Positions 1 to 64,000 of a stretch of 64,000 bases of DNA are shown here, piece by piece. Below the pieces are notes generated by a model. It searched no databases. It was not told the origin of the DNA and saw only the letters and a list, made by a program, of their open reading frames with translations. The stretch spans positions 46,197-110,196 of the forward strand of contig CAVUUY010000011.1 of NCBI GenBank assembly GCA_963744915.1, read 5' to 3'. Positions within the stretch are counted from its first letter, which is position 1. Every line of letters starts with the position of its first letter. The stretch comes from an uncultured Alphaproteobacteria bacterium (GTDB lineage: Bacteria; Pseudomonadota; Alphaproteobacteria; Rhizobiales; Aestuariivirgaceae). The position numbers and the translations under genes are program-made.

Positions 1-1878
1 CCGGCCGACCCGCTCACCCATTTCCGCGAGGCGAGCTGGGAGGAGGCGCTGGATTTCGCCGCCCAGGGCCTTAGGACCATCCGCGAGCGCGACGGCGGCA
101 AGGCACTGGCCGGTTTTGGCTCGGCCAAATGTTCCAACGAGGAGGCCTATCTCTTCCAGAAGCTGGTGCGGGTCGGATTCGGATCGAACAATGTCGATCA
201 CTGCACGCGGCTGTGCCATGCCTCCTCGGTGGCAGCGCTCATGGAGACCATCGGCTCGGGCGCGGTGACCGCACCCTTCACGGCGGTCAAGGATTCCGAC
301 GTGATCATCGTGATCGGCTCCAATCCGACCGAGAACCACCCGGTTGCCGCAACCTATTTCAAGCAGGCGGCGAAACGCGGGGCGGAGCTCATCGTGATGG
401 ACCCGCGCGGCACCGCGCTCAATCGCTACGCCACGCACATGCTGCAGTTCAGGAATGGCAGCGACGTCGCTCTGCTTAATGCGATGATGAATGTGATCAT
501 CACCGAGCGGCTCTACGACATGCAGTACATCCAGGCGCATACCGAAGGGTTCGAGCGGCTCGAGGCGCATATCGCGCCGTTCACGCCGGAGGCGATGGAG
601 CCGGTGTGCGGCATCGATGCCGGCATCATCCGCACCGTTGCCCGCAAATATGCCAAGGCCAATGCGGCGATCATCTTCTGGGGCATGGGCGTTTCCCAGC
701 ACACCCATGGCACCGACAATGCCCGCTGCCTGATCTCGCTCGCGCTGATGTGCGGCCAGGTGGGGCGGGCCGGGACCGGCCTCCATCCGCTGCGCGGCCA
801 GAACAACGTCCAGGGTGCGTCCGACGCCGGGCTCATCCCGATGATGTTCCCGGATTATGTGCGGGTCGGAATCGCGCCAAAGCGCCAAATGCTGGAATCC
901 CTATGGGGCGCCAAGCTCGATCCGGATCCGGGCCTGACCGTCGTCGAGGTGATGGACGCGATTCATGCCGGGGTGATCAAGGGCATGTATATCCAGGGCG
1001 AGAATCCGGCGATGTCGGACCCCGACGTCGCCCATGCTCGCGACGCGCTCGCGTTACTCGAACATCTGGTCGTGCAGGATATCTTTCTTACCGAGACGGC
1101 AATGTATGCCGATGTCATCCTCCCGGCGACCGCGTGGCCCGAGAAGACCGGAACGGTGTCGAACACCAACCGGCAGGTGCAGATGGGCCGCCAGGCCATC
1201 GAAGCTCCGGGTGACGCCAGGCCCGACTGGTGGATCATCATCGAGATCGCCAGGCGCTTCGGCCTGCCCTGGACCTATCGCCACCCCTCCGAGGTGTTTG
1301 CCGAGATGAAGCAGGCAATGCCCTCGCTCGACAACATCACCTGGGAGCGGCTCGAAGGCGAAAGCTCGGTGACCTATCCGTGCCTGGCGCCCGACCGGCC
1401 GGGCGAGCAGATCGTGTTCGCCGATCGCTTCCCGACCGAAACCGGGCTTGGCAAGATCGTGCCGGCGAGCCTGCTTCCGCCCGACGAAGTTCCCGACCGC
1501 GAGTTCCCCTTCGTGCTGTCGACCGGCCGGCAGCTCGAACATTGGCATACCGGGGCGATGACGCGCCGGGCCAGTGTGCTCGATGCGGTCGAGCCCGAGC
1601 CGACCGTGCAGATGAATCCGCACGATATTGCCCGATTCGGCCTATCGCCCGGCGATATGGTGCGGGTCGCGTCGCGCCGCGGCACGATCGACATCAAGGT
1701 CCGCTCGGAGAGCGGTGTCGCCCAAGGGGTGGTCTTCATTCCTTTCGCCTATGTCGAGGCCGCGGCCAATCTCCTGACCAATCCCAAGCTCGATCCGTTC
1801 GGCAAGATTCCGGAGTTCAAATATTGCGCAGTCAGGGTCGAGGCGCTGGGCCAGCCCGGGCGCCAGGCCGCCGAATAG
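1..1878 (+). CDS. formate dehydrogenase alpha subunit (molybdopterin oxidoreductase), 5'-partial
   Basis: Frame 1 is open from nt 1 (PADPLTHFREASWEEALDFAA...). It carries molybdopterin-oxidoreductase motifs: SAKCSNEEAYLFQKL, NNVDHCTRLCHASSV (Cys at the Mo-ligand position) and GSNPTENHPV. The C-terminus reads KIPEFKYCAVRVE. fdhD, mobA, mobB and moeA lie downstream. Confidence 0.85.
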   Translation, partial: PADPLTHFREASWEEALDFAAQGLRTIRERDGGKALAGFGSAKCSNEEAYLFQKLVRVGFGSNNVDHCTRLCHASSVAALMETIGSGAVTAPFTAVKDSDVIIVIGSNPTENHPVAATYFKQAAKRGAELIVMDPRGTALNRYATHMLQFRNGSDVALLNAMMNVIITERLYDMQYIQAHTEGFERLEAHIAPFTPEAMEPVCGIDAGIIRTVARKYAKANAAIIFWGMGVSQHTHGTDNARCLISLALMCGQVGRAGTGLHPLRGQNNVQGASDAGLIPMMFPDYVRVGIAPKRQMLESLWGAKLDPDPGLTVVEVMDAIHAGVIKGMYIQGENPAMSDPDVAHARDALALLEHLVVQDIFLTETAMYADVILPATAWPEKTGTVSNTNRQVQMGRQAIEAPGDARPDWWIIIEIARRFGLPWTYRHPSEVFAEMKQAMPSLDNITWERLEGESSVTYPCLAPDRPGEQIVFADRFPTETGLGKIVPASLLPPDEVPDREFPFVLSTGRQLEHWHTGAMTRRASVLDAVEPEPTVQMNPHDIARFGLSPGDMVRVASRRGTIDIKVRSESGVAQGVVFIPFAYVEAAANLLTNPKLDPFGKIPEFKYCAVRVEALGQPGRQAAE

Positions 1879-1890
1879 GTCCGAACAGCA

Positions 1891-2523
1891 ATGGCCGTGT
1901 TGACCAGATGTTCGATCGTCGGCCGGGTGGCGGCGCTGCTGCGCAACCCCGACCGGGCGAGCGGTCTCGAGAAACAGCCGGCGGAGCGGTTTGGCGTGAC
2001 GTTCGACGGCATTGTCGGCGATTGCCATTCCGGGCGGGTGCGGCCATCCGATAGCCGCATGGTGACGCAGTATCAGAAGGGCACGCCGGTCATCAACACG
2101 CGGCAGGTATCGATTCTCTCGACCGAGGAGCTCCGCGAGATCGCGGTTTCGCTCGGCATTCCGGAACTGCCGCCCGAATGGGTCGGGGCCAATTTGGTGA
2201 CCGCCGGAATTCCCGGTCTGACGCTGCTGCCGCCGGCGACGCGGCTTTCATTCTCGTCAGGTGCCACCCTGATCGTCGATCTCGAAAACGCCCCCTGCCG
2301 CTATGTCGGCGAGGTCATCGACAAGCACCATCCCGGCCGTGGCGCCGGCTTCGTCGCGAGCGCGGCGCATAAGCGTGGCGTGGTGGCGTTTGTCGAGCGC
2401 GAAGGCGAAATCGCCGTCGGCGATGCCATCGTGCTCCATCTTCCGCCACAGCGCCTGTGGCATCATGGCCGGTCGGCTACAGCCCGGAGGATCAGGCCGG
2501 TTCAGGCCGCCGGCCAATCATAA
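1891..2523 (+). CDS. MOSC domain-containing protein
   Basis: 210-aa ORF starting 13 nt after the FDH stop. It has a MOSC-like beta-barrel region (GIVGDCHSG, ENAPCRYVGEVI, GVVAFVEREGEIAVGD). Confidence 0.65.
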   Translation: MAVLTRCSIVGRVAALLRNPDRASGLEKQPAERFGVTFDGIVGDCHSGRVRPSDSRMVTQYQKGTPVINTRQVSILSTEELREIAVSLGIPELPPEWVGANLVTAGIPGLTLLPPATRLSFSSGATLIVDLENAPCRYVGEVIDKHHPGRGAGFVASAAHKRGVVAFVEREGEIAVGDAIVLHLPPQRLWHHGRSATARRIRPVQAAGQS

Positions 2524-2529
2524 AGACTG

Positions 2530-2745
2530 TTAATCATGGTCCTCATATTTGAACGACAGCTTGAGCTTGCTGCGATAGGCCTCGACCTTGCCGTCGGTGA
2601 TGACGAGGTCCTGTTGGACGACTTCGGCGACGCGCAGATCGCGGAGCGTCTGTGCGGCGCGCTCGACCGCCACGCGGGCGGCATCCTCCCACGACTTGCT
2701 GCTGGTTCCCACGAGCTCGATCACCTTGTAGACGCTGTCGGCCAT
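2530..2745 (-). CDS. dodecin family protein (DUF1458)
   Basis: Internal ATG at 2745 of the 152-aa ORF gives 71 aa (MADSVYKVIELVGTSSKSWEDAARVAVERAAQTLRDLRVAEVV...KLKLSFKYE). This is a typical dodecin length and sequence. The N-terminal extension in the ORF track is not protein-like. Confidence 0.8.
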   Translation of the reverse strand: MADSVYKVIELVGTSSKSWEDAARVAVERAAQTLRDLRVAEVVQQDLVITDGKVEAYRSKLKLSFKYEDHD

Positions 2746-2812
2746 GATTTTCACTCCCTGCATTGCTTCCGCTCCGGAGCTTATGTGATATCGGCGATGA
2801 GGCCAACTGCGC

Positions 2813-3703
2813 ATGGATAAGAGACGCGAGCGCGAATTCATCGTCGCGCCCGATCCCGACGACCAGAGGCTCGCCAAGACCGTGACCGGCATCGACCAGG
2901 ACGGTCGCGAGGCCGAGCAGCGCGTCGTCACCGAGCGGCCGCTCACCATCTTCCTCAACGGCCAGGAAATCGTGACGGCGATGACCATCGGCGATCATCC
3001 GAAATGGCTGGCGGTCGGCTATCTGCTCAACCAGGGAATGCTCGGACCGCGGGATGAGATCACCGGCATCGACCATGACTCGGAGCTCGACCTCGTGGTG
3101 GTGCGGACCGCCGCGGTGACCAATTTCGAGGAAAAGCTCAAGAAAAAGATCCGGACCTCGGGTTGCGCCCAGGGCACCATCTTCGGCGATCTGGTCAACT
3201 CGATCGCCGGAATCGAGCTGTCGCGGGATGCCCGGATCCGCACCTCCTGGCTCTATGCGCTGACCCGCAAGATCAACACCCGGCCGTCGCTCTATCTCGC
3301 GGCCGGCGCCATCCATGGCTCGGTGCTCTGCCAGGAAGATCGCCCGCTCATCTATATCGAGGATGTCGGCCGGCACAATGCTGTCGACAAGATCGCCGGC
3401 TACATGATGCTTCACGGGATCGCGCCGGACGACAAGATCTTCTACACGACCGGCCGCCTGACCTCGGAAATGATCCTGAAATGCGTCACCATGCGAATTC
3501 CGATCCTGGTGTCGCGCTCGGGCTTCACCGCCTGGGGCGTGGAGCTGGCGCGCCAAGCGGGGCTGACGCTGATCGGACGGGCGCGCGGCCAGCGGTTCCT
3601 GGCGCTCTCGGGAGCGACGCGGATCGTGTTCGATGCCGATCTGTCGAAAGTCGCCGAGGAGGACCGCCGGCACAACCGCAAAGGTGCCGACAATGGCGAC
3701 TGA
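2813..3703 (+). CDS. fdhD: formate dehydrogenase accessory sulfurtransferase FdhD
   Basis: 296 aa with FdhD hallmarks ([42 protein letters not shown]). Confidence 0.9.
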
Positions 3704-4313
3704 GGTGGTTGGAGCAATACTCGCCGGCGGTTTGGCGCGGCGCATGGGCGGCGGCGACAAGGCGCTCGCCCGGGTTGCGGGCCGGCCGATCCTTTCGCAT
3801 GTGATCGAGCGGCTCGCGCCGCAGGTCGATGCCGTGATCCTCAATGCCAATGGCGATGCCCGCCGCTTTGCCGATTTCGGCCTGCCGGTGGTGCCGGATT
3901 CGGTCGCCGGCTTCCCTGGTCCCCTGGCCGGCGTGCTGGCGGCGCTGGAATGGACCCTGGTGCACCGCCAGGGCGCCCGGTTCGTGGTGACGGCGGCCGG
4001 CGACACGCCCTTCGTGCCGCTTGATCTGGTCATGCGCCTGATGACGGCGGCGACGGTGGAGCGGGCCGATCTGGCGGTAGCGGCATCGGGCGGGCGGACG
4101 CACCCGGTGTTCGCCCTGTGGCCGGTTGCCGCGGCGCGGGCGCTCAGGCAGGCCCTTGTCGAGGAGGAGATCCGCAAGGTCGACCGGTTCAGCGCCCGCT
4201 ACCGGGTGGCAACAGTGGTGTTCGACGATGCGACGGGCGATCCGTTCTTCAACATCAACGCGCCGGACGACCTCGACGAGGCCGAGCGCCTGTGGCTGCG
4301 GAGCCGGCCGTGA
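3693..4313 (+). CDS. mobA: molybdenum cofactor guanylyltransferase MobA
   Basis: The ATG at 3693 overlaps the fdhD stop (ATGGCGACTGA). The N-terminus [25 protein letters not shown] is the MobA nucleotide-binding motif. The ORF-track start at 3633 lies inside fdhD. Confidence 0.85.
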
Positions 4314-4822
4314 CCAGGCGCGTGCTCGGCATCGCCGGCTTCAAGAATTCCGGCAAGACGACATTGACGGTGCGGCTGCTCGAGGAGCTGACGCGGCGCG
4401 GCTACCGGATGGCCACGGTCAAGCATGCGCACCACTCCTTCGACATCGATCATGCCGGGCGCGACAGCTATCGCCATCGCCAGGCCGGGGCGCGGGAAGT
4501 GGCGGTGGTGTCGCGTCATCGCTGGGCCCTGATGCATGAACTTGACGGCTCGCCGGCGGACGAGCCGTCGCTGCAGGAGATACTCGGCAAGCTCGGGCCC
4601 TGTGATCTGGTGCTGGTCGAGGGCTACAAGCGGGAAGGGCACCCCAAGATCGAGGTCCGCGATGTCGGGCAGGATGCGCCGCTGCTGGCGGCCTCGGACG
4701 CGACCGTCATCGCCGTTGCCGCCAATGGCCCGGTCGCCGGCGTGTCGGTGCCGGTGTTCGATCGCGACGATCATCATGGGCTTGCCGATTTCGTGGCGGC
4801 TTGGGCGGAGCTTCGGCGGTGA
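4310..4822 (+). CDS. mobB: molybdopterin-guanine dinucleotide biosynthesis adaptor MobB
   Basis: The GTG at 4310 overlaps the mobA TGA (GTGA). It begins [19 protein letters not shown] (P-loop) and has EGYK downstream. The upstream part of the 234-aa ORF overlaps mobA. Confidence 0.85.
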
Positions 4823-6075
4823 CGCGGCGGCTTCCCGACGACTGCTTCCAGCATGGCCGCGACCGGCTGAGCCATGAGGCCGCAATCGCGCTGATCGCCG
4901 AGCGGCTCAGGCCGGTCGCCGAGCCGGAGGAGGTGGAGCTCGGCCAGGCCCATGGCCGGGTCATCGCCGCCGATATGTTGGCGCCGCGCGATGTGCCGCA
5001 ATTCACCAATTCGGCGGTCGACGGCTATGCGCTGGCGCATGCCTCGCTCGGCGCCGACGCGGGCCTCCATGCCGTCACGGCGCGGGCGGCGGCCGGTCAT
5101 CCGGCGAAAACGCGGGTCGGCCCGGGCGAGGCGGCGCGGATCTTCACTGGCGCGACGATGCCCGAAGGCACCGACACGGTCATCATGCAGGAGGATGTCA
5201 CGCTCGAGGCTGGCCGGATCCGGGTTTCCGGCACGGTCCGCCTCGGCGCCAATGTGCGCCACGCCGGGGAGGATCTCCGTGCCGGTCAGGTTGCGGTCAG
5301 GGCGGGAACCAGGCTACGGCCGCAGGAAATTGCGGCGATTGCCTCGACCGGGGCCGACCGGGTGCCATGCCACCGCCGGCTCAAGGTTGGCGTGCTGTCG
5401 ACCGGCGACGAGCTGGTGGAGCCGGGCCAGCCGCTGGCGCCCGGCCAGGTCTTCGATTCCAATCGCCACCTGCTTGCCGGGCTGCTCGCCGCGCAGGGCG
5501 TAGCGATGGTGGCGCTCGGCACCGCCGGCGACACGGCGGAGGCGCTGGAGGCGCGGCTGCGCCAGGCAGCGGCGGCGTGCGACGTCATCCTCACCACCGG
5601 TGGCGTCAGCCGCGGCGAGAGCGACCTCGTGGTCGAGACGATCCGTCGGCTCGGGTCGCTCTATGCCTGGCAGATCGCGGTCAAGCCGGGCCGGCCGCTG
5701 GCGATGGGCCAGATCGGCGATGCGGTGATCTTCGGCCTGCCGGGCAATCCGGTGGCGGTGTTCGTCACCTTCCTGCTCTATGCGGTGCCGATGCTGGCGC
5801 GGCTCCAGGGGGCGGCGGTCCGTGAGCCGCGGCGCTATCCCGTCAAGGCGGGGTTCGACTTTACCGGGCGAAAGCACGGCCGGCGGGAGTTCTGGCGCGG
5901 CCGGATCGTCGATGGCCCGGACGGCCCGCGGCTGATGAAGTTCGAACGCGACGGTTCCGGCCTGATTTCGGGCCTGGTCCAGGCCGAAGGGCTGATCGAT
6001 GTCCCGGAATCGACGGGCGACGTCCGTGCCGGCGATCTCCTTGGGTTCATTCCGTTCCGGGAATTCGGGCTCTAG
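4819..6075 (+). CDS. moeA: molybdopterin molybdotransferase MoeA
   Basis: MoeA domains are present (NSAVDGYA, TGGVSRGESD, GLPGNPVA). The GTG at 4819 overlaps the mobB TGA; an alternative TTG start lies at 4801. Confidence 0.85.
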   Translation: MTRRLPDDCFQHGRDRLSHEAAIALIAERLRPVAEPEEVELGQAHGRVIAADMLAPRDVPQFTNSAVDGYALAHASLGADAGLHAVTARAAAGHPAKTRVGPGEAARIFTGATMPEGTDTVIMQEDVTLEAGRIRVSGTVRLGANVRHAGEDLRAGQVAVRAGTRLRPQEIAAIASTGADRVPCHRRLKVGVLSTGDELVEPGQPLAPGQVFDSNRHLLAGLLAAQGVAMVALGTAGDTAEALEARLRQAAAACDVILTTGGVSRGESDLVVETIRRLGSLYAWQIAVKPGRPLAMGQIGDAVIFGLPGNPVAVFVTFLLYAVPMLARLQGAAVREPRRYPVKAGFDFTGRKHGRREFWRGRIVDGPDGPRLMKFERDGSGLISGLVQAEGLIDVPESTGDVRAGDLLGFIPFREFGL

Positions 6076-6138
6076 CGGGGGCGGTGGAAGACGGCTAAAT
6101 ATCGCCTTATCGCACGTCATTGGAGAGTTAGAGCCCCC

Positions 6139-7548
<1,410 letters not shown>

Positions 7549-7655
7549 AGTTGAATCCTAGATGCGAATATGGTGAAAGGCAGTTAAGGGGATCCTAAGT
7601 GCTCACATGATAGGGGTGGTCCCGGGTTTGGGACCAGAAAAGAGGGGGGTCGGGG

Positions 7656-7802
7656 ATGTCGACTGTCACCGCTGATGCGCGTTTTCTGCGGCGCATACTG
7701 ATTGGGCTTATACTTGCCACGGTGCTGGCAGGTGCTGCGACCGGGCTTGTCACGGTCGAAGCGGCGTCGCCAGGATTGTTGGCTGACGTCGTGGGACGTT
7801 GA
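7656..7802 (+). CDS. hypothetical small membrane peptide (48 aa)
   Basis: Not in the ORF track (under 60 aa). An ATG is preceded by AGAGGGGGG. The peptide is [48 protein letters not shown], with one predicted TM helix. Its TGA overlaps the TTG start of the next ORF (cgTTGAtc). There is no homology evidence. Confidence 0.3.
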   Translation: MSTVTADARFLRRILIGLILATVLAGAATGLVTVEAASPGLLADVVGR

Positions 7803-8224
7803 TCGGAAACGACAAAGATCTCAGTAAACTGGCCGGGCTGCTGTCGCCGACAGCGGTCGAATTCGAAGCCCTTGCCGAGGCGAGCTGGCAGGCGCTGCCG
7901 GAATTGTTCCGGCGCTCCGTCGGGCGAATCGTGATTCGCATCGAGGAATGGCCGGGCGAGGCAGCGCTGGCCGAGCTCGGGCTTGATTCGCCCTATGATC
8001 TGCTCGGGCTGTTCCGCGGCATCGGCATGGCCCATGCCAGCGTCACCCATCCGACGGTCGAGCCCAATATGGTGTTCCTGTTCCGGCGCCCGATCCTCGA
8101 TTACTGGGCCGAGCATGAGGAGACGCTCGGCAACCTGATCACCCATGTGCTGGTGCATGAGATCGGCCATCATTTCGGCCTGTCGGATGAAGACATGGCG
8201 CGAATCGAGGCCGGCACGGCGTGA
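7799..8224 (+). CDS. metallopeptidase family protein (zincin-like, DUF1025-type)
   Basis: 141 aa with an HExxH motif in [16 protein letters not shown], as in the small conserved alphaproteobacterial metallopeptidase family. The start (TTG at 7799) is uncertain. Confidence 0.7.
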
Positions 8225-8289
8225 GCGCTTGCCAGGAGGCAGGCCAGGGCTTACCGATCAGCCAGCAGCGACCAGCAGGGCTTCGAGCG

Positions 8290-9402
8290 ATGACATCCTA
8301 CAAGCTTTTTCTCCTCGCCGGCGACGGCATCGGCCCGGAAGTGATGGGCGAGCTCAAGACCTTGATCGCGTGGTTCAATTCGGCCGGCATTGCCAGGTTC
8401 GAGATCGAGGAAGGCCTGGTCGGCGGGGTGGCCTACGACAGCCATGGCGAGGCGATCTCGGAAAGCGACATGGCCAAGGCGATGGCCAGCGACGCGGTGC
8501 TGTTCGGCGCGGTCGGTGGCCCGAAATGGGATGGTGTCCCCTACGACAAGCGGCCGGAAGCGGGCCTGCTGCGGCTCAGGAGGGACCTTGCGCTCTACGC
8601 CAATCTCCGGCCGGCGATCTGCTATCCGGCATTGGCCGACGCCTCCTCGCTCAAGCGCGAGGTGGTCGAGGGGCTCGACCTCCTGTTCGTGCGCGAGCTG
8701 ACCGGCGGGGTCTATTTCGGCGAGCCGAAAACCATCGTCGATCTTGGCAACGGCCAGAAGCGCGCCACCGACACCCAGGTCTATGACACATTCGAGATCG
8801 AGCGGGTGGCGCGGGTGGCGTTCGACCTGGCCCGCCAGCGGCGCAACAAGGTCCATTCGGCCGAGAAGCGCAATGTGATGAAATCGGGCGTGCTGTGGAA
8901 CGAGGTGGTCGGCAAGGTGCATCGCGACAGCTACCGCGACGTCGAGCTCGAGCACATTCTTGCCGACAATTGCGGCATGCAGCTGGTGCGGGCGCCGAAG
9001 CAGTTCGACGTGATCGTCACCGACAATTTGTTCGGCGATGTCCTGTCGGACGTGGCGGCGATGCTGACGGGATCGCTGGGCATGCTGCCCTCGGCATCGC
9101 TCGGCGCCGCCGATCCGAAAAGCGGCCGGCGCAGGGCGCTGTACGAGCCGGTGCACGGCTCGGCGCCGGACATCGCCGGCAGGGGGATCGCCAACCCGAT
9201 TGCCATGGTCGCCTCTTTCGCCATGGCCTTGCGCTATTCCTTCGAACTCAAGCGCTGGGCGGATCTCCTGGACGAGGCGATCGCCGCCGCGCTCGCCCGC
9301 AACATCCGCACCGGCGACATCATGCAGCCGGGAATGAAGCGGGTCGGCACCCGCGAGATGGGCGATGCCATTCGCGAGGAACTGCTGCGCCGCGCCGGGT
9401 GA
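8290..9402 (+). CDS. leuB: 3-isopropylmalate dehydrogenase
   Basis: Internal ATG at 8290 gives [18 protein letters not shown]. Also present are [21 protein letters not shown] and [12 protein letters not shown]. Confidence 0.95.
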
Positions 9403-9492
9403 GAGGCGCAAATTCCGCCAGAAACTCTCCTCTAGTTGACTGCGCGGCAAATGATGTTATCGAAAGCTGCCGCAAGCCAAGGATCACTCAAG

Positions 9493-10530
9493 ATGGGCTA
9501 CAAGGTTGCAGTCGTCGGCGCCACCGGCAATGTCGGCCGGGAAATGCTGAACATTCTCGCCGAGCGCGAATTTCCGGTGGACCAGGCCTATGCCATCGCC
9601 TCCCGCCGGTCGCTCGGAACCGAGGTGTCCTTCGGCGACAAGGTGCTCAAATGCCTCGATCTCGACCAGTTCGACTTCTCGAAGGTCGATTTCTGCCTGA
9701 TGTCGGCCGGCTCGGCGGTTTCCAAGGAGTGGTCGCCGCGCATCGGCGCGACCGGGGCCATCGTGATCGACAATTCATCCTGCTGGCGCTACGACGCCGA
9801 GGTGCCGCTGATCGTGCCCGAGGTCAACGCGGCTGCCCTCGTCGACTATATGGGCCGGCCCAAGCGGCGCAACATCATCGCCAATCCCAATTGCTCCACG
9901 GCACAGCTGGTGGTGGTGCTGAAGCCGCTGCATGATCTTGCCCGCATCAGCCGGGTGGTGGTCGCGACCTATCAGTCGGTGTCGGGCGCCGGCAAGGACG
10001 CGATGGACGAGTTGTGGAATCAGACGAAGGGCATCTTCGTCACCGATCTGCCGGAGCCGAAGACCTTCACCAAGCAGATCGCTTTCAATGTCATTCCGCA
10101 TATCGACGTGTTCATGGATTCGGGCGACACGCGCGAAGAGTGGAAAATAATGGCGGAAACCAAGAAGATCCTCGATCCCAAGATCAAGCTTACCGCGACC
10201 TGCGTGCGGGTGCCGGTGTTCGTCGGCCATTCGGAGGCGGTGAACATCGCCTTCGAGCGGCCGATTTCGGCCGAGGAAGCGCGCGAGACGCTGCGCGAGT
10301 CTCCAGGTTGTCTGGTTGTCGACAAGCGCGAGGATGGCGGCTATGTGACGCCGGTCGAATGCGTCGGTGATTTCGCGACCTATATCTCGCGCATCCGCGA
10401 GGACATCACCATCGAGAACGGCCTCAATCTGTGGATCGTGTCCGACAATCTGCGGAAGGGGGCGGCGCTCAACACGGTACAGATCGCCGAGACCATCATC
10501 AATCGCGGGCTCATGCGGAAGGCAGCCTGA
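9493..10530 (+). CDS. asd: aspartate-semialdehyde dehydrogenase
   Basis: ATG at 9493 gives MGYKVAVVGATGNVGREM. The active-site region is IANPNCSTAQLVVVLKPL. The upstream TTG extension is non-conserved. Confidence 0.95.
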   Translation: MGYKVAVVGATGNVGREMLNILAEREFPVDQAYAIASRRSLGTEVSFGDKVLKCLDLDQFDFSKVDFCLMSAGSAVSKEWSPRIGATGAIVIDNSSCWRYDAEVPLIVPEVNAAALVDYMGRPKRRNIIANPNCSTAQLVVVLKPLHDLARISRVVVATYQSVSGAGKDAMDELWNQTKGIFVTDLPEPKTFTKQIAFNVIPHIDVFMDSGDTREEWKIMAETKKILDPKIKLTATCVRVPVFVGHSEAVNIAFERPISAEEARETLRESPGCLVVDKREDGGYVTPVECVGDFATYISRIREDITIENGLNLWIVSDNLRKGAALNTVQIAETIINRGLMRKAA

Positions 10531-10536
10531 GGGCGA

Positions 10537-12132
10537 ATGGCCGATCAGCAGTCGATCACGGTTCGGCGGGCGCTGATTTCGCTGTCCGACAAGAGCGGAC
10601 TTGTCGCGCTTGCCCGCGGGCTGATCGATTGCGGCGTGGAATTGCTGTCGACCGGCGGCACGGCGCGGGCGCTAGCCGAGGCGGGATTTGCGGTCACCGA
10701 AATCGAGAGCGTCACCGGCTTCCCGGAGATTCTCGGCGGCCGGGTGAAGACGCTCCATCCGAGGGTGCATGGCGGCCTGCTCGGCATTCGCGGCGATGCG
10801 CGGCATGAAGACGAGATGCGGCGCCATGGCATTCGGCCGATCGATCTCCTGGCGGTCACGCTTTACCCCTTCGAGGCGGCGCGGGCGCGCGGCGCGACGG
10901 CCGACGAGCTCATCGAGACGATCGACATTGGCGGGCCGGCAATGATCAGGGCAGCGGCCAAGAACAGCGCGGCGGTGACGGTGATCGTCGATCCCGACGA
11001 TTACCCCGCGGTGGTCGAGGCGATGCGCCAGTCCGGCGGGATGGTCCCGGCTGCCTTGCGCCAGGCGCTCGCCGCCAAGGCATTTGCCCGTACCGCCGCT
11101 TATGATGCCGCGATCAGCCATTATCTCGCCAGCCGGGCCGGCGGCGAGGCCGAGCGGTGGGCGGCAATCGGCGGCCGGCTCGTCTCGCGGCTGCGCTACG
11201 GCGAGAACCCGCAGCAATGGGCCGCCTTCTACGCCACCGGCGAGCCCCGGCCGGGCGTGGCGAGCGCCCGCCAGTTGCAAGGGAAGGAGCTCTCCTACAA
11301 CAATATCAACGATGCCGACGCGGCCTTCGAATGCGTCGCCGAGTTCGCTCCGGATGCCGCGGCGGCCTGCGTGATCGTGAAGCACGCAAATCCCTGCGGA
11401 GCCGCTGTCGCGACCACGCTGGAGCAGGCTTATCGGCTGGCGCTGCGGGCCGATCCGGTCAGCGCCTTTGGCGGTATCGTCGCCTTCAACCGGCCGCTCG
11501 ATGCGGCTGCGGCGCAGGCCGTTTCGGAGATCTTCACCGAGGTCGTCATGGCGCCGGCGGCGGACGAGGCGGCGCTCGAGATCCTCGCCAGGGTCAAGAA
11601 TCTGCGCCTTCTGCTGACCGACGGCATGCCCGACCCGTCGGCCGCCGGAACGAGCTTCCGCTCGGTGGCCGGTGGATTCCTGCTGCAGTCGCGCGACAAT
11701 GCCGGGCCCGAGGCGTCGGAGCTCAGGGTCGTGACCCGTCGCCAGCCCAGCGCTGCCGAGCGCGCCGACATGCTGTTTGCCATGAAGGTCGCCAAGCATG
11801 TCAAATCGAATGCGATCGTGCTGGCCAGGGACGGGGCGACGGTCGGGATCGGGGCGGGGCAGATGTCGCGCGTCGATTCCTGCCGCGTGGCGATCGACAA
11901 GGCTGAGGCGGCGGCGCGCGCCGCCGGTCTCGAACGGTCGCTGAGCGAGGGTTCGGTGGTGGCATCGGATGCATTTTTTCCGTTTGCCGACGGCCTGATG
12001 GCGGCGGTGGCCGGCGGCGCCCGGGCGGCCATCCAGCCTGGCGGATCGGTGCGCGACGGCGAGGTCATCGCGGCGGCCGACCAGGCCGGCATCAGCATGG
12101 TGTTCACCGGTTTGCGACATTTCCGCCACTGA
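10537..12132 (+). CDS. purH: bifunctional AICAR formyltransferase / IMP cyclohydrolase
   Basis: 531 aa with [35 protein letters not shown] and FFPFADG. Confidence 0.95.
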
Positions 12133-12152
12133 TATCGAAGGGGATCGAGGAA

Positions 12153-13031
12153 ATGGTCAGGCCACGCCGCAGCGTCCTCTATATGCCGGGGTCGAATGAG
12201 CGCGCCCTGCAGAAGGCCACGGCCATCCCGGCCGATGCGCTGATCCTCGATCTCGAGGACGCGGTAGCGCCGGACGAAAAGGCGGCGGCCCGCGATCGGG
12301 TGACCGCAATGGTGCGGGCGAAGCCCTATGCCGGGCGCGAGGTGGTGATCCGGGTGAATGCGCTCGAGACCCCCTGGGGGATCGAGGACCTCCGCGCGGC
12401 GGCCGAGGCCGAGCCCGACGCCATCCTGGTGCCCAAGGTGTCGCGCCCCGGCGACATGACGTCGGCGGCGAAGATCCTGGCATCTCTCCATGCCGCGCCG
12501 TCGACCCGACTGTGGGCGATGATGGAGACCCCGGCCTCGATCCTCAATGCCCGCGACATTGCCGCGGTGGCGGCGGACCCGGCGACGCGCTTTTCGTGCA
12601 TGGTGCTCGGGACCAATGATCTTCTCAAGGAATCGCGGGCACGAGCGCTCGGCAACCGGTTCGCCATCGTGCCGTGGCTGGCCATGTCGGTGCTGGCGGC
12701 CCGCGCCTATGGCCTCGATATACTGGACGGCGTGTACAATGATTTCCGCGACGAGGAGGGCTTCCGCGCCGAGTGCGAGCAGGGCCGCACCCTCGGCATG
12801 GACGGCAAGACCCTGATCCATCCCTCGCAGGTCGAGCCGTGCAACGCGGTGTTCTCGCCCTCCGAGGACGAAGTCGCCTGGTCGCGCCAGATCATCGCGG
12901 CTTTTCGCCAGCCGGACAACGCCCGCAAGGGGGTGATCACCGTCGAGGGGCGGATGGTCGAGCGGCTGCACCTGGTCATGGCCGAGCGCATGGTGGCGAT
13001 CGCCGAGGCCATCGCGGCGCAGCGCTCATGA
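12153..13031 (+). CDS. HpcH/HpaI aldolase / citrate lyase beta (CitE)-like protein (acyl-CoA lyase or malyl-CoA thioesterase family)
   Basis: 292 aa. RSVLYMPGSNERALQKA, LILDLEDAV and GMDGKTLIHPSQV are CitE-family motifs. Confidence 0.8.
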   Translation: MVRPRRSVLYMPGSNERALQKATAIPADALILDLEDAVAPDEKAAARDRVTAMVRAKPYAGREVVIRVNALETPWGIEDLRAAAEAEPDAILVPKVSRPGDMTSAAKILASLHAAPSTRLWAMMETPASILNARDIAAVAADPATRFSCMVLGTNDLLKESRARALGNRFAIVPWLAMSVLAARAYGLDILDGVYNDFRDEEGFRAECEQGRTLGMDGKTLIHPSQVEPCNAVFSPSEDEVAWSRQIIAAFRQPDNARKGVITVEGRMVERLHLVMAERMVAIAEAIAAQRS

Positions 13032-14092
13032 TGACCGTGGACGGCCGGTCGGGGCGGTTCTTCGAGGATTTCCAGTTCGGCGAGACCATCCGCCACGCGA
13101 CGCCGCGCAGCTTGGGCGAAGGCGATGCGGCGCTCTATATCGCGCTGACCGGATCGCGCTTCGCGGTCACCTCGTCGGCGGCATTTGCCAGGGATGTCGG
13201 TTACGCTGCGCCGCCGCTCGACGATCTCCTGGTGTTCAACATGGTGTTCGGCAAGACCGTGCCGGACATCTCGCTCAACGCCGTGGCCAATCTCGGCTAT
13301 GCCGACTGCCGCTTCCTGAAGCCCGTGTCGGCGGGCGAGACGCTCTCGGCCTCAAGCGAGGTCATCGGGTTGAAGGAGAACTCGAACCGCGAGACCGGCG
13401 TCGTCCATGTGCGCACGACCGGGGTGACCGGCGCCGGCCCGGTCCTGAGCTTCGTCCGCTGGGTGATGGTGCGCAAGCGGGATGCCGCGGCGCCGGTCGC
13501 GGCGGTGGCGGTCCCCGACCTGCCGGCGCGGGTGGATCCCGCCCTGCTCGGACAGGCCTGTCCGGAAATCCTTCCCGACCGGTGGGAAGACGCGCTTTCC
13601 GGGAGCACCCGGCGGTTCGAGGATTACCAGGCCGGCGACCGCATCGACCATGTCGATGGCATGACGGTCGAGGAAGCCGAGCACATGCTGGCGACCCGGC
13701 TCTACCAGAACACTGCGCGGGTGCATTTCAACGCCTTGAGCGAGGCCAAGGGCCGGTTCGGCCGGCGGCTCGTCTATGGCGGCCATGTGATGAGCCTGGC
13801 GCGGGCGCTGAGCTTCAACGGACTGGCCAACGCCTTCCACATCGCGGCGATCAATGGCGGGCGGCACGCGGCGCCGCTGTTCGCCGGCGGGACGGTGTTC
13901 GCCTGGTCGGAAATCCTGGAGGCGGCGGCGATCCCGGGGCGGCGCGATGTCGGGGCGCTCAGGATCATGACCCGGGCCAGCCGCGATCTCCCCTGCACCG
14001 ATTTTCCGCGCGATCCGGCGGCGGGCGATCAGCCGGGAATCATTCTCGAGCTCGATTATTGGGCGCTGTTGCCGAGACGCATGGCCGCATAG
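13028..14092 (+). CDS. MaoC-family (double hot-dog) enoyl-CoA hydratase/dehydratase
   Basis: The ATG at 13028 overlaps the CitE-like stop (ATGA). The 354-aa product is a two hot-dog-domain protein of mesaconyl-/itaconyl-CoA hydratase size. The 85-codon extension in the ORF track overlaps the previous gene. Confidence 0.7.
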   Translation: MMTVDGRSGRFFEDFQFGETIRHATPRSLGEGDAALYIALTGSRFAVTSSAAFARDVGYAAPPLDDLLVFNMVFGKTVPDISLNAVANLGYADCRFLKPVSAGETLSASSEVIGLKENSNRETGVVHVRTTGVTGAGPVLSFVRWVMVRKRDAAAPVAAVAVPDLPARVDPALLGQACPEILPDRWEDALSGSTRRFEDYQAGDRIDHVDGMTVEEAEHMLATRLYQNTARVHFNALSEAKGRFGRRLVYGGHVMSLARALSFNGLANAFHIAAINGGRHAAPLFAGGTVFAWSEILEAAAIPGRRDVGALRIMTRASRDLPCTDFPRDPAAGDQPGIILELDYWALLPRRMAA

Positions 14093-14209
14093 CCGGTTTG
14101 TTGCCTGGGCAGTCGGCAATTGCTTTGCTGCATTGCAGCGGTTAAGAGGAACCGCAACGGGTCATGGTGCATTCGCCGCGCTCATGCCCCTCCGACAGCT
14201 GGTGACATC

Positions 14210-14614
14210 ATGAGCGAGCCAATGGTGCGCGAGCGGCCGATTTCGCCGCACCTTCAGATCTACCGCCCGATGCTGACCATGATCGTGTCGATCACCAACC
14301 GGGTGACCGGCGCCATGCTCTATTTCGGCATGGCGCTGTTGGCGGCGTGGCTGGTTGCGGCGGCCCGGGGACCTGAGGCCTTCGCTTCCATTGAAGCCGT
14401 TTATGGCTCCTATCTCGGGCTTCTCATTCTGTTCGGATTCACCTTCGCGCTGATGTTTCACACGCTTGCCGGCATCCGCCACCTCGTCTGGGACCTTGGA
14501 AAGGGGCTCGACCTGCGCTCCATCGAATGGGGGGCGGTGGCGGTGGTGGCGGGCTCGATCGTGCTGACGCTTCTCCTGTGGCTCGTCATCCTGCTCAGGG
14601 CTCATGCGGCATGA
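14210..14614 (+). CDS. sdhC: succinate dehydrogenase cytochrome b556 subunit
   Basis: ATG at 14210 gives MSEPMVRERPISPHLQIYRPMLTM. The SPHLQIY motif, three TM helices and the position in sdhCDAB support the call. Confidence 0.85.
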   Translation: MSEPMVRERPISPHLQIYRPMLTMIVSITNRVTGAMLYFGMALLAAWLVAAARGPEAFASIEAVYGSYLGLLILFGFTFALMFHTLAGIRHLVWDLGKGLDLRSIEWGAVAVVAGSIVLTLLLWLVILLRAHAA

Positions 14615-14994
14615 CTTCCTTCCGGACGCCGCTCGGCAAGGTTCTGGGGCTGGGTTCGGCCAAGTCGGGCGTGCACCATTGGTGGATGGAGCGGGTAACG
14701 GGGCTGGCCGGCGTGCCGCTCGTCCTGTTCCTGCTCGGCTTCATCGCCGCCACGGCCGGCGGCGGTCATGCGGCGGTGATCGCCGCGATCCGTCACCCGA
14801 TCGTTGCCGCGCTGCTCATCCTGGCGATCGTCATCATCGTGCGTCACATGCAACTCGGCATGCAGGTGATCATCGAGGATTATGTGCATGGCAGGATGAT
14901 CCTGATCACCAGCCTGCTTGCCAACAGCCTGTTCTGCGTTGCCGTCGCGGTGACCGGCGTCGCGGCGGTGCTGGCCATCTGCTTCGGAGCTTGA
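14611..14994 (+). CDS. sdhD: succinate dehydrogenase hydrophobic membrane anchor subunit
   Basis: The ATG at 14611 overlaps the sdhC TGA. The 127-aa product is a membrane protein (GSAKSGVHHWWMERVT). Confidence 0.85.
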   Translation: MTSFRTPLGKVLGLGSAKSGVHHWWMERVTGLAGVPLVLFLLGFIAATAGGGHAAVIAAIRHPIVAALLILAIVIIVRHMQLGMQVIIEDYVHGRMILITSLLANSLFCVAVAVTGVAAVLAICFGA

Positions 14995-14997
14995 GAC

Positions 14998-16863
14998 ATG
15001 GCGGACACAACCACGGACGGATCACATTCGGGCGATGGCAGCCTCGGTCCTGCCAAGAGCTTCGCCATCAATGGCCGGGTCTATCCGATAGAGGACCACA
15101 CCCATGACGTGGTGGTGGTCGGGGCCGGCGGCGCCGGCCTGAGGGCGGTGGTCGGCTGCGCCGTGGCGGGCCTCAAGACCGCCTGCATCAGCAAGGTGTT
15201 CCCGACGCGCAGCCACACGGTGGCGGCGCAGGGCGGCATTGCGGCGGCGCTCGGCAATATGGGCGAGGACAACTGGCGCTGGCACATGTATGACACGGTC
15301 AAGGGCACCGACTGGCTCGGCGACCAGGACTCGATCGAATATCTCTGCCGCGAGGCGCCCGGCGCGGTTTATGAGCTCGAGCATTGGGGGGTGCCGTTCT
15401 CGCGCACCGAGGCAGGCAAGATCTATCAGCGGGCCTTTGGCGGCATGACGACCCATTATGGCAAGGGCCAGGCGCAGCGCACCTGCGCCGCCGCCGACCG
15501 CACCGGCCATGCCATGCTGCACACGCTTTATGGCCAGTCGCTCAAGCATGCGGCGGAGTTCTATGTCGAATATTTCGCGCTCGACCTGATCATGGATGCC
15601 GACGGGGCGTGCCGCGGCGTCATTGCGCTCAATATCGACAACGGCACGCTCCACCGCTTCCGCGCCCACAAGACGATCCTGGCCACCGGCGGCTATGGTC
15701 GGGCCTATTTCTCCTGCACCTCGGCCCATACCTGCACCGGCGACGGCAATGCCATGGTGCTGCGGGCCGGGCTGCCGCTGTCGGACATGGAGTTCGTGCA
15801 ATTTCATCCGACCGGCATCTATGGCGCCGGCTGCCTGATCACCGAGGGGGCGCGCGGCGAGGGCGGCTATCTCGTCAATGCGGAGGGCGAGCGCTTCATG
15901 GAGCGCTATGCGCCCACCGCCAAGGACCTTGCGTCGCGCGATGTCGTCTCACGGGCGATGACGATCGAGCTGAGGGAAGGGCGCGGCGTCGGCCCGCACA
16001 AGGATCATCTCTATCTGCATCTCGATCATATCGGCGCCGAGCTCCTGGCGGAGCGGCTGCCGGGGATTTCCGAATCGGCACGGATCTTCGCCGGCGTCGA
16101 TGTCACCCGCGAGCCGATTCCGGTGCTGCCGACGGTGCATTACAACATGGGCGGGATCCCGACCAATTACATGGGTGAGGCGGTCAATCCGCGGCGCGGC
16201 GATGCCGACGCCATCGTCCAGGGCCTGCTGGCCTGCGGCGAGACGGCGTGCGCCTCGGTCCACGGCGCCAACCGTCTCGGGTCCAACTCGCTCACCGACC
16301 TCATCGTGTTCGGGCGGGCCTGCGCCCTCAAATGCGCCGAGACGATCGAGCGCGGCGCCCGCCACCCCGATCTGCCGCGCAGCGCCGGCGAGGCTTCGGT
16401 GGCGCGTCTCGACCGTTTCCGCAATGCCCGCGGCAGCACGCCGACGGCGGAGCTCAGGCTGGCGATGCAAAAGACGATGCAGGACTATTGCGCGGTGTTC
16501 CGCACCGGCGAGATCCTGAAGGAAGGTGATCGCAAGATCAACGATATCTGGGCCGGGGTGCAGGACATCCGGGTCAGCGATCGCTCGATGATCTGGAATT
16601 CCGACCTGGTCGAGACGCTCGAATGGGACAATCTGATCGCCCAGGCCGCCGTCACCATCCGCGGCGCTCTGGCCCGCACCGAGAGCCGCGGCGCACATGC
16701 CCGCGAGGACTTTCCGCTGCGCGACGACATCGACTGGATGAAGCACACGCTGTCATTCGCCGATACGCACCGGCGCGAGGTCAAGCTGGGCTATCGGCCG
16801 GTGCATGCATTCACCCTCACCAACGACATCGAATATATCGCGCCTAAGGCGCGGGTTTACTGA
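14998..16863 (+). CDS. sdhA: succinate dehydrogenase flavoprotein subunit
   Basis: 621 aa with [23 protein letters not shown] (covalent FAD His), HPTGIYG and RLGSNSL. Confidence 0.95.
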
Positions 16864-16881
16864 GCGAGACGGTCTCGACGC

Positions 16882-17658
16882 ATGGTTCAGCTCACACTGC
16901 CGAAGAATTCCCGGGTGGTCGCAGGCAAGACATGGCCGCGGCCGCCGGCGGGGCGTCTGCGCGAATTCCGGATCTATCGCTACAATCCGGACGACAAGGC
17001 CAATCCGCGGCTCGACAACTACTTCGTGGATCTCGATAAGTGCGGGCCGATGGTGCTCGATGCACTGATCAAGATCAAAAATGAGGTCGACCCGGCCTTG
17101 GCCTTCCGCCGGTCGTGCCGGGAGGGGATCTGCGGCTCCTGCGCCATGAACATCGACGGCACCAACACGCTGGCCTGCACGCTGGCGATCGAGGACGTCA
17201 GGGGGCCGGTCAAGATCTATCCGCTGCCGCACATGCCGGTGATCAAGGATCTGGTGCCGGATCTCAGCATCTTCTTTGCCCAGCTGGAGGCGGTCGAGCC
17301 CTGGCTCAAGCCGGTCACGCCGCCGCCGCCGACCGAAAGGCTGCAGTCGCGCTCCGACCGCGCCAAGCTCGACGGCTATTATGAATGCATACTCTGCGCC
17401 TGCTGCTCGACTTCATGTCCGTCCTATTGGTGGAACGGCGAGCGCTATCTCGGTCCCGCGGCCCTGCTCCAGGCCTATCGCTGGCTCGTCGATTCGCGCG
17501 ATGAATCGGCCGGCGAGCGTCTCGACGGGCTGGAGGATCCATTTCGGCTCTATCGCTGCCACACCATCCTCAACTGCACCAAGACCTGCCCCAAGGGGCT
17601 CAATCCGGCGAAGGCGATTGCCGAGATCAAGAAGTTGATGCTGGCGCGGCGGATCTAG
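16882..17658 (+). CDS. sdhB: succinate dehydrogenase iron-sulfur subunit
   Basis: 258 aa with three Cys clusters ([41 protein letters not shown]). Confidence 0.95.
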
Positions 17659-17710
17659 CAGCATCATGCTCTAAAGCCTGCCGCTGCGGCATGGGGAAAG
17701 CGCTGACCGC

Positions 17711-18640
17711 ATGCATGTCTCCGGCGGATATCTCGTTCAACAGGTGCTGAACGGCCTGATCGTCGGCTCGTTCTACAGCCTGCTGGCCGTCGCCTACGCG
17801 CTGGTGCATGCGATCACCAACCGGGTCATCCTGTCCTTCGGCGACTTCATGACCTTCGGCGCCTTCTACGCCATCATGGCGGTCCTGGTTGCCGCCGGCT
17901 TCGGCCTGTTCGACCTGGGCGCCCTGGTCATTGCCTTCCTGGTGGCGGTGTTCGGCACGGCGGTGCTCGGGATCGCCGCCCATCGCCTGGCCTTTGCCCG
18001 CTTGATCGGGGAGCGCAGCCAGGCGCTGATGATCGCCTCGGTGGGGGTCGGCATCATCGTCTCCGAAACCTTGCGGATCCAGTCCGGTGGGCGCGAGCAA
18101 TGGCTGCCGCCGGTGTTCCAGGACAGGGCCGCGACCGCCGACATCGGCGGCTTCACGGTTCAGATCACCATCATGCAGATCGTGGTTCTGGTACTGGCGC
18201 TCGTGCTGTCGGCCGGCCTGCTCATCGGTCTCGAGCGCACCGCGGCGGGGCGCATCTGGCGGGCGGTGTCGCAGGATCGCCGGCTCGCCGAGCTGTGCGG
18301 CATCGACACGGCGCGGACGATTGCCCTCACGGTGGCGACGTCGTCGGCCTTTGCCGGGGTCGCCGGCTTCATCGTTGCCAGTTATTATGGCGGGGTCAGC
18401 TTCTATATGGGGCTGGTGCTCGGTTTGAAGGCGCTGTTCGCGACGGTGATCGGCGGATCGGGCACCATCGCCGGGGCGATACTCGGCGGGTTCGTGCTCG
18501 CCGGGTTCGAAACGGCCTGGTCGACGTTCTTCGCCATCGGTTATCGCGACGTTGCAGTTTTCGCGGCAGTGGTGTTCATCTTCCTCCTCAGACCGGAGGG
18601 GCTGCTCGGCGTCCCGCTCCGGAGCGACCACGACAGGTGA
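17711..18640 (+). CDS. branched-chain amino acid ABC transporter permease (LivH family), orphan
   Basis: 309-aa polytopic protein. LNGLIVGSFYSLLAVAYALV and the overall profile match LivH/BraD. No livM, ATPase or binding-protein gene is adjacent. Confidence 0.75.
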   Translation: MHVSGGYLVQQVLNGLIVGSFYSLLAVAYALVHAITNRVILSFGDFMTFGAFYAIMAVLVAAGFGLFDLGALVIAFLVAVFGTAVLGIAAHRLAFARLIGERSQALMIASVGVGIIVSETLRIQSGGREQWLPPVFQDRAATADIGGFTVQITIMQIVVLVLALVLSAGLLIGLERTAAGRIWRAVSQDRRLAELCGIDTARTIALTVATSSAFAGVAGFIVASYYGGVSFYMGLVLGLKALFATVIGGSGTIAGAILGGFVLAGFETAWSTFFAIGYRDVAVFAAVVFIFLLRPEGLLGVPLRSDHDR

Positions 18641-18644
18641 GCGC

Positions 18645-19112
18645 ATGTTCCGACCCGTTTCAGCCCTCGCGGCGATGTTCCTGCTCATCGGCTGCGATGG
18701 CGACAAAGGCCCGTATTTCAGCTTCGCCGGCGGCGGCTTCGTCGCCAATTACCGGATCGGCGAGGTCTATTACGGCTTTGTCGCCAAGCCTGAACGAAGG
18801 CTGCCGGAGGGTTCGGTGGTCGAGGCGCGGCTCGAGGATCCGGCAGGCGGCCCCGAGATCGTCATCGATACGCCGACCCGCAGCGGCCAGTTGCAATACA
18901 TGTTCCGCACGCCGCCGGTGAAGGGCGTCAGGAAGGACAAGGACTACCGGGTCGAGCTGCGCCTCCTCGATGGGCCGCAGGGCACGGTGCTCGGCAGCGT
19001 CAGCCGGACCTTCCGCAGCGCTGCCGACCAGTCCGAGCTTCCCGACAAGCCGCTGGTGGTCGGTCCGGGCTACATGCCGAATCCCGACAACGACATCACC
19101 AAGAAACCTTGA
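18645..19112 (+). CDS. hypothetical lipoprotein
   Basis: ATG at 18645 gives MFRPVSALAAMFLLIGCDGD, a signal peptide with lipobox LIGC. The product is 155 aa with no recognised domain. Confidence 0.55.
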   Translation: MFRPVSALAAMFLLIGCDGDKGPYFSFAGGGFVANYRIGEVYYGFVAKPERRLPEGSVVEARLEDPAGGPEIVIDTPTRSGQLQYMFRTPPVKGVRKDKDYRVELRLLDGPQGTVLGSVSRTFRSAADQSELPDKPLVVGPGYMPNPDNDITKKP

Positions 19113-19126
19113 GAAAGGCACCGACC

Positions 19127-19894
19127 ATGTCTCGATGGCTCGCCGCGGCACCGCGGCACTGGGCACCGCAACTCGCCCTGTCGCTTCTCCTGCTCCTCAC
19201 CGGTTGCGGCATCAACAACATCCCGACCTACGAGGAACGGGTCAAGGCGGGCTGGAGCGACGTGCTCAATCAGTATCAGAGGCGGTCCGACCTGATTCCG
19301 AACCTGGTCGAGACGGTGAAGGGCTATGCCGCCCAGGAGAAGGACGTCCTGACCTCCGTGGTGGAGGCGCGCGCCAAGGCGACGCAGATGCAGATTCCGG
19401 CCGATGTCGTCAACAATCCGGAAGCCTTCCAGAAATTTCAGGAGAATCAGGCGCAGCTGTCGTCGTCGCTGGCACGGCTCCTGGCGGTGGTCGAGAATTA
19501 CCCCGATTTGAAGTCGAATCAGAACTTCCTGGCGCTGCAATCGCAGCTCGAGGGGACGGAGAACCGGATTTCGGTGGCGCGCCGCGACTATATCGACGCG
19601 GTCAGGGTCTACAATACGGAGCTGCGCACCATTCCCGGCCGCTGGTGGGCATCCTTCCTCTATCCCGATGCGAAGCCGGCCCAGACCTTCACCATCAAGG
19701 AGGAGGCGACCGAGGTTCCCAAGGTGGACTTCAACAAGCCAGCTGCCAAGCCGGCTGCTCCGGCGCCAGCCCCGGCTCCGGCGCCAGCCCCGGCTGCGCC
19801 AGCCCCGGCCCCGGCCCCGGTTCCGGCGCCAGCCCCGGCCGCACCTGCCCCGGCTCCTGCGCCAGCCCCGGCCGCACCAGCCCCGGCCCAATGA
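19127..19894 (+). CDS. lemA: LemA family protein with Pro/Ala-rich C-terminal tail
   Basis: ATG at 19127. An N-terminal TM/lipobox-like segment (LLLLLTGC) is followed by LemA core motifs (ERVKAGWSDVLNQYQRRSDLIPNLVETVKGYA, NRISVARRDYIDAVRVYN). Confidence 0.85.
   Translation: MSRWLAAAPRHWAPQLALSLLLLLTGCGINNIPTYEERVKAGWSDVLNQYQRRSDLIPNLVETVKGYAAQEKDVLTSVVEARAKATQMQIPADVVNNPEAFQKFQENQAQLSSSLARLLAVVENYPDLKSNQNFLALQSQLEGTENRISVARRDYIDAVRVYNTELRTIPGRWWASFLYPDAKPAQTFTIKEEATEVPKVDFNKPAAKPAAPAPAPAPAPAPAAPAPAPAPVPAPAPAAPAPAPAPAPAAPAPAQ
19738..19891 (+). repeat. in-frame low-complexity (Pro-Ala)n coding repeat at the 3' end of lemA
   Basis: Reiterated gcgccagccccggc(t/c)ccg-like units encode [51 protein letters not shown]. 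Confidence 0.8.
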
Positions 19895-20646
19895 TGCGCC
19901 GCAGCCTGGCGGTCCTCGTCGCGGCCCTCCTGGCGCTTATGCTCCATGCCGGCCCGGTCAGGGCGGAGGACCCCCAGTTCCCGCCATTGACCGGACCGCT
20001 CGTCGATGCGGCGGACCTGCTCCCGCCGACCGCGCGGGACGAGTTCGACCGGTCGCTTCGTGCCTATCAGCAGAGTTCGGGCTACCAGGTGGTGGTTGCG
20101 ATCGTCCCCTCGCTTCAGGGCTATGACATCCGCGACTATGGCAACCGCCTGTTCCGCCATTGGAAGCTCGGCGATGCCAAGCGCGACGATGGCGTGCTGC
20201 TTCTGGTCGCCCCCAAGGAACGCAAGGTGTCGATCGAGAACGGCTATGGCGTCGAGGGCGCGATGACCGATGCGCTGTCGAAGCTGATCATCGAGAATGC
20301 CATCACGCCGCGCTTCAAGACCGGCGATTTTGCCGGCGGCATCCGGGCCGGCATTGCCGATATCGAGAAGGTCCTCAACGGTGAGGGACGCAAGCTCGAG
20401 ACGGAGCTCGCGCCGCAGCAGGATCCGCTCGAAATGTGGTTCACCATCTTCGTCTGGCTGGTCATTTTCCTGATCTTCATCCAGGTCATGCGCGGTGGGT
20501 TCGTTTCCGGTCGCCGGATCGGCTATGGCGGCGGCTGGTATGGCGGCGGCTGGGGCGGCGGCGGTTTCGGCGGCGGTGGTTTTGGCGGCGGCTATAGCGG
20601 CGGAGGGGGCAGCTCGGGCGGCGGTGGCGCCTCGGGCAGCTGGTAG
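19891..20646 (+). CDS. TPM domain-containing protein (YgcG-like) with Gly-rich C-terminal tail
   Basis: The ATG at 19891 overlaps the lemA TGA. It has a signal peptide (MMRRSLAVLVAALLALMLHAGPVRA), a TPM domain (YQVVVAIVPSLQGYDIRDY, GVLLLVAPKERKVSIENGYG), a TM helix, and then a GGGWYGGGWGGGGFGGGGFGGGYSGGGG tail. Confidence 0.8.
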   Translation: MMRRSLAVLVAALLALMLHAGPVRAEDPQFPPLTGPLVDAADLLPPTARDEFDRSLRAYQQSSGYQVVVAIVPSLQGYDIRDYGNRLFRHWKLGDAKRDDGVLLLVAPKERKVSIENGYGVEGAMTDALSKLIIENAITPRFKTGDFAGGIRAGIADIEKVLNGEGRKLETELAPQQDPLEMWFTIFVWLVIFLIFIQVMRGGFVSGRRIGYGGGWYGGGWGGGGFGGGGFGGGYSGGGGSSGGGGASGSW

Positions 20647-20654
20647 GGCCGGCA

Positions 20655-21293
20655 ATGCGTCCGCATCATCTCGCAACCGAACATGCCCGCGGCCGGGTCG
20701 CCGAGGCGATCGCTGCCGCGGAGAGTGCCACGGCCGGTGAAATCGTCGTCGTCATTGCGCCACGCTGCGACGACTATGTGCTGGTGCCGCTGGCCTGGGC
20801 CGCCATCGTCGCGCTGGCCGTGCCGCCGGTGCTCTATTGGCTGTTCTGGCTGAGCCCTGTCACCATCTATGCCGCGACGATTGCCACTTTCGCGTTTCTG
20901 GCCCTCGTTCTCGGCGTGTGGCCTGTACGGTTGGCGGTGACACCGCGCGCCGTGCGCCGCAAGCACGCCCGGCGCTGCGCCCGGGAGCAGTTCCTCACGC
21001 AGGAGCTTTATACGACGCGCGGTCGCACCGGTGTCCTGATCTTCGTGGCGCTGGCCGAGCGCTATTGCGAAATCATTGCCGACACCGCCATCGCCGAGCG
21101 GGTGGCGCCGGAAGCGTGGCGCGGCATCATCGATCGGTTGCTGGCGGAAATCCGCACCGGCCGGGCAATCGAAGGGCTGGTGGGCGCCGTCGCCGCTGCC
21201 GGGGCGATCCTGGCGGAGCATGTTCCACCCGGCGCCGACAATCCCGACGAGCTGCCCGATCATCTGATCGTCCTGCCGGTCTGGCCGCCCTGA
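20655..21293 (+). CDS. TPM-domain membrane protein (third gene of the lemA-TPM-TPM unit)
   Basis: 212 aa with IAAAESATAGEIVVVIA, two TM helices and GVLIFVALAERYCEIIAD. Confidence 0.65.
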   Translation: MRPHHLATEHARGRVAEAIAAAESATAGEIVVVIAPRCDDYVLVPLAWAAIVALAVPPVLYWLFWLSPVTIYAATIATFAFLALVLGVWPVRLAVTPRAVRRKHARRCAREQFLTQELYTTRGRTGVLIFVALAERYCEIIADTAIAERVAPEAWRGIIDRLLAEIRTGRAIEGLVGAVAAAGAILAEHVPPGADNPDELPDHLIVLPVWPP

Positions 21294-21413
21294 GTTGGGA
21301 AAAAAGGGCGGGTGCGGGCGCTGGTTCGATCGGAATGGGGCTATAAAGGGTCAATTGGCTTGTCATCTGACGCTCACCAAAAGAGCGTTCACTGAAGTCT
21401 GCCGGGGAACAAG

Positions 21414-24400
21414 ATGGACACTGAAATGAGCACAGCGGTGACTACCAGCAAACGGGTCGGGGGGACCGATTCGGGCCTCGCCGCATTCAGCCGCCAGCTC
21501 TTCGCCGGCGCGGCGGAGGACGATCTCGCGGCCCACAGCGCCGAAGATCTCCAGGCCATCGCGGCGCGGGCCTATGGCTTTTTCAGCGACCGGGTGCCGG
21601 GACGGACCCAGATCCGGCTGTCGCCGGCAACCGGCAATGGCGACCGGGACGCGATGACGGCCATCGAGATCGCCAATGACGACATGCCGTTCCTGGTCGA
21701 TTCGACCCTCAACGTCCTGAACGAGCTCGGTTATCCGATCCTGTTCGTGCTCCACCCGATCATTGCGGTCCAGCGCGACGCCCGGGGCAAGCTGATCGAG
21801 GTGCTCCAACCCGGCAGCACCGCCGAAGGCGGGGTGCGCGAAAGCTTCATGTATATCGAGGTGGCCGGCGTCGTCAGCGAGGCGCAGCGCGAGCGGCTGA
21901 AGCAGGAGCTCGAACGCACCCTGGCCGATGTCCTCACCGCAGTGCTGGACTGGCGGCCGATGCAGCGCCGGGTGCTCGATGCGATCGAGGCCTATCATCG
22001 CAACCCGCCGCCGATCCCGGTCGAGGAGCTGACCGAGGGCATGGCCTTCCTGCAATGGCTGCTCGACGACCATTTCACCTTCCTCGGCGCCCGCAACTAC
22101 AAATTCGCCCGGAGCGCCGAGAGCGGCGAGCTCGAGCCGGTGCCGGGGAGCGGCCTCGGCATCCTGCGCGATCCCGCCATGCAGGTGCTGCGGCGCGGTG
22201 GCGCCATGGTGACGATCACGCCGGAGATCCGCGCTTTCCTGATGCAGCCGGCGCCGCTCATCATCACCAAGTCCGACGTCATGGCGACGGTCCATCGCCG
22301 GGCGCCCATGGACTATGTCGGCATCAAGCAGTTCGACGCTTCAGGCGAGCTCACCGGCGAGCTGCGCGTGGTCGGCCTGTTCACCTCGACCGCCTATACC
22401 AGGAGCCCGCGCGAAATCCCGCTGATCCGCCGCAAGATCGAGCGGGTGGTGACGGCGAGCGGGTTCAACCCGCAGAGCCATTCGGGCAAGGGTCTCATCA
22501 ATGTTCTCGAGACCTTTCCGCGCGACGAGCTGTTCCAGATGGACGTCCCGACGCTGTCGACCATGGCGCATGGCATCATGCGGCTGGCCGAGCGGCCGCG
22601 CGCCCGCCTGTTCGTGCGCCGCGACAAGTTCGACCGCTTCATCTCGGCCTTCGTGTTCCTGCCGCGCGACCGCTTCAACACCGACAACCGGATCAAGGTC
22701 GGCGAGCTGATCGCCGAGGCCTATGGCGGCAAGGTGACGAGCTTCGAGCCGGCATTTGGCGAGGGGACGATGGTGCGGGTGCATTTCATCATCGCCCGCG
22801 ACCCCGAAACGACGCCGTCGCCCGACCCGGACAAGCTCGAAGATGCGATCCGCGCCGTCATCCGGACCTGGGACGACAGGCTCGCGGCGGCGGCCGCAGC
22901 GGCTCTCGGCACGCTGGCGGCGCAGCGCATCGAGGAACGGTTCCGTGGGGCGTTTCCGGCGGGCTACACCGAGCTCTACAGCCCGCAGGAATTGCTCGAG
23001 GACATTGCCGAGATCGACAGGCTGAGCGACGGCGGCATTGCCGTCGCGGTGTGGCGCAGCCCGGAGGACGGCCCCGCGATCTGTCGGGTCAAGCTCTATC
23101 GCTTCGGCCAGCCGATCCTTTTGTCATCGCGGCTGCCGGTGCTCGAGGCGATGGGTCTCAAGGCGATCGAGGAGCACAGCTTCACCTTGAGCCCGATGAT
23201 CGATGGCGCGCGGCGGCAGGTGTTCGTTCACGACGTCGCGATGGCGGCGCCGAGCCCGGAGCTTCTTGCCGGTCCGGACGTGCCGACCCGGCTCGAAAAT
23301 GCATTCCTGGCCGTGTGGCACGGGATTGCCGAGAACGACGCGTTCAACGGCCTGATCCTGTCGGCCGGGCTCGACTGGCGCCAGGTGGTGGTGCTCAGGG
23401 CCTGTGGCAAATTTCTGCGCCAGGCCGGCATCCAGTTCTCGAATGCCTACATCATGCAGACGATCCTCAAGCACTCGGCGATCGCCCGCGAGCTTGTGGC
23501 GCTGTTCGAGATCCGGTTCGATCCCAAGAGCGGCCTTGCCATCGAGGAGCGCCAGGCGCGCGGCAACCAGATGGTGGCCGAGATCGAGGGCCGTCTCGAA
23601 TCGGTGCCGAGCCTCGATGAGGACCGCATTCTCCGCCGCTTCCTCCGGCTGATCCAGGCGCTGCTGCGCACCACCTATTACCAGCCGGCGCCCGAGGACG
23701 AGCGCTATCCCACGGTGTCGTTCAAGATCGACAGCCGCTCGCTGGACGAGCTGCCGGAACCGCGGCCATTCGCGGAGATCTTCGTCTATTCGCCGCGGTT
23801 CGAGGGCGTGCATCTGAGGGCTGGGCCGATTGCCCGCGGCGGCCTGCGCTGGTCGGACCGGCCGGAAGATTTCCGCACTGAAATCCTGGGGCTGGAAAAG
23901 GCGCAGAACGTCAAGAATGCGGTGATCGTTCCGGTCGGCGCCAAGGGCGGTTTCGTGCCGAAGCATTTGCCGGTCGGCGGCAGCCGCGACGCGGTGCTGG
24001 CGGAAGGGACGAGCGCCTACAAGCTGTTCGTCTCGAGCCTGCTCGATCTCACCGACAACATCGTCGAGGGCAAGACGCAGCCGCCGCCCGATGTGGTGCG
24101 GTTCGACCATGACGATCCCTATTTGGTGGTGGCGGCCGACAAGGGCACCGCAACCTTCTCGGACATCGCCAACGCCATCGCCGAGGAGCATCATTTCTGG
24201 CTGGACGATGCCTTCGCCTCCGGCGGCTCGGCAGGCTACGACCACAAGGGCATGGGGATCACCGCACGCGGTGCCTGGGTGGCGGTGAAACGGCATTTCC
24301 GGGAGATGGATGTCGATATCCAGACGACGCCGTTCACGGTCGCCGGGGTTGGCGACATGTCGGGCGACGTGTTCGGCAACGGCATGCTGCTGTCGCGGCA

Positions 24401-26219
24401 GATCCGGCTCGTCGCGGCTTTCGATCATCGCGACATCTTCATCGATCCGAACCCCGAGCCTGAAACCAGCTTCGCCGAACGCCAAAGGCTGTTCGAGCTG
24501 CCGCGCTCGAGCTGGCGCGACTACGATCCCCGCCAGATCAGCCAAGGCGGTGGCGTGTTCTCGCGCGGCCTCAAGGCCGTGCCGCTGACGGCGGAGATCC
24601 GCGCCCTGACCGGGTTGTCCCAGGACAGCGTGACGCCCAACGAGCTGGTCACCGCGATCCTGAAGCTCAAGGTCGACCTGATGTGGTTCGGCGGCATCGG
24701 CACCTATGTGCGGGGCAGCCATGAAACCAATGTCGATGTCGGCGACCGTGCCAATGACGCGGTGCGGATCAGCGCCGACCAGCTCCAGGCCACGGTGGTG
24801 GGCGAGGGTGCCAATCTCGCCTTGACACAGCGCGGGCGGATCGATTTCGCCCTGGCCGGCGGGCGCATCAACACCGATGCGGTCGACAATTCAGCCGGGG
24901 TCAACTCCTCGGATGTCGAAGTCAACATCAAGATCGCAACGGGTGCGGCGGAAGCAGCGGGCGAGCTGACGCGGCCGGACCGCAACCGGCTGCTCGTCGC
25001 CATGACCGACGATGTGGCGCGGGCAGTGTTGCGCAACAACTATCTGCAGACGCTCTGCCTGAGCATGGCGCAAATACGCGGGATCGAGGAATTCGCCCCC
25101 AATGCGCGGCTGATCCGGACGCTCGAGGCGGCGCAGCGGCTGGTACGCCATCTCGAGCAGCTGCCTGACGAGACCGAGCTCAGTGAGCGCGAGGCGGCCA
25201 AGCGGCCGCTGACCCGGCCGGAGCTCGCCGTGCTGATGGCGCATGCCAAGCTTGCGCTTTTCGATGAGCTCAACCACTCGCCGGTGCCGGACGATCCCTA
25301 TCTCGGGCGCGAGCTCCTGCGCTATTTCCCGCGCCAGCTGTCGGAAGCCTTTCCCGAGGCCGTCAACCACCATCGGCTGCGGCGGGAAATCATTTCGACG
25401 CAGCTTGCGAACAGCATGATCAATCGCGGCGGGCCCAATTTCGTATGGCGGCTGAAGGAGGAGACCGGCTTCGGGGTGACCGAGATTGCCGGCGCCTATG
25501 CGATGGCGCGCGACAGCTTCGATTTCGTGGCGCTGAACGGGCTCGTCGATACGCTCGACGACAAGATCGGCGGCCGTTGCCAGCTCGATCTTTACATCGA
25601 GCTGCAGAACCTGCTGCGGCGCGGCACCATCTGGTTCCTGCGCAATGTCCCCCTCGCCGCCGGGCTGGCCGAGCTCGTTGCCCAATATGCGGCAGGAATC
25701 GCCGAGCTTTCCCAGATACTCGACCAGGTCCTGCCGCCGAGCGCCTTGCAGCGGATGGCGGATCGCCGCCAGGTGCTGCTCGATCAGGGCATTCCCGCCG
25801 CCGTGGCGGAGCGCTTCGCCGGCTTGCGGTATCTGCAGCGGGCGCCGGACATCGTCCAGGTTGCCGCGCGGGCGAAGGAGCCCATCAAGACGGTGGCGCA
25901 GCTGTTTTTCGAGGTCGGCAGCGCGCTGGCCATCGATCGATTGGTAGGGCAGGCAATGCAGATCCCGCCGTCGCGCTTTCATGAGCGCCTCGCCATCAAC
26001 CGCACCGTCGACGGCATCCTTCAAATCCACCGGGCGATTGCCGCCCGGGCCATGAAGGGCGATGGCGCGGCTCAGGGCTGGTCGGCCTGGAGCGCCGGTC
26101 GCGCCGAGCTGCTGCAGCGGACGCGCCGGGAGATCGATCAGCTTCTGCGGAAGCGGCCCTTCGACCTGGCGCGCCTGTCGCTTGCCGCCAACCAGCTCGC
26201 CGAGCTCGCCAAGGACTGA
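21414..26219 (+). CDS. gdhB: NAD-specific glutamate dehydrogenase (large ~180-kDa class)
   Basis: 1601-aa ORF. The catalytic-core region reads GGLRWSDRPEDFRTEILGLEKAQNVKNAVIVPVGAKGGF ... AADKGTATFSDIAN ... GYDHKGMGITARGAW. Confidence 0.93.
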   Translation: MDTEMSTAVTTSKRVGGTDSGLAAFSRQLFAGAAEDDLAAHSAEDLQAIAARAYGFFSDRVPGRTQIRLSPATGNGDRDAMTAIEIANDDMPFLVDSTLNVLNELGYPILFVLHPIIAVQRDARGKLIEVLQPGSTAEGGVRESFMYIEVAGVVSEAQRERLKQELERTLADVLTAVLDWRPMQRRVLDAIEAYHRNPPPIPVEELTEGMAFLQWLLDDHFTFLGARNYKFARSAESGELEPVPGSGLGILRDPAMQVLRRGGAMVTITPEIRAFLMQPAPLIITKSDVMATVHRRAPMDYVGIKQFDASGELTGELRVVGLFTSTAYTRSPREIPLIRRKIERVVTASGFNPQSHSGKGLINVLETFPRDELFQMDVPTLSTMAHGIMRLAERPRARLFVRRDKFDRFISAFVFLPRDRFNTDNRIKVGELIAEAYGGKVTSFEPAFGEGTMVRVHFIIARDPETTPSPDPDKLEDAIRAVIRTWDDRLAAAAAAALGTLAAQRIEERFRGAFPAGYTELYSPQELLEDIAEIDRLSDGGIAVAVWRSPEDGPAICRVKLYRFGQPILLSSRLPVLEAMGLKAIEEHSFTLSPMIDGARRQVFVHDVAMAAPSPELLAGPDVPTRLENAFLAVWHGIAENDAFNGLILSAGLDWRQVVVLRACGKFLRQAGIQFSNAYIMQTILKHSAIARELVALFEIRFDPKSGLAIEERQARGNQMVAEIEGRLESVPSLDEDRILRRFLRLIQALLRTTYYQPAPEDERYPTVSFKIDSRSLDELPEPRPFAEIFVYSPRFEGVHLRAGPIARGGLRWSDRPEDFRTEILGLEKAQNVKNAVIVPVGAKGGFVPKHLPVGGSRDAVLAEGTSAYKLFVSSLLDLTDNIVEGKTQPPPDVVRFDHDDPYLVVAADKGTATFSDIANAIAEEHHFWLDDAFASGGSAGYDHKGMGITARGAWVAVKRHFREMDVDIQTTPFTVAGVGDMSGDVFGNGMLLSRQIRLVAAFDHRDIFIDPNPEPETSFAERQRLFELPRSSWRDYDPRQISQGGGVFSRGLKAVPLTAEIRALTGLSQDSVTPNELVTAILKLKVDLMWFGGIGTYVRGSHETNVDVGDRANDAVRISADQLQATVVGEGANLALTQRGRIDFALAGGRINTDAVDNSAGVNSSDVEVNIKIATGAAEAAGELTRPDRNRLLVAMTDDVARAVLRNNYLQTLCLSMAQIRGIEEFAPNARLIRTLEAAQRLVRHLEQLPDETELSEREAAKRPLTRPELAVLMAHAKLALFDELNHSPVPDDPYLGRELLRYFPRQLSEAFPEAVNHHRLRREIISTQLANSMINRGGPNFVWRLKEETGFGVTEIAGAYAMARDSFDFVALNGLVDTLDDKIGGRCQLDLYIELQNLLRRGTIWFLRNVPLAAGLAELVAQYAAGIAELSQILDQVLPPSALQRMADRRQVLLDQGIPAAVAERFAGLRYLQRAPDIVQVAARAKEPIKTVAQLFFEVGSALAIDRLVGQAMQIPPSRFHERLAINRTVDGILQIHRAIAARAMKGDGAAQGWSAWSAGRAELLQRTRREIDQLLRKRPFDLARLSLAANQLAELAKD

Positions 26220-26275
26220 CGGGTGACAGGCGGCGCCCGCTTGAGGTGACGGCCATTTTGGGCCAGTCTTCACCC

Positions 26276-27451
26276 ATGCGAGAACAGCGTGACGTCGTTG
26301 TGGTGGGCGGAGCCGTGGTCGGCTCGGCCGTCGCCTATGCATTGAAAAAGGGCGGTTTCCCAGGAAGCGTCCTGGTCATCGAGCGCGATCCGACCTACAG
26401 CAGGGCTAGCACGACGCTGTCCTGCGGCGGCATTCGCCAGCAATTCTCGACGGAGGAGAACATCCTCCTGTCGCAATACGGGCTTCGGCTGATCCGTGCT
26501 CTGCAAGAGGAGCATGGGAGCGATGCCGGAATCGGCTTTCGCGAGCAGGGCTATCTGATCCTGGCGAGCGAGGAGGGCGCGGAAACCATGAGCGCCAATG
26601 TCGCGCTGCAGCGCCGGCTCGGGGCGGATATCGCGCTGCTCGACCGGAAGGATCTCACCGCGCGCTTCCCATGGATCTCGGTCGAGGGGGTGGCATGCGG
26701 CGGCTTCGGAGAGAGCGGCGAGGGCTGGTTCGATCCATGGGCGTGGATGAATCGGCTCCGCAGCGGCTCGCGGGCGCTCGGCGCCGAATGGCTGACCGGC
26801 GAGGTCACCGCGCTCGAGCATGACGGCAATCGGGTCGGTGGCGTCAAGCTGGGCGATGGACGGACGATCGACTGTGGCGTGCTGGTGAATGCCGCCGGAC
26901 CCGCCGCCGGCAAGATCGCAGGGCTGGCCGGCATTGCGCTCCCGGTCGGGCCGCGCAAGCGCTACGTCTTCGTGTTCGATTGCCGCGATGCCTCGGAAGC
27001 ACTGCACCAGGCGCCGCTCACCATCGATACGAGCGGACTTTACGTCCGGCCGGAGGGCCGGCAATTCATCACCGGCCTGTCGCCGGAAGAGGGGAACGAG
27101 CCGCGGCAACTCGATTTCGACGTTGACCACCGCTGGTTCGAAGACGAGATCTGGCCGCGGCTTGCCGGGCGCGTGCCGACTTTCGAGGCGATAAAGGCGA
27201 CCAATTCCTGGGTCGGGCATTACGACTACAATGATCTCGACCAGAACGCGATCGTCGGCCCGCACCCGCGCCTGAGCAATTTCTATTTCGCCAACGGCTT
27301 TTCCGGACATGGCTTGCAGCAGGCGCCGGCGGTCGGGCAGGCCGTTGCCGAGCACATCATGCATGGCGAATACCGCACCATCGACGTGACGCGTTTTGGC
27401 TATCAGCGCATCGCTGCCGGCGCGCCGCTTGCCGAGCTCAATGTCATCTGA
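26276..27451 (+). CDS. FAD-dependent oxidoreductase (DAO/sarcosine-oxidase-beta-like family)
   Basis: ATG at 26276 gives MREQRDVVVVGGAVVGSAVAYAL, a Rossmann GxGxxG motif. The C-terminal region has NGFSGHGLQQAP. A GTG at 26246 is an alternative start. Confidence 0.8.
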   Translation: MREQRDVVVVGGAVVGSAVAYALKKGGFPGSVLVIERDPTYSRASTTLSCGGIRQQFSTEENILLSQYGLRLIRALQEEHGSDAGIGFREQGYLILASEEGAETMSANVALQRRLGADIALLDRKDLTARFPWISVEGVACGGFGESGEGWFDPWAWMNRLRSGSRALGAEWLTGEVTALEHDGNRVGGVKLGDGRTIDCGVLVNAAGPAAGKIAGLAGIALPVGPRKRYVFVFDCRDASEALHQAPLTIDTSGLYVRPEGRQFITGLSPEEGNEPRQLDFDVDHRWFEDEIWPRLAGRVPTFEAIKATNSWVGHYDYNDLDQNAIVGPHPRLSNFYFANGFSGHGLQQAPAVGQAVAEHIMHGEYRTIDVTRFGYQRIAAGAPLAELNVI

Positions 27452-28265
27452 AGAGCGTGCCGCATTGCAAAGGAAGCCGGGCGACGATGCGGTCGTCGCC
27501 ATCGCCTCCGCCGTGGCCTATGGCAATGTCGGATTGCGCGCGACGGTGGCCGGCCTGCATGCCTTGCGCCGGCGGGCGATCGAGCTGCCGACGGTGGTGC
27601 TGTCGAACCATCCGGGCATGGGCCGGCCCGCCGGTCTGCGGCTTCCGGCCCTGGAGCTCGGCGCCATGATGGACGCGCTGGACCGGCTCGGCGTGCTTGA
27701 TCGCGCGGCCGCGGTGATGACGGGGTATTTCGCCAGCGCCGATCAGGTCCTTGTGGTCGCCGACCGCCTTGCCCGCCTGAAGGACAGACGCGCTGATCTC
27801 ATCGTCCTTGTCGACCCGGTGATCGGCGATGAGGAAGGCGGGCTCTATGTCGGGGAACCAGTGGCGGCGGCCATCCGCGACCGGCTTCTGCCCATCGCCT
27901 CCATCGCGACGCCGAACCTTTTCGAGCTCGGCTGGCTGTCCTCGCGCACCATTGCCAGCGACCAGGATGCGGTGGCGGCGGCGCTGGCCCTGCCTGTCCC
28001 CGAGACGGTGGCGACATCGGCTGCGGCATCGGAATTGGAAATCGTGACGATGGCCATCGCGCGCGGAACGGTGGCGCGGTGGGCGAGCCCCCGGCGCGCG
28101 GCGGTGCCACATGGCACGGGCGACCTTCTGGCCGGACTCTATCTCGGCCACAGGCTGTCCGGCGCCGATGCCGGCTCAAGCCTTGCCGGCGCGATGCGGC
28201 TGCTCGAGACGGTGGTCGAGCGCAGCGCCGGTCGCGCGGTCCTCGATCTGGAGATCCCATGCTGA
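27441..28265 (+). CDS. pdxY: pyridoxal/pyridoxamine kinase
   Basis: The ATG at 27441 overlaps the 3' end of the upstream gene. AIASAVAYGNVGLRA, LVDPVIGDE and TPNLFEL fit the PdxY/PdxK ribokinase-fold family. Confidence 0.75.
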   Translation: MSSEERAALQRKPGDDAVVAIASAVAYGNVGLRATVAGLHALRRRAIELPTVVLSNHPGMGRPAGLRLPALELGAMMDALDRLGVLDRAAAVMTGYFASADQVLVVADRLARLKDRRADLIVLVDPVIGDEEGGLYVGEPVAAAIRDRLLPIASIATPNLFELGWLSSRTIASDQDAVAAALALPVPETVATSAAASELEIVTMAIARGTVARWASPRRAAVPHGTGDLLAGLYLGHRLSGADAGSSLAGAMRLLETVVERSAGRAVLDLEIPC

Positions 28266-29194
28266 ACCGTCAGTCCATCGCCGCTATGCACCGGTTGATC
28301 GCTCCGCATATCCGGCGCACCCCCGTCATCGACATCCATCTCGATGGTCTGCAGCGGCCGGTTACGCTCAAGCTCGAATGCCTGCAGGTCACCGGCTCGT
28401 TCAAGGCCCGCGGCGCCTATGCCAACATGGTGGGCCTCGAGCCGCCGCCGGCCGGGGTGACGGCAGCATCCGGCGGCAATCACGGCATCGCCGTGGCACG
28501 GGCGGCGGCCACGCTCGGGGTCAAGGCACGGATCTTCGTTCCCGAGATCTCCTCGCCCGCCAAGGTGGCGCGGATCAGGCAGGAGGGCGCCGAGGTGACG
28601 ATCGTGGGCGCCCGGTATGCCGATTTACTCGCCGCCTCGGAGGCCTATGCGGCGGAAAGCGGGGCGTTGCCGATCCACGCCTATAATGCCGAGGCGACGC
28701 TGCTCGGCCAGGGCACCATCGCGGCGGAGCTGGAGGCCCAGGCCAGCGATCTCGACACCATCATGGTCGCGGTCGGCGGCGGCGGGCTGATCGGCGGCAT
28801 CGCGGCGTGGTATTCCGGGGCGCATCAGATCCTGGGTATCGAGCCCTCGGGGTGCAATACCCTGGCGGCGGCGCTGGAGGCGGGCGGCCCGGTTTTGGTC
28901 GAGACGCAGGGGATCGCCGCCGATTCGCTCGGCGCATCGCGGCTTGGCGATCTGTCCTATGCCATCATGGCCCAGACCGGTGCCCGCTCCGTGCTGGTCG
29001 AGGACCACGATATCAAATCGGCCCAGATGTGGCTGTGGGACAATCTCCGGCTTCTCACCGAGCCGGGAGGTGCAACGGCGCTCGCCCCCCTGCTGTCAGG
29101 CCGCTACCAGCCGCATCCCCACGAACGGATCGGGGTGGTGATCTGCGGCGCGAATGTGGATCCGGCAACATTTGCGCGAGCGGATGGCAAATAG
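28259..29194 (+). CDS. PLP-dependent threonine/serine dehydratase (serine-racemase-like fold-type II enzyme)
   Basis: The ATG at 28259 overlaps the pdxY end. It has LECLQVTGSFKARGA (PLP lysine), SGGNHG and AVGGGGLIGG. Confidence 0.8.
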   Translation: MLNRQSIAAMHRLIAPHIRRTPVIDIHLDGLQRPVTLKLECLQVTGSFKARGAYANMVGLEPPPAGVTAASGGNHGIAVARAAATLGVKARIFVPEISSPAKVARIRQEGAEVTIVGARYADLLAASEAYAAESGALPIHAYNAEATLLGQGTIAAELEAQASDLDTIMVAVGGGGLIGGIAAWYSGAHQILGIEPSGCNTLAAALEAGGPVLVETQGIAADSLGASRLGDLSYAIMAQTGARSVLVEDHDIKSAQMWLWDNLRLLTEPGGATALAPLLSGRYQPHPHERIGVVICGANVDPATFARADGK

Positions 29195-29311
29195 TGAGCG
29201 GTGAGTAGTGAGTAGTGAGTAGTGAGTAGTGAGTAGTGAAATAGTGAGTCGTTGCACTGAACTACGCCAATCGCTCATCGCTCTTTTCTACTCACTACTC
29301 ACTACTCACCC
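29193..29311. repeat. inverted heptamer arrays: (GTGAGTA)~7 ... (TACTCAC)3
   Basis: Five perfect GTGAGTA units at 29201-29235 have degenerate units on each side (29193-29250). A spacer of about 38 nt follows, then three perfect TACTCAC units (29289-29309), the exact reverse complement. The element fills the gap between the convergent stops at 29194 and 29315. Confidence 0.9.
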
Positions 29312-29314
29312 TTT

Positions 29315-30994
29315 TCAGAACAACCCCTCGATCTGGCCCTTCTTGTCGAGGCCGATGACTTCGGCCGAGGGGACCTTGGGCAGGCCCGGCATGGTCATGA
29401 CATCGCCGCAGATGGCGACGATGAACTCGGCCCCGGCGGACAGCCGGATCTCGCGGATCGGTACCACATGATGGCTCGGCGCTCCCTTGAGATTCGGATC
29501 GGTCGAGAAGGAATATTGCGTCTTGGCCATGCAGATGGGGAACTTGCCATAGCCTTGTGCCTCGAATTCGCGCAGCTGGTTCCTGACCGAGGTGTCGGCC
29601 ACGACATCGTCGGCGCGGTAGATTTCCGTGGCGATGGTCTTGATCTTTTCCCATAGCGGCAGGTCATCGCCATAAAGGGGCTTGAGCACGGGCTTGGAGC
29701 GCTCGGCCAAGGCGACGACATGGCGCGCCAGCGCCTCGGTGCCCTTGGAGCCCTCGGCCCAATGGGTGCAGCGGAACGCCTCGACGCCCTTTTCGGCGCA
29801 GAAGCTCCGGACGATTTCCGCTTCGGCCTCGGTATCGGTGATGAAGTTGTTGATGGCGACGGCGATCGGCAGATCGAACTTGGCCAGGTTCTCGAGATGG
29901 CGGCCGAGATTGACCAGCCCCTTCTTGAGGGCGGCGAGATTCTCGGTCTTGAGCTCCTCCTTGGACAGGCCGCCATGCATCTTCAATGCCCGGATGGTGG
30001 CCACCACCACGGCGGCGGCCGGAGCGAGGCCGGCCTTGCGGCATTTGATGTCGATGAACTTCTCCGCCCCGAGATCGGCGCCGAACCCTGCCTCGGTCAC
30101 AACATAATCGGCAAGCTTCAGGCCCGCCTTGGTGGCCATCACCGAATTGCAGCCATGGGCGATGTTGGCGAATGGCCCGCCATGAACGAAGGCGGGGTTG
30201 TTCTCGAGCGTCTGGACGAGGTTGGGCATCAGCGCGTCCTTGAGCAGGACGGTCATGGCGCCGGGCGCCTTCAGATCCTCGGCTCGGAGCGGCGTACGGT
30301 CGCGGCGGGCCGCGACGACAATCTGCGAGAGGCGCCGCTCGAGATCCGCGAGCGAGGTCGACAGGCAGAAAATGGCCATGATCTCCGAGGCGACGGTGAT
30401 GTCGAAGCCGGTCTCGCGCGGGTAGCCATTGGCAACGCCACCGAGCGAGGCGACGACCGCGCGAAGCGCCCGGTCGTTCATGTCGAGCACCCGCCGCCAG
30501 GCGACGCGCCGCGAATCGATTCCGAGCTCGTTGCCCCAGTAGATGTGATTGTCGATCATCGCCGACAGAAGGTTGTGGGCGGTGGTGATGGCGTGGAAGT
30601 CACCGGTGAAGTGGAGGTTGATGTCCTCCATCGGCACGATCTGCGCATAGCCGCCGCCGGCCGCGCCGCCCTTGACGCCGAAACAGGGCCCGAGCGAGGG
30701 TTCGCGCAGGCAGATGACCGCCTTCTTGCCGATGCGGTTGAGCCCATCGCCGAGGCCCACCGTGGTGGTGGTCTTGCCCTCGCCGGCCGGCGTCGGGGTG
30801 ATGGCGGTCACCAGGATCAGCTTGCCGTCCGGGCGGTCCTTCAGCGTCTCGAGAAAGTCGAGGCTGACCTTGGCCTTGGTATGACCATAAGGAATGAGGT
30901 GCTCGGAGCGGATCCCCAGGCGCTCGCCCACGTCCGCGATCGGCCGCATTTTGGCTGCACGGGCTATTTCAATATCGCTTTTGGGAGCCGACAT
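29315..30994 (-). CDS. fhs: formate--tetrahydrofolate ligase
   Basis: 559 aa with [39 protein letters not shown] and [12 protein letters not shown]. Confidence 0.95.
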
Positions 30995-31118
30995 CGCTTG
31001 TTCCTTCTAATACTTGGTGACTTTTCTACATCGGCGTCGGCCATCGCCACGAATGACTAATCGGTCATCGGCATGAGCACAGATCATGGCAAGACGGGAA
31101 GCGGCAGGGACCGGCTGA

Positions 31119-31766
31119 TCAGCTTTTGCGGCCGGCGGCGAGCTGTTCGATGCGGCGCTGGACCGCCTTCAGCTCCTCCTTGAGGGCACGGATGTCCTCC
31201 TCGGCCGAAGCGGCGGCGGGTTCGGACTGGGCGCCGGCCGCCGGGGCTGCCGCAGGGGCGCCGTTGGTGCCGCTGCCGGCCGGCGGCACGACGAAGGGAT
31301 TGAACATCTGCACGGCCTGCTGGAACATCGCGACATTGCGCCGTGCCTGCTCCTCTATGGCGCGGAACGGCTCGCCGCCGAAGGACTCCATCATCTGCTG
31401 GCGGAACCGCTCCTGCTCGCGGGTCAGGGATTCCAGGGAGAATTCGAGATAGCTCGGGATGAAGGCCTGCATGCTGTCGCCGTAAAATCGGATCAGCTGG
31501 CGCAAAAAGCGGATGGGCAGCAGATTCTGACCCTTGTTCTCCTCGTCGAAGATGATCTGGGTCAGCACCGAGCGGGTGATGTCCTCGCCGGTTTTGGCGT
31601 CATAAACCGAGAAATCATTACCTTTCTTGACCATCTCTGAAAGGTCGTCGAGGGTCACATAGCTGCTCGTCGACGTGTTGTAGAGGCGGCGATTGGCGTA
31701 TTTCTTGATCACCACCGTGTTGGCGGCGGAATCGCTGTTAGAGGGGGCGGGTTCAGGCGTGCCCAA
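31119..31766 (-). CDS. phaR: polyhydroxyalkanoate synthesis repressor PhaR
   Basis: VIKKYANRRLYNTSTSSYVTLDDLSEMVKKG is the PhaR N-terminal signature. The probable TTG start at 31766 is preceded by GGAAGGA. The ORF-track start at 31928 adds 54 non-conserved residues. Confidence 0.8.
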   Translation of the reverse strand: MGTPEPAPSNSDSAANTVVIKKYANRRLYNTSTSSYVTLDDLSEMVKKGNDFSVYDAKTGEDITRSVLTQIIFDEENKGQNLLPIRFLRQLIRFYGDSMQAFIPSYLEFSLESLTREQERFRQQMMESFGGEPFRAIEEQARRNVAMFQQAVQMFNPFVVPPAGSGTNGAPAAAPAAGAQSEPAAASAEEDIRALKEELKAVQRRIEQLAAGRKS

Positions 31767-31939
31767 GGTGGAAAATTCCTTCCACAGTCCACGTTTTCTG
31801 CGAAATTGTTGCGCCCCGGTTCGCGCAATTGCAAGCGCAAAAGGACCCCATGCTTGACCAAGTCGGACCAAAGGAAGCGGGTTATTGAACTCCTGTCGCC
31901 CGCAGCCGATATTGGCGGCATCATCCAAGGAGGACGAAG
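31767..31939. promoter_or_regulatory. divergent phaR / phaAB control region with TTGCGC/GCGCAA inverted repeats
   Basis: TTGCGC (31809-31814), GCGCAA (31823-31828) and GCGCAA (31835-31840) surround a GCAATTGC palindrome. AGGAGG lies 6 nt upstream of the phaA ATG. The operator assignment is speculative. Confidence 0.25.
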
Positions 31940-33127
31940 ATGTCGGTTGCTGACAAATCGGTCGCTATCGTTGCCGCGGTGCGCACCCCCGTCGGTTCTT
32001 TCAACGGTGCGCTGTCGTCCTTGGCGGCATCGGCGCTCGGCACGGTGGCGCTGCGGGCGGCAATCGAACGGGCCAAGCTCGATCCGACGGAGGTCGAGGA
32101 AGTCATCCTCGGCCAGATCCTGACCGCCGGGGCCGGCCAGAACCCGGCCCGGCAGGCTTCGATCGGAGCCGGGATCCCGGTGGAGAGCCCGGCCTGGGGG
32201 GTGAACCAGCTCTGCGGCTCTGGGTTGCGGGCGGTTGCGCTCGGCCTGCAGCAGATCACCAGCGGCGATGCCAAGATCGTGGCGGCGGGCGGCCAGGAGT
32301 TGATGAGCCAGGCGCCGCACTGCGCGCATCTGCGCGACGGCGTCAAGATGGGCGACTACAAGCTCATCGACACGATGATCAAGGACGGGCTGTGGGACGC
32401 CTTCAACGGCTATCATATGGGCAACACTGCCGAGAATGTCGCCAAGCAGTGGCAGATCACCCGCGAGGAGCAGGACAGTTTCGCTGTCAGGTCGCAGAAC
32501 AAGGCCGAGGCGGCGCAGGTAGGCGGCAAGTTCAAGGACGAGATCGTCCCGGTCACCATAGAGACGCGCAAGGGCAAATTGGTGGTGAGCGACGATGAAT
32601 ACATCAAGAAGGGGGTGACGCTCGATTCGGTCACGAAGCTAAGGCCGGCTTTCGACAAGGACGGTTCGGTGACCGCGGCCAATGCCTCGGGGATCAACGA
32701 CGGCGCGGCGGTGGTGATCCTGATGCCGGAGACGGAGGCGTCGCGTCGCGGCCTCAAGCCGCTGGCCCGGATCGTCTCCTGGGCCCATGCCGGGGTCGAT
32801 CCGGCGATCATGGGCACCGGTCCGATCCCGGCGTCGCGGCTGGCGCTGAAGCGGGCCGGCTGGAAGGCCGAGGATCTCGACCTCATCGAGGCCAACGAGG
32901 CTTTCGCCGCCCAGGCCTGCGCCGTCAATCGCGAGCTCGGCTTCGATACCGATATCGTCAACGTCAATGGCGGAGCGATCGCCATCGGCCATCCGATCGG
33001 TGCATCGGGCGGCCGGGTGCTGGTGACGCTGCTCCACGAGATGGCCAGGCGCAAGGCTCGTAAGGGCCTGGCGACGCTGTGCATCGGCGGCGGCATGGGC
33101 ATTGCCATGTGCGTCGAGCGCCACTGA
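31940..33127 (+). CDS. phaA: acetyl-CoA acetyltransferase (beta-ketothiolase)
   Basis: 395 aa with VNQLCGSGLRAV (active-site Cys), NVNGGAIAIGHPIGASG and CIGGGMG. Confidence 0.9.
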   Translation: MSVADKSVAIVAAVRTPVGSFNGALSSLAASALGTVALRAAIERAKLDPTEVEEVILGQILTAGAGQNPARQASIGAGIPVESPAWGVNQLCGSGLRAVALGLQQITSGDAKIVAAGGQELMSQAPHCAHLRDGVKMGDYKLIDTMIKDGLWDAFNGYHMGNTAENVAKQWQITREEQDSFAVRSQNKAEAAQVGGKFKDEIVPVTIETRKGKLVVSDDEYIKKGVTLDSVTKLRPAFDKDGSVTAANASGINDGAAVVILMPETEASRRGLKPLARIVSWAHAGVDPAIMGTGPIPASRLALKRAGWKAEDLDLIEANEAFAAQACAVNRELGFDTDIVNVNGGAIAIGHPIGASGGRVLVTLLHEMARRKARKGLATLCIGGGMGIAMCVERH

Positions 33128-33143
33128 GCGGAAGGAGGCTGGC

Positions 33144-33869
33144 ATGGCCCGGCTTGCGATTGTTACGGGGGGGACCCGCGGTATCGGTGCGGCAATTTCC
33201 AGGGCGCTCAAGGCCGAAGGCCACAAGGTGATCGCCAATTATGCCGGCAATGACGAGGCGGCGCGGCGGTTCGGCCAGGAGACCGGGATCGCCACCATGA
33301 AATGGGACGTCTCGAGCTACGAAGCCTGCGACGGCCAGCTCGCGGCGATCGCCAAGGAGCACGGGCCGGTCGAGATCCTGGTCAACAATGCCGGGATCAC
33401 CCGCGATGCCATGTTCCACAAGATGACGCCGCAGCAATGGAACGAGGTCATCAACACCAATCTCACCGCGCTGTTCAACATGACCCGGCCGGTGTGGGAG
33501 GGGATGCGGGCGCAGGGCTTTGGCCGGATCATCTGCATCTCCTCGATCAACGGCCAGAAGGGCCAGATGGGCCAGGTCAACTATTCGGCGGCCAAGGCCG
33601 GCGACGTCGGCTTCGTCAAGGCGCTGGCCCAGGAGGGGGCCGCCAAGGGCATCACCGTCAATGCCATTGCACCGGGCTATATCGGCACCGAGATGGTTCG
33701 CGCGATCGCCCCCGAGGTGCTGGAGAAACGGATCCTGCCGTTGATCCCGGTCGGGCGGCTCGGCGAGCCCGAGGAGGTGGCGCGCTGCGTGGTGTTCCTC
33801 GCCTCCGATGCCGCCGGGTTCATCACCGGTTCGACCCTGACGGTGAATGGCGGGCAGCATATGGCGTGA
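33144..33869 (+). CDS. phaB: acetoacetyl-CoA reductase
   Basis: ATG at 33144 gives MARLAIVTGGTRGIGAAIS. The SDR catalytic motif is YSAAKAG. The 241-aa product follows phaA. Confidence 0.9.
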   Translation: MARLAIVTGGTRGIGAAISRALKAEGHKVIANYAGNDEAARRFGQETGIATMKWDVSSYEACDGQLAAIAKEHGPVEILVNNAGITRDAMFHKMTPQQWNEVINTNLTALFNMTRPVWEGMRAQGFGRIICISSINGQKGQMGQVNYSAAKAGDVGFVKALAQEGAAKGITVNAIAPGYIGTEMVRAIAPEVLEKRILPLIPVGRLGEPEEVARCVVFLASDAAGFITGSTLTVNGGQHMA

Positions 33870-33882
33870 TGCTCCCTACTTC

Positions 33883-35106
33883 CTACTCATTGCGGAACCC
33901 CTCCATCGCGAACGCGACGCATTCCGAGCTTGCCGTTTCGCTGGCGTGTTTTTCGCCATGCTGCCGGCTGAGGGCTTCGAAAACCCAGTCAGCCGGACGG
34001 CCAAGGATTCGTTCCTGGATCGTTACCTTGGGGGGCGATTCCGCGTTTACCTCGTAATAGACATCGGAAAACACCATCAGGATTTCTGCGATCTTGCGTG
34101 TTCTTTCAATGCCTGGATGGCTGTCCAAAATTGGATCAACGCTCGATCGGTCCGACTGATGCTGGAGCGTCGCAGCGATTTCGCGTATTGCTCGGACGTC
34201 CTGAGGATGGACTTTTGCTAGTTTCAGACTGTCAAAGAAGGCGTGGCGAATCCCTCGCTTGCCATGCTTATCGTAACCTTCCAGCAAATTGCCTATCAGC
34301 TCGAACAATGGGATCTGATTCTTCCCCGCCAGCCGTTCGACAAGGGCATTGCTTGCGGGCTCCAAATCCATCGAGGCGGCCAGCATTTCTTCGTAGGGAA
34401 GCATCCTGTTCAAATAATTGAACTGACTGACGTCCTTCCCTTGGCTTGCAGCCAATTCCTCAATTCTCCTGCGCACTCTGATGCGCTGGCGAATGTAGTC
34501 GTCACTGCCCCTGATCCAGGATCTTAGAGCTCGGCTGAGATAACCCTTTTGCCTCAGGCGACGATTGGTCTCCCGAAACATGCAGTCGAGCAAGGTCTTG
34601 GAGTTCGCTGCCTCGTCCGACGACTTGAAAACGACATCATACACGAATGCGATATTGTCTCTCAGACGCTCAAGCTGGCCGGCATGCAGGAGGCTCATCG
34701 CATCAACCAAGGCTTGGATCTGGTTCTGTTCAGATGCAATCTGTTGATAAAAGGTCTTCAACGCAGCACGGCAGCACTCGGGATCGAGTTGTCGTTGCCG
34801 GCTGAGCGCGCGGACGCACTTTTTGGCAGCGATCATGCGCTCGATTTCTTCTGCCATCATCCGCCTGGGGATGACTTCGTCCTTGAGCTCGCGGATCCTG
34901 ACGCTCGCCATGTTGATGTCATGTCTGTTGCGGAAGCCAAGCCATTCCTGCCTGAGGCCCTGAACCGCCATTTTCATCCAATGTCGCGAGGGCGCGTCTT
35001 TGCCCTGGGCGTCCCAATCCAATGGCTGCCACAGGCGTGTGATAAGAGGCATTGATCGTGTCGCTTTCTTTGAGCGCATCGAAACATAAACCAAGCGACC
35101 GGGCAC
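33883..35106 (-). CDS. hypothetical protein, no recognisable domain (low-GC orphan)
   Basis: An uninterrupted 1224-nt ORF in a segment of about 45-53% G+C, where long ORFs do not arise by chance. The product is helical and Arg/Glu-rich, with no TM helix or signal peptide. The start is uncertain: GTG 35106, ATG 35079 or ATG 35052. Confidence 0.6.
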   Translation of the reverse strand: MPGRLVYVSMRSKKATRSMPLITRLWQPLDWDAQGKDAPSRHWMKMAVQGLRQEWLGFRNRHDINMASVRIRELKDEVIPRRMMAEEIERMIAAKKCVRALSRQRQLDPECCRAALKTFYQQIASEQNQIQALVDAMSLLHAGQLERLRDNIAFVYDVVFKSSDEAANSKTLLDCMFRETNRRLRQKGYLSRALRSWIRGSDDYIRQRIRVRRRIEELAASQGKDVSQFNYLNRMLPYEEMLAASMDLEPASNALVERLAGKNQIPLFELIGNLLEGYDKHGKRGIRHAFFDSLKLAKVHPQDVRAIREIAATLQHQSDRSSVDPILDSHPGIERTRKIAEILMVFSDVYYEVNAESPPKVTIQERILGRPADWVFEALSRQHGEKHASETASSECVAFAMEGFRNE

Positions 35107-35316
35107 GATGTGCTATTTGGCACACCTGTCATTGCCCTGCGACAAACTGGTGCAGTCCATTGATCCTCCACCCACGTTCAACCGCAGATCCTGAATACGT
35201 GCCGGAGCTGGCGCTGTTCGACGACGTGGCCAGCACGAGCTTCGGGAGCCGGGCTACGCAATCGAAGACGATTCTGATCAGCAGCCCTTTTTATATGACG
35301 GTTCGCGATTATGAGA

Positions 35317-35344
35317 CTATTGCCTATTGCCTATTGCCTGTCGC
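35317..35344. repeat. heptamer array (CTATTGC)3 plus one degenerate unit
   Basis: ctattgc ctattgc ctattgc ctgtcgc lies 10 nt downstream of the gloB stop, at the right edge of the low-GC segment. Confidence 0.8.
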
Positions 35345-35353
35345 TCCGCCGCC

Positions 35354-36124
35354 TCAAAAGGCATCCTTGCGGCGGCGCAGCGCGGCAAACACCTCGGCGT
35401 CGGATTTATCGGCAAGGCCGAGCCGGGCCCGGATCGCGCTGTCCTCGGGCCTGAGAAACGGATTGGCCTGCCGTTCGCCGGCGATGGTGACGGGAAGCGT
35501 CGGGCGGCCGGCCTCGACCTCGGCGGCAGCCTCCGCGGCGCGGGCCTTGAGGTTGGGATTGTCGGGATCGACCGACAGCGCGAAACGGGCGTTGGCCAGC
35601 GTGTATTCATGGCCGCAATAGACGCGGGTGTCGGGTGGGAGATCGCGCAGCCGGGCAAGCGAGCGCCACATCTCGTCCATGCTCCCCTCGATCACGCGGC
35701 CGCAGCCGAGCGAGAACAGGGTGTCGCCGGCGAATACCAGCTGGTCCTGTGCAAAGTGCCAGGCGATATGACCCCTGGTGTGCCCCGGCGTATCGATGAT
35801 TTCCGCGCGGTGGCCGGCAAAGTCGTAGGTCTGGCCCGGCTCGACGGTCTCGTCGACCGCAGGGATGCGGCGGGCATCGGCCCGGTTGGCGACCACCTTG
35901 GCGCCATGGCGGGCCTTGAGCGCCGGGATGGCGGCGACATGGTCGTCATGATGATGGGTGACGAGAATATGGGTTAATTTCCACCCGGTCTCCCGCAGCG
36001 CCTGCTCGATCGGGCCGTCCTCCGGCGCATCGATGGCGGCGCAGGCCGGGGAGCCCCGGTCGCGCAGCAAAACGCCAAAATTGTCCTTGCGGCAGAGGAA
36101 TTGATGTATGTCGAGCGCTGGCAT
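35354..36124 (-). CDS. gloB: hydroxyacylglutathione hydrolase (glyoxalase II)
   Basis: 256 aa with the metallo-beta-lactamase motif VTHHHDDHV, plus TPGHTRGHI and CGHEYT. Confidence 0.9.
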   Translation of the reverse strand: MPALDIHQFLCRKDNFGVLLRDRGSPACAAIDAPEDGPIEQALRETGWKLTHILVTHHHDDHVAAIPALKARHGAKVVANRADARRIPAVDETVEPGQTYDFAGHRAEIIDTPGHTRGHIAWHFAQDQLVFAGDTLFSLGCGRVIEGSMDEMWRSLARLRDLPPDTRVYCGHEYTLANARFALSVDPDNPNLKARAAEAAAEVEAGRPTLPVTIAGERQANPFLRPEDSAIRARLGLADKSDAEVFAALRRRKDAF

Positions 36125-36196
36125 GGGGCTTCCTTATCGCTTGTTTGGACGACTGTGATAGCTTCCAGGCAAAGCTAGGCAAATACTCGAATTCCG

Positions 36197-36944
36197 ATGT
36201 TGGATGTAGTCGATCTCCGGGAATTCTACGCAAGCCCCCTTGGGCAGATGACGCGGCGCATGCTGTCGCATCGCATCCGCTCGCGCTTCCGCGCCGGTCA
36301 GGGCGCGCGGGTGCTCGGGGTCGGCTATGCCATTCCCTATCTCGAGCCATGGCGGGCCGAAGCCGAGCGGGTGTTCGCCTTCATGCCGGCGCGGCAGGGG
36401 GTGGTGCACTGGCCGCAATCCGGCCTCAATGACGCAGCCCTGGTCGAGGAGGCCGACCTGCCGCTTCCCGATGCCTCGGTCGACCTGGCGCTGGTGGTGC
36501 ACGGGCTGGAACTGACCGACCAGCTGCCGGACCTGCTGCGCGAGCTGTGGCGGGTGCTGGCGCCGCAGGGCCGCGCCCTTCTGGTGGTGCCCAACCGGCG
36601 CGGCATGTGGGCGCGGTTCGAACTCGACGCCGTTCGGCCATGGCCGGCCGTTCTCGCGCGGCCAGCTCACCGACCTGCTGCGCGACGCCGCGTTCTCGCC
36701 CACCGGGTGGGCCTATGCGCTGTTTGCGCCGCCGATCGGCCGCAGCTTCCTGATCCGCTCGGCACCGGCTCTGGAACGGTTCGGCATGTGGATCTCGCCC
36801 GGCTTTGCCGGCCTGATCGTGGTCGAGGCGGTGAAGCAGGTCTATGCCATCTCGCGCGGCAAGCGGGCCAAGCGGCTGATGCCGGTGATCAAGCCGCGGC
36901 TCATTCCGGTGCCGTCGCTTCGGCGCAGCCGTCAGCAACACTGA
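36197..36944 (+). pseudogene. class I SAM-dependent methyltransferase, interrupted by a 1-nt insertion near 36621-36622 (probably an assembly artefact)
   Basis: The N-terminal 141 aa are in frame 1 (VLGVGYAIPYL, LVVHGLE, LAPQGRALLVVPNRRGMWARF). The conserved continuation TPFGHGRPFSRGQLTDLLRDAAFSPTGWAYALFAPPIG...RRSRQQH* is in the +1 frame and ends at 36944. Total length is 748 nt (1 mod 3). Confidence 0.75.
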
Positions 36945-36953
36945 GGGACCGCC

Positions 36954-37754
36954 ATGGCCGAGCCCCGTCCGCCGCTGCGCACGCTCGAAGACGCCCGCCA
37001 GGAAATCGACGACATCGATCTGCGGATCCTCAGCCTTCTCGAGCAGCGCTTCAATGCCAGCCGGCTGATCCGGCACATCAAGGCCCGGGAGCCCGGCAAC
37101 GGCACCGTCTCGCCGGTGCGGCCGGCGCGTGAATCGGCCATCCTGCGCCGGCTGCTCGAGCGGGCGAGCGGATCGGTGCCGCCGGCGGTGGTGGTGCAGA
37201 TCTGGCGCCGCATCATCTCGGCCTCGACCTTGCTGCAGGCGCCCGCCGTCGTGCGCTGCCCGCAGGCGCTGTTCGCCGATCCGGAGATGCGCTCGCAGAT
37301 GCGCGACCATTTCGGGACCATCCCGGTTACCGCCGTGCCGGACGAGGAATTGGCCGTCCGGGCGGTGCGCGACCGGCCGGCGGAGGTCGCCGTGGTGCCG
37401 ATCGGCGGCTATTGGGTGCAGCCGTTTCTCGACAGGCTGGGCGGCGATGCCGCGGTGATCGGGGTGCTGCCTTCGCTGTCCGACGGCAGCCCGCCGACCG
37501 CGGCGGTGATCGGCCATGCGCCGGCCGAGCGGACCGGGGCGGACGAGACGCTGGTCGCCACCTCCGGCCGGCTGCCGCGCGATTTCGTGCCGGCGCCGCT
37601 GTGGGACGTTCAGAGCGAGGACGGGCACCGGCTGACCAGCCTGCCCGGGTTCCTGTCCGAGTCCGAGCATCCGCTGATCGGCCTCCGGCGCAGCAACGAC
37701 CTGCTTGCGTTGACGGTCGTCGGCCGCTATCCGAGCCCGCTCGAGGTGAGGTGA
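36954..37754 (+). CDS. chorismate mutase (AroQ-type N-terminal domain) family protein
   Basis: [33 protein letters not shown] is the AroQ helix-1 pattern. The 266-aa gene lies upstream of hisC-tyrC, as in many Rhizobiales. Confidence 0.7.
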
Positions 37755-37756
37755 TC

Positions 37757-38860
37757 ATGACGGCAGCAAAGCCCGCGCCGCGGCCGGGCATTCTCGATAT
37801 CTCCCCCTATGTGCCGGGGAAGAGCGGCGCCCGCAGCGGCGACCGCGTCTTCAAGCTGTCGTCGAACGAATCGCCGCTCGGCCCGAGCCCGGCGGCGCTC
37901 GACGCCTTCGCCGCGGCATCCCGGCACATGCACCTCTATCCCGACGGCTCGGCGGCAGCCTTGCGCCAGGCTATCGCCGAGCGCTACGGGCTCGATGCCG
38001 AGCGCATCGTGTGCGGCGCCGGCTCGGACGAGCTCATCCAGCTCCTGGCGCATGGCTATCTCGGCCCCGGCACCGAGGCGGTTCACACCGAGCACGGATT
38101 CCTGGTCTATCCGATCGCGATCAGGGCCCAGGGGGCCAAGCCGGTGGCGGCGGCGGAGCGCAGCTTCACCGCCGATGTCGAGGCCATTGTCGGGGCGGTG
38201 ACCCCGCGCACCCGCATCGTCTTCCTGGCCAACCCCAACAATCCGACCGGCACCTTTCTGCCTTCCGGCGCGGTCGAGCGCCTGCACCGGGCATTGCCGT
38301 CGAACTGTCTGCTGGTGCTCGATGCGGCCTATGCCGAATATGTCCGCCGCAGCGACTATGAGGCCGGAGCCGCCCTCGTCTCGGCGCATGACAATGTGGT
38401 GATGACGCGGACCTTCTCGAAAGCGTACGGGCTCGCCGGCCTCAGGATCGGCTGGGCCTATTGCCCGCTCGAGGTCGCTGCCGTGCTGCACCGCATCCGC
38501 GGGCCGTTCAACGTCAGCGCACCGGCTATCGCCGCCGCGATCGCTGCCCTTGCCGACGTCGCCCATCTCGACAGCGCGGCGGCCCATAATGACCGCTGGC
38601 TGCCCTGGCTTGCGCAGGAGATCGCCGCCCTCGGCCTCGCGGTCACGCCCAGCACCGGCAATTTCCTGCTCGTCCACTTTCCAGCCGACCCGCGCCGCAA
38701 TGCCGAGCAGGCCGACCGCTTCCTCACCGCCCGCGGGCTGATCCTCAGGCGCATGGAGGCCTATGGGATCCCGCAGGCCTTGCGGCTGTCGATCGGCAGC
38801 GAGGAGGCGAACCGGCTGGTGGTCGAGGCGCTCGCTGCCTTCTGCCGGGAGCCGTCATGA
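37757..38860 (+). CDS. hisC: histidinol-phosphate aminotransferase
   Basis: ATG at 37757 gives [23 protein letters not shown]. It also has NPNNPTG and [15 protein letters not shown] (PLP lysine). Confidence 0.9.
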
Positions 38861-39786
38861 GCGCCGCGCCAGGAAAGCCGCTGTTCGATCATGTGGCGCT
38901 GATCGGCATCGGTCTCATCGGCTCGTCGCTGGCCCATGCGCTGCGCCGCGGCGGGTTGGCCGGCACCATTTCCGGCTTCGCCAAGAGCGAGGCGACGCGC
39001 GCCACGGCGCGCCGGCTCGGCATCGTCGACAGGGTGCACGAGACGGCAGCCGAGGCAGTCAGGGGAGCCGATCTGGTGGTGCTGTGCGTGCCGCTCGGCG
39101 CCTATCGCGACATTGCGGCATCGATTGCCCAGGACCTGCAGCCGGGGGCGATCCTGACCGATGTCGGCTCGGTCAAGGGCGCGGTGGTGCGCGACGTCGG
39201 GCCGCATGTCCCCCCCGGCGTCCATTTCATCCCCGGCCACCCGATCGCCGGGACCGAGCTGTCGGGGCCCGAGGCAGGCTTTGCCGAGCTGTTCGACAAT
39301 CGCTGGTGCATCCTGACGCCGCTTCCCGGCACCGCTGCCGAGCCGGTGGAGAAGCTCGCAGCCTTGTGGCGGGCGCTCGGGTCGCATGTCGACCGGATGA
39401 CGCCCGACCATCACGACCTGGCGCTCGCCATCACCAGCCATCTGCCGCATCTCATCGCCTACAATATCGTGGTGACGGCGGCCGATCTCGAAGAGGTCAC
39501 CAATTCGGAGGTGATCAAATATTCGGCCGGCGGCTTTCGTGACTTCACCCGCATCGCCGCTTCCGATCCGATCATGTGGCGCGACGTCTTCCTCAACAAC
39601 AAGGAGGCGGTGCTGGAAATGCTCGGGCGCTTCTCGGAGGACCTGTCGGCGCTGCAGCGGGCCATTCGCTGGAGCGATGGCGAGCAGCTGCTGGCGTTGT
39701 TCACCCGGGCGCGGGAGATCCGCCGCGGCATCGTCGCCGCCGGGCAGGACACGGCGCAGCCCGATTTCGGTCGCCACAGCCGCTAA
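38857..39786 (+). CDS. tyrC: prephenate/arogenate (cyclohexadienyl) dehydrogenase
   Basis: The ATG overlaps the hisC TGA. It has [14 protein letters not shown] (Rossmann), [18 protein letters not shown] and SHLPHLIAY. Confidence 0.85.
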
Positions 39787-39792
39787 GCCCGC

Positions 39793-40338
39793 ATGGCCAA
39801 CTCCTGGGTCTTCGCTTATGGCTCGCTGATGTGGCGGCCGGACATCCCCTATGCCGAGCGGCGTCAGGCGCTGCTGCATGGCCATCACCGGCGGCTTTGC
39901 ATCTACTCCTATGTGCATCGCGGCAGCCCGGAGAAGCCCGGCCTGGTGATGGGGCTCGATCGCGGCGGGGCCTGCCGCGGCATCGCCTATCGCATCGAAG
40001 CGGCGCAGTGGCCGGCCACCCTCGCCTATCTGCGAGCCCGCGAGCAGGTCACGGCCGTCTATGTCGAAAGCGAGCGTCCGGTGCGGCTGCTCGACGGCGA
40101 CCGGCGCGTGGTGACGGCGCTGGTCTACGAGGCCGACCGGAGTCATCCCCAATATGCCGGCCGCCTCGGCTTCGAGGACCAGCTGCGCCATGTGCTGCAG
40201 GGAGTGGGGGTGTCCGGCCGCTGCGTCGACTATGTGAGCCAAACGGTCGCGCATCTCGAAGAGATGAACATCCGCGACGCCGCGCTCGAAGCGCTGGCGG
40301 TGGCAATAGGCAATAGGCAAGTAGGCAATAGGCAATAG
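39793..40338 (+). CDS. gamma-glutamylcyclotransferase (ChaC family)
   Basis: WVFAYGSLMWRP and GLVMGLDRGGACRGIAYRI match the ChaC family. The last 11 codons (AIGNRQVGNRQ*) are encoded by the heptamer array. Confidence 0.8.
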   Translation: MANSWVFAYGSLMWRPDIPYAERRQALLHGHHRRLCIYSYVHRGSPEKPGLVMGLDRGGACRGIAYRIEAAQWPATLAYLRAREQVTAVYVESERPVRLLDGDRRVVTALVYEADRSHPQYAGRLGFEDQLRHVLQGVGVSGRCVDYVSQTVAHLEEMNIRDAALEALAVAIGNRQVGNRQ

Positions 40339-40411
40339 GCAAAAGACTGCGCTGCTCCTGCTCACTACTCACTACTCACTACTTGCCTATTGCCTATTTG
40401 CCTACTTGCCC
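40302..40411. repeat. composite nested inverted heptamer arrays: (GGCAATA)~6 - spacer - (CTCACTA)3 - (TTGCCTA)~4
   Basis: 40302-40343 reads ggcaata ggcaata ggcaagt aggcaat aggcaat aggcaaa. 40361-40381 reads ctcacta x3. 40383-40411 reads ttgccta ttgccta tttgccta cttgcc, the reverse complement of the left arm. The element sits between the convergent stops at 40338 and 40415. Confidence 0.9.
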
Positions 40412-40414
40412 CTT

Positions 40415-41311
40415 TCAACTCTTCCGCTCGACGATGAAGCGGGCCGCTTCGGCCAACAGCTTCGCGCGCTCGCCGAAGCGGTCGAGGGCGGCGACTGCTT
40501 CCCCGGTCAGGGCGGCTGCACGGGCCTTGGCGCCGGCAAGCCCGAAATGATCGATGAAGGTCGCCTTGCCGGCCGAGCGGTCCTTCTGGGTCGCCTTGCC
40601 GAGCGCGTCGGGGGTCGATTCGACGTCGAGGACATCATCGGCGATCTGGAAGGCGAGGCCGATCTTGTCGGCGAAGGTGGCGAGCGCGGCGCGGTCGGCG
40701 GCGCCGGCCCTGGCCAGGATGGCGCCGGCTTCGAGCGAGTAGCGGAACAGCGCTCCGGTCTTCATCCCCTGCAGCAGCACGATGTGATCGAGATCGAAGT
40801 CGCTCTGCTGCTCGGCCAGGAGATCGAGCATCTGGCCGCCGACCATGCCGGAATGACCCGCAGCGCCGGCGAGGTTGGCGATGAGGTCGACACGGATGGC
40901 GGCGTCGGGATGGGTCAGCGGATCGGCAAGGATGTCGAAGGCGAGGGTGAGCAGCCCGTCCCCGGCGAGAATGGCAGTGGCCTCGTCGAATGCCTTGTGG
41001 CAGGTCGGCTTGCCGCGCCGCAGGTCGTCATCGTCCATGGCGGGCAGATCGTCATGGACCAGCGAGTAGCAATGGACGCATTCGAGCGCGACCCCGGTGC
41101 GCAGTGCCCCCTCGGCGGGGGCATCCAGAATGCGGGCGCTCTCGGTCACGAAGAACGGCCTGATGCGCTTGCCCTGGCCAATCGCGGCATAGCGCATCGC
41201 CTCGACGATGCGCGGCGCCCGGGCATTGTCGAGCGGCAGCAGCTGGTCGAGCAGCCGGTCGACCTCGGCGGCGGTGCGCTTCAGGGCAGTTTCAAGATTT
41301 ATGCGATTCAC
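40415..41311 (-). CDS. ispA: polyprenyl (farnesyl/geranylgeranyl) diphosphate synthase
   Basis: Both Asp-rich motifs are present (LVHDDLPAMDDDDLRRGKPT and FQIADDVLD). The probable GTG start at 41311 is preceded by GGGAAAAGA. The ORF-track start is 41386. Confidence 0.85.
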   Translation of the reverse strand: MNRINLETALKRTAAEVDRLLDQLLPLDNARAPRIVEAMRYAAIGQGKRIRPFFVTESARILDAPAEGALRTGVALECVHCYSLVHDDLPAMDDDDLRRGKPTCHKAFDEATAILAGDGLLTLAFDILADPLTHPDAAIRVDLIANLAGAAGHSGMVGGQMLDLLAEQQSDFDLDHIVLLQGMKTGALFRYSLEAGAILARAGAADRAALATFADKIGLAFQIADDVLDVESTPDALGKATQKDRSAGKATFIDHFGLAGAKARAAALTGEAVAALDRFGERAKLLAEAARFIVERKS

Positions 41312-41386
41312 TCTTTTCCCGAAAGATAGGCGCGAAGCGCGGGGCAGCACGCTTGCGCGTGCCCGCCCGTGTCTTAAGGTCGGCAC

Positions 41387-42166
41387 ATGGCAAACTCAAC
41401 AGAATTGCCGAACGGGGCGTCCGGCGTCGAATTTGCGGTTGATCGGGAGCCTAAGCCCCTGGAAACCTGGGGGAAACGCGCCCTGATTGCAATCGGCGCC
41501 GTCTTTGCCATCCCCTATTTGCTGACCATCGTCTATTGGTTCGTGCCGCCACCGGTCTCGGCCACCATGCTGTGGAATGCATTGGCCGGCGACAAGATCG
41601 ACTATGCCTGGCGGCCGCTCGATCAGATCTCGCCGCGGCTGGTGAGGGCCGTGGTGACTTCCGAGGATGCCCGGGTTTGCCTGCATCACGGGGTCGACTG
41701 GGACGTGCTGAGCGACCTCTTCGCGGAGGTGACCAACGGCGAAGCGGCGAGCGTTAGGGGCGGCTCGACGATCACCATGCAGGTGGCCAAGAACCTGTTC
41801 CTGTGGCCGTACCGGTCCTACCTGCGCAAGGCGCTGGAGATCCCGCTCGCCTATTGGATCGACTTCCTGTGGAGCAAGCGGCGGGTGGTCGAGGTCTATC
41901 TGAATGTGGCAGAATGGGGGCCGGGGATCTATGGGGCGGAGGCTGCGGCGCAGCACCATTTCCGCAAATCGGCGCGGGATCTGTCGACGCGGGAGGCGGT
42001 GCTCCTGGCGGCGGCGCTGCCCAATCCGATCATGCGCCGGGCGGGGCGGCCGGGCAACCAGCTCGAGCGCATGGCGGGGCGGCTCAAGCGCCGGATCCCT
42101 GGCTCGATCGCCTATCTCGACTGCCTGGACCGGGATGGCGCAACGAAAATCTCTGGCCAGAACTGA
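41387..42166 (+). CDS. mtgA: monofunctional biosynthetic peptidoglycan transglycosylase
   Basis: 259 aa with an N-terminal TM helix and the GT51 motifs SEDARVCLHHGVDW, GGSTITMQVAKNLFL and RKALEIPLA. Confidence 0.9.
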   Translation: MANSTELPNGASGVEFAVDREPKPLETWGKRALIAIGAVFAIPYLLTIVYWFVPPPVSATMLWNALAGDKIDYAWRPLDQISPRLVRAVVTSEDARVCLHHGVDWDVLSDLFAEVTNGEAASVRGGSTITMQVAKNLFLWPYRSYLRKALEIPLAYWIDFLWSKRRVVEVYLNVAEWGPGIYGAEAAAQHHFRKSARDLSTREAVLLAAALPNPIMRRAGRPGNQLERMAGRLKRRIPGSIAYLDCLDRDGATKISGQN

Positions 42167-42235
42167 TGTCGCCCTGTATAAGCCGCCGCGACTTTCGAGC
42201 CGCCGGCGGCGGGCTCATGCGTTGGAGATTGACCG

Positions 42236-42421
42236 ATGGCTGTTCCCAAGAAAAAAACCTCGCCGTCCAAGCGCGGGATGCGGCGTTCCGGCCATAAGAT
42301 GGCCAAGCCGACCTATGTCGAGAACAAGCAGACGGGCGAGCTGCACCGGCCGCACCACATCGACCTGAAGACCGGGATGTATCGCGGCCGCAAGGTGCTG
42401 GAGCCGAAGAGCGAGTTCTGA
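42236..42421 (+). CDS. rpmF: 50S ribosomal protein L32
   Basis: [18 protein letters not shown]..., 61 aa. Confidence 0.95.
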
Positions 42422-42429
42422 GCCATCGC

Positions 42430-42831
42430 ATGCAGTTCGCGGCCGCCTTCCCGTTTCTGATCGTCGTCATCCTCATCTACAATCTCATCGTCTTCCTGTC
42501 GGCGACGGCGCTCGGCGACACGGTGCTGTCGGTGCCGATGATGTCGGGGGCGGTCCTCGGCGTCACCATCGGCGATTTGGTGGTCCTGCTCGGGCTTGTC
42601 GTGCTGTTCATCGAGGTGCTGAAATCGGCGCGCGCGGCCGCCTCGACGATTCTCGATCACATGCTGTCGACCGCGGTGTTCATCGTGGCCCTGGTCGAGT
42701 TCCTGATCGTCCGCCAGGCGGGGACGGCGGTGTTCCTCATCATCACCACGATCTGCCTGATCGATGTGGTGGCGGGCTATACGGTGTCGATCCGATCGGC
42801 GCGGCGCGACATCGCCTTCGACAATGGCTGA
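42430..42831 (+). CDS. hypothetical integral membrane protein
   Basis: 133 aa with four hydrophobic segments. It starts 9 nt after rpmF. No family was recognised. Confidence 0.55.
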   Translation: MQFAAAFPFLIVVILIYNLIVFLSATALGDTVLSVPMMSGAVLGVTIGDLVVLLGLVVLFIEVLKSARAAASTILDHMLSTAVFIVALVEFLIVRQAGTAVFLIITTICLIDVVAGYTVSIRSARRDIAFDNG

Positions 42832-42834
42832 GCC

Positions 42835-45163
42835 TCAGCTGCAGGTCGAATGGCCGCAGGCGAGACAGGTGGCGCAGCCTTCCTGAAAGGCCAGCGCCGC
42901 CTCGCCGCATTTCGGACATTGCGCAACCCGTGCTGCCGCCAAGGCGCGGCTCAGTGGCGGCGCCGGCTGATTGTCGGTCGTATCGCGCGCGTCGCCATCC
43001 TTGCGGATGAAGCCCTGATCGACGAGATGCCGCTCGATGATCCCGCCGATCGCCGCCAGCAGGCTTGGTACGTAGCGGCCGTCGAGCCACTGGCCGCCGC
43101 GCGGATCGAACACCGCCTTGAGCTCCTCGACGACGAAGGCAATGTCGCCGCCGCGGCGGAAAACCGCCGAGATCATGCGGGTCAGAGCCACCGTCCAGGC
43201 ATAATGTTCCATATTTTTGGAATTGATGAAAATTTCGAACGGCCGGCGCCGCCCCAGTTCCTCGATGTCGTTGATGGTGATGTAGATGGCATGGTCCGAG
43301 TTCGGGCCATTTGAGCTTGTAGGTGAAGCCGGGCAGAACCGGGCTCCTGGCAAGCGGCTGGCGCATCCACACGACGCCGCTATCGCCCTGATCGGCACCG
43401 GCAGCATCGGCATCGGCGCCGGCGGGGATGGGAGCGGTGATGGCGCTCCCGCCAGTCGTCAGGACGGCGCCGGTGACGGCATTGGGGCGGTAGGTGGTGC
43501 ACCCCTTGAGGCCGAGATCATAGGCCTCCTCATAGATTTGCCGGAACGCCTCGAAGCTGATGTCCGCCGGGCAGTTGATGGTCTTGGAGATCGATGAATC
43601 GATATGCCGCTGCAGCGCCGCCTGCATCCGCAAATGCTCGGCCGGGGTGAGGTCGGCGGCGGTGACGAAGGCAGGCGGCAGGGTCGCATCGGGACCGTGC
43701 AGCGTGCGGAAAGCCCTGACCGCATAGTCCTCGACGGTCTCCTGCCGATGGCTGCCATCCGCCTCCAGGAGCTTGCGCTCGTAGCGCAGGGCGAAGATCG
43801 GCTCGACGCCGCTCGACACATTGCCGGCGAAGAGCGAGATGGTGCCGGTTGGGGCCACGGTGGTGAGGAGCGCATTGCGGATGCCGTCGCGGCGAATGGC
43901 GGCGCGCAGCTCGGCGGGCAGGGTCCGGACATGGCCGGAAGCGAGATAGCGCTCGGCATCGAACAGCGGGAAGGGGCCTTTCTCGCGGGCAAGCTCGACG
44001 CTGGCCCGATAGGCCGCTGCCTCGATCGCCGCCATCCAGGACGAGGCCTGCTGCGCTGCCGCGGGGCTGCCATAATGCAGGCCGCACATGGCGAGCGCAT
44101 CGGCAAGGCCGGTGATGCCGAGGCCGACGCGGCGCTTGCTGCGGGCCTCCTCGGCCTGGCGCGGCAGCGGATAGGCTGATACGTCGATGACATTGTCGAG
44201 CAGGCGGACGGCGGTGGCGGCGGTGGCCGCGAGCTGAGCGGTGTCGAGCCCGGCCTCGGCGGTGAAGGGCCGCTCGACGAAGCGGGCGAGATTGACCGAG
44301 CCGAGAAGGCAGGCGCCATAGGGCGGCAGCGGCTGCTCGCCGCAGGGATTGGTGGCCTGGATGGTCTCGCAATAGCCGAGGTTGTTCGCGGCATTGATGC
44401 GGTCGATGAAAATCACCCCGGGCTCGGCGACCTCATAGGTCGCCCGCATGATCTGGTCCCACAATTGGCGGGCGCGGACGGTGCGGTAGACCGTTCCGGC
44501 GAAAACCAGGGGCCAATCGCCATCGTTCTTGACGGCGGTCATGAACGCGTCGCTCGCGAGCACCGAAAGGTTGAACATGCGCAGCCGCTTCGGATCGCGC
44601 TTGGCGGCTATGAAAGCCTCGATGTCGGGATGGTCGCAGCTGAGCGTCCCCATCATGGCGCCGCGGCGCGACCCGGCCGACATGATGGTGCGGCACATGG
44701 AATCCCAGACGTCCATGAAGCTCAAGGGACCGGAGGCATCGGCGCCGACGCCCCGGACCGGGGCGCCCTTGGGCCTGAGGGTGGAGAAGTCGTGGCCGAT
44801 GCCGCCGCCCTGCTGCATGGTGAGGGCGGCTTCCTTGAGCCCCTCGAAGATCCCGTCCATGGAATCGGGGATGGCGCCCATGACGAAGCAGTTGAACAGG
44901 GTGACGCGACGGCCGGTGCCGGCGCCGGCCAGGATGCGTCCGGCGGGGAGGAATCGGTGATCCTCCATGACCTTCAGGAACGCCTCCTCCCAATGGGCGC
45001 GCCGGGCCGGCGCCTCGACCGCGGCCAAGGCCTGCGCCACGCGTTGCCAGGTGGCCTCGACGGATTGCTCGAGCGGCGCCCCGCCATCGGATTTGAGACG
45101 GTATTTCAGGTCCCAGATGGCGCGCGAGATCGGGTCGGCGGCGTTGGCGGGAAGGGATGTCAT
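42835..45163 (-). pseudogene. nrdJ: vitamin B12-dependent (class II) ribonucleotide reductase, interrupted by a 1-nt insertion at about 43301-43302 (probably an assembly artefact)
   Basis: The N-terminal ~620 aa (806-aa ORF) carry class II RNR motifs (FLPAGRIL, NPCGEQPLPPYGACLLGS, ISKTINCP). The conserved C-terminus (SDHAIYITINDIEE...FEIFINSKNMEHYAWTVALTRMISAVFRRGGD...CPKCGE...CLACGHSTCS*) continues in the 192-aa ORF 42835-43413. Total length is 2329 nt (1 mod 3). Confidence 0.8.
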
Positions 45164-45219
45164 CGGATCGCGATGCCTGTCGGGTGTTCTCTTTTTGTAC
45201 TCTAGCGGATCGGCAGCTC

Positions 45220-46377
45220 TTATTCAACTGCCGCAAGGTCAGACTGGCGCGCGCGGGCGCGCAGCCGCTCGGACGCCGATTTGAGCTGGCCGCAGGCAGC
45301 GAGGATGTCGCGACCGCGCGGCGTGCGCACCGGACTTGCATAGCCGGCACGGTTGAGGACGGCGGCGAAGCGCTCGATGGTCTCGCCGTCGGAACATTCA
45401 TAGGCGGAGCCCGGCCAGGGATTGAACGGGATGAGGTTGACCTTGGCCGGTATGCCCCGCAGCAGCTTAACCAGGCCGCGGGCGTCCTCCAGCCCATCAT
45501 TTACGCCCTTAAGCATGACATATTCGAATGTGATGCGGCGGGCGTTGGAAAGGCCGGGATATGCCCGGCACGCGGCAAGCAGCTCGGCGATCGGATATTT
45601 GCGGTTGAGCGGCACCAGCCGGTCGCGCACCGCATCGTTCGTGGCGTGCAGCGAGATGGCGAGCATCGAGCCGATCTCGTGGCCGGCCCGCACGATCTCG
45701 GGCACGACGCCCGACGTCGAAAGCGTGATGCGCCGCTTCGAGATGGCGAGGCCCTCGCCATCGGCAATGATCGCGATGGCATCGCGCACCGCCTCGAAAT
45801 TATAGAGCGGCTCCCCCATTCCCATCAGCACGACATTGGTGATGGCGCGCTGGTCGGGGTCCGCCTGTTTGAGCGGCAGGCCGGGCCATTCGCCCAGGCG
45901 GTCGCGGGCGACCAGCACCTGGCCGACGATCTCGCCGGGGGTGAGATTGCGGACCAGCTTCTGGGTGCCGGTGTGGCAGAAGCTGCAGGTCAGGGTGCAG
46001 CCGACCTGGCTCGATATGCACAGCGTGCCGCGGTCCTCTTCGGGGATGTAGACGGTCTCGATCTCTTGGCGCTGGCCATGCGCATCGGGCCCGAGCCTGA
46101 GCAGCCATTTGCGCGTGCCGTCGCTCGAGACCTGCTCGGCGGCGACTTCCGGGCGCTCGAGGCTGAAGGCCTCGGCCAGGCGGGCCCTGAGCTCCTTGCC
46201 GATGTCGGTCATGCCGGCAAAGGACACCGCGCCGCGGTTGTAGATCCAGTGCCAGAGCTGGGAAGACCGCATCCGGCGCTGCCGTTCGGGAATGCCGGCC
46301 GCGGCCATGGCGTCGGCGAGGGCCGCCCGGGTGAGGCCGACCAGCGCTAGAGGCTCAGCTGCGGAAGCTTCGATCAT
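45220..46377 (-). CDS. rlmN: 23S rRNA (adenine2503-C2)-methyltransferase, radical SAM
   Basis: 385 aa with [16 protein letters not shown] (CxxxCxxC), MGMGEPL and [11 protein letters not shown]. Confidence 0.9.
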
Positions 46378-46458
46378 GGGGCACCGGAAGTGAGGCGCAT
46401 CGCCTCGGAAACAGTGCCTTAGATAGTCGAAAAACCCGGAAATGCGAGCCTTTTTTAT

Positions 46459-46986
46459 CTATTTGCAGTGTTGGTCGATCTTCTCCATGGCCTGCTTCAC
46501 GCCGGACAGCGAGTAGCTGTCGACGGTGGAGGTGCCGCGCCACGAGGTGCCCTTCACCTCCATCTTCTTGCCCTTCTTCATGGCGTCGACGATGGTCGTA
46601 TCCTTCGAATCCGACCACGCGCCGTCGCCCTTGGTGAACAGGTTGAAGTCGTCGCCGTCGATGGTCAGCGTGGCCGTCGACTCCTTCTTGAAGGCATAGC
46701 CGATGATGGTGTTGACCTCGTTGCGGACATTGTCGCCGGGGCGGTGGGTGACGAGGAAGAACACGGGGTCGCGCTTGGCCCCTTCCGGCTCGGATTTCTT
46801 GGGCTGCGAGACGATGTAGCAGACCTGGCCGGTCGGGGTTTTGTAGCTGTAGGCCGCCCAATCGCTGAACTCGCCGACGAGCGACGGCTTGGGCTGAGCC
46901 TTGTCGGCGGTCTGCGCTGCGGCGACCGACACGACCGAAACCAGACCGAACAACCCCAATCCGAGCCAGCTGATGACGCCGCGCAT
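46459..46986 (-). CDS. invasion-associated locus B (IalB) family protein
   Basis: 175 aa with a signal peptide. WAAYSYKTPTGQVCYIVS and the C-terminal CK match the IalB family pattern. Confidence 0.75.
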   Translation of the reverse strand: MRGVISWLGLGLFGLVSVVSVAAAQTADKAQPKPSLVGEFSDWAAYSYKTPTGQVCYIVSQPKKSEPEGAKRDPVFFLVTHRPGDNVRNEVNTIIGYAFKKESTATLTIDGDDFNLFTKGDGAWSDSKDTTIVDAMKKGKKMEVKGTSWRGTSTVDSYSLSGVKQAMEKIDQHCK

Positions 46987-47133
46987 GCCCCTCGACTCCT
47001 GTTGAATCGTGCGGCCACCCCCCGCACCACCGTTAAGCTATGGGCAATTCTGACGAGAATTGGGCAAGGGATATCGTGCGCCGCAAGAAAGCTCTATCCA
47101 AGGCGGCTCTAAGACAGTTCAGGGGATCGTTTC

Positions 47134-48111
47134 ATGAAGGCTGTGCTATGCAGGGCACTCGGACCGGCGGCCAATCTGGTGGTGGAGGATCTGCCCTCGC
47201 CCGAGCCCGGACCCGGCGAGGCTGTGGTCACGGTGAGGGCGGCCGGCCTCAATTTCTTCGATACGCTGATCATCGAAGGGAAATACCAGTTCAAGCCCGA
47301 TCCGCCTTTCTCGCCGGCCGCCGAATTCGCCGGCACGGTCAAGGCCGTCGGACCGGCGGTGGTCGCAATCCGGCCGGGGGACCGGGTCATGGGCTATTGC
47401 GGCTGGGGGGCGGCGCGCGAGGAGATCGCGGTCGCGGCAGGCGCGCTTGCCCCGATTCCGCCTTCGATCTCCTTCGAGGAGGCGGCCGGGCTCATCGTCA
47501 CCTACGGCACGACCTACCATGCGCTCCACGACCGGGCGCGGCTTCGCCCGGGGGAGACGCTGGCGGTGCTTGGGGCCTCGGGAGGGGTCGGCCAGGCGGC
47601 AATCGAGCTCGGCAAGGCGATGGGGGCGCGGGTCATCGCCTGTGCCTCCTCCGAGGACAAGCTCGCCCTCTGCCGCTCGCTCGGGGCGGATGCCGTTGTC
47701 AATTATTCGACAGCATCGCTGCGCGACTCCCTGAAGGAGCTGACGGAAGGCCGGGGCGTGGACGTGGTCTATGATCCGGTCGGGGGAACCCTCTCGGAGG
47801 CGGCGCTGCGGGCCACCGCCTGGGAGGGGCGGTTCCTGGTGATCGGCTTCGCCTCGGGCACCATTCCGAAAATCCCGCTCAACCTGGTGTTGCTGAAAGG
47901 CTGCGAGCTCGTCGGCGTGTTCTGGGGCGACCATGTGGCGCGCGAGCCCCACAAGCACCGCGCCAACATGGCGCAACTCGCCGAAATGTGCAGCACCGGG
48001 CGGATCAGGCCGCGCATCGACCGGGTGTTCCCGCTCGAGCAGACGGCGGCGGCGCTCGGAGTGCTGTCCCGCCGGGAGGCGCAGGGCAAGGTGATCCTGG
48101 TCCCGGGCTAG
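47134..48111 (+). CDS. NADPH:quinone oxidoreductase (MDR/zeta-crystallin family)
   Basis: 325 aa with MKAVLC..., AAGLNFFD, VLGASGGVGQAAIELGKAMGARV and GKVILV. Confidence 0.85.
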   Translation: MKAVLCRALGPAANLVVEDLPSPEPGPGEAVVTVRAAGLNFFDTLIIEGKYQFKPDPPFSPAAEFAGTVKAVGPAVVAIRPGDRVMGYCGWGAAREEIAVAAGALAPIPPSISFEEAAGLIVTYGTTYHALHDRARLRPGETLAVLGASGGVGQAAIELGKAMGARVIACASSEDKLALCRSLGADAVVNYSTASLRDSLKELTEGRGVDVVYDPVGGTLSEAALRATAWEGRFLVIGFASGTIPKIPLNLVLLKGCELVGVFWGDHVAREPHKHRANMAQLAEMCSTGRIRPRIDRVFPLEQTAAALGVLSRREAQGKVILVPG

Positions 48112-48131
48112 CCCGCCGAGACGAGCACTGT

Positions 48132-48169
48132 CCTATTGCCTATTGCCCATTGCCTATTGCCTGTTGCCC
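48132..48169. repeat. degenerate heptamer array (CCYRTTG)5
   Basis: cctattg cctattg cccattg cctattg cctgttg ccc starts 21 nt after the qor-like stop and about 170 nt upstream of ffh. Confidence 0.85.
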
Positions 48170-48337
48170 GCACATGGCCTAGAAGGCCGGCACATTCCGG
48201 AAGACGCTTGAAGCCTCTTCTTGCCCCGCTCACATGGTGCTTGCGCACGCACCGGGAGGCGCGGGGTCCGACACCCGCCAGCGATGTTCGCCCGCGGGTG
48301 CAATGGCGTTTGAGGCGTCCGAAAGAGACGAGGACAG

Positions 48338-49918
48338 ATGTTCGAGACACTGCAGGAACGGCTTTCCGGAATTTTCGACCGGCTCACCGGGCGCGGATCG
48401 CTGTCGGAAGCCGATGTCGATGCGGCAATGCGGGAGGTGCGGCGGGCCCTGATCGAGGCCGATGTCGCGCTCGAGGTGGTGCGTTCCTTCACCGAGCAGG
48501 TGCGCCAGCGCGCGATCGGCCAGGAGGTCGTCCGGTCGATCAAGCCGGGCCAGATGGTGATCAAGATCGTGCACGACGCCCTCGTCGACACGCTTGGACG
48601 CGATGCCGTGCCGCTCGATCTCAAGGCGGCGGCGCCGGTGCCGGTGCTGATGGTCGGCCTGCAGGGCTCGGGCAAGACCACGACCACCGCGAAGATCGCC
48701 AAGCGGCTCAAGGAGCGTGAGCGCAAGCGGGTGTTGATGGCCTCCCTCGACACCGCGCGGCCGGCCGCCCAGGAGCAGCTAGCGATCCTCGGACGCCAGA
48801 TCGGGGTGGACACCCTGGCGATCGTCAAGGGCGAGAAGGCGCTGGACATCACCCGGCGGGCCCTGGACGAGGCGCGGCGCGGCGGCTTCGACGTGCTGAT
48901 GCTCGATACCGCCGGGCGGCAGCATATCGATGAGACGCTGATGAACGAGGTGGTTGCGGTCCGCGACATCGCAAAGCCGCACGAGACGCTGCTCGTCGCC
49001 AATTCGCTGACCGGCCAGGACGCCGTCAATCTCGCCCGCAGCTTCGATCAGCGGGTCGGGGTCAGCGGCATCGTGCTCACCCGCGTCGATGGCGATGGCC
49101 GCGGCGGTGCGGCGCTGGCGATGCGGGCGGTGACGGGCAAGCCGATCAAGCTCATCGGCACCGGCGAGCGGCTGGACGGGCTCGAGGACTTCCACCCCGA
49201 GCGGATCGCCGGGCGGATTCTCGGCATGGGCGACGTGGTGAGCCTGGTCGAAAAGGCGGCGCTCGAGATCGACGCCGACAAGGCACGAAAGATCGCCGCC
49301 CGCATGAAGAAGGGCGCCTTCGATCTCGACGACCTGGCGGAGCAGCTGAAGCAGCTGCAGAAGCTTGGCGGCATGTCTGGCGTCATGGGCCTGCTGCCCG
49401 GCCTCGGCAAGGCCAGGAAGCAGCTCGACAATATCGATCTCGACAAGCTCGTGCTGGGGCGGCAGCTGGCGATCATCGGCTCGATGACCATGTTCGAGCG
49501 GCACAATCCCAAGGTGCTCAACGCCTCGCGCAAGAAGCGTGTTGCCAAGGGTTCCGGCACCGAGGTGCAGGAGATCAACCGTCTGCTCAAGATGCATCTG
49601 CAGATGGGCGACATGATGAAGCGGATGGGCAAGCAGCGGGGCGGCCTTTTCGGCGGCCTGTTCGGCGGCGGCCAGCCGAGCGTCGACATGGCCGAGCTCG
49701 AGCGGCTGCAGGGCGAGCTCAAGAACCTCGATCCCGCGGCGCTGCCGCCGGAGCTGAGAAACCTGCCGCCGCTCGATGGCGGGTTGCCGAAAACCCTCCC
49801 GGGGCTCGGTGCCGCGGGTGGCGGGCTGCTGCCCGGGCTCGGCGGCCGCCGAGCCCCGCAAGGGCCGGGGCTCGGTGGTCCCAAGGGCCTTCCCGGCTTC
49901 CCCTTCAAGAAGAAATGA
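48338..49918 (+). CDS. ffh: signal recognition particle protein Ffh
   Basis: 526 aa with MFETLQERLSGIFDRL, GLQGSGKTTT, DTAGR and a Met-rich M domain. It has a Gly/Pro/Leu-rich C-terminal tail. Confidence 0.95.
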   Translation: MFETLQERLSGIFDRLTGRGSLSEADVDAAMREVRRALIEADVALEVVRSFTEQVRQRAIGQEVVRSIKPGQMVIKIVHDALVDTLGRDAVPLDLKAAAPVPVLMVGLQGSGKTTTTAKIAKRLKERERKRVLMASLDTARPAAQEQLAILGRQIGVDTLAIVKGEKALDITRRALDEARRGGFDVLMLDTAGRQHIDETLMNEVVAVRDIAKPHETLLVANSLTGQDAVNLARSFDQRVGVSGIVLTRVDGDGRGGAALAMRAVTGKPIKLIGTGERLDGLEDFHPERIAGRILGMGDVVSLVEKAALEIDADKARKIAARMKKGAFDLDDLAEQLKQLQKLGGMSGVMGLLPGLGKARKQLDNIDLDKLVLGRQLAIIGSMTMFERHNPKVLNASRKKRVAKGSGTEVQEINRLLKMHLQMGDMMKRMGKQRGGLFGGLFGGGQPSVDMAELERLQGELKNLDPAALPPELRNLPPLDGGLPKTLPGLGAAGGGLLPGLGGRRAPQGPGLGGPKGLPGFPFKKK

Positions 49919-49946
49919 CCGCAATGCAACTTGAGGAGCATCGTCA

Positions 49947-50318
49947 ATGACCCTGAAAATCCGCTTGGCCCGCGGCGGCGCCAAGAAGCGGCCCTATTAC
50001 CGCATCGTGGTGGCGGACTCGAATGCCCCGCGCGACGGCCGCTTCATCGAGAAGATCGGTGCCTGGAACCCGATACTGCCCAAGGGCTCGCCCGACCGGG
50101 TGACGCTCGATACCGAGCGGGCGAAGCACTGGCTGTCGGTCGGCGCCCAGCCGACCGACCGGGTGGCGCGCTTCCTCGATGCCTCCGGCCTGCGGCCGCG
50201 CGGCGCCCGCAGCAATCCGAGCAAGGCGCTGCCGGGCAAGAAGCGGACCGAGCGCGAGAAGGCCGAGGCGGAGGCGCGCAAGGCCCGCGAGCAGGCGGAG
50301 CCGCAGCCGCCGGCCTGA
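49947..50318 (+). CDS. rpsP: 30S ribosomal protein S16
   Basis: [38 protein letters not shown]... Confidence 0.95.
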
Positions 50319-50337
50319 GGCTTGCGGTGGCCGCGTC

Positions 50338-50865
50338 ATGAGCAATGCGGGCCGCGTCCTTCTCGGCGTGATCACCGGTGCCCACGGCGTGCGCGGCGCG
50401 GTGCGGCTCAAAAGCTTCACCGGCACGCCGGAGGCGATCGCCGCCTATGGTGCGGTCGGCCTCGGCGACACTGGACGGGAGGCGGTGATAAGGACGCTGC
50501 GGCCGGCCGGCGAGGACTTCATTGCGGTGCTCGATGGCGTGACCGACCGCAACGCTGCCGAAGCGCTCAAGGGATGTCACCTGCATGTGGCGCGTGACCG
50601 GCTGCCGGCGCCGGCCGCTGACGAGGTCTATGTCGGCGACATGATCGGGCTTCAAGTCTATCTCAGGGACGGCAGCCTGCTCGGCGAGGTGGCGGCGGTC
50701 ATGGATTTCGGCGCGGGCGACCTGCTCGAGATCAGGAGCGCCGCCCGCCGCCACACCATCATGATCCCGTTCGTCAGTGCGATGGTGCCCGAGGTCGATG
50801 TGGCGAGGCGCCGGATCGTGGTGGACCCGCCCGAGGGGCTGATCGAGGCGCAGGAGCAGCCATGA
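50338..50865 (+). CDS. rimM: ribosome maturation factor RimM
   Basis: ATG at 50338 gives [28 protein letters not shown]. It has a PRC-barrel C-terminus and sits between rpsP and trmD. Confidence 0.9.
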
Positions 50866-51566
50866 GCTTCCGGGCAACCGTGCTCACCCTCTATCCGGAA
50901 ATGTTTCCGGGGCCGCTCGGGCATTCGCTTGCCGGCAAGGCGCTCGAGCGCGGCCTGTGGTCGCTCGAAGTCTCGGACATCCGGGCGGCGGCGCAGGACC
51001 GGCACCGGACGGTCGACGACAGCCCGGCGGGGGGCGGACCCGGCATGGTGATGCGGGCCGACGTGCTGGCACGCGCCATCGACGGTGCGACCGATGCCGG
51101 GGAACGGCGGCGTCGCCTGCTGATGAGCCCGCGCGGCCGCAAGCTCGACCAGGCGCTGGTGCGGCAGCTGGCGGCGGAACCGGGAGTGCTGATCGTGTGC
51201 GGGCATTTCGAGGGCGTCGACGAGCGGATCGTTGCCGCCCGGCAGCTCGAGGAGGTGTCGGTCGGCGACTATGTGCTGTCGGGCGGCGAGGCGGCGGCGC
51301 TGATCGTGCTCGATGCGGCGGTCAGGCTGTTGCCCGGCGTCATCGGGACGGCGCGCTCGAGCGAGGATGAAAGCTTCGAGCAGGGGCTGCTCGAGCATCC
51401 CCACTACACGCGGCCGCGCCTGTTCGAAGGCGTGGCGATCCCTGAGGTGCTGCTGTCGGGCGATCACCAGGCGATCGCCCGCTGGAAGCGGGTCGAGTCG
51501 GAGATGGCGACGCGCCACCGCCGGCCTGATTTGTGGAGCTTGCGGCGGCCGAAGGACGGTGGCTGA
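50862..51566 (+). CDS. trmD: tRNA (guanine37-N1)-methyltransferase
   Basis: The ATG overlaps the rimM TGA. It has [36 protein letters not shown] and [11 protein letters not shown]. Confidence 0.95.
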
Positions 51567-51646
51567 TTCATGGCCCGTTGCGGGCGTGGTTGATTTTTAA
51601 CCGGATCGCCGGTACACAGCCGGCAACTCTTTCAAAGGTAGCCAAG

Positions 51647-52075
51647 ATGAACATCATCCAGGAGCTCGAGCGCGAGCAGGCGGAAAAGATTGCTGCCAAG
51701 CGGCAAGTTCCGGATTTTTCCCCCGGCGACACCGTGGTGGTCGCGGTCAGGGTCAAGGAAGGCGAGCGCTCCCGCATCCAGAATTACGAGGGCGTGGTGA
51801 TTGCCCGCTCGGGTTCGGGCCTCAACGAGAATTTCACCGTTCGCAAGATCTCCTATGGCGAGGGGGTCGAGCGGGTGTTTCCCGTTTATTCACCGCTGGT
51901 TGACGGCATCAAGGTGGTGCGGCGCGGCAAGGTGCGGCGGGCCAAGCTCTATTATCTGCGCGGCCGCACCGGCAAGTCGGCCCGCATTGCCGAGCGGATG
52001 CGCGGAGTGGGCGTCGAAAGCGCCCCGGCGGCCCCGGCTACCCCCGCTGCCCCGGCCGCTGAGCAGGCGGAATAG
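51647..52075 (+). CDS. rplS: 50S ribosomal protein L19
   Basis: ATG at 51647 gives [11 protein letters not shown]...FSPGDTVVV...[12 protein letters not shown], with an Ala/Pro-rich C-terminal tail. Confidence 0.93.
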
Positions 52076-52100
52076 CCGCCAGGCAGCTGCCGGTTGGCGG
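52076..52100. terminator. possible bidirectional stem-loop between convergent rplS and tal
   Basis: ccgcca/tggcgg form an outer stem around a ggcagctgcc palindrome. The structure fills the whole 25-nt gap. There is no U-tract, so this is weak. Confidence 0.3.
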
Positions 52101-52751
52101 TCAGATGGTCTGGCCGGTTTTCTTCCAGTCGGCGGTGAAGGTCTCGATCCCCTTGTCGGTCAGGGGGTGCTTCACCAGCGCCCTCAGCACCGAAGGCGGG
52201 ACTGTCGCCACGTCGGCACCGGCCAGGGCGGCATATTTGACATGGTTGACGCTGCGGATCGAGGCGGCGAGGATTTCCGTCTCGAAATCGTAATTGTCGT
52301 AAATCTGACGGATCTCCTCGATCACTTCCATGCCGTCGAGACCGGCATCATCGAGTCGGCCGATGAAGGGCGAGATGAAGGCGGCTCCGGCCTTGGCGGC
52401 AAGCAGCGCCTGATTGGCATTGAAGCACAGCGTCACATTCACCTTGGTGCCGGCCTGCGACAGGGTGCGGCAGGCCTTGAGGCCGTCCCACGTCATCGGC
52501 ACCTTGACCGCGACATTGGGTGCAAGCTCGGCAAGGCGGCGCCCTTCGGCCAGCATGCCGTCGGCGTCAAGGGCCGCCACCTCGGCGCTGACCGGCCCAT
52601 CGACAACGGCGCAGATCTCGCGAATGACGTCCTTGAAATCACGCCCGGACTTGGCAACGAGGCTCGGATTGGTTGTGACGCCGTCGAGGAGCCCCATGGC
52701 GGACAGCTCCCGGATTTCCCCAATCTCTGCGGTATCGGCGAAAAATTTCAT
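52101..52751 (-). CDS. tal: short-type transaldolase / fructose-6-phosphate aldolase family
   Basis: 216 aa with [24 protein letters not shown] and [11 protein letters not shown] (Schiff-base lysine). Confidence 0.9.
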
Positions 52752-52837
52752 GATGCCTCCAATATTGGGCTTGCCATAGCATAACGGCGCGACCAGTACA
52801 CCGGTAGCGACCTTGCGCCGCCAATTCGCACCCGATC

Positions 52838-55012
52838 ATGAGCAACCGCCCTACGACCGTCGATGTGCTGCTGCCCTATGCGCTCGCGGGTTGCTATTCC
52901 TATACGGTGCCGCTGCATCTTGAAGTCGCGGCCGGCGATTTTGTTCATGTGCCGCTCGGCACCCGCCATGCCGTCGGGGTGGTGTGGGGGGACCGCCCGC
53001 AGCCCGCACCCGACCTCAAGCTCCGGCCGATCGCCGCCCGCTTCGCGCTGCCGGCGCTGCCGGAGCTGACGCGGCGCTTCATCGAATGGATTGCCGCCTA
53101 TTATCTCGAGCCGGAAGGCAGCATCCTCCGCCTGTGCCTCAGGGTGCCGGGGGTGTTCGATGCCCGCCGCGAGACGATCGGCTATGTCGCCGGCGAGGCC
53201 GAGCCGGAGAAGCTGACGCCGCAGCGGGCGCGGGTGCTTCAGGTGGCGCGGGCGACGGGGGTGCCGCTCAGGGCAAACGAGCTCGCGGCGGAAGCGGCGG
53301 TCGGGGTCGGGGTGGTGCGCGGCCTGGCCCGGCAGGGGGCCCTTGCGGAGGTGGCGCTGTCGCCTTTCCTGCCCTTCGCCGCCCCCGATCCGCTGGGCCA
53401 CCGGGTCGCCCTCAATCCGGAGCAGACGGCGGCGGCCGAGCAGCTGCGCCGGGCGGTGGCGGCGCGCAGCTTCTCGGTCACGCTGGTCGACGGCGTCACC
53501 GGCTCGGGCAAGACCGAGGTCTATTTCGAGGCAATGGCGGCGGCGCTGGCCCAAGGCCGGCAGGTGCTGCTGCTGTTGCCGGAAATCGCCCTCACCCAGA
53601 GCTTTCTCGAACGGGTCGAGCGCCGGTTCAAGGCGGAGCCGGCGGAATGGCATTCGGGGGTCCGGCCGCGCGAGCGCGAGCGGGTGTGGCTCGGCGTCGC
53701 ATCGGGGGCGGCCAAGGTGGTGGTGGGGGCGCGCTCGGCCCTGTTCCTGCCGTGGCGCAATCTCGGTCTCATCGTGGTCGACGAGGAGCACGAGCCGGCC
53801 TTCAAGCAGGAGGACGGTGTCCGCTACCATGCCCGCGACATGGCGGTGGTGCTGGGCTCGCTCGGCCGCTTCCCGGTGGTGCTCGCCTCGGCCACGCCGT
53901 CGCTCGAATCGCTGGTCAATGCCGGGCGGCAGCGCTACCAGCATCTGATTCTCAGGCACCGCCACGGAGCCCGCAAGGAGATCCCGAGCGTCGAGCTGAT
54001 CGATCTGAGGTCGGCCGGGCCGGAGTCCGGCCGCTGGCTGTCGCCGGCTTTGGTCGGCGCCATCGGAGAGGCGATCGCAGCCGGCGACCAGGTCCTGCTT
54101 TTCCTCAACCGGCGAGGCTATGCGCCGCTGACGCTGTGCCGCGCCTGCGGCCATCGGATCGAATGCCCGAACTGCTCGGCGTGGCTGGTCGAGCACCGCT
54201 TCAAGCGGCAGCTGCTCTGCCATCATTGCGGCCACCAGCAGCCGACGGCGACGCGCTGCCCGGCCTGCGCCGCGGAGGGCGCGCTGGTGCCCTGCGGTCC
54301 GGGGATCGAGCGGCTGGCCGAGGAAGCCTTGGCGCTGTTCCCGGCGGCGGCAATGACGCTTCTCTCCTCCGATCTCAACCGCGGCAGCCTGCTCAAGGAT
54401 GCCCTGAGCGACGCCGCAAAGGGCCGCTACAATCTGCTGATCGGCACCCAGCTCGTCGCCAAGGGCCATCATTTTCCCGGCCTGACATTGGTCGGGGTCG
54501 TCGATGGCGATCTCGCGCTCGAGACCATCGATCCACGGGCCGGCGAGCGCACCTGGCAGATCCTGGCGCAGGTGGCCGGGCGGGCCGGGCGGGGCGAGCG
54601 GCCGGGGCGGGCGCTGGTGCAGACCCATCTTCCCGGCCATCCGCTGATGCAGGCGCTGGCGGCCGGTGATCGCGACCGGTTTCTCAGCCACGAGCGGCGG
54701 GTCCGCGAGGCAGCGCTGCTGCCGCCCTTCGGCCGGCTCGCCGGGATCATCGGATCGGCCCGCGATGCCGGCGAGGTCGAGCGCTTCATGCGGGCGCTGG
54801 CGCGGCGGGTGCCGGTCGGCCGGGAGGTGACGGTGCTCGGACCGGCGCCGGCGCCGATGGCGCTGGTCCAGGGCCGGCATCGCTGGCGTTTCCTGGTGCG
54901 GGCCGGCCGCGAGGTCAATCTGCAGAGCTTCCTTACCGACTGGCTCGGCGGCGTCGCCCCCAAGGGCTCGCTCAAGCTCGAGGTGGATGTCGATCCGTAC
55001 AGCTTTCTCTAG
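52838..55012 (+). CDS. priA: primosomal protein N' (replication restart helicase PriA)
   Basis: 724 aa with [11 protein letters not shown] (Walker A), VVDEEHE and a Cys-rich zinc-binding insert ([21 protein letters not shown]...CHHCGHQQP...CPACA). Confidence 0.93.
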
Positions 55013-55031
55013 GGCGGCAGGCCACGCACCG

Positions 55032-55063
55032 CCTGTTGCCCATTGCCCTGTTGCCCATTGCCT
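55032..55063. repeat. degenerate heptamer array (CCYRTTG)4
   Basis: cctgttg cccattg ccctgttg cccattg cct starts 20 nt after the priA stop and about 160 nt upstream of atpH. Confidence 0.8.
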
Positions 55064-55221
55064 CGCCTTCAGCGTGTTGCCTTTCCGCGCCAGCCTGTGA
55101 TAGGAGGTCAGCCGCGAAGCCGTCTTGCCCCCGGGCGAGGCGCGCTACCCCGTGTAATTCCACGAACAAGCAAGAAATTGGGAAACATCCCGGGGCGGTG
55201 CACAAGGGAGAGGGGCCAATC

Positions 55222-55783
55222 GTGACGGCCAAGGAACAGTCCATATCGGGCATGCCCGGCCGCTATGCGACGGCGCTGTTCGAGCTGGCGCAGCAGGAAG
55301 AGGCGATCGAGGATGTCGGCGAGGCTCTCAACCGCTTCGCGACCCTGGTGAACCAGTCGCCCGACCTGATGCGGCTGGTGCGCAATCCGGTGTTTTCCGC
55401 CGCCGACCAGATCAGGGCGCTCAACGCCGTTCTGGAGCGGGCAGCCATTGCCGGGCTGGCGGCCAAGCTCATCCTGCTGGCGGCGCAGAACCGCCGGCTC
55501 TATGCCATTCTCGACATGATCGGCGCCTATGAGGCGCTGCGGGCCGAGGCGAGGGGCGAGACCACCGCCCAAGTGATCTCGGCGGAGCCCTTGTCGGAGG
55601 CCCAGGCGCAGGCCTTGAAGGACGAGCTCAAGCGGCTGCTCGGACGCTCGATCAGCCTCACCGCTGCGGTCGATCCGGCGATCCTCGGCGGCCTTGTCGT
55701 CAAGGCCGGGTCGCGGATGGTCGAACTCGTCGCTCAGAACCAAGCTGAACAATCTCAAGACGGCCATGAAAGGGACCGCCTGA
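55222..55783 (+). pseudogene. atpH: F0F1 ATP synthase delta subunit, interrupted by a 1-nt insertion at 55724-55725 (probably an assembly artefact)
   Basis: GTG at 55222 follows [21 protein letters not shown] and [18 protein letters not shown] match AtpH. The conserved end [18 protein letters not shown] is in the +1 frame, and its TGA overlaps the atpA ATG (TGATG). As read, the ORF fuses in frame to atpA (759-aa ORF 55036-57315). Confidence 0.8.
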
Positions 55784-57315
55784 TGGATATCCGCGCCGCT
55801 GAAATTTCGGCCATTCTCAAGGCCCAGATCCAAGGCTTCGGTCAGGAGGCGGAAGTCTCCGAGATCGGGCAGGTGCTGTCGGTCGGTGACGGCATCGCCC
55901 GCGTCTACGGTCTCGACAATGTCCAGGCTGGCGAGATGGTCGAGTTCCCCGGCGGCATCCGCGGCATGGCGCTCAATCTCGAAGTCGACAATGTCGGCGT
56001 GGTGATCTTCGGCTCCGACCGCGACATCAAGGAGGGCGACACCGTCAAGCGCACCGGCGCCATCGTCGAGGTGCCGGTCGGCAAGGAGCTGCTCGGCCGG
56101 GTGGTGGACGCGCTCGGCAACCCGATCGACGGCAAGGGACCGATCGCGGCCAAGGAGCGGCGGCGGGTCGACGTCAAGGCGCCGGGCATCATCCCGCGCA
56201 AATCGGTGCACGAGCCGATGGCGACCGGCCTCAAGGCGATCGATGCGCTGATCCCGATCGGCCGCGGCCAGCGCGAGCTCATCATCGGCGACCGGCAGAC
56301 CGGCAAGACGGCGATCATTCTCGACACCATCCTCAACCAGCGCTCGATCCACCAGAACGGCCCGGAAGGCGAGCGGCTCTATTGCGTCTATGTCGCCTGC
56401 GGCCAGAAGCGCTCGACGGTTGCCCAGTTCGTGCGCACGCTCGAGGAGGCCGGCGCCCTCGACTATTCGATCATCGTGGCGGCGACCGCCTCGGACCCGG
56501 CCCCGATGCAATATCTGGCGCCGTTCGCCGGCTGCACCATGGGCGAGTATTTCCGCGACAACAAGATGCATGCGCTGATCGCCTATGACGATCTCTCGAA
56601 GCAGGCGGTGGCCTATCGCCAGATGTCGCTGCTGCTGCGGCGTCCGCCCGGGCGCGAAGCCTATCCGGGGGATGTGTTCTACCTGCATTCGCGCCTCCTC
56701 GAGCGCGCCGCCAAGCTCAATGACGAGAATGGCAACGGCTCGCTCACGGCGCTGCCGGTGATCGAGACCCAGGCCAATGACGTGTCGGCCTATATCCCGA
56801 CCAATGTCATCTCGATCACCGACGGCCAGATCTTTCTCGAGACCGGTTTGTTCTACCAGGGCATCCGGCCGGCGGTGAATGTCGGCCTGTCGGTGTCGCG
56901 CGTCGGCTCGGCGGCCCAGATCAAGGCGATGAAGCAGGTGGCCGGCAGGATCAAGGGCGAGCTCGCGCAATATCGCGAGATGGCAGCCTTTGCCCAGTTC
57001 GGCTCCGATCTCGACCAGTCCACCCAGCGGCTGCTCAACCGCGGCGCCCGGCTCACCGAGCTTCTGAAGCAGCCGCAATTCTCCCCGCTCAAGGCCGAGG
57101 AGCAGGTGGTGGTGATCTATGCCGGGGTCAACGGCTACCTCGACCCGATTCCGGTCTCCGCCGTGCGCAAGTTCGAGGACGGCCTGCTGCGCACCATGCG
57201 CGACGACGCCCCCGACATTCTCGATGCGATCCGTAACGAGAAGCAGATCTCGGACGACACCGGGGCGCGGCTCAAGGCAGCGGTCGAGGCCTACGCCAAG
57301 CGCTTCACGCCCTGA
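55783..57315 (+). CDS. atpA: F0F1 ATP synthase alpha subunit
   Basis: [16 protein letters not shown]..., GDRQTGKTA (P-loop), 510 aa. Confidence 0.95.
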
Positions 57316-57324
57316 GGAAACGCG

Positions 57325-59765
<2,441 letters not shown>

Positions 59766-59775
59766 GCGTCGGGCG

Positions 59776-60177
59776 ATGGCTGAGCTCAAGTTCGAACTGG
59801 TGGCGCCGGAGCGGCTGCTGTTTTCCGGCGCCGTGGCGCAGGTGGTCCTGCCGGGCCTCGAGGGCGAGTTCACGGTGCTGCCGCTGCATGCGCCGGTGCT
59901 GTCGACGCTGAAGCCGGGGGTCCTGACGGTGACCGGGCTGAACGGCGAGAGCGAGCAGATCTTCGTGCGCGGCGGCTTTGCCGAGGTCAATCCGGCTGGC
60001 CTCACGGTGCTGGCGGAGGAGGCAATTCCTCTGGCCGATCTGTCGGCGTACAGGCTCGAAGAGCAGCTGCGCAATGCCGAGGAGGATCTGGCCGACGCAA
60101 AGGACGACGAGGCGCGGCTCAAGGCCCAGGAAGCGTTGGACCATCTGCGGCAGCTCCGGGGGTATCTGGGCCGGTAG
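59776..60177 (+). CDS. atpC: F0F1 ATP synthase epsilon subunit
   Basis: ATG at 59776 gives MAELKFELVAPERLLFSG..., 133 aa, the last gene of atpHAGDC. Confidence 0.9.
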   Translation: MAELKFELVAPERLLFSGAVAQVVLPGLEGEFTVLPLHAPVLSTLKPGVLTVTGLNGESEQIFVRGGFAEVNPAGLTVLAEEAIPLADLSAYRLEEQLRNAEEDLADAKDDEARLKAQEALDHLRQLRGYLGR

Positions 60178-60180
60178 CGC

Positions 60181-60208
60181 CCACCCACCACTCACCACTC
60201 ACCACTTT
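60181..60208. repeat. heptamer array (CCACTCA-type, 4 units)
   Basis: ccaccca ccactca ccactca ccacttt starts 4 nt after the atpC stop and overlaps the stop and last codons of pxpC on the minus strand. Confidence 0.7.
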
Positions 60209-61143
60209 CCTATGGCTTCCAGATAGGCGCGGTTCTGGCGGGCGCGGATGCGTGCGGCGGCGATGGCCTGCTCCGGAGTGACGTTCCGGAAGGATAGCGC
60301 CTCGCGCGGGCGGAGCTGGGCAAGGCCGTCCTGGTCGGCGGAGATGACGGTGGCGATCTTGGGGTAGCCGCCGGTCGTCTGGTGATCGGCAAGCAGCACG
60401 ATCGGATCGCCGTGGCCCGGTACCTGGACCGAACCTCTGACGATTGCTTCCGACAGCATGTCGAGGCTTCCCGAGATCGCGAGCTTGGGGCCGCCGAGCC
60501 GCATTCCCATGCGATTATAGGCATCGGTGACGGTGTAGACGCCGGACAGGAAACTCTGCTGGGCGTCGCTGGTGAAGAAGCGGTCCTGCGGTCCGAGTAC
60601 GACGCGGACGTCCTGGCGCGGCCGGGCGCCAACCGGCAGCGGCAGATTGCGCGGGCGGCCTGGTCCGGGGCGGGAGTCGTCGATCACAAGCGTGTCGCCG
60701 GTCGCGATGCTGCGCCCGCCAAAGCCGCTCTGCGGATGGGTCGCGGTGCTGCCGAGCCAGCGCTTGGCGGGGATGGTGCCGGCGAGCGCCAAATAGCTCC
60801 AGCTGCCCCAGCGGCCGGGCCGGATGGCGAGGCGGGCATGGCGGTTGAGCGTAAGGGCGCTCCAGGATTCGACCTGGACGCCATCCAAGGTGACGATGGG
60901 CGCGCCGCCGGCAATGGCAACCGCAATGGTACCTTCCTCGACGATGAGGGTGAGGCCGCCGAGAGCGGTCTCGATGGCGGAGGCATCTTGCCGGTTGCCG
61001 ACGGCGACATTGGCGGCGGCATGGGCCAGGCGGTCCATCGGGCCGGCGGCGGTGACGCCGAAGCGGGCGTAGCCGGGGCGGCCGGCATCCTGGACAGTGG
61101 TCAGCGGCCCGGCATGCTCGATCTTCACGACGGCGCGGCTCAT
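60199..61143 (-). CDS. pxpC: 5-oxoprolinase subunit C (KipA / allophanate hydrolase subunit 2 family)
   Basis: 314 aa with GPLTTVQDAGRPGY and TTGGYPKIATVI. Confidence 0.85.
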   Translation of the reverse strand: MSRAVVKIEHAGPLTTVQDAGRPGYARFGVTAAGPMDRLAHAAANVAVGNRQDASAIETALGGLTLIVEEGTIAVAIAGGAPIVTLDGVQVESWSALTLNRHARLAIRPGRWGSWSYLALAGTIPAKRWLGSTATHPQSGFGGRSIATGDTLVIDDSRPGPGRPRNLPLPVGARPRQDVRVVLGPQDRFFTSDAQQSFLSGVYTVTDAYNRMGMRLGGPKLAISGSLDMLSEAIVRGSVQVPGHGDPIVLLADHQTTGGYPKIATVISADQDGLAQLRPREALSFRNVTPEQAIAAARIRARQNRAYLEAIGKW

Positions 61144-61155
61144 GCGGTGGAATCC

Positions 61156-61815
61156 TCAGTCGGCGGCACGGGTGAAGCGGACATAGTCGCCGAGCTCGAA
61201 CAGGAAGGGCCGGGGTGCGTCCGGGTCGATGACGCGGCAGAAGGTGCGGCCGACCACCCACCAGCCGGTCGGCATGTCGATGGTGGTGATGATGCATTGA
61301 CCGCCGGCAATCATGACGCTGCCGGGCGGCCGGCTGCGCACCGGCGTGTCGCGGCGCGGCAACCTGATCCGCTCGGGCGTTCCCCCCATATAGGCGTAGC
61401 CCGGCGCGAAGCCGTAAATATAGACCCGGTAGGTCGCCTCGAGATGGGCGGCGATCACCTCCTCCTTGTCGAGCCCGGCCTTCTCCGCCACCGCATCGAG
61501 GTCCGGCGAATTATCGCCGCCATAATGGACGGCAATGGTGTGAAGCTTGGGATCGGGCGGCGGCGGCGGCGGCCGGTCCATCAGCTTGAGCAGGGCGTGG
61601 CGCATTTCGACGCCGTCGGTGACGAGCGGGTCGTAGCCGACGAACAGCGAGGTGAAGGCCGGGATTGCCTCGGTGAAGCCGTGGCAGGGCTCCTCGGCCA
61701 GGGCGCGGTCGAGGGCGCGCACCCGCGAATAGGTCGGCTCGTCCAGGCGGTCCCCGAATTCGATGAGGAGTCCGGCGTCGCCAAGATCGCGGATGACCGG
61801 CGGCTGATCGCTCAT
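61156..61815 (-). CDS. pxpB: 5-oxoprolinase subunit B (KipI / allophanate hydrolase subunit 1 family)
   Basis: 219 aa with GDAGLLIEFG, IPAFTSLFV and GFAPGYAYMG. Confidence 0.85.
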   Translation of the reverse strand: MSDQPPVIRDLGDAGLLIEFGDRLDEPTYSRVRALDRALAEEPCHGFTEAIPAFTSLFVGYDPLVTDGVEMRHALLKLMDRPPPPPPDPKLHTIAVHYGGDNSPDLDAVAEKAGLDKEEVIAAHLEATYRVYIYGFAPGYAYMGGTPERIRLPRRDTPVRSRPPGSVMIAGGQCIITTIDMPTGWWVVGRTFCRVIDPDAPRPFLFELGDYVRFTRAAD

Positions 61816-62582
61816 CGAGCGAAGGGACGGATGGCGATCGCGTTGGCCGCAAGCGCGTCCCGCAGGGCGCGGGCGAGGCGGACGGAGCCGGGATTGTCGC
61901 CATGGATGCAGATCGACTGGACGGTGAGCCGGACGGGCGGGCCATCGCGGGTCGGCATCTCGCCCGACCTCAGGAAGCCGAGCAGGCGCGAAACGGCGGC
62001 AGCTTCGTCATGGATCAAATCGCCCGGGGTGCCGCGCGGCACCAGGCGCCCATCGGTGGTATAGCCGCGGTCGGCAAACACCTCGCTATAGACCGGCAGG
62101 CCCCGGCGGCGCGCCGCCGTCTCGAGTTCGGTTCTCGAAAGGGCGAGGATCGGCAGGCCAGGATCGATGGCCGCGACGGCGGCGACGATGGCGTCGGCGA
62201 CAGCGGCATCGTCGCAGGCGCGATTGTTGAGAGCGCCATGCGGCTTGACATAGCTGACAGCGGTGCCGGCGAGCTTCGCCATGGCGATCAGGGCGCCGGT
62301 CTGGGCGGCCGTGAAGCGGGTGATCTCGCCCGGCGTGTAGGGCAGGTCGCGGCGGCCGAAATGCTGCCGGTCGGGGTAGCCCGGATGGGCCCCCACGACG
62401 ACGCCGCGGTCGCGGGCAAGGCACAGGGTGCGGTACATGGTGTCAGGATCGCTGGCATGTCCGCCGCAGGCGATGTTGGCGCTGCTGACAAGCGCCAGCA
62501 TGGCGGCATCGTCGCCGATGGCATAGGGGCCGTAACCCTCGCCGAGGTCGGAATTCAGATCGACACTGGTGATCGCCGCCAT
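61812..62582 (-). CDS. pxpA: 5-oxoprolinase subunit A (LamB/YcsF family)
   Basis: 256 aa with VDLNSDLGEGYG, ANIACGGHASDP and KPHGALNN. Its stop overlaps the pxpB start. Confidence 0.9.
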   Translation of the reverse strand: MAAITSVDLNSDLGEGYGPYAIGDDAAMLALVSSANIACGGHASDPDTMYRTLCLARDRGVVVGAHPGYPDRQHFGRRDLPYTPGEITRFTAAQTGALIAMAKLAGTAVSYVKPHGALNNRACDDAAVADAIVAAVAAIDPGLPILALSRTELETAARRRGLPVYSEVFADRGYTTDGRLVPRGTPGDLIHDEAAAVSRLLGFLRSGEMPTRDGPPVRLTVQSICIHGDNPGSVRLARALRDALAANAIAIRPFAR

Positions 62583-62699
62583 ACGCGAAATCCGTTAACG
62601 ACTGCCGGTAGGGAAGCTATCCACAAGCGGGGGACGGGACAAGGTCCACAACCATGCTAATATCGCTGGTGGGCGGTTAACGAGGGAAGAGGGCGCCTC

Positions 62700-63554
62700 A
62701 TGAAATCGATCATCGTCCCGGTTGAACGCACCCCGCAGCTGCAGGCCCAGCTCGAAACCGCAATTTTGCTGGCGCGAAGGTCGGGCGGGCATATTGCCGG
62801 GGTGGCGCCGCGGTCGGATTTCCGCAGCGTGATCATCGGTGCCGGCGGCATCGGTGCGGTCGCCCCGATCCCGTTCGAGGATTTCGACGAGCAGGACCGG
62901 GCGCGGGCGGAGGACATTCATGCAACCTTCGTCCGGGCGATGGGCGCCGCCGGCATACCGCTGCAGGACCGCCCGGTGCCGACCAACGCGGTGGCGGCCA
63001 GCTGGATCGAGCGGATCGAGCCGGGCGATCTGGCGGTCGGACGCGCGGCGCGGCTGTTCGAGGTATCGGTGCTGGCGCGGCCGGGAAACGGCGACCAGGC
63101 GCCGCGGCGCGAGCTGCTCGAGACGGTGCTGTTCGAATCCGGGCGGCCGCTGATCATGTCGCCGCCGGTCGCACCGTCACGCATCGGCAGCAATATCGTC
63201 ATCGCCTGGAACGGCAGCACCGAGACGGCGCGGGCGATCAGCTTCGCCATGCCGCTGCTGAAGACCGCCGACCGGGTGCTGGTGGTCACCGTCGAGGGCG
63301 GGATGGTCGAGGGGCCGAGCGGTGCCGAGCTCAGGAGCGCGCTGCTGCTGGCCGGGATCACCGCCGAATCGCGCCATTCGGAAGCCGGCAATCAGGCGAC
63401 CGGCAAGGTCATCCTCGACCTGTGCCAGCGCGAGGGCGCCGATCTCCTGATCAAGGGCGCCTACACCAACAGCCGGCTCAGGCAGCTGATCTTCGGTGGC
63501 GCCACCGACCATATCCTGGTCAGCGCCACTCTGCCGGTGTTCTTTGCCCACTGA
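62700..63554 (+). CDS. universal stress protein (tandem UspA domains)
   Basis: 284 aa. The two-USP-domain architecture ends in ADLLIKGAYTNSRLRQLIFGGATDHIL. Confidence 0.75.
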   Translation: MKSIIVPVERTPQLQAQLETAILLARRSGGHIAGVAPRSDFRSVIIGAGGIGAVAPIPFEDFDEQDRARAEDIHATFVRAMGAAGIPLQDRPVPTNAVAASWIERIEPGDLAVGRAARLFEVSVLARPGNGDQAPRRELLETVLFESGRPLIMSPPVAPSRIGSNIVIAWNGSTETARAISFAMPLLKTADRVLVVTVEGGMVEGPSGAELRSALLLAGITAESRHSEAGNQATGKVILDLCQREGADLLIKGAYTNSRLRQLIFGGATDHILVSATLPVFFAH

Positions 63555-64000
63555 ACGCGCCCGGCCGCCACGCGGCCGCCGGGCTTCCGGCGCGCCGGCG
63601 CTCGAACCTGCGCGGCGCGACCACGGCCGGCTCAGCCGGTCGGCCGCGCCGATCGCGATCCTTCCCGAAAGTCATATCGAGGCGATTTACGAGGCATCGC
63701 TGCGGCTCCTCGAGACGATCGGCATCGAGTTCATGGGCAAGGCGGCGCGCGACCTGCTGAAGAAGGCCGGAGCAGAGGTCGATGACGACACGGGCCTCGT
63801 GCGCATCGACCGCGAGATCGTCCGGCAAAGCCTGGCGGTTGCGCCACGGCGCTTTTCCCTGACGCCGCGCAATCCGGCGCGGCGCATCGATGTCGGGGAC
63901 GACCACCTCAATTTCAGCCTGGTCGCTGGCCCGCCCTTCGTCCATGACAGCGTGCAGGGGCGGCGCGGCGGCAACATGGCGGATTACGAGCGGCTGATTC
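63544..64000 (+). CDS. trimethylamine methyltransferase (MttB) family protein, 3'-partial
   Basis: The frame is open to the window end: ...ILPESHIEAIYEASLRLLETIGIEFMGKAARDLLKKAGAEVDDDTGLVRIDREIVRQSLAVAPRRFSLTPRNPARR...VAGPPFVHD...GRRGGNMADYERLI. This is the typical MttB-superfamily N-terminal region. No ATG or GTG is in frame. The only candidate start is TTG at 63544, which overlaps the USP 3' end, so the start is uncertain. Confidence 0.7.
   Translation, partial: MPTERARPPRGRRASGAPALEPARRDHGRLSRSAAPIAILPESHIEAIYEASLRLLETIGIEFMGKAARDLLKKAGAEVDDDTGLVRIDREIVRQSLAVAPRRFSLTPRNPARRIDVGDDHLNFSLVAGPPFVHDSVQGRRGGNMADYERLI

Follow-up and report, generated by a model that had tools for sequence, protein, structure and literature searches.

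Introduction

According to a large survey, most species-specific orphan genes match the G+C content of their hosts, and low G+C marks an externally derived minority (PMC11293555; Vakirlis and Kupczok, 2024). Such external-origin ORFans show no similarity outside their species, a G+C content below that of the host, non-optimal codon usage and weak selection, and they occupy variable spots in the genome; orphans are usually short, and most are rare ‘cloud’ genes (PMC11293555). Small genomic islets at convergent gene junctions form a second point of comparison, in which one gene and its 5′ region create a sharp compositional discontinuity between intact flanking core genes, at a site that varies between lineages. 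A third is provided by short tandem heptamers in intergenic DNA, such as the STRR sequences of cyanobacteria and the TAACTGA repeats of Beggiatoaceae, which are abundant and variable in copy number (PMC4679880).

Here we analysed a window of 64 kb (the whole stretch of DNA under study, within which all positions are given) from an uncultured Hyphomicrobiales-like species. Between the convergent genes phaB and gloB, the segment 33870-35345 carries a single orphan gene that shares all of the above features of external-origin ORFans. It differs from them in its length (389 aa) and in being fixed in all sampled strains, and it shows no similarity even to viral sequences, so its external origin cannot be attributed to a donor. 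The segment likewise has the layout of a small genomic islet; unlike such islets, it shows no sign of an integrase, a tRNA target, insertion-sequence ends or a target-site duplication, and its only boundary features are the genome’s own heptamer arrays. These arrays resemble the STRR and TAACTGA repeats, but lie immediately 3′ of stop codons rather than upstream of start codons, are frequently arranged as inverted pairs which form long hairpins, are built from different units (GGCAATA, TGAGTAG), and belong to the host genome rather than to the orphan gene. The features of the locus are as follows.

33144..33869, plus strand: phaB, acetoacetyl-CoA reductase of the adh_short family (Pfam domains on identical public proteins); GC3 0.88
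33875-33888, no strand: heptamer units CCTACTT CCTACTC, 5 nt after the phaB stop codon, overlapping the last two codons and the stop codon of the orphan gene
33883..35052, minus strand: orphan protein-coding gene, likely product 389 aa, ATG at 35052, stop codon TAG at 33883-33885
35053..35106, minus strand: possible N-terminal extension of 18 codons, back to a GTG at 35106, which would make the maximal ORF 407 aa
35107..35316, minus strand: non-coding 5′ region of the segment, ~56% G+C, between the gloB-side heptamer array and the ORF
35317-35339, no strand: heptamer array (CTATTGC)x3.3, found by TRF, GGCAATA when read in the sense of gloB, 14 nt past the stop codon of that gene
35354..36124, minus strand: gloB, hydroxyacylglutathione hydrolase (Lactamase_B and HAGH_C domains, Pfam), same-strand upstream neighbour of the orphan gene

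Results

Composition and coding status of the segment

The segment contains 54.7% G+C (about 55%) compared with 66.6% over the whole window, about 11 points below the host, which is the compositional deviation by which a horizontally acquired genomic islet is recognized. Measured in 600-nt windows, the deepest trough of the 64 kb lies at 34001-35000 (52.5-54.7%), and the next lowest value is 59.7%. The initial annotation, made from the sequence alone, had described this drop from three 60-nt hand counts, all of which proved exact on recounting (43/60 at 33601-33660, 27/60 at 34081-34140 and 32/60 at 34441-34500). The GC3 of the orphan gene is 0.66, against 0.76-0.91 in host genes, and the foreign composition extends over the ~300 nt 5′ of its ORF. 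phaB, the convergent left neighbour, has the composition of the host.

The uninterrupted minus-strand ORF of 1224 nt first described at 33883..35106 is present, with a GTG start and a length of 407 aa. This is the maximal ORF, as the listing from which it was taken opens each frame at the earliest start codon that follows a stop; the likely product is the shorter protein of 389 aa, since all public gene calls start at ATG 35052 (at least 20 contigs). The stop codon, TAG, is the reverse complement of CTA at 33883-33885 and is separated from the phaB stop codon (33867-33869) by 13 nt, as originally noted. No terminator-like site was found in this gap, where the initial annotation had likewise seen no terminator hairpin; elsewhere the scan returned three such sites against 1.8 expected, which is the chance level.

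The probability of a frame of 407 codons without a stop at the composition of the segment is ~3e-8, and the G+C content by codon position (GC1 0.59, GC2 0.40, GC3 0.66, with G enriched at position 1) follows the pattern typical of coding DNA. The orphan is therefore a genuine coding sequence and not a chance ORF, with putative expression. Any promoter of its own should lie within 35107..35316, and the promoter scan 5′ of the ORF, this region included, gave no sigma-70-like site; no clear Shine-Dalgarno sequence precedes any of the three candidate starts when the sequence is read by eye. Because the gene runs in the direction of gloB, read-through transcription from gloB is possible. No canonical terminator was found over the 250-300 nt that separate the two genes, and transcription of the orphan is probable from this same-strand arrangement. 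Rfam gave no match in the segment (at E ≤ 1 for 35107..35316). The sole Rfam family match in the whole window is the ffh sRNA at 48257.

Searches for homologues, families and structure

The protein has no detectable homologue outside its species in the collections searched. Searches against Pfam, NCBIfam, PADLOC, PHROG and PDB sequences returned either no match or weak sub-threshold matches, the best at 16.5 bits. A word-index search of 5.8 billion protein clusters recovered only the orphan’s own cluster, and phmmer, run exhaustively on 1.84 billion representative proteins, recovered a fragment of the orphan itself and one spurious match, P0017 (E = 5e-9), which we rejected as a homologue on account of its alignment to a 38-aa motif repeated in a 5165-aa protein. 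Searching the phage and plasmid collections by tblastn gave nothing at E ≤ 1, and a pattern scan of viral contigs gave no match. The missing family assignment reported at the outset held in all libraries, and the sequence searches then proposed found the orphan alone.

The protein is predicted to be all-helical, basic (pI 9.0) and soluble, with no transmembrane segment; the helical character and the lack of a transmembrane segment agree with the initial annotation. That annotation had also seen no P-loop, and we found no Walker A motif, other catalytic motif or internal repeat in the protein. No alignment can be built for the orphan, and the AlphaFold2 model is a single-sequence prediction; its pLDDT of 43 is a low value that is expected of any protein folded without an alignment. 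Foldseek comparison of this model with the PDB, the structural check originally suggested, returned only designed helical repeats at E > 0.5, which are meaningless and provide no usable match.

Several weak candidates were rejected. A match to IS110-family transposases, which carry a DEDD catalytic core, scored 9.3 bits (E = 0.55) against an NCBIfam cut-off of 140 bits, and was regarded as noise, as was a 13-bit match to TSST-1. A HEPN or Abi-type protein would be recognized by a HEPN fold with a conserved Rx4-6H motif or by an Abi_2/HEPN family match; neither Pfam nor PADLOC gave a family match (Abi_2 included), the fold model is the one with pLDDT 43, and a single Rx5H motif near the C-terminus compares with the ~3 that would arise at random in a protein with 42 Arg and 10 His. 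A type II toxin-antitoxin module was likewise rejected in the lack of an adjacent small partner gene: the 250-300 nt upstream hold only tiny ORFs, none of them a credible partner or antitoxin, and downstream there are just 13 nt.

GajA of the Gabija system combines an ABC-type ATPase domain bearing Walker A with a Toprim nuclease domain. The likeness of the orphan to GajA consists of a 13-bit local match in PADLOC (PDLC00071, E = 0.008), in which residues 113-202 align with the C-terminal part of the profile; we rejected it as noise. The match covers 90 residues of a helical, low-information stretch, whereas the protein has neither an ATPase domain nor Walker A, no Toprim match in Pfam or PDB and no gajB partner beside it, and the search of PDB sequences, among which Gabija structures should be represented, was empty at E ≤ 10.

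This borderline match is nonetheless one of the observations that would fit a stand-alone weapon under fluctuating selection, be it an anti-phage defence encoded by one gene, a toxin-like effector or a protein of abortive infection. So would the orphan status of the gene, its foreign composition and its place as a one-gene islet at a junction that varies. Against such a role stand the missing catalytic motifs, family matches and partner ORF, and an Rx5H count below chance; moreover, no defence genes were found nearby, the locus is a housekeeping one in all strains, and no relatives occur in any phage, plasmid or defence-island context. We consider this explanation unlikely.

Distribution of the gene and its insertion site

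The orphan gene lies at the same site in every recovered contig of the species. An origin ancestral to the order, which would have made the gene ordinary, had been raised at the outset; none of the 80 related gloB loci in the species-representative genome collection carries it, which counts against such an origin. A comparison of phaB-gloB synteny, also proposed then, was informative in that the two genes are directly adjacent, 17-69 bp apart, in three distant relatives (L057, L073 and L090), but it did not define the insertion ends, as the contig of the closest relative, L011, stops 164 bp past gloB. Nucleotide homology with L011 ends at 35326, inside the heptamer array, and the gene next to gloB in L011 is not phaB. 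The 55-bp tail of the L011 contig has no match in the window, and a metagenome scan with L011 gloB found nothing closer than 57% identity. The initial annotation had called the gene recently acquired. Acquisition agrees with its absence from the 80 related loci; its recency calls for a qualification, given that the segment is fixed in all sampled strains and its acquisition therefore predates their divergence. No empty-site allele was seen among the sampled haplotypes.

A mobility signature, another mark of an acquired islet, was not found. The repeat scan showed neither IS-like or MITE-like terminal repeats at the segment nor flanking inverted or direct repeats beyond the genome-wide heptamers, and the flanking genes are phaB and gloB. 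This lack of a signature is one argument for a native origin of the gene, either de novo from local non-coding DNA or by divergence beyond recognition of a former gloB-downstream gene. In many relatives gloB and phaB are indeed separated by one to three ordinary genes (cupin, EamA, YhhN-like or HAD), and the survey of species-specific orphans argues that those matching host G+C, the majority, may be native (PMC11293555). Here, however, G+C lies about 11 points under the host and GC3 far under that of every neighbour, and in the same survey low G+C marks the externally derived minority (PMC11293555). A native origin is further opposed by the tblastn comparison, which detected no residual similarity to the genes that fill the gloB-phaB gap elsewhere, and by the foreign composition of the 300 nt upstream of the ORF, while de novo emergence of a stop-free frame of 389 codons in AT-richer DNA would be very unlikely. 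We regard this origin as highly improbable.

Heptamers are present at both edges, as the initial annotation had observed. The units at 33875-33888 mark the left limit of the segment, and the array at 35317-35339 the right limit of lineage-specific DNA. The left-edge units match other arrays of the window (CTACTCA x3 at 29288 and CTACTTGC at 40379), and heptamer arrays are found just 3′ of stop codons in at least six other places. On folding, the left-edge units are unstructured, and the right-edge array, which here has no inverted partner arm of the kind that other arrays have, forms no structure of its own. The gloB stop codon itself is covered by a G+C-rich hairpin at 35342-35382 (inverted repeat I2; fold z-score -3.3). 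Strains L091, L092 and L096 carry two copies of the gloB-side unit where three stand here, and L011 has a homologous array at the same position 3′ of gloB, followed by (GCCTACT)x9, with which it forms a hairpin. Since arrays occur across the window and in L011 and vary in copy number among strains, the gloB array is older than the insertion and not peculiar to it. The heptamers belong to a class of arrays that follow the 3′ ends of genes throughout the genome, and a functional tie between them and the orphan gene, once suggested, was not borne out. A single inverted-array hairpin split in two, with one half at either edge, was also considered and rejected, as the left units are wrongly oriented for the missing arm.

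Variation within the species

Segregating sites in the orphan gene show a non-synonymous to synonymous ratio of 16:7, compared with 33:48 in the neighbouring genes (Fisher p = 0.018). Against strain L091, its pN/pS is 0.70, compared with 0-0.13 in five of the six flanking genes; in phaR, the remaining one, the ratio is undefined for want of synonymous differences. At the level of polymorphism the pN/pS of the orphan is ~0.64, which is below 1. Four independent knock-out alleles were found: a +1 frameshift at ~34595 in three assemblies with different SNP backgrounds, R174* in two assemblies, Q246* and W356*. Nonsense substitutions make up 3 of 29, where 1.1 would be expected under neutrality. 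Several variant calls come from 2-5x coverage or long-read assemblies, where any single SNP may be an error; both the frameshift and R174* were seen in more than one independent assembly. The orphan gene is thus under relaxed constraint within the species. There may also be some selection for its retention, since ~70% of the sampled haplotypes keep the full 389-codon frame and none has an empty site.

Raised pN/pS and recurrent loss of function could also be expected of a weapon, with the former reflecting diversifying selection and the knock-out alleles its cost, and loss-of-function polymorphism is typical of costly defence or toxin genes as well. We think it improbable that the variation arose in this way. 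The defence or toxin role on which the initial annotation had speculated gained nothing in its favour beyond the 13-bit PADLOC match, with no partner ORF or catalytic motif, and is further weakened by the relaxed constraint and the four independent knock-out alleles.

The same variation could be taken as that of a non-functional frozen relic never expressed in this host, such as a piece left over from a larger foreign gene or element. Near-neutral evolution, nonsense alleles at or above the neutral expectation, the low pLDDT, and the failure to find a promoter-like site, a clear ribosome-binding site or a terminator are all consistent with a relic. However, coding periodicity and the intact long frame show that this was a translated gene at least until recently, its place downstream of gloB makes transcription probable, and the pLDDT carries the expectation noted above for any protein modelled without an alignment. 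A relic of this kind therefore seems doubtful to us.

Discussion

The picture of a stand-alone gene of unassigned family, in DNA of foreign composition and amid housekeeping genes, was supported throughout. We favour, as reasonably probable, a horizontally acquired gene from an unsampled donor of lower G+C content that is now dispensable and decaying. The DNA from ~33870 to 35326 is lineage-specific and would most likely have arrived by horizontal transfer from such a donor, presumably a phage or other mobile element as the usual source. Its point of entry may have been the convergent gloB/phaB junction, within or next to a heptamer-array element that was already there, and it would then have become fixed in this uncultured species before the sampled strains diverged. 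At present the gene appears to be dispensable, with much weaker constraint than its neighbours, and to be undergoing inactivation by independent nonsense and frameshift mutations; for these reasons it is most aptly described as a stranded cargo gene that is turning into a pseudogene. As no mobility gene, terminal repeat or donor sequence was found, it is from composition and distribution that we infer the horizontal origin and the type of donor.

A more far-reaching proposal is that the orphan founds an unsampled family of single-gene conflict systems directed against phages or mobile elements, in which cost would explain the four knock-outs and the array hairpins would be preferred landing sites for cargo. 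We hold this to be very unlikely.

In conclusion, a gene without a relative among roughly 15 billion public proteins has been caught between fixation and decay, making it a clean and unusually well-documented bacterial orphan. The case reveals no new mechanism. It would carry greater weight if the protein were active in defence or toxicity, or if foreign DNA generally entered this lineage at heptamer-array hairpins. As it stands, the stranded cargo gene is a useful data point for the debates on the origin of species-specific genes and on their lifetime.

Results and discussion

We recounted composition across the low-GC segment between phaB and gloB, which contains a minus-strand orphan gene, and the hand counts of the initial annotation (43/60, 27/60 and 32/60) were exact. 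The GC drop is real, at 54.7% G+C in the flagged interval versus 66.6% in the whole window; positions 34001-35000 form the GC minimum of the 64 kb (0.525-0.547 in 600-nt windows; next lowest 0.597). The 407-aa ORF, the 13-nt gap between its stop and that of phaB, and the heptamers at both edges were likewise present as described.

Features of the phaB-gloB interval
33867-33869, plus strand: stop codon of phaB, left neighbour of the orphan
33875-33888: two CCTACTY units, the second containing the orphan stop
33883-33885: orphan stop codon, TAG (reverse complement of CTA)
33883-35106, minus strand: orphan ORF, uninterrupted, 407 aa from a GTG start (sequence and ORF table)
35317-35339: (CTATTGC)x3.3 heptamer array on the gloB side
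35354-36124, minus strand: gloB, right neighbour of the orphan

Given the local base composition, stops should fall about every 24 codons, so a 407-codon open frame would arise by chance with a probability of about 3e-8. GC1/GC2/GC3 of the orphan are 0.59/0.40/0.66, with an excess of G in first and of A in second codon positions, and the frame has real coding composition. Its GC3 is far below the 0.76-0.91 of neighbouring genes, which marks its codon usage as foreign. All public gene calls of the locus start at ATG 35052, giving 389 aa, and GTG 35106 is simply the first possible start; sequence inspection revealed no clear ribosome-binding site ahead of any candidate start. The protein is basic (pI 9.0), hydrophilic (GRAVY -0.51), lacks a hydrophobic segment (top 19-residue hydropathy 0.64) and is predicted to be all-helical.

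The initial annotation could assign this protein to no family, which our searches bear out: Pfam, NCBIfam, PADLOC, PHROGs, the PDB and phmmer gave no usable match. Pfam returned nothing at E<=1, PHROGs a single unannotated family (E=0.017) and the PDB sequence search only noise. The sole NCBIfam match, IS110 (9 bits; cut-off 140), and the sole PADLOC match, GajA (13 bits across 90 helical residues), were rejected. Across 5.8 billion protein clusters, a word-indexed search found one cluster, the orphan itself at 99% identity. Exhaustive phmmer against 1.84 billion representatives recovered a fragment of the orphan and one other protein, which we do not regard as homologous, the match being to a 38-aa motif repeated many times within a 5165-aa protein. 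There was no tblastn match at E<=1 in 50,697 phage and 72,556 plasmid records, and none in an IMG/VR pattern scan. The single-sequence AlphaFold2 model is unreliable (pLDDT 43), and Foldseek with it retrieved designed helical repeats only (E>0.5). The protein contains no Walker A, HUH, PD-(D/E)xK or HExxH motif and no internal repeats, and its single Rx5H is below the approximately three expected by chance. The protein family itself is new.

In every recovered contig of the species, gloB and phaB are separated by the same or a near-identical orphan; the contigs include some from one JGI metagenome, from several Logan assemblies and from ENA assemblies, both long- and short-read, of many samples. 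An empty-site allele was not seen, since exact look-ups of the species' gloB and phaB proteins gave orphan-bearing contigs only. A gloB-based scan of relatives, with one genome per GTDB species, yielded 80 loci, and tblastn detected the orphan in none of them. The closest is L011, a contig from a MAG labelled Pseudomonadota, with a gloB protein 83% identical and 85% nucleotide identity to the window across 4.9 kb; the homology covers hisC, chorismate mutase, a methyltransferase and gloB, and ends at 35326, within the heptamer array. L011 stops 164 bp past gloB, and its final 55 bp are neither phaB nor orphan. In the remaining relatives gloB identity is at most 61%, and a metagenome scan for closer kin of L011 gave none above 57% identity. 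In three distant relatives (L057, L073 and L090), gloB and phaB converge as immediate neighbours, 17-69 bp apart; in 11 others they are separated by 0.7-3.2 kb of ordinary host-GC genes (cupin-like, EamA transporter, YhhN-like, HAD hydrolase and NYN-domain protein). These differing intervals indicate that the junction is evolutionarily variable. The orphan is thus unique to the window's species, and the directly adjacent state exists in the order.

In L011, positions 5045-5100 beyond the heptamer hairpin hold a gene next to gloB that is not phaB; its reverse-strand reading ends in RQIIDEYLAGSRTPGCHLRQ, with the stop within the array. Synteny thus breaks at the 3' flank of gloB even among sister lineages.

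A native origin of the orphan, de novo or by hyper-divergence, is in our view very improbable. In a gut-microbiome survey, most species-specific orphans matched host GC, and low GC marked a minority of external, virus-like origin (PMC11293555). In composition the present gene agrees with that minority, although a viral relative was not found.

The initial annotation also raised a functional tie between the orphan and the heptamer repeats. This is unsupported: such arrays are not peculiar to the insertion, as they occur at six or more other gene 3' ends in the window, and also 3' of gloB in L011.

Heptamer arrays (Tandem Repeats Finder)
29192-29249 and 29288-29309: arrays
35317-35339: array
40302-40342, 40361-40383 and 40379-40410: arrays
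48132-48168: array
55032-55062: array
60181-60206: array

Allowing two mismatches at most, we counted 16 occurrences of GGCARTAGGCARTA, where 0.38 would be expected. Each array lies no more than a few tens of nt 3' of a stop codon, the majority between convergent genes. The units (GGCAATA/CTATTGC, TAGTGAG/CTCACTA and CTACTCA) belong to a genome-wide family also present in L011 (4940-5047). The composite arrays at 29185-29315 and 40295-40415 and that of L011 are inverted pairs forming long hairpins (z near -5.5). At the very same position 3' of gloB, L011 has four GGCAnTn units, with (GCCTACT)x9 after them forming the partner arm; the window's gloB-side array has neither partner arm nor structure, and the two phaB-side units were rejected as its partner on account of their orientation. 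On our reading, the heptamer array was already part of the gloB 3' end when the foreign DNA came in, and this DNA now stands in place of the distal arm. We found no IS- or MITE-type inverted or direct repeats bounding the segment.

The gloB array has three copies in the window and two in strain contigs L091, L092 and L096. The spacing from FTHFS to the next gene (29192-29309) differs by up to 17 bp among strains (compared with L002-L006, L091, L092 and L096). With copy number and spacing variable within one species, the arrays behave as hypervariable VNTR loci, and in this lineage they may represent terminator-like or REP-like elements. Intergenic heptamer arrays are known as a class from cyanobacteria, Beggiatoaceae and others (PMC4679880), from which those described here differ in their gene 3'-end position and inverted-pair architecture; we came across no account of arrays of exactly this kind. 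An ffh sRNA (Rfam RF01793, 50.6 bits; 48257-48308, plus strand) follows closely on a (CCTATTG)x5 array and lies immediately upstream of an ffh-like gene (48314-49918).

No sigma-70-like promoter was detected within the 250-300 nt ahead of the orphan ORF, no small partner ORF was found, and Rfam gave no family in the segment even at E<=1. The scan's three terminator-like sites are at chance level, and the 13-nt gap has none, as initially annotated. A G+C-rich hairpin (35342-35382, z -3.3) spans the gloB stop codon and is not followed by a T-run; because the orphan lies directly downstream on the same strand, read-through from gloB is plausible. That the gene is a relic never expressed in this host, as the missing promoter might suggest, we consider unlikely. 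The hairpin is a 16-bp inverted repeat (88% complementary, 9-nt loop) and may be a non-canonical 3'-end structure ahead of the heptamer array. Beside gloB, the methyltransferase (36197-37132) is one 248-aa product in strain contigs L004 and L007, both lacking one A at 36622, and appears as split or otherwise irregular ORFs (189 aa and 52 aa) in the window and other strains; frameshift polymorphism or homopolymer error is possible.

Substitutions between the window and strain contig L091
Orphan: synonymous 4; non-synonymous 10; pN/pS 0.70
phaA, phaB, gloB, chorismate mutase and hisC: synonymous 21 in total; non-synonymous 4 in total; pN/pS 0-0.13 each
phaR: synonymous 0; non-synonymous 2; pN/pS undefined

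Non-synonymous to synonymous segregating sites number 16:7 in the orphan versus 33:48 in six flanking genes (Fisher p=0.018; unique sites pooled across 16 other haplotypes, which are not independent samples). The orphan also carries four independent disrupting alleles. Several of the assemblies behind these counts and alleles have just 2-5x coverage, and the long-read contigs are error-prone (L093, one of these, was left out).

Disrupting alleles of the orphan
~34595, one-base insertion: +1 frameshift; L092, L096 and L097 (three short-read assemblies whose linked SNPs differ)
34534/34533, CC>TT: R174*; L094 and L095
34317, C>T: Q246*; L187
33985, G>A: W356*; L195

Nonsense changes make up 3 of 29 substitutions, against 1.1 expected if mutations were unfiltered, and hence stop codons are not being removed by selection. 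Repeated loss could also be seen in a defence or toxin gene that is costly and subject to fluctuating selection; this reading has little probability, as nothing speaks for it past what any foreign orphan offers. Synonymous diversity of the orphan is close to that of its neighbours, which indicates that the segment was already there when the sampled strains diverged. In strain contig L003, a SNP-dense recombinant tract (~31334-33755) covers phaR, phaA and phaB and ends just short of the orphan; this 2.4-kb block holds ~45 SNPs, whereas L003 matches the window exactly in the orphan and in gloB. The tract resembles DNA imported from a diverged lineage by homologous recombination, and is compatible with, though not proof of, a donor without the orphan segment.

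Conclusion

Of the initial interpretation, an acquired, stand-alone, family-less gene stands; a tie to the heptamers does not, and of a defence or toxin role there was no sign. The orphan is an ORFan restricted to its species and sits on a small islet of foreign DNA. It was probably acquired horizontally as a single gene from an unsampled lower-GC donor and fixed at a variable convergent-gene junction, where it would now be dispensable and decaying. The locus represents a tidy example of orphan-gene turnover rather than a new mechanism.

Follow-up and report, generated by a model that had tools for sequence, protein, structure and literature searches.

The window analysed here, i.e., the whole stretch of DNA of 64,000 nucleotides, raises the question of why three conserved genes are frameshifted in it, given that two of them, atpH and nrdJ, are expected to be essential. 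The host is an uncultured, Aestuariivirgaceae-like member of the Alphaproteobacteria; its closest NrdJ relatives (85-86% amino acid identity) are Aestuariivirgaceae MAGs (Hyphomicrobiales, Alphaproteobacteria). The three genes that look broken are not pseudogenes; in each of them a single A has been wrongly added at a GANTC site. The frameshifts are very probably consensus errors of a long-read metagenome assembly (most likely Oxford Nanopore R10.4.1) that arise, probably, via GANTC methylation, and not mutations.

The first-pass annotation, made from the sequence alone, had stated that the three genes have lengths of 1 mod 3 and break at a common 8-mer. Both statements agree with the data, as the lengths are 748, 2329, and 562 nt and all three genes switch frame at CGAACTCG in the window (Table 1). 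The switch lies at MWARF/ELDAV in the methyltransferase gene (versus FDSTPFGHG in the other frame), at KLKWP/ELGPC in nrdJ (versus NSDHAIYITIND), and at GSRMV/ELVAQ in atpH, from where the frame runs into atpA and gives a 759-aa ORF. The peptides predicted after repair, MWARFDSTPFGHGRPFS, KLKWPDSDHAIYITIND, and a third one of 23 letters, are encoded, letter for letter, by the intact genes of L093 (ENA ERZ25039602 contig_27493), an independent long-read-style assembly of the same species. The predicted overlap of the atpH stop and the atpA start is likewise found there as TGATG. The repaired 7-mer had been proposed to contain a GANTC site, and the true CGACTCG indeed holds GACTC.

Table 1. Extra-A sites, affected genes, and substitutions at GANTC in the window; "reads" are those of other runs, and L081 is a further assembly.
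Feature	Position	Strand	Description	Supporting data
Extra-A site 1	36619..36626	+	CGA[A]CTCG; true CGACTCG (GACTC = GANTC); breaks class-I SAM methyltransferase gene	
Extra-A site 2	43297..43304	-	CGA[A]CTCG on sense strand; extra A is T on + strand; breaks nrdJ	
Extra-A site 3	55722..55729	+	CGA[A]CTCG; shifts atpH 3' end, fusing atpH in frame to atpA	
SAM-dependent methyltransferase gene (Methyltransf_11)	36197..36944	+	248 aa without the spurious base; window ORFs split	
nrdJ, class II ribonucleotide reductase	42835..45163	-	Ribonuc_red_lgN, Ribonuc_red_lgC, TSCPD; 775 aa intact	
atpH (OSCP / F1 delta subunit)	55222..55783	+	186 aa intact; GTG start	
Window AACTC, probably a miscall of GACTC (G1>A)	3197	+	False Asp>Asn	X2 contig reads G; single run covers site
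Window GAGTT, reads GAGTC	21296	-	C5>T (G1>A on - strand); just past a stop codon	X1, X4, X9 unanimous
Window GAATT, reads GAATC	22993	-	False Ser>Leu, large NAD-glutamate dehydrogenase gene	X1, X2, X4, X9 unanimous
Window GATTT, reads GATTC	28626	-		X1, X4, X9 unanimous
Window GAATT, reads GAATC	37351	-	False Ser>Leu, chorismate mutase-domain gene	X1, X4, L081
Window AACTC, reads GACTC	39799	+	False Asp>Asn	X1, X4, X9, L081
Window AAATC (sense strand), reads GAATC	41300	-	Polyprenyl synthase start codon ATG to ATA	X1, X4
Window GATTT, reads GATTC	43539	-	Within nrdJ	X4, X9
Window AATTC, reads GATTC	49001	+	False Asp>Asn in ffh (SRP54)	X2, X4, X9, four Illumina RNA runs, L081
Window AATTC, reads GATTC	52823	+	False Asp>Asn near priA start	X4, X9
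Window AATTC, reads GATTC	57664	+	False Asp>Asn in atpG	X2, X4
Window AATTC, reads GATTC	60024	+		X2, X4, X9 unanimous

Near-identical metagenome contigs (0-2 mismatches per 0.5-2 kb) were obtained from four other runs of three studies, namely, X1, X2, X4, and X9. An Illumina label is recorded only for X48-X51, and X1-X9 are called short-read-type without a platform label. Compared with these contigs, the window has exactly three indels in 64 kb, at 36621, 43301, and 55724, and the absence of any other indel across 1-64000 bears out the earlier claim that no further genes are broken. At each of the three positions the base is missing in 100% of the covering depth, being left out in contigs of X2, X4, and X9 at 36621, of X1, X4, and X9 at 43301, and of X2 and X4 at 55724. 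A metatranscriptome contig (X51, paired Illumina RNA-seq) also lacks the base at 43301. The variants of the window are not found in data of the same genome that should be insensitive to modification, these being contigs of X1, X2, X4, and X9 and, for 43301 and 49001, contigs of the Illumina runs X48-X51. Additional indels seen at 90% likeness (40319, 40321, and 40397) belong to other strains, lie in a GGCAATA heptamer repeat, and are gone at 99% likeness.

Assemblies of the same species were also compared with the window. Over ~21 kb (window 35218-56378), L093 shows 11 mismatches and exactly three gaps, which are the three sites, and its methyltransferase gene, nrdJ, and atpH are all intact; the 248-aa methyltransferase product carries PF08241, and L093-L095 encode an intact OSCP of 186 aa. 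Among the long-read-style assemblies, 36621 is expanded in 5/6 (absent in L093), 43301 in 2/7, and 55724 in 1/5, the latter two expansions being absent in L092-L095. A site that is wrong in one assembly can be correct in another, so that the errors are not deterministic. Further A-duplications at GANTC occur in sister assemblies at 46679, 15331, 28138, and 21701. The motif-specific sequencing or assembly error favored by the first-pass annotation is upheld by the absence of the extra base in same-strain contigs at all three sites, by the intact genes of the sister assembly, and by an A-expansion that comes and goes between assemblies.

Could the extra A's nevertheless be genuine mutations, i.e., real pseudogenes or the outcome of a motif-specific mutational hotspot? 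The frequent expansion at 36621, together with a second assembly from another sample that is expanded at both 36621 and 43301, would fit such an origin. It is extremely unlikely, as the extra base occurs in no short-read-type contig (four runs and one Illumina RNA run, all depth), sister assemblies of 99.9% identity lack it in differing combinations, nrdJ and atpH would be inactivated, and a matching class of substitution errors is found at the same motif in the same assemblies. The frameshift of a pseudogene is expected in all sequence data of a lineage, and this is not the case here. Programmed recoding, by ribosomal +1/-1 frameshifting or transcriptional slippage at CGAACTCG, might account for the presence of one 8-mer at the frame switch of three genes, and is scarcely conceivable given that the 8-mer has no slippery run (no homopolymer, no X XXY YYZ heptamer), that the frame continues unchanged through the five other copies, that the RNA-derived contig is unexpanded, and that the base is missing from sister-assembly DNA as well. 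Moreover, the nrdJ site reads TGGCCCGACTCGGAC in the closest relatives L001 and L002 and CCCGACTCGGAC in the closest relatives, and no shift of frame occurs here in any of the 79 relatives.

The determinant of the error is GANTC, not the 8-mer. Eight copies of CGAACTCG are present in the window (6441+, 11340-, 20040-, 36619+, 43297-, 55722+, 57828-, and 62123-), and CGACTCG occurs unexpanded three times (51494-, 52352-, and 59384+). Five copies of the 8-mer are genuine and in frame and the three CGACTCG copies are unexpanded, which rules the 8-mer out as determinant. The earlier lists of these copies were right for the in-frame copies at 6441, 11340, 20040, and 57828 and for CGACTCG at 51494; they overlooked the copies at 62123 and 52352, and gave 59383 for 59384. 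The number of 8-mers is itself unremarkable (8 observed vs 3.6 expected; 6/100 shuffles reach 8). All three indels of the window fall inside GANTC (binomial p = 4e-7), and sister assemblies show this error also at CGACTCC and cgtcGACTCctt, and as GACTC to GACTTC and GATTC to GATTTC. A-duplication is concentrated in tCGACTCg-like contexts; the worst context for errors is tCGACTCGa.

Substitutions hit the motif as well, and at 11-12 sites the window reads AANTC or GANTT in place of a true GANTC (Table 1). At 12 positions, at least two runs unanimously contradict the window, and at 11/12 of these the reads restore GANTC; among single-run SNPs, 1/32 does so. The polyprenyl synthase gene, which loses its start codon in the window, starts at 10332 in L081, with the difference at 10334. 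At 21296, extra-A errors are seen as well, in four sister assemblies.

Altogether, 15/120 true GANTC sites are wrong in the window (about 12.6%) and 105/120 are called correctly. In four good sister assemblies, 38/239 GANTC sites are wrong (15.9%) vs 64/28,094 control pentamers (0.23%), and 10/28 of the 1-bp indels in six good assemblies are inside GANTC vs 0.7% expected. Error positions of the window coincide with GANTC for 3/3 indels and 11/12 consistent substitutions. The errors touch all four variants (GACTC, GAGTC, GAATC, and GATTC), occur on either strand, and have diverse flanking sequences; the affected base is always the target adenine or the G that precedes it. The bases are wrong, the errors lie at GANTC, and their occurrence between assemblies is stochastic. 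Their frequency is uneven; most GANTC sites are never wrong, 36621 is wrong in five of six assemblies, and several error kinds are found at 21292. With regard to composition, GANTC has an observed/expected ratio of 0.79 in the window and GASTC of 0.52 (maximal-order Markov estimate), a depletion within the range of other NNNNN palindrome-like words; GANTC being only mildly under-represented, composition provides no independent support for methylation.

Two motif-independent or modification-independent origins have to be weighed against these figures. The indels may be consensus artefacts from collapsed co-occurring strains, irrespective of any motif: mismatches and indels number in the hundreds in four sister assemblies (L084, L087, L089, and L090), as is typical of a consensus built at low coverage or from mixed strains, and a patch rich in mismatches lies at 39260-39800. 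Such an origin is very improbable, since the window has no indels beyond the three and no SNPs adjoin them, and it would leave both the exclusive location in GANTC and the recurrence in clean assemblies unexplained. More can be said for a basecaller or polisher biased by sequence context at k-mers such as CGACTCG, with no DNA modification involved. The majority of GANTC sites are correct, the insertion type is strongly context-dependent in that A-duplication clusters in tCGACTCg-like contexts, sister assemblies have many insertion errors outside GANTC too, and methylation itself is inferred. This bias is still quite unlikely to be the cause, in that all four variants are affected, in diverse flanking sequences and on either strand, the errors are confined to the target adenine and the G before it, the sites have a methylation motif and not one k-mer in common, and the signature is that of the published methylation-induced RA/TY ambiguity (PMC11610573).

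GANTC methylation, a CcrM gene, and the Nanopore platform would each fit the error signature and the literature. The sister contigs are from ENA assemblies of one series (ERZ25039464-602), have Flye-style names (contig_N), and measure 21-418 kb; names, contig sizes, and error profile suggest a Nanopore origin for the window and ERZ25039xxx alike. These features would also fit the Microflora Danica data set, produced with R10.4.1, Guppy sup, Flye, and Medaka (PMC12313526). A probe of the window and 98 retrieved loci for a CcrM-like gene gave no match.

CcrM is conserved in Alphaproteobacteria, and in this organism a CcrM-type enzyme probably N6-methylates both strands of GANTC. The modified adenine would distort the signal of the surrounding k-mer, and a basecaller and polisher untrained on the modification may then call the G 5' of the methyl-adenine as A (GANTC to AANTC, or GANTT for the other strand) or, in a second error class, call the adenine twice (GANTC to GAANTC or GANTTC). 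The error would be carried by part of the reads only, probably those of one strand, and because of this the erroneous call may win the consensus or not depending on the site, the sequence context, and the sample. Insertions in coding sequence lead to frameshifts and were hence visible in the first-pass annotation; the substitutions read as missense and are invisible from one sequence by itself. In Caulobacter, GANTC sites are left unmethylated or hemimethylated through bound regulators, a possible cause of uneven error frequency. That the site-to-site frequency also reflects the in-situ methylation state of single GANTC sites, and not k-mer context alone, is unlikely; if errors did mirror site methylation, public long-read assemblies would hold a readable methylome footprint.

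The genes are intact in the organism and there is no biological novelty; with the frameshifts being an assembly artefact, the relevance is limited to data quality. The damage in the window amounts to three false pseudogenes, one false start-codon loss, and a number of spurious missense changes (Asp>Asn, Ser>Leu). As the error rate is the same in sister assemblies of this species, pseudogene counts may be systematically inflated in long-read-only alphaproteobacterial MAGs generated with models that are not methylation-aware, and dN/dS may be skewed and GANTC sites lost from motif analyses as well. A signature for screening is GAANTC/GANTTC at frame breaks, and AANTC/GANTT where relatives read GANTC.

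Systematic errors at Dam (GATC) and Dcm (CCWGG) sites in older R9.4 Nanopore assemblies, which are removable through methylation-aware models or short-read polishing, resemble the present ones as motif-specific consensus errors from a cell-cycle or orphan methyltransferase, whereas motif, chemistry, and error type all differ here. For R10.4.1, methylation-induced errors have been described as A/G and C/T ambiguities with the minimal motif RA/TY and a strand bias, and the bacterial R10.4.1/Kit 14 ambiguities of Lohde et al. (2024) are gone in methylation-free data (PMC11610573). In agreement with that study, purine/purine or pyrimidine/pyrimidine confusion is found beside an adenine (here G>A at G1, complement C>T), some copies of the motif are spared, and the profile varies among samples of one genome. 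In contrast to that study, which concerns isolates and substitutions only ('insertion' and 'indel' occur 0 times in the text), the present errors include adenine duplication that leads to frameshifts, and they concern a known motif, GANTC, in a soil metagenome assembly. Published methylation-induced errors are mostly substitutions, and the papers cited here yielded no description of such insertions. GANTC has been linked to Nanopore assembly errors in agrobacteria (PMC12710330) and in Brucella, with two GANTC cases (PMC12392509), and methylation-aware models lower the GANTC-associated errors (PMC12710330, PMC12392509). The errors reported here share with both the motif, the class, the clustering at the CcrM target, and the partial occurrence; they differ in extent, since mainly SNP errors with very few GANTC cases were reported there, whereas the errors found here affect about 13-21% of GANTC sites and include insertions that disrupt housekeeping genes.

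The extra A at 36621 (methyltransferase), 43301 (nrdJ) and 55724 (atpH) is a consensus error, and the frameshifts are no feature of the organism. The window contains eight copies of the octamer CGAACTCG, where 3.6 would be expected (at least eight in 6 of 100 shuffles), and three of them coincide exactly with the frame change of a conserved protein. That these breaks share the octamer in genes whose lengths are all 1 mod 3, as claimed in the first-pass annotation, is borne out by the window ORFs (748, 2329 and 562 nt for methyltransferase, nrdJ and atpH, respectively); in atpH, the shifted frame continues into atpA, giving a 759-aa fusion ORF. The motif coordinates of that annotation were otherwise right, but it missed CGAACTCG at 62123 and, at 52352, the third of the unexpanded CGACTCG sites. 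The other five CGAACTCG copies are in frame and genuine, since metagenome contigs span them without gaps.

Positions of motif copies, corrected sites and repeat arrays in the window
Feature	Position	Strand	Remark
CGAACTCG	36619	+	SAM-methyltransferase gene, frame switch
CGAACTCG	43297	-	nrdJ, frame switch
CGAACTCG	55722	+	atpH, frame switch
GANTC-restoring positions	21296, 22993, 28626, 37351, 39799, 41300, 43539, 49001, 52823, 57664, 60024		at least two runs unanimous
GGCAATA arrays	35316-35345, 40302-40401, 48132-48168, 55032-55062		

Sampled 31-mers of the nrdJ region were present at 50-92% in 20 public soil/rhizosphere metagenome runs. For X1, X2, X4 and X9, four runs representing three studies, Logan contigs, which resemble short-read data in contig size and depth (platform not on record), were aligned to the whole window at a likeness of at least 99%. 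These contigs (0.3-3.9 kb) carry 0-3 mismatches to the window, and across the 64 kb they show no indels except a single missing base at each of 36621 (X2, X4, X9), 43301 (X1, X4, X9) and 55724 (X2, X4), in every case with 100% of the covering depth. The base at 43301 is likewise missing from a contig of a paired Illumina metatranscriptome (X51), which spans 43281-43534 with 0 mismatches.

Nine assemblies in a single accession series (ERZ25039464-602; contigs named contig_N, 21-418 kb in size) yielded loci in look-ups with two intact proteins. ERZ25039566 contig_26133, from a sister strain (21 mismatches to the window in 16.6 kb), encodes the exact 806-aa frameshifted NrdJ product of the window; the additional A is present at both its nrdJ and its methyltransferase site, and another one lies at window position 46679 (gtCGA[A]CTCct). 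Over 21 kb, the ERZ25039602 locus shows 11 mismatches to the window and only three gaps, which are exactly the three focal sites. All three genes are intact in this locus, encoding a 248-aa methyltransferase, a 775-aa NrdJ with TSCPD domain and a 186-aa OSCP, and they contain verbatim the three repaired peptides predicted earlier. Overall, 36621 is expanded in 5/6 assemblies, 43301 in 2/7 and 55724 in 1/5. Because the extra A comes and goes among 99.9%-identical assemblies and never occurs in short-read-type contigs, it represents a consensus error. Among relatives, the nrdJ site is in frame in all 79 that cover the position. The closest genomes are Aestuariivirgaceae MAGs (Alphaproteobacteria, Hyphomicrobiales) with 85-86% NrdJ identity, of which one (L001) reads TGGCCCGACTCGGAC, i.e., the window sequence less one A, and another (L002) reads TGGCCCGACTCCGAC, with GACTC likewise present.

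At 12 positions, at least two runs unanimously contradict the window, and 11 of these restore GANTC from AANTC or GANTT; among 32 single-run differences only one does so, at 3197, where a single run provides the coverage. Of the 120 true GANTC sites in short-read-supported sequence, 15 (12.6%) are wrong in the window, namely, by six G1>A and six C5>T substitutions (first and last base of GANTC; the same change on opposite strands) and three duplications of an A:T pair at position 2 or 4. The substitutions yield false Asp>Asn and Ser>Leu changes, and at 41300 the start codon of polyprenyl synthase (40415-41302, - strand) reads ATA instead of the ATG found in short-read contigs and ERZ25039566 contig_26133.

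The sister assemblies provide a control independent of the window. GANTC was wrong at 15/70, 11/70, 11/65 and 1/34 sites in ERZ25039513, ERZ25039602, ERZ25039566 and ERZ25039464, versus 6/8291, 23/8296, 30/7382 and 5/4125 control pentamers, respectively (pooled, 38/239 or 15.9% versus 64/28,094 or 0.23%). In the six cleaner assemblies, 10 of 28 1-bp indels lie inside GANTC (0.7% expected). Twelve of 14 insertions inside GANTC double an A or T belonging to a target A:T pair, and the remaining two both come from the poorest assembly. The one deletion (GATTC to GATC at window position 53949 in ERZ25039513 contig_2504) splits priA, for which the window is correct, into ORFs of 320 and 386 aa. GANTC is thus the motif that matters, and CGAACTCG represents the A-duplicated form of GACTC in tCGACTCg, the flank most prone to error. 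The earlier reading of motif-specific sequencing or assembly error is thus supported by the contigs lacking the base and the intact ERZ25039602 genes; the GANTC-derived context of the octamer held, and the scope widened from octamer to GANTC, with the number of errors rising from three insertions to 15. The affected window bases are wrong, with two recurring error types that are stochastic between assemblies. The only alternative that carries weight is a k-mer bias independent of modification, and it is disfavoured because the errors strike each of the four GANTC variants, occur on either strand and have varied flanks.

Several other irregularities were observed. An error hot spot lies at 21292-21296 (ccctGAGTCggg, directly after a stop codon), where the window has C5>T; in four sister assemblies an additional A is inserted in differing placements, and two of these show GACTC for GAGTC. 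Several sister assemblies (L082, L084, L087, L089, L090, L092, L094 and L097) carry many single-base insertions outside GANTC, mostly extra G/C, with far fewer deletions; these split, among others, a 1601-aa NAD-glutamate dehydrogenase, purH and sdhA. The tandem heptamer GGCAATA (period 7; 16 matches versus 0.18 expected) occupies at least four intergenic places, at 40302-40401 as two arrays in inverted orientation that face each other across a CTCACTA repeat, and its copy number varies by strain (21-nt insertion behind 48131 in X9). A Pro/Gly-rich CCCCGGC-type repeat (19778-19850) between the LemA-like and TPM-domain genes differs in length between assemblies, three of which have the region called as one 497-505-aa product. 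Between window 39260-39800 and ERZ25039566 contig_26133 (11835-12377), strains otherwise 99.9% identical, 18 of the 21 mismatches, together with three gaps of 1 bp, cluster in the prephenate dehydrogenase gene, truncated in the latter; short-read contigs back the window form, and the patch may reflect recombination or a mixed-strain consensus. Short-read contigs also link 29226/29232 to 35320 (X2, X9), omitting about 6.1 kb and ending on the right inside a GGCAATA array, and 9292 to 10559 (X2, X4, X9); because each join has a match of just 20-21 bases on one side, both may be repeat-associated graph artefacts instead of real deletions.

The main value of the finding is as a warning for long-read-only alphaproteobacterial MAGs. 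The ERZ25039464-602 assemblies resemble the long-read set of Microflora Danica, a candidate source, which was produced with SQK-LSK114, Guppy sup, Flye and one Medaka round (r1041_e82_400bps_sup_g615) (PMC12313526). GANTC is the CcrM target in Alphaproteobacteria, and GANTC-linked assembly errors are on record for agrobacteria (PMC12710330) and Brucella (PMC12392509); no ccrM gene was found in the window or fetched loci. Methylation-induced errors of R10.4.1/Kit 14 data are A/G and C/T ambiguities with the minimal motif RA/TY, are strand-biased, and reach the assembly at only some positions (PMC11610573). In light of these errors, the CcrM target and the GANTC-linked reports, the extra A would be a double call of a putative N6-methyl-adenine, and its roughly 50:50 fate in the consensus would stem from an error limited to the reads of one strand. 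The G1>A change of GANTC in the window is exactly the RA ambiguity of the published R10.4.1 errors (PMC11610573).

What the first reader, a model, noticed from the sequence alone, without database searches (positions are those of the whole stretch)
40302..40411. Nested inverted array combining both heptamer families, which also encodes the C-terminus and stop of the ChaC-like gene
- **Structure (seen).** The left arm (GGCAATA-type, about 6 units, 40302-40343) and right arm (TTGCCTA-type, about 4 units, 40383-40411) are reverse complements. They can pair over more than 25 bp.
- **Loop (seen).** The loop carries three perfect CTCACTA units (40361-40381). This is the same unit family as the 29.2-kb array.
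- **Position (seen).** The element exactly fills the gap between the convergent chaC-like stop (40338) and ispA stop (40415).
- **Coding overlap (seen).** The ChaC-like ORF reads 11 codons into the left arm (AIGNRQVGNRQ) and terminates on a repeat-borne TAG.
- **Inference.** Gain or loss of one 7-nt unit would change the frame, yet the protein would still terminate within 21 nt. The C-terminal tail is therefore repeat-determined and potentially variable. The hairpin could act as a shared terminator for both genes.
Basis: partly seen in the sequence, partly recalled or inferred. Interest (0 to 1): 0.6.

Follow-up and report, generated by a model that had tools for sequence, protein, structure and literature searches.

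The report
Hypervariable heptamer-repeat hairpin between convergent genes
The spacer between two convergent housekeeping genes of a soil alphaproteobacterium is built from slippage-prone 7-base repeats that form a long hairpin and supply the last codons and stop of one gene; this kind of repeat is already known from other bacteria.

Summary
Window 40302-40413 holds a GGCAATA-type array, three CTCACTA units and a TTGCCTA-type array. The outer arrays pair (RNA fold z -4.6 on + and -5.3 on -). The ChaC-like ORF takes its last 11 codons and its TAG from the left array.

It is one of seven AT-rich heptamer arrays in the window (0 in shuffles). All seven lie at gene 3' ends. The organism is an Aestuariivirgaceae-like soil bacterium.

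The same chaC/ispA gap in three related species also carries inverted heptamer arrays, but with other units (GTGAGTA, GGCAGTA). Near-identical strains differ by whole units. ChaC tails in one 90% cluster give lengths of 174, 176, 177, 178 and 181 aa, plus one 514-aa read-through form.

Termination within 21 nt is not guaranteed. A shared terminator role is plausible but untested: there is no U-tract and no usable 3'-end data.

The closest known kind is the dispersed heptameric SSRs of Xanthomonas (GGGAATC), cyanobacteria (STRR) and Beggiatoaceae (TAACTGA), whose function is unresolved. I rate this a new member of a known kind, of moderate interest.

The parts
39793..40338 (+). ChaC-like (gamma-glutamylcyclotransferase family) CDS, 181 aa. 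The last 11 codons and the TAG stop (40336-40338) are encoded by the left repeat arm.
   Evidence: Pfam PF04752 ChaC, E 1.1e-41, residues 5-172 of 181. ORF listing. Tail alignment.
40302..40345 (+). Left arm: six GGCAATA-type units (GGCAATA x2, GGCAAGTA, GGCAATA x2, GGCAAAAG). It carries TAG in all three + strand frames (2/1/2) and no stop on the - strand.
   Evidence: TRF, sequence, stop count. The L099 strain has (GGCAATA)x6 without the 8-nt unit. An X3 contig has +7 nt here.
40346..40360 (.). Non-repeat spacer ACTGCGCTGCTCCTG at the centre of the element.
   Evidence: Sequence.
40361..40381 (+). Three perfect CTCACTA units (reverse complement TAGTGAG), with no matching arm on the left. They align with the right arm of the relatives' GTGAGTA/CTACTCA hairpins. 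The copy number is 2, 3 or 5 in near-identical strains.
   Evidence: TRF. Strain alleles. Species alignment.
40383..40411 (+). Right arm: TTGCCTA TTGCCTA TTTGCCTA CTTGCCC, the reverse complement of the left-arm unit. On the - strand it reads TAGGCAA-type units and carries stops in two of the three frames (2/0/1).
   Evidence: L102 and L099 carry one more TTGCCTA unit.
40415..41311 (-). ispA-like polyprenyl (farnesyl) diphosphate synthase CDS. Its stop at 40415-40417 is native and conserved (…FIVERKS* / …FIVERKN*). The start codon is uncertain: gene callers give 295 aa.
   Evidence: Pfam PF00348, E 1.5e-51. Gene calls. Conserved 3' end in the alignment.
29192..29309 (.). Sister element: (TAGTGAG/GTGAGTA)x8 … (CTACTCA)x3 as inverted arrays between convergent PALP-enzyme (+) and formate-tetrahydrofolate ligase (-) genes. 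The PALP stop TAG (29192-29194) lies in a GGCAAATAG unit.
   Evidence: TRF. Pfam. Fold -64.3 kcal/mol, z -7.35. Copy number differs among strain contigs.
35317..35339 (.). Single array (CTATTGC)x3, 15 nt downstream of the gloB-like stop (- strand, 35354). It has 2 units in strain L109.
   Evidence: No unusual fold (z -0.94).
48132..48168 (.). Single array (CCTATTG)x5, 21 nt downstream of a Zn-dependent dehydrogenase stop (+) and upstream of the ffh leader.
   Evidence: No unusual fold (z +1.7).
55032..55062 (.). Single degenerate array (TTGCCCA type), 20 nt downstream of the priA stop and upstream of the atp operon. Its first unit pairs with an upstream GGGCGGCAGG to give an 11-bp hairpin.
   Evidence: Invariant in four strain contigs.
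60181..60206 (.). Single array (CCACTCA type) between the end of the atp operon (+) and a CT_A_B carboxyltransferase-domain gene (-). That gene's TGA stop (60199-60201) lies in a repeat unit.

Best explanation
**What it is.** The element is one locus of a lineage-wide family of slippage-prone heptanucleotide tandem arrays. In the purine-rich orientation the units follow T[A/G]G[G/T][G/C]A[A/G]: TAGGCAA, TAGGCAG, TAGTGAG.

**Shown.**
- The arrays sit at gene and operon 3' ends.
- They gain and lose whole units between near-identical strains.
- Their unit sequence is replaced between species while the site and the inverted layout persist.
- At chaC/ispA the left array has overrun the 3' end of chaC, so the ChaC tail and stop are repeat-coded and polymorphic.

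**Inferred.**
- Arrays grow and shrink by replication slippage.
- The two arms are kept alike by intrastrand template switching between them, by selection, or by both.
- The resulting ~30-bp register-tolerant hairpin forms in both convergent transcripts. There it acts as a 3'-end structure: a termination or pause barrier and a block to 3' exonucleases. This limits read-through of each gene into the antisense of the other.
- The purine-rich arm comes first in both reading directions. It therefore offers TAG/TGA stops to any ORF that runs into the array, which is why invasion of a gene end is tolerated.
For: **Family.**
- The window has 7 period-7 arrays against 0 in shuffles.
- Pfam-based gene maps place all seven just 3' of stop codons, at convergent junctions or operon ends. 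None lies between divergent genes.
- Depth over the GGCAATA arm is 20-50x that of the single-copy flanks in four soil and rhizosphere metagenomes.

**Slippage.** Whole-unit alleles occur in contigs that encode an identical TyrC:
- -1 CTCACTA in three Illumina contigs from three samples.
- +1 TTGCCTA in L102.
- A 6-perfect-unit left arm with 5 CTCACTA units in L099.
- +7 nt in an X3 contig.

**Persistence with turnover.** L001, L033 and L002 (81-86% ChaC identity) carry inverted heptamer arrays in the same gap with other units. On the + strand their folds have z -5.1 to -5.8. The - strand gives -2.9 (L001), -5.1 (L033) and -6.1 (L002). L099 gives z -9.2.

**Concerted change.** The coding part reads GCAATAGGCAAT in the window and GCAGTAGGCAGT in L002. 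The same unit position has changed in every copy.

**Tail polymorphism.**

**Stop asymmetry of the arms.**

**Second site.** The other strong hairpin (29.2 kb) also lies between convergent genes.

**Literature.** Stem-loops mark transcript 3' ends for both Rho-independent and Rho-dependent termination (PMC13613805).
Against: - There is no U-tract after the stem on either strand, and the loop is 37 nt or more. This is not a canonical intrinsic terminator.
- Four of the seven arrays are single and fold no better than shuffles. A fifth, the short array at 33.87 kb, was not folded. Hairpin formation is therefore not a property of the family as a whole.
- Strain variants change one arm or the loop without a matching change in the other arm.
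- No transcript 3' ends could be mapped. The RNA contigs show only that (GGCAATA)n is present in soil RNA pools.
- The equivalent Xanthomonas repeats have resisted functional assignment (PMC4692102).
Confidence: 0.55

Rival explanations
1. The arrays are a neutral or selfish by-product. Heptamer SSRs arise and persist purely through polymerase slippage in the few places where they do no harm, namely gene 3' ends. The inverted layout comes from template switching in quasi-palindromes. The hairpin has no cellular role.
For: - Unit changes between strains are uncompensated.
- Single arrays lack structure.
- Short degenerate arrays are invariant while long perfect ones are hypervariable, as expected for slippage alone.
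- Heptamer SSRs are over-represented in many bacteria, and this has been attributed to polymerase slippage (PMC4692102, discussion).
- No function was found for the Xanthomonas repeats (PMC4692102).
Against: - The same unit families recur at independent loci and at high copy number.
- The inverted architecture is kept at one site across four species while its sequence is replaced.
- Both strong hairpins sit exactly between convergent genes.
Confidence: 0.3
2. The arrays are multivalent binding sites for a lineage-specific sequence-specific protein that binds DNA, ssDNA or RNA. The unit sequence is what is selected. The hairpin is incidental.
For: - A restricted unit vocabulary is shared by dispersed loci.
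- Single arrays exist without structure.
- Protein binding has been proposed for TAACTGA repeats (PMC4679880) and for Nostoc heptamers (bioRxiv 10.1101/2022.06.06.494920).
Against: - The unit sequence differs between close species at the same site: GGCAATA, GGCAGTA and GTGAGTA.
- No candidate binding protein was identified here.
- Array orientation relative to the adjacent gene is not uniform.
Confidence: 0.1
3. The array is a contingency (phase-variation) locus. Slippage in the array switches ChaC between a normal form and a non-functional, long read-through form.
For: - Simulated loss of unit 4 or unit 5 gives a 509-aa fusion.
- A 514-aa product exists in the 90% cluster.
Against: - 10 of 12 single-unit changes alter only 0-7 tail residues beyond the Pfam domain end.
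- ChaC and the other array-adjacent genes are housekeeping enzymes, not surface or host-interaction genes.
- The 514-aa form is seen on a single 2.2-kb contig and may be an assembly error.
Confidence: 0.04
4. The arrays are REP/REPIN- or MITE-like mobile elements, spread by a RAYT-type transposase.
For: They are dispersed, extragenic, partly palindromic and placed at 3' ends, as REP elements are (PMC3733652).
Against: - There is no defined 20-40-nt palindromic unit.
- The array loci share no conserved flanks, terminal repeats or target duplications.
- No transposase was found among the called genes from about 21 to 62 kb.
- Variation is by whole heptamers in place.
Confidence: 0.03

Closest known systems
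GGGAATC heptameric repeats of Xanthomonas campestris / X. axonopodis (Rehm et al. 2015, PMC4692102)
   Same: - Tandem 7-nt units dispersed over the genome (~185 arrays).
- 89-93% intergenic and close to the end of the upstream ORF (mean 28 nt).
- Rare between divergent genes.
- 70-75 pairs in convergent (inverted) orientation that could form stem-loops.
[quoted passage not shown]
- Transcribed.
- Function unknown.
   Different: - The unit here is TAGGCAA/TAGTGAG, with no G-tracts, so no G-quadruplex is expected.
- The host is a Hyphomicrobiales soil bacterium.
- The units carry stop codons, and several genes end inside them.
- Two or three unit variants are mixed within one locus.
Cyanobacterial STRR (short tandemly repeated repetitive) heptamers (Calothrix/Nostoc; cited in PMC4692102 as ref. 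39; details from my own knowledge)
   Same: - Several families of tandem heptanucleotides dispersed in non-coding DNA of one lineage.
- Copy number is variable.
- Function is unresolved.
   Different: - The unit sequences and the phylum differ.
- Nostoc heptamers have been discussed mainly near start codons and promoters (bioRxiv 10.1101/2022.06.06.494920). Here all arrays are at gene 3' ends.
TAACTGA direct repeats of marine Beggiatoaceae (MacGregor 2015, PMC4679880)
   Same: - A heptamer containing stop codons, tandemly repeated 2-6 times at ~170 intergenic sites.
- It is also found in scattered other phyla.
   Different: - Those repeats lie mostly a few nucleotides upstream of start codons and are proposed to act in translation.
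- Only one inverted pair was reported. Here the arrays are at 3' ends and include long inverted pairs.
REP/BIME extragenic palindromes (PMC3733652)
   Same: - Abundant extragenic repeats at 3' ends and between convergent genes that form RNA hairpins.
- They are credited with mRNA stabilisation and termination effects. This is what the present hairpin most plausibly works like.
   Different: - REPs are discrete 20-40-nt palindromes linked to RAYT transposases.
- They are not tandem heptamers that vary by slippage.
Bidirectional intrinsic terminators between convergent genes (own knowledge: Ju et al. 2019, Nat Microbiol)
   Same: A single hairpin in a short convergent spacer that serves both transcripts.
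   Different: - Canonical examples have a short GC-rich stem flanked by an A-tract and a U-tract.
- Here the stem is ~30 bp and about 45-50% GC, the loop is large, and there is no U-tract.

Membership tests
Dispersed bacterial heptanucleotide SSR arrays (Xanthomonas GGGAATC / cyanobacterial STRR kind) | Tandem repetition of a 7-nt unit, at least 2-3 copies | tested here: met
   TRF gives period 7 with 5.7 copies, 3.3 copies and about 4 copies.
Dispersed bacterial heptanucleotide SSR arrays (Xanthomonas GGGAATC / cyanobacterial STRR kind) | Many dispersed loci in one genome that share the same or related units | tested here: met
   The 64-kb window has seven loci against 0 in shuffles. Metagenome depth over the array is 20-50x that of the flanks. 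No whole-genome census was possible.
Dispersed bacterial heptanucleotide SSR arrays (Xanthomonas GGGAATC / cyanobacterial STRR kind) | Intergenic location, close to the 3' end of the upstream ORF, rare between divergent genes | tested here: met
   All seven arrays lie 0-21 nt from a stop codon or overlap one. None lies between divergent genes.
Dispersed bacterial heptanucleotide SSR arrays (Xanthomonas GGGAATC / cyanobacterial STRR kind) | Frequent inverted (convergent) pairs of arrays | tested here: met
   Two of the seven loci, at 29.2 kb and 40.3 kb, are inverted pairs.
Dispersed bacterial heptanucleotide SSR arrays (Xanthomonas GGGAATC / cyanobacterial STRR kind) | Length and sequence variation at the same gene pair in close relatives | tested here: met
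   Strain alleles are shown. Species-level unit replacement is shown.
Dispersed bacterial heptanucleotide SSR arrays (Xanthomonas GGGAATC / cyanobacterial STRR kind) | G-tracts able to form G-quadruplexes (specific to the Xanthomonas/Nostoc G-rich subfamily) | tested here: not met
   The units hold at most GG. This places the element in the general kind, not in the G4 subfamily.
Rho-independent (bidirectional) terminator | Short GC-rich stem-loop followed by a U-tract, on both strands if bidirectional | tested here: not met
   The consensus scan finds nothing at the locus. The sequence after the stem is CCCCTTTCAAC on + and GCCACCGCCAG on -.
Rho-independent (bidirectional) terminator | Transcript 3' ends map to the hairpin | not testable with these tools
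   Only sparse metatranscriptome contigs are available, with no 3'-end data.
REP/REPIN elements | A discrete 20-40-nt imperfect palindrome with conserved ends, associated with a RAYT transposase | tested here: not met
   The arrays are tandem heptamers of variable length with no shared flanks. No transposase is among the called genes from about 21 to 62 kb. The rest of the genome was not seen.
SSR contingency (phase-variation) locus | A change in unit number switches the gene product on or off | tested here: inconclusive
   Ten of 12 simulated single-unit changes alter only the tail, and 2 of 12 give a 509-aa read-through. One 514-aa natural or assembly variant is on record.
SSR contingency (phase-variation) locus | Association with surface, restriction or host-interaction genes | tested here: not met
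   The adjacent genes are ChaC, IspA, a PALP enzyme, FTHFS, GloB, PriA, atp genes and others.

The most novel reading that the evidence does not exclude
The inverted heptamer arrays are a self-renewing, tunable class of 3'-end element. The hairpin pairs in any register, so it survives slippage. Its arms are homogenised by template switching. Its length, and so its termination or insulation strength between convergent genes, drifts or is selected in steps of 7 nt. The purine-rich arm comes first in each reading direction and carries TAG/TGA stops, which lets the element overwrite native stop codons safely. This would give the long-unexplained bacterial heptamer SSRs a concrete function.
Probability: 0.15. 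Interest if true: 0.65.

Novelty: new member of a known kind. Interest (0 to 1): 0.4.

Why it matters
- Dispersed heptamer repeats have been known since 1990 in cyanobacteria, and later in Xanthomonas and Beggiatoaceae, without an accepted function.
- This lineage offers a clean natural series at one convergent gene pair. That pair shows four species-level versions of the hairpin, and at least four strain-level unit-number alleles.
- The repeat visibly writes the C-terminus and stop codon of a housekeeping enzyme. That makes the terminator, insulator and no-function alternatives directly testable with simple reporter constructs.
- There is a practical warning for annotation. In such genomes, C-terminal length differences and occasional giant read-through ORFs can be repeat slippage rather than biology or error elsewhere.

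Tried and rejected
- **Rfam.** The gathering-threshold search of the whole window gave no family at the locus. The only hit was the ffh leader at 48257-48308.
- **Canonical terminators.** The scan found 23 sites over the window against about 31 expected. None was at the locus. The hairpin is not an L-shaped terminator, and the genome shows no enrichment for them.
- **RNA evidence.** Four soil metatranscriptomes gave only a few 150-nt contigs on the gene bodies and a collapsed 37-nt (GGCAATA)n contig. No 3' ends could be read.
- **Sigma-54 promoter reading of GGCAA…TTGCC.** Rejected by inspection of the spacing: with a 7-nt period, GG and GC fall 1, 8 or 15 nt apart, not the required 12.
- **REP/MITE reading.** Rejected because the loci share no flanks and no transposase is nearby.
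- **Viral-contig scan for (GGCAATA)x4.** It gave 10 hits in contigs of 25-60% GC, often starting at the stop of an upstream ORF. This shows the unit is not lineage-exclusive. With one unit searched, it says nothing about frequency.
- **Long-read contigs at the 29.2-kb site.** Some variants look like sequencing noise, for example GTGAGTGGAGTAG. Only whole-unit differences were used.
- **Failed call.** One read-laying run failed and was repeated.
Full report
**1. What is in the sequence**

The window has 66.5% G+C. Three AT-richer tandem arrays lie at 40302-40413.
- The left arm is GGCAATA GGCAATA GGCAAGTA GGCAATA GGCAATA GGCAAAAG (40302-40345).
- A 15-nt unique spacer follows.
- Then come three perfect CTCACTA units (40361-40381).
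- The right arm is TTGCCTA TTGCCTA TTTGCCTA CTTGCCC (40383-40411).

The outer arrays are reverse complements of each other: 22 nt at 95%, 16 nt at 100% and 34 nt at 82%.

| Strand | Fold energy | Shuffles | z-score |
|---|---|---|---|
| + RNA | -51.8 kcal/mol | -36.0 +/- 3.4 | -4.6 |
| - RNA | -61.4 kcal/mol | -42.3 +/- 3.6 | -5.3 |

No shuffle out of 200 folded as well on either strand. G-U pairs let the TAGTGAG units join the stem on the - strand.

The + strand ORF 39793-40338 is a ChaC-family protein (PF04752, E 1.1e-41). The Pfam match ends at residue 172 of 181. Its last 11 codons (AIGNRQVGNRQ) and its TAG lie in the left arm.

The - strand gene is a polyprenyl diphosphate synthase (PF00348, E 1.5e-51). 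Its stop at 40415-40417 lies 3 nt beyond the right arm. The only correction is that the element overlaps chaC by 37 nt rather than exactly filling the gap.

**2. It is one member of a family**

Period-7 arrays occur seven times in the window and 0.0 times in 20 dinucleotide shuffles. Periods 8-12 give none. The other six sites are listed below.

| Site | Unit | Context |
|---|---|---|
| 29192-29309 | (TAGTGAG)x8 … (CTACTCA)x3 | Inverted pair between a convergent PALP-enzyme gene and formate-tetrahydrofolate ligase |
| 33870-33887 | CCTACTT type | Between convergent phaB-like and hypothetical genes |
| 35317-35339 | (CTATTGC)x3 | After the gloB-like gene |
| 48132-48168 | (CCTATTG)x5 | After a Zn-dehydrogenase gene |
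| 55032-55062 | TTGCCCA type | After priA |
| 60181-60206 | CCACTCA type | Between the end of the atp operon and a CT_A_B gene |

- Every array lies at the 3' end of a gene or operon. None lies between divergent genes or inside an operon.
- In the purine-rich orientation the units are variants of one theme: TAGGCAA, TAGGCAG, TAGTGAG, TGGGCAA, TGAGTGG.
- The 29.2-kb array even starts with a GGCAAATAG unit. Mixing of the 'two families' is therefore not special to this locus.
- For four genes the stop codon itself is inside a repeat unit. These are chaC, the PALP gene (29192-29194), the 389-aa hypothetical (33883-33885) and the CT_A_B gene (60199-60201).
- The two inverted pairs fold very strongly (29.2 kb: -64.3 kcal/mol, z -7.35).
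- The four single arrays that were folded do no better than shuffles (z -0.94 to +1.7). The short array at 33.87 kb was not folded.

**3. Origin of the window and related species**

The nearest genome records are Aestuariivirgaceae MAGs of the Hyphomicrobiales, at 81-84% ChaC identity. One metagenome contig reaches 86%.

In all three related species that span the junction (L001, L002, L033), chaC and ispA are convergent neighbours. The gap is again built of inverted heptamer arrays, but with different units.
- L001 has GTGAGTA … CTACTCA.
- L033 has a degenerate GTGAGTR … CTACTCA around a central palindrome.
- L002 has (GGCAGTA)x7 … TGCCTAC-type units.

On the + strand all three fold far better than shuffles (z -5.1 to -5.8). 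On the - strand L033 (-5.1) and L002 (-6.1) do too, while L001 is weaker (z -2.9; 5 of 200 shuffles fold as well).

The DNA alignment shows conserved flanks. These run up to GA[AG]GCGCT in chaC and resume at CTTCAA[CT]TCTTCC at the ispA stop. The middle has been replaced. The window's CTCACTA 'loop' array aligns with the right arm of L001 and L033. I read it as a remnant of an older GTGAGTA/CTACTCA hairpin whose left arm was replaced. This reading is inference.

More distant ChaC loci (62% identity or less) have neither ispA next door nor AT-rich heptamer arrays.

**4. The ChaC tail**

Orthologues without repeats keep the last helix up to the residues aligned with '…EALAVAIG'. After that they end in unrelated tails of up to 12 residues.

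The repeat-bearing relatives end in other repeat-coded tails.
- L001 ends in …GKAVSSEIVSSE*.
- L002 ends in …GRAVGSRQ*.
- L033 ends in …RKAVGSKERVSGEQ*.

The coding part reads GCA ATA GGC AAT in the window and GCA GTA GGC AGT in L002. The same unit position has changed in every copy, which indicates concerted evolution of the array, including its coding part.

**5. Variation among near-identical strains**

Contigs encoding a TyrC identical to the window's carry these alleles at the locus.
- The reference allele is found in five contigs.
- One CTCACTA unit fewer occurs in three Illumina contigs from three samples.
- One TTGCCTA unit more occurs in L102.
- L099 has six perfect GGCAATA units without the 8-nt unit, five CTCACTA units and one more right-arm unit.

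A Logan contig of run X3 carries 7 extra letters in the left arm. This is inferred from its coordinates.

The 90%-identity cluster of the ChaC protein holds products of several lengths.

| Length | Tail | Record |
|---|---|---|
| 181 aa | AIGNRQVGNRQ | P0003 (15 contigs) |
| 176 aa | AIGNRQ | P0005 |
| 174 aa | ASRQ | P0007 |
| 177 aa | AGNRQRQ | P0015 |
| 178 aa | KAAAESGGQ, not of the GGCAATA type | P0004 |
| 514 aa | read-through | P0009 |

In P0009, VGNRQ is repeated three times and the ORF then runs on antisense to ispA.

At the 29.2-kb site nearly every long-read contig differs in GTGAGTA copy number, although part of that may be sequencing noise. The short degenerate arrays are invariant.

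Metagenome depth over the GGCAATA arm is 20-50 times that of the flanks, as expected for a multi-copy repeat.

**6. The 'fail-safe stop' idea**

The left arm has TAG in all three + strand frames and no stop on the - strand. The right arm is the mirror image, but with stops in only two of the three - strand frames. Both convergent genes therefore meet the stop-bearing arm first.

I simulated single-unit changes in the window allele.
- Ten of the 12 changes end ChaC within the array, at 174-181 aa.
- Loss of unit 4 or unit 5 gives a 509-aa read-through.

The reason is that only two perfect units follow the 8-nt unit. A 7+8 = 15-nt super-unit stays in frame, which is what P0009 shows.

**7. Function**

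- **Shown:** the position at convergent 3' ends; a conserved inverted architecture with sequence turnover; strong predicted hairpins on both strands; the presence of (GGCAATA)n in soil RNA pools at depths of 18.6 and 59 against about 3 for gene bodies (DNA carry-over is not excluded).
- **Not shown:** any transcript 3' end.
- **Against a canonical terminator:** there is no U-tract. Such terminators are not enriched anywhere in the window, with 23 found against about 31 expected.

Stem-loops mark 3' ends in Rho-dependent termination too (PMC13613805). REP hairpins are credited with similar roles (PMC3733652).

My preferred reading has two parts. The repeats are generated and varied by slippage. 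Between convergent genes they provide a register-tolerant hairpin that acts as a barrier and stabiliser for both transcripts. Overall confidence is 0.55: the repeat-dynamics part is solid and the functional part is inferred. The main rival is that the hairpin has no function (0.3).

**8. Comparison with known systems**

The closest described system is the GGGAATC heptamers of Xanthomonas (PMC4692102).
- There are about 185 arrays per genome.
- 89-93% are intergenic, at a mean of 28 nt from the upstream ORF end.
- They are rare between divergent genes.
- 70-75 occur as inverted convergent pairs.
- They lie between the same genes in sister species, with different length and sequence.
- They are transcribed, and their function is unknown.

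Cyanobacterial STRR heptamers and the TAACTGA repeats of Beggiatoaceae (PMC4679880) are of the same general kind.

The present case meets every general feature of that kind. It lacks the G-quadruplex potential of the Xanthomonas subfamily. It adds a new host lineage, new stop-bearing units, and direct evidence that the arrays write polymorphic C-termini and stop codons. I classify it as a new member of a known kind, with interest 0.4.

Noticed in passing
window 48257-48308 (+): There is an Rfam ffh sRNA/leader motif here (RF01793, 50.6 bits, E 1.2e-06). It sits just upstream of the ffh (SRP54) gene at 48338-49918, and 90 nt downstream of the (CCTATTG)x5 array.
   Followed up: no
window 29192-29194, 33883-33885 (-), 60199-60201 (-): Three further genes take their stop codon from a heptamer unit. 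They are a PALP (threonine-dehydratase-like) enzyme, a 389-aa hypothetical protein and a CT_A_B carboxyltransferase-domain protein.
   Followed up: partly
protein P0009 (ENA contig of 2246 nt), same 90% cluster as window 39793-40338: This 514-aa ChaC read-through product has a tail of AIGNRQ followed by VGNRQ twice more, and then the antisense of ispA. It arises when 7+8-nt super-units (15 nt) keep the frame. It could be a real allele or an assembly error.
   Followed up: partly
window 33870-33887, 35317-35339, 48132-48168, 55032-55062, 60181-60206: All five single arrays have the pyrimidine-rich version of the unit on the + strand. That strand has positive GC skew throughout the window (+0.006 to +0.064). 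This could reflect a replication-strand bias of slippage, but with n = 5 it is not significant.
   Followed up: partly
window 55013-55041 (+): Immediately after the priA stop, an upstream GGGCGGCAGG pairs with the first unit of the array (CCTGTTGCCC). This gives an 11-bp hairpin, a miniature version of the inverted arrangement.
   Followed up: no
L119-L128 (IMG/VR viral contigs): (GGCAATA)x4 or longer arrays occur in 10 viral contigs of 25-60% G+C. They often begin at what looks like the stop of an upstream ORF, and in several cases lie just before a ribosome-binding site. L127 has an inverted pair around a palindrome, plus another heptamer array (GTCTGTCAGT-like).
   Followed up: partly
L115 about 2290-2400, corresponding to window 48105-48185: One strain contig (ERZ25039464) has a different, longer and mostly non-repeat sequence in place of the (CCTATTG)x5 array. 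Its neighbouring dehydrogenase and ffh genes are fragmented, which suggests either a local assembly problem or a real rearrangement.
   Followed up: no
L113 (ERZ25039536 contig_166037): Several genes (GDH, thiolase, DAO) are split into pieces in this long-read contig, which indicates frameshift errors. Its repeat variants, including L102 from the same contig, deserve caution.
   Followed up: no
window 19760-19888 and 20520-20593: These are GC-rich coding-type tandem repeats of period 33/45 (CCGGCC/CCAGCC-rich, Pro/Ala-like) and period 12-27 (GGC-rich). They are unrelated to the heptamer family.
   Followed up: no
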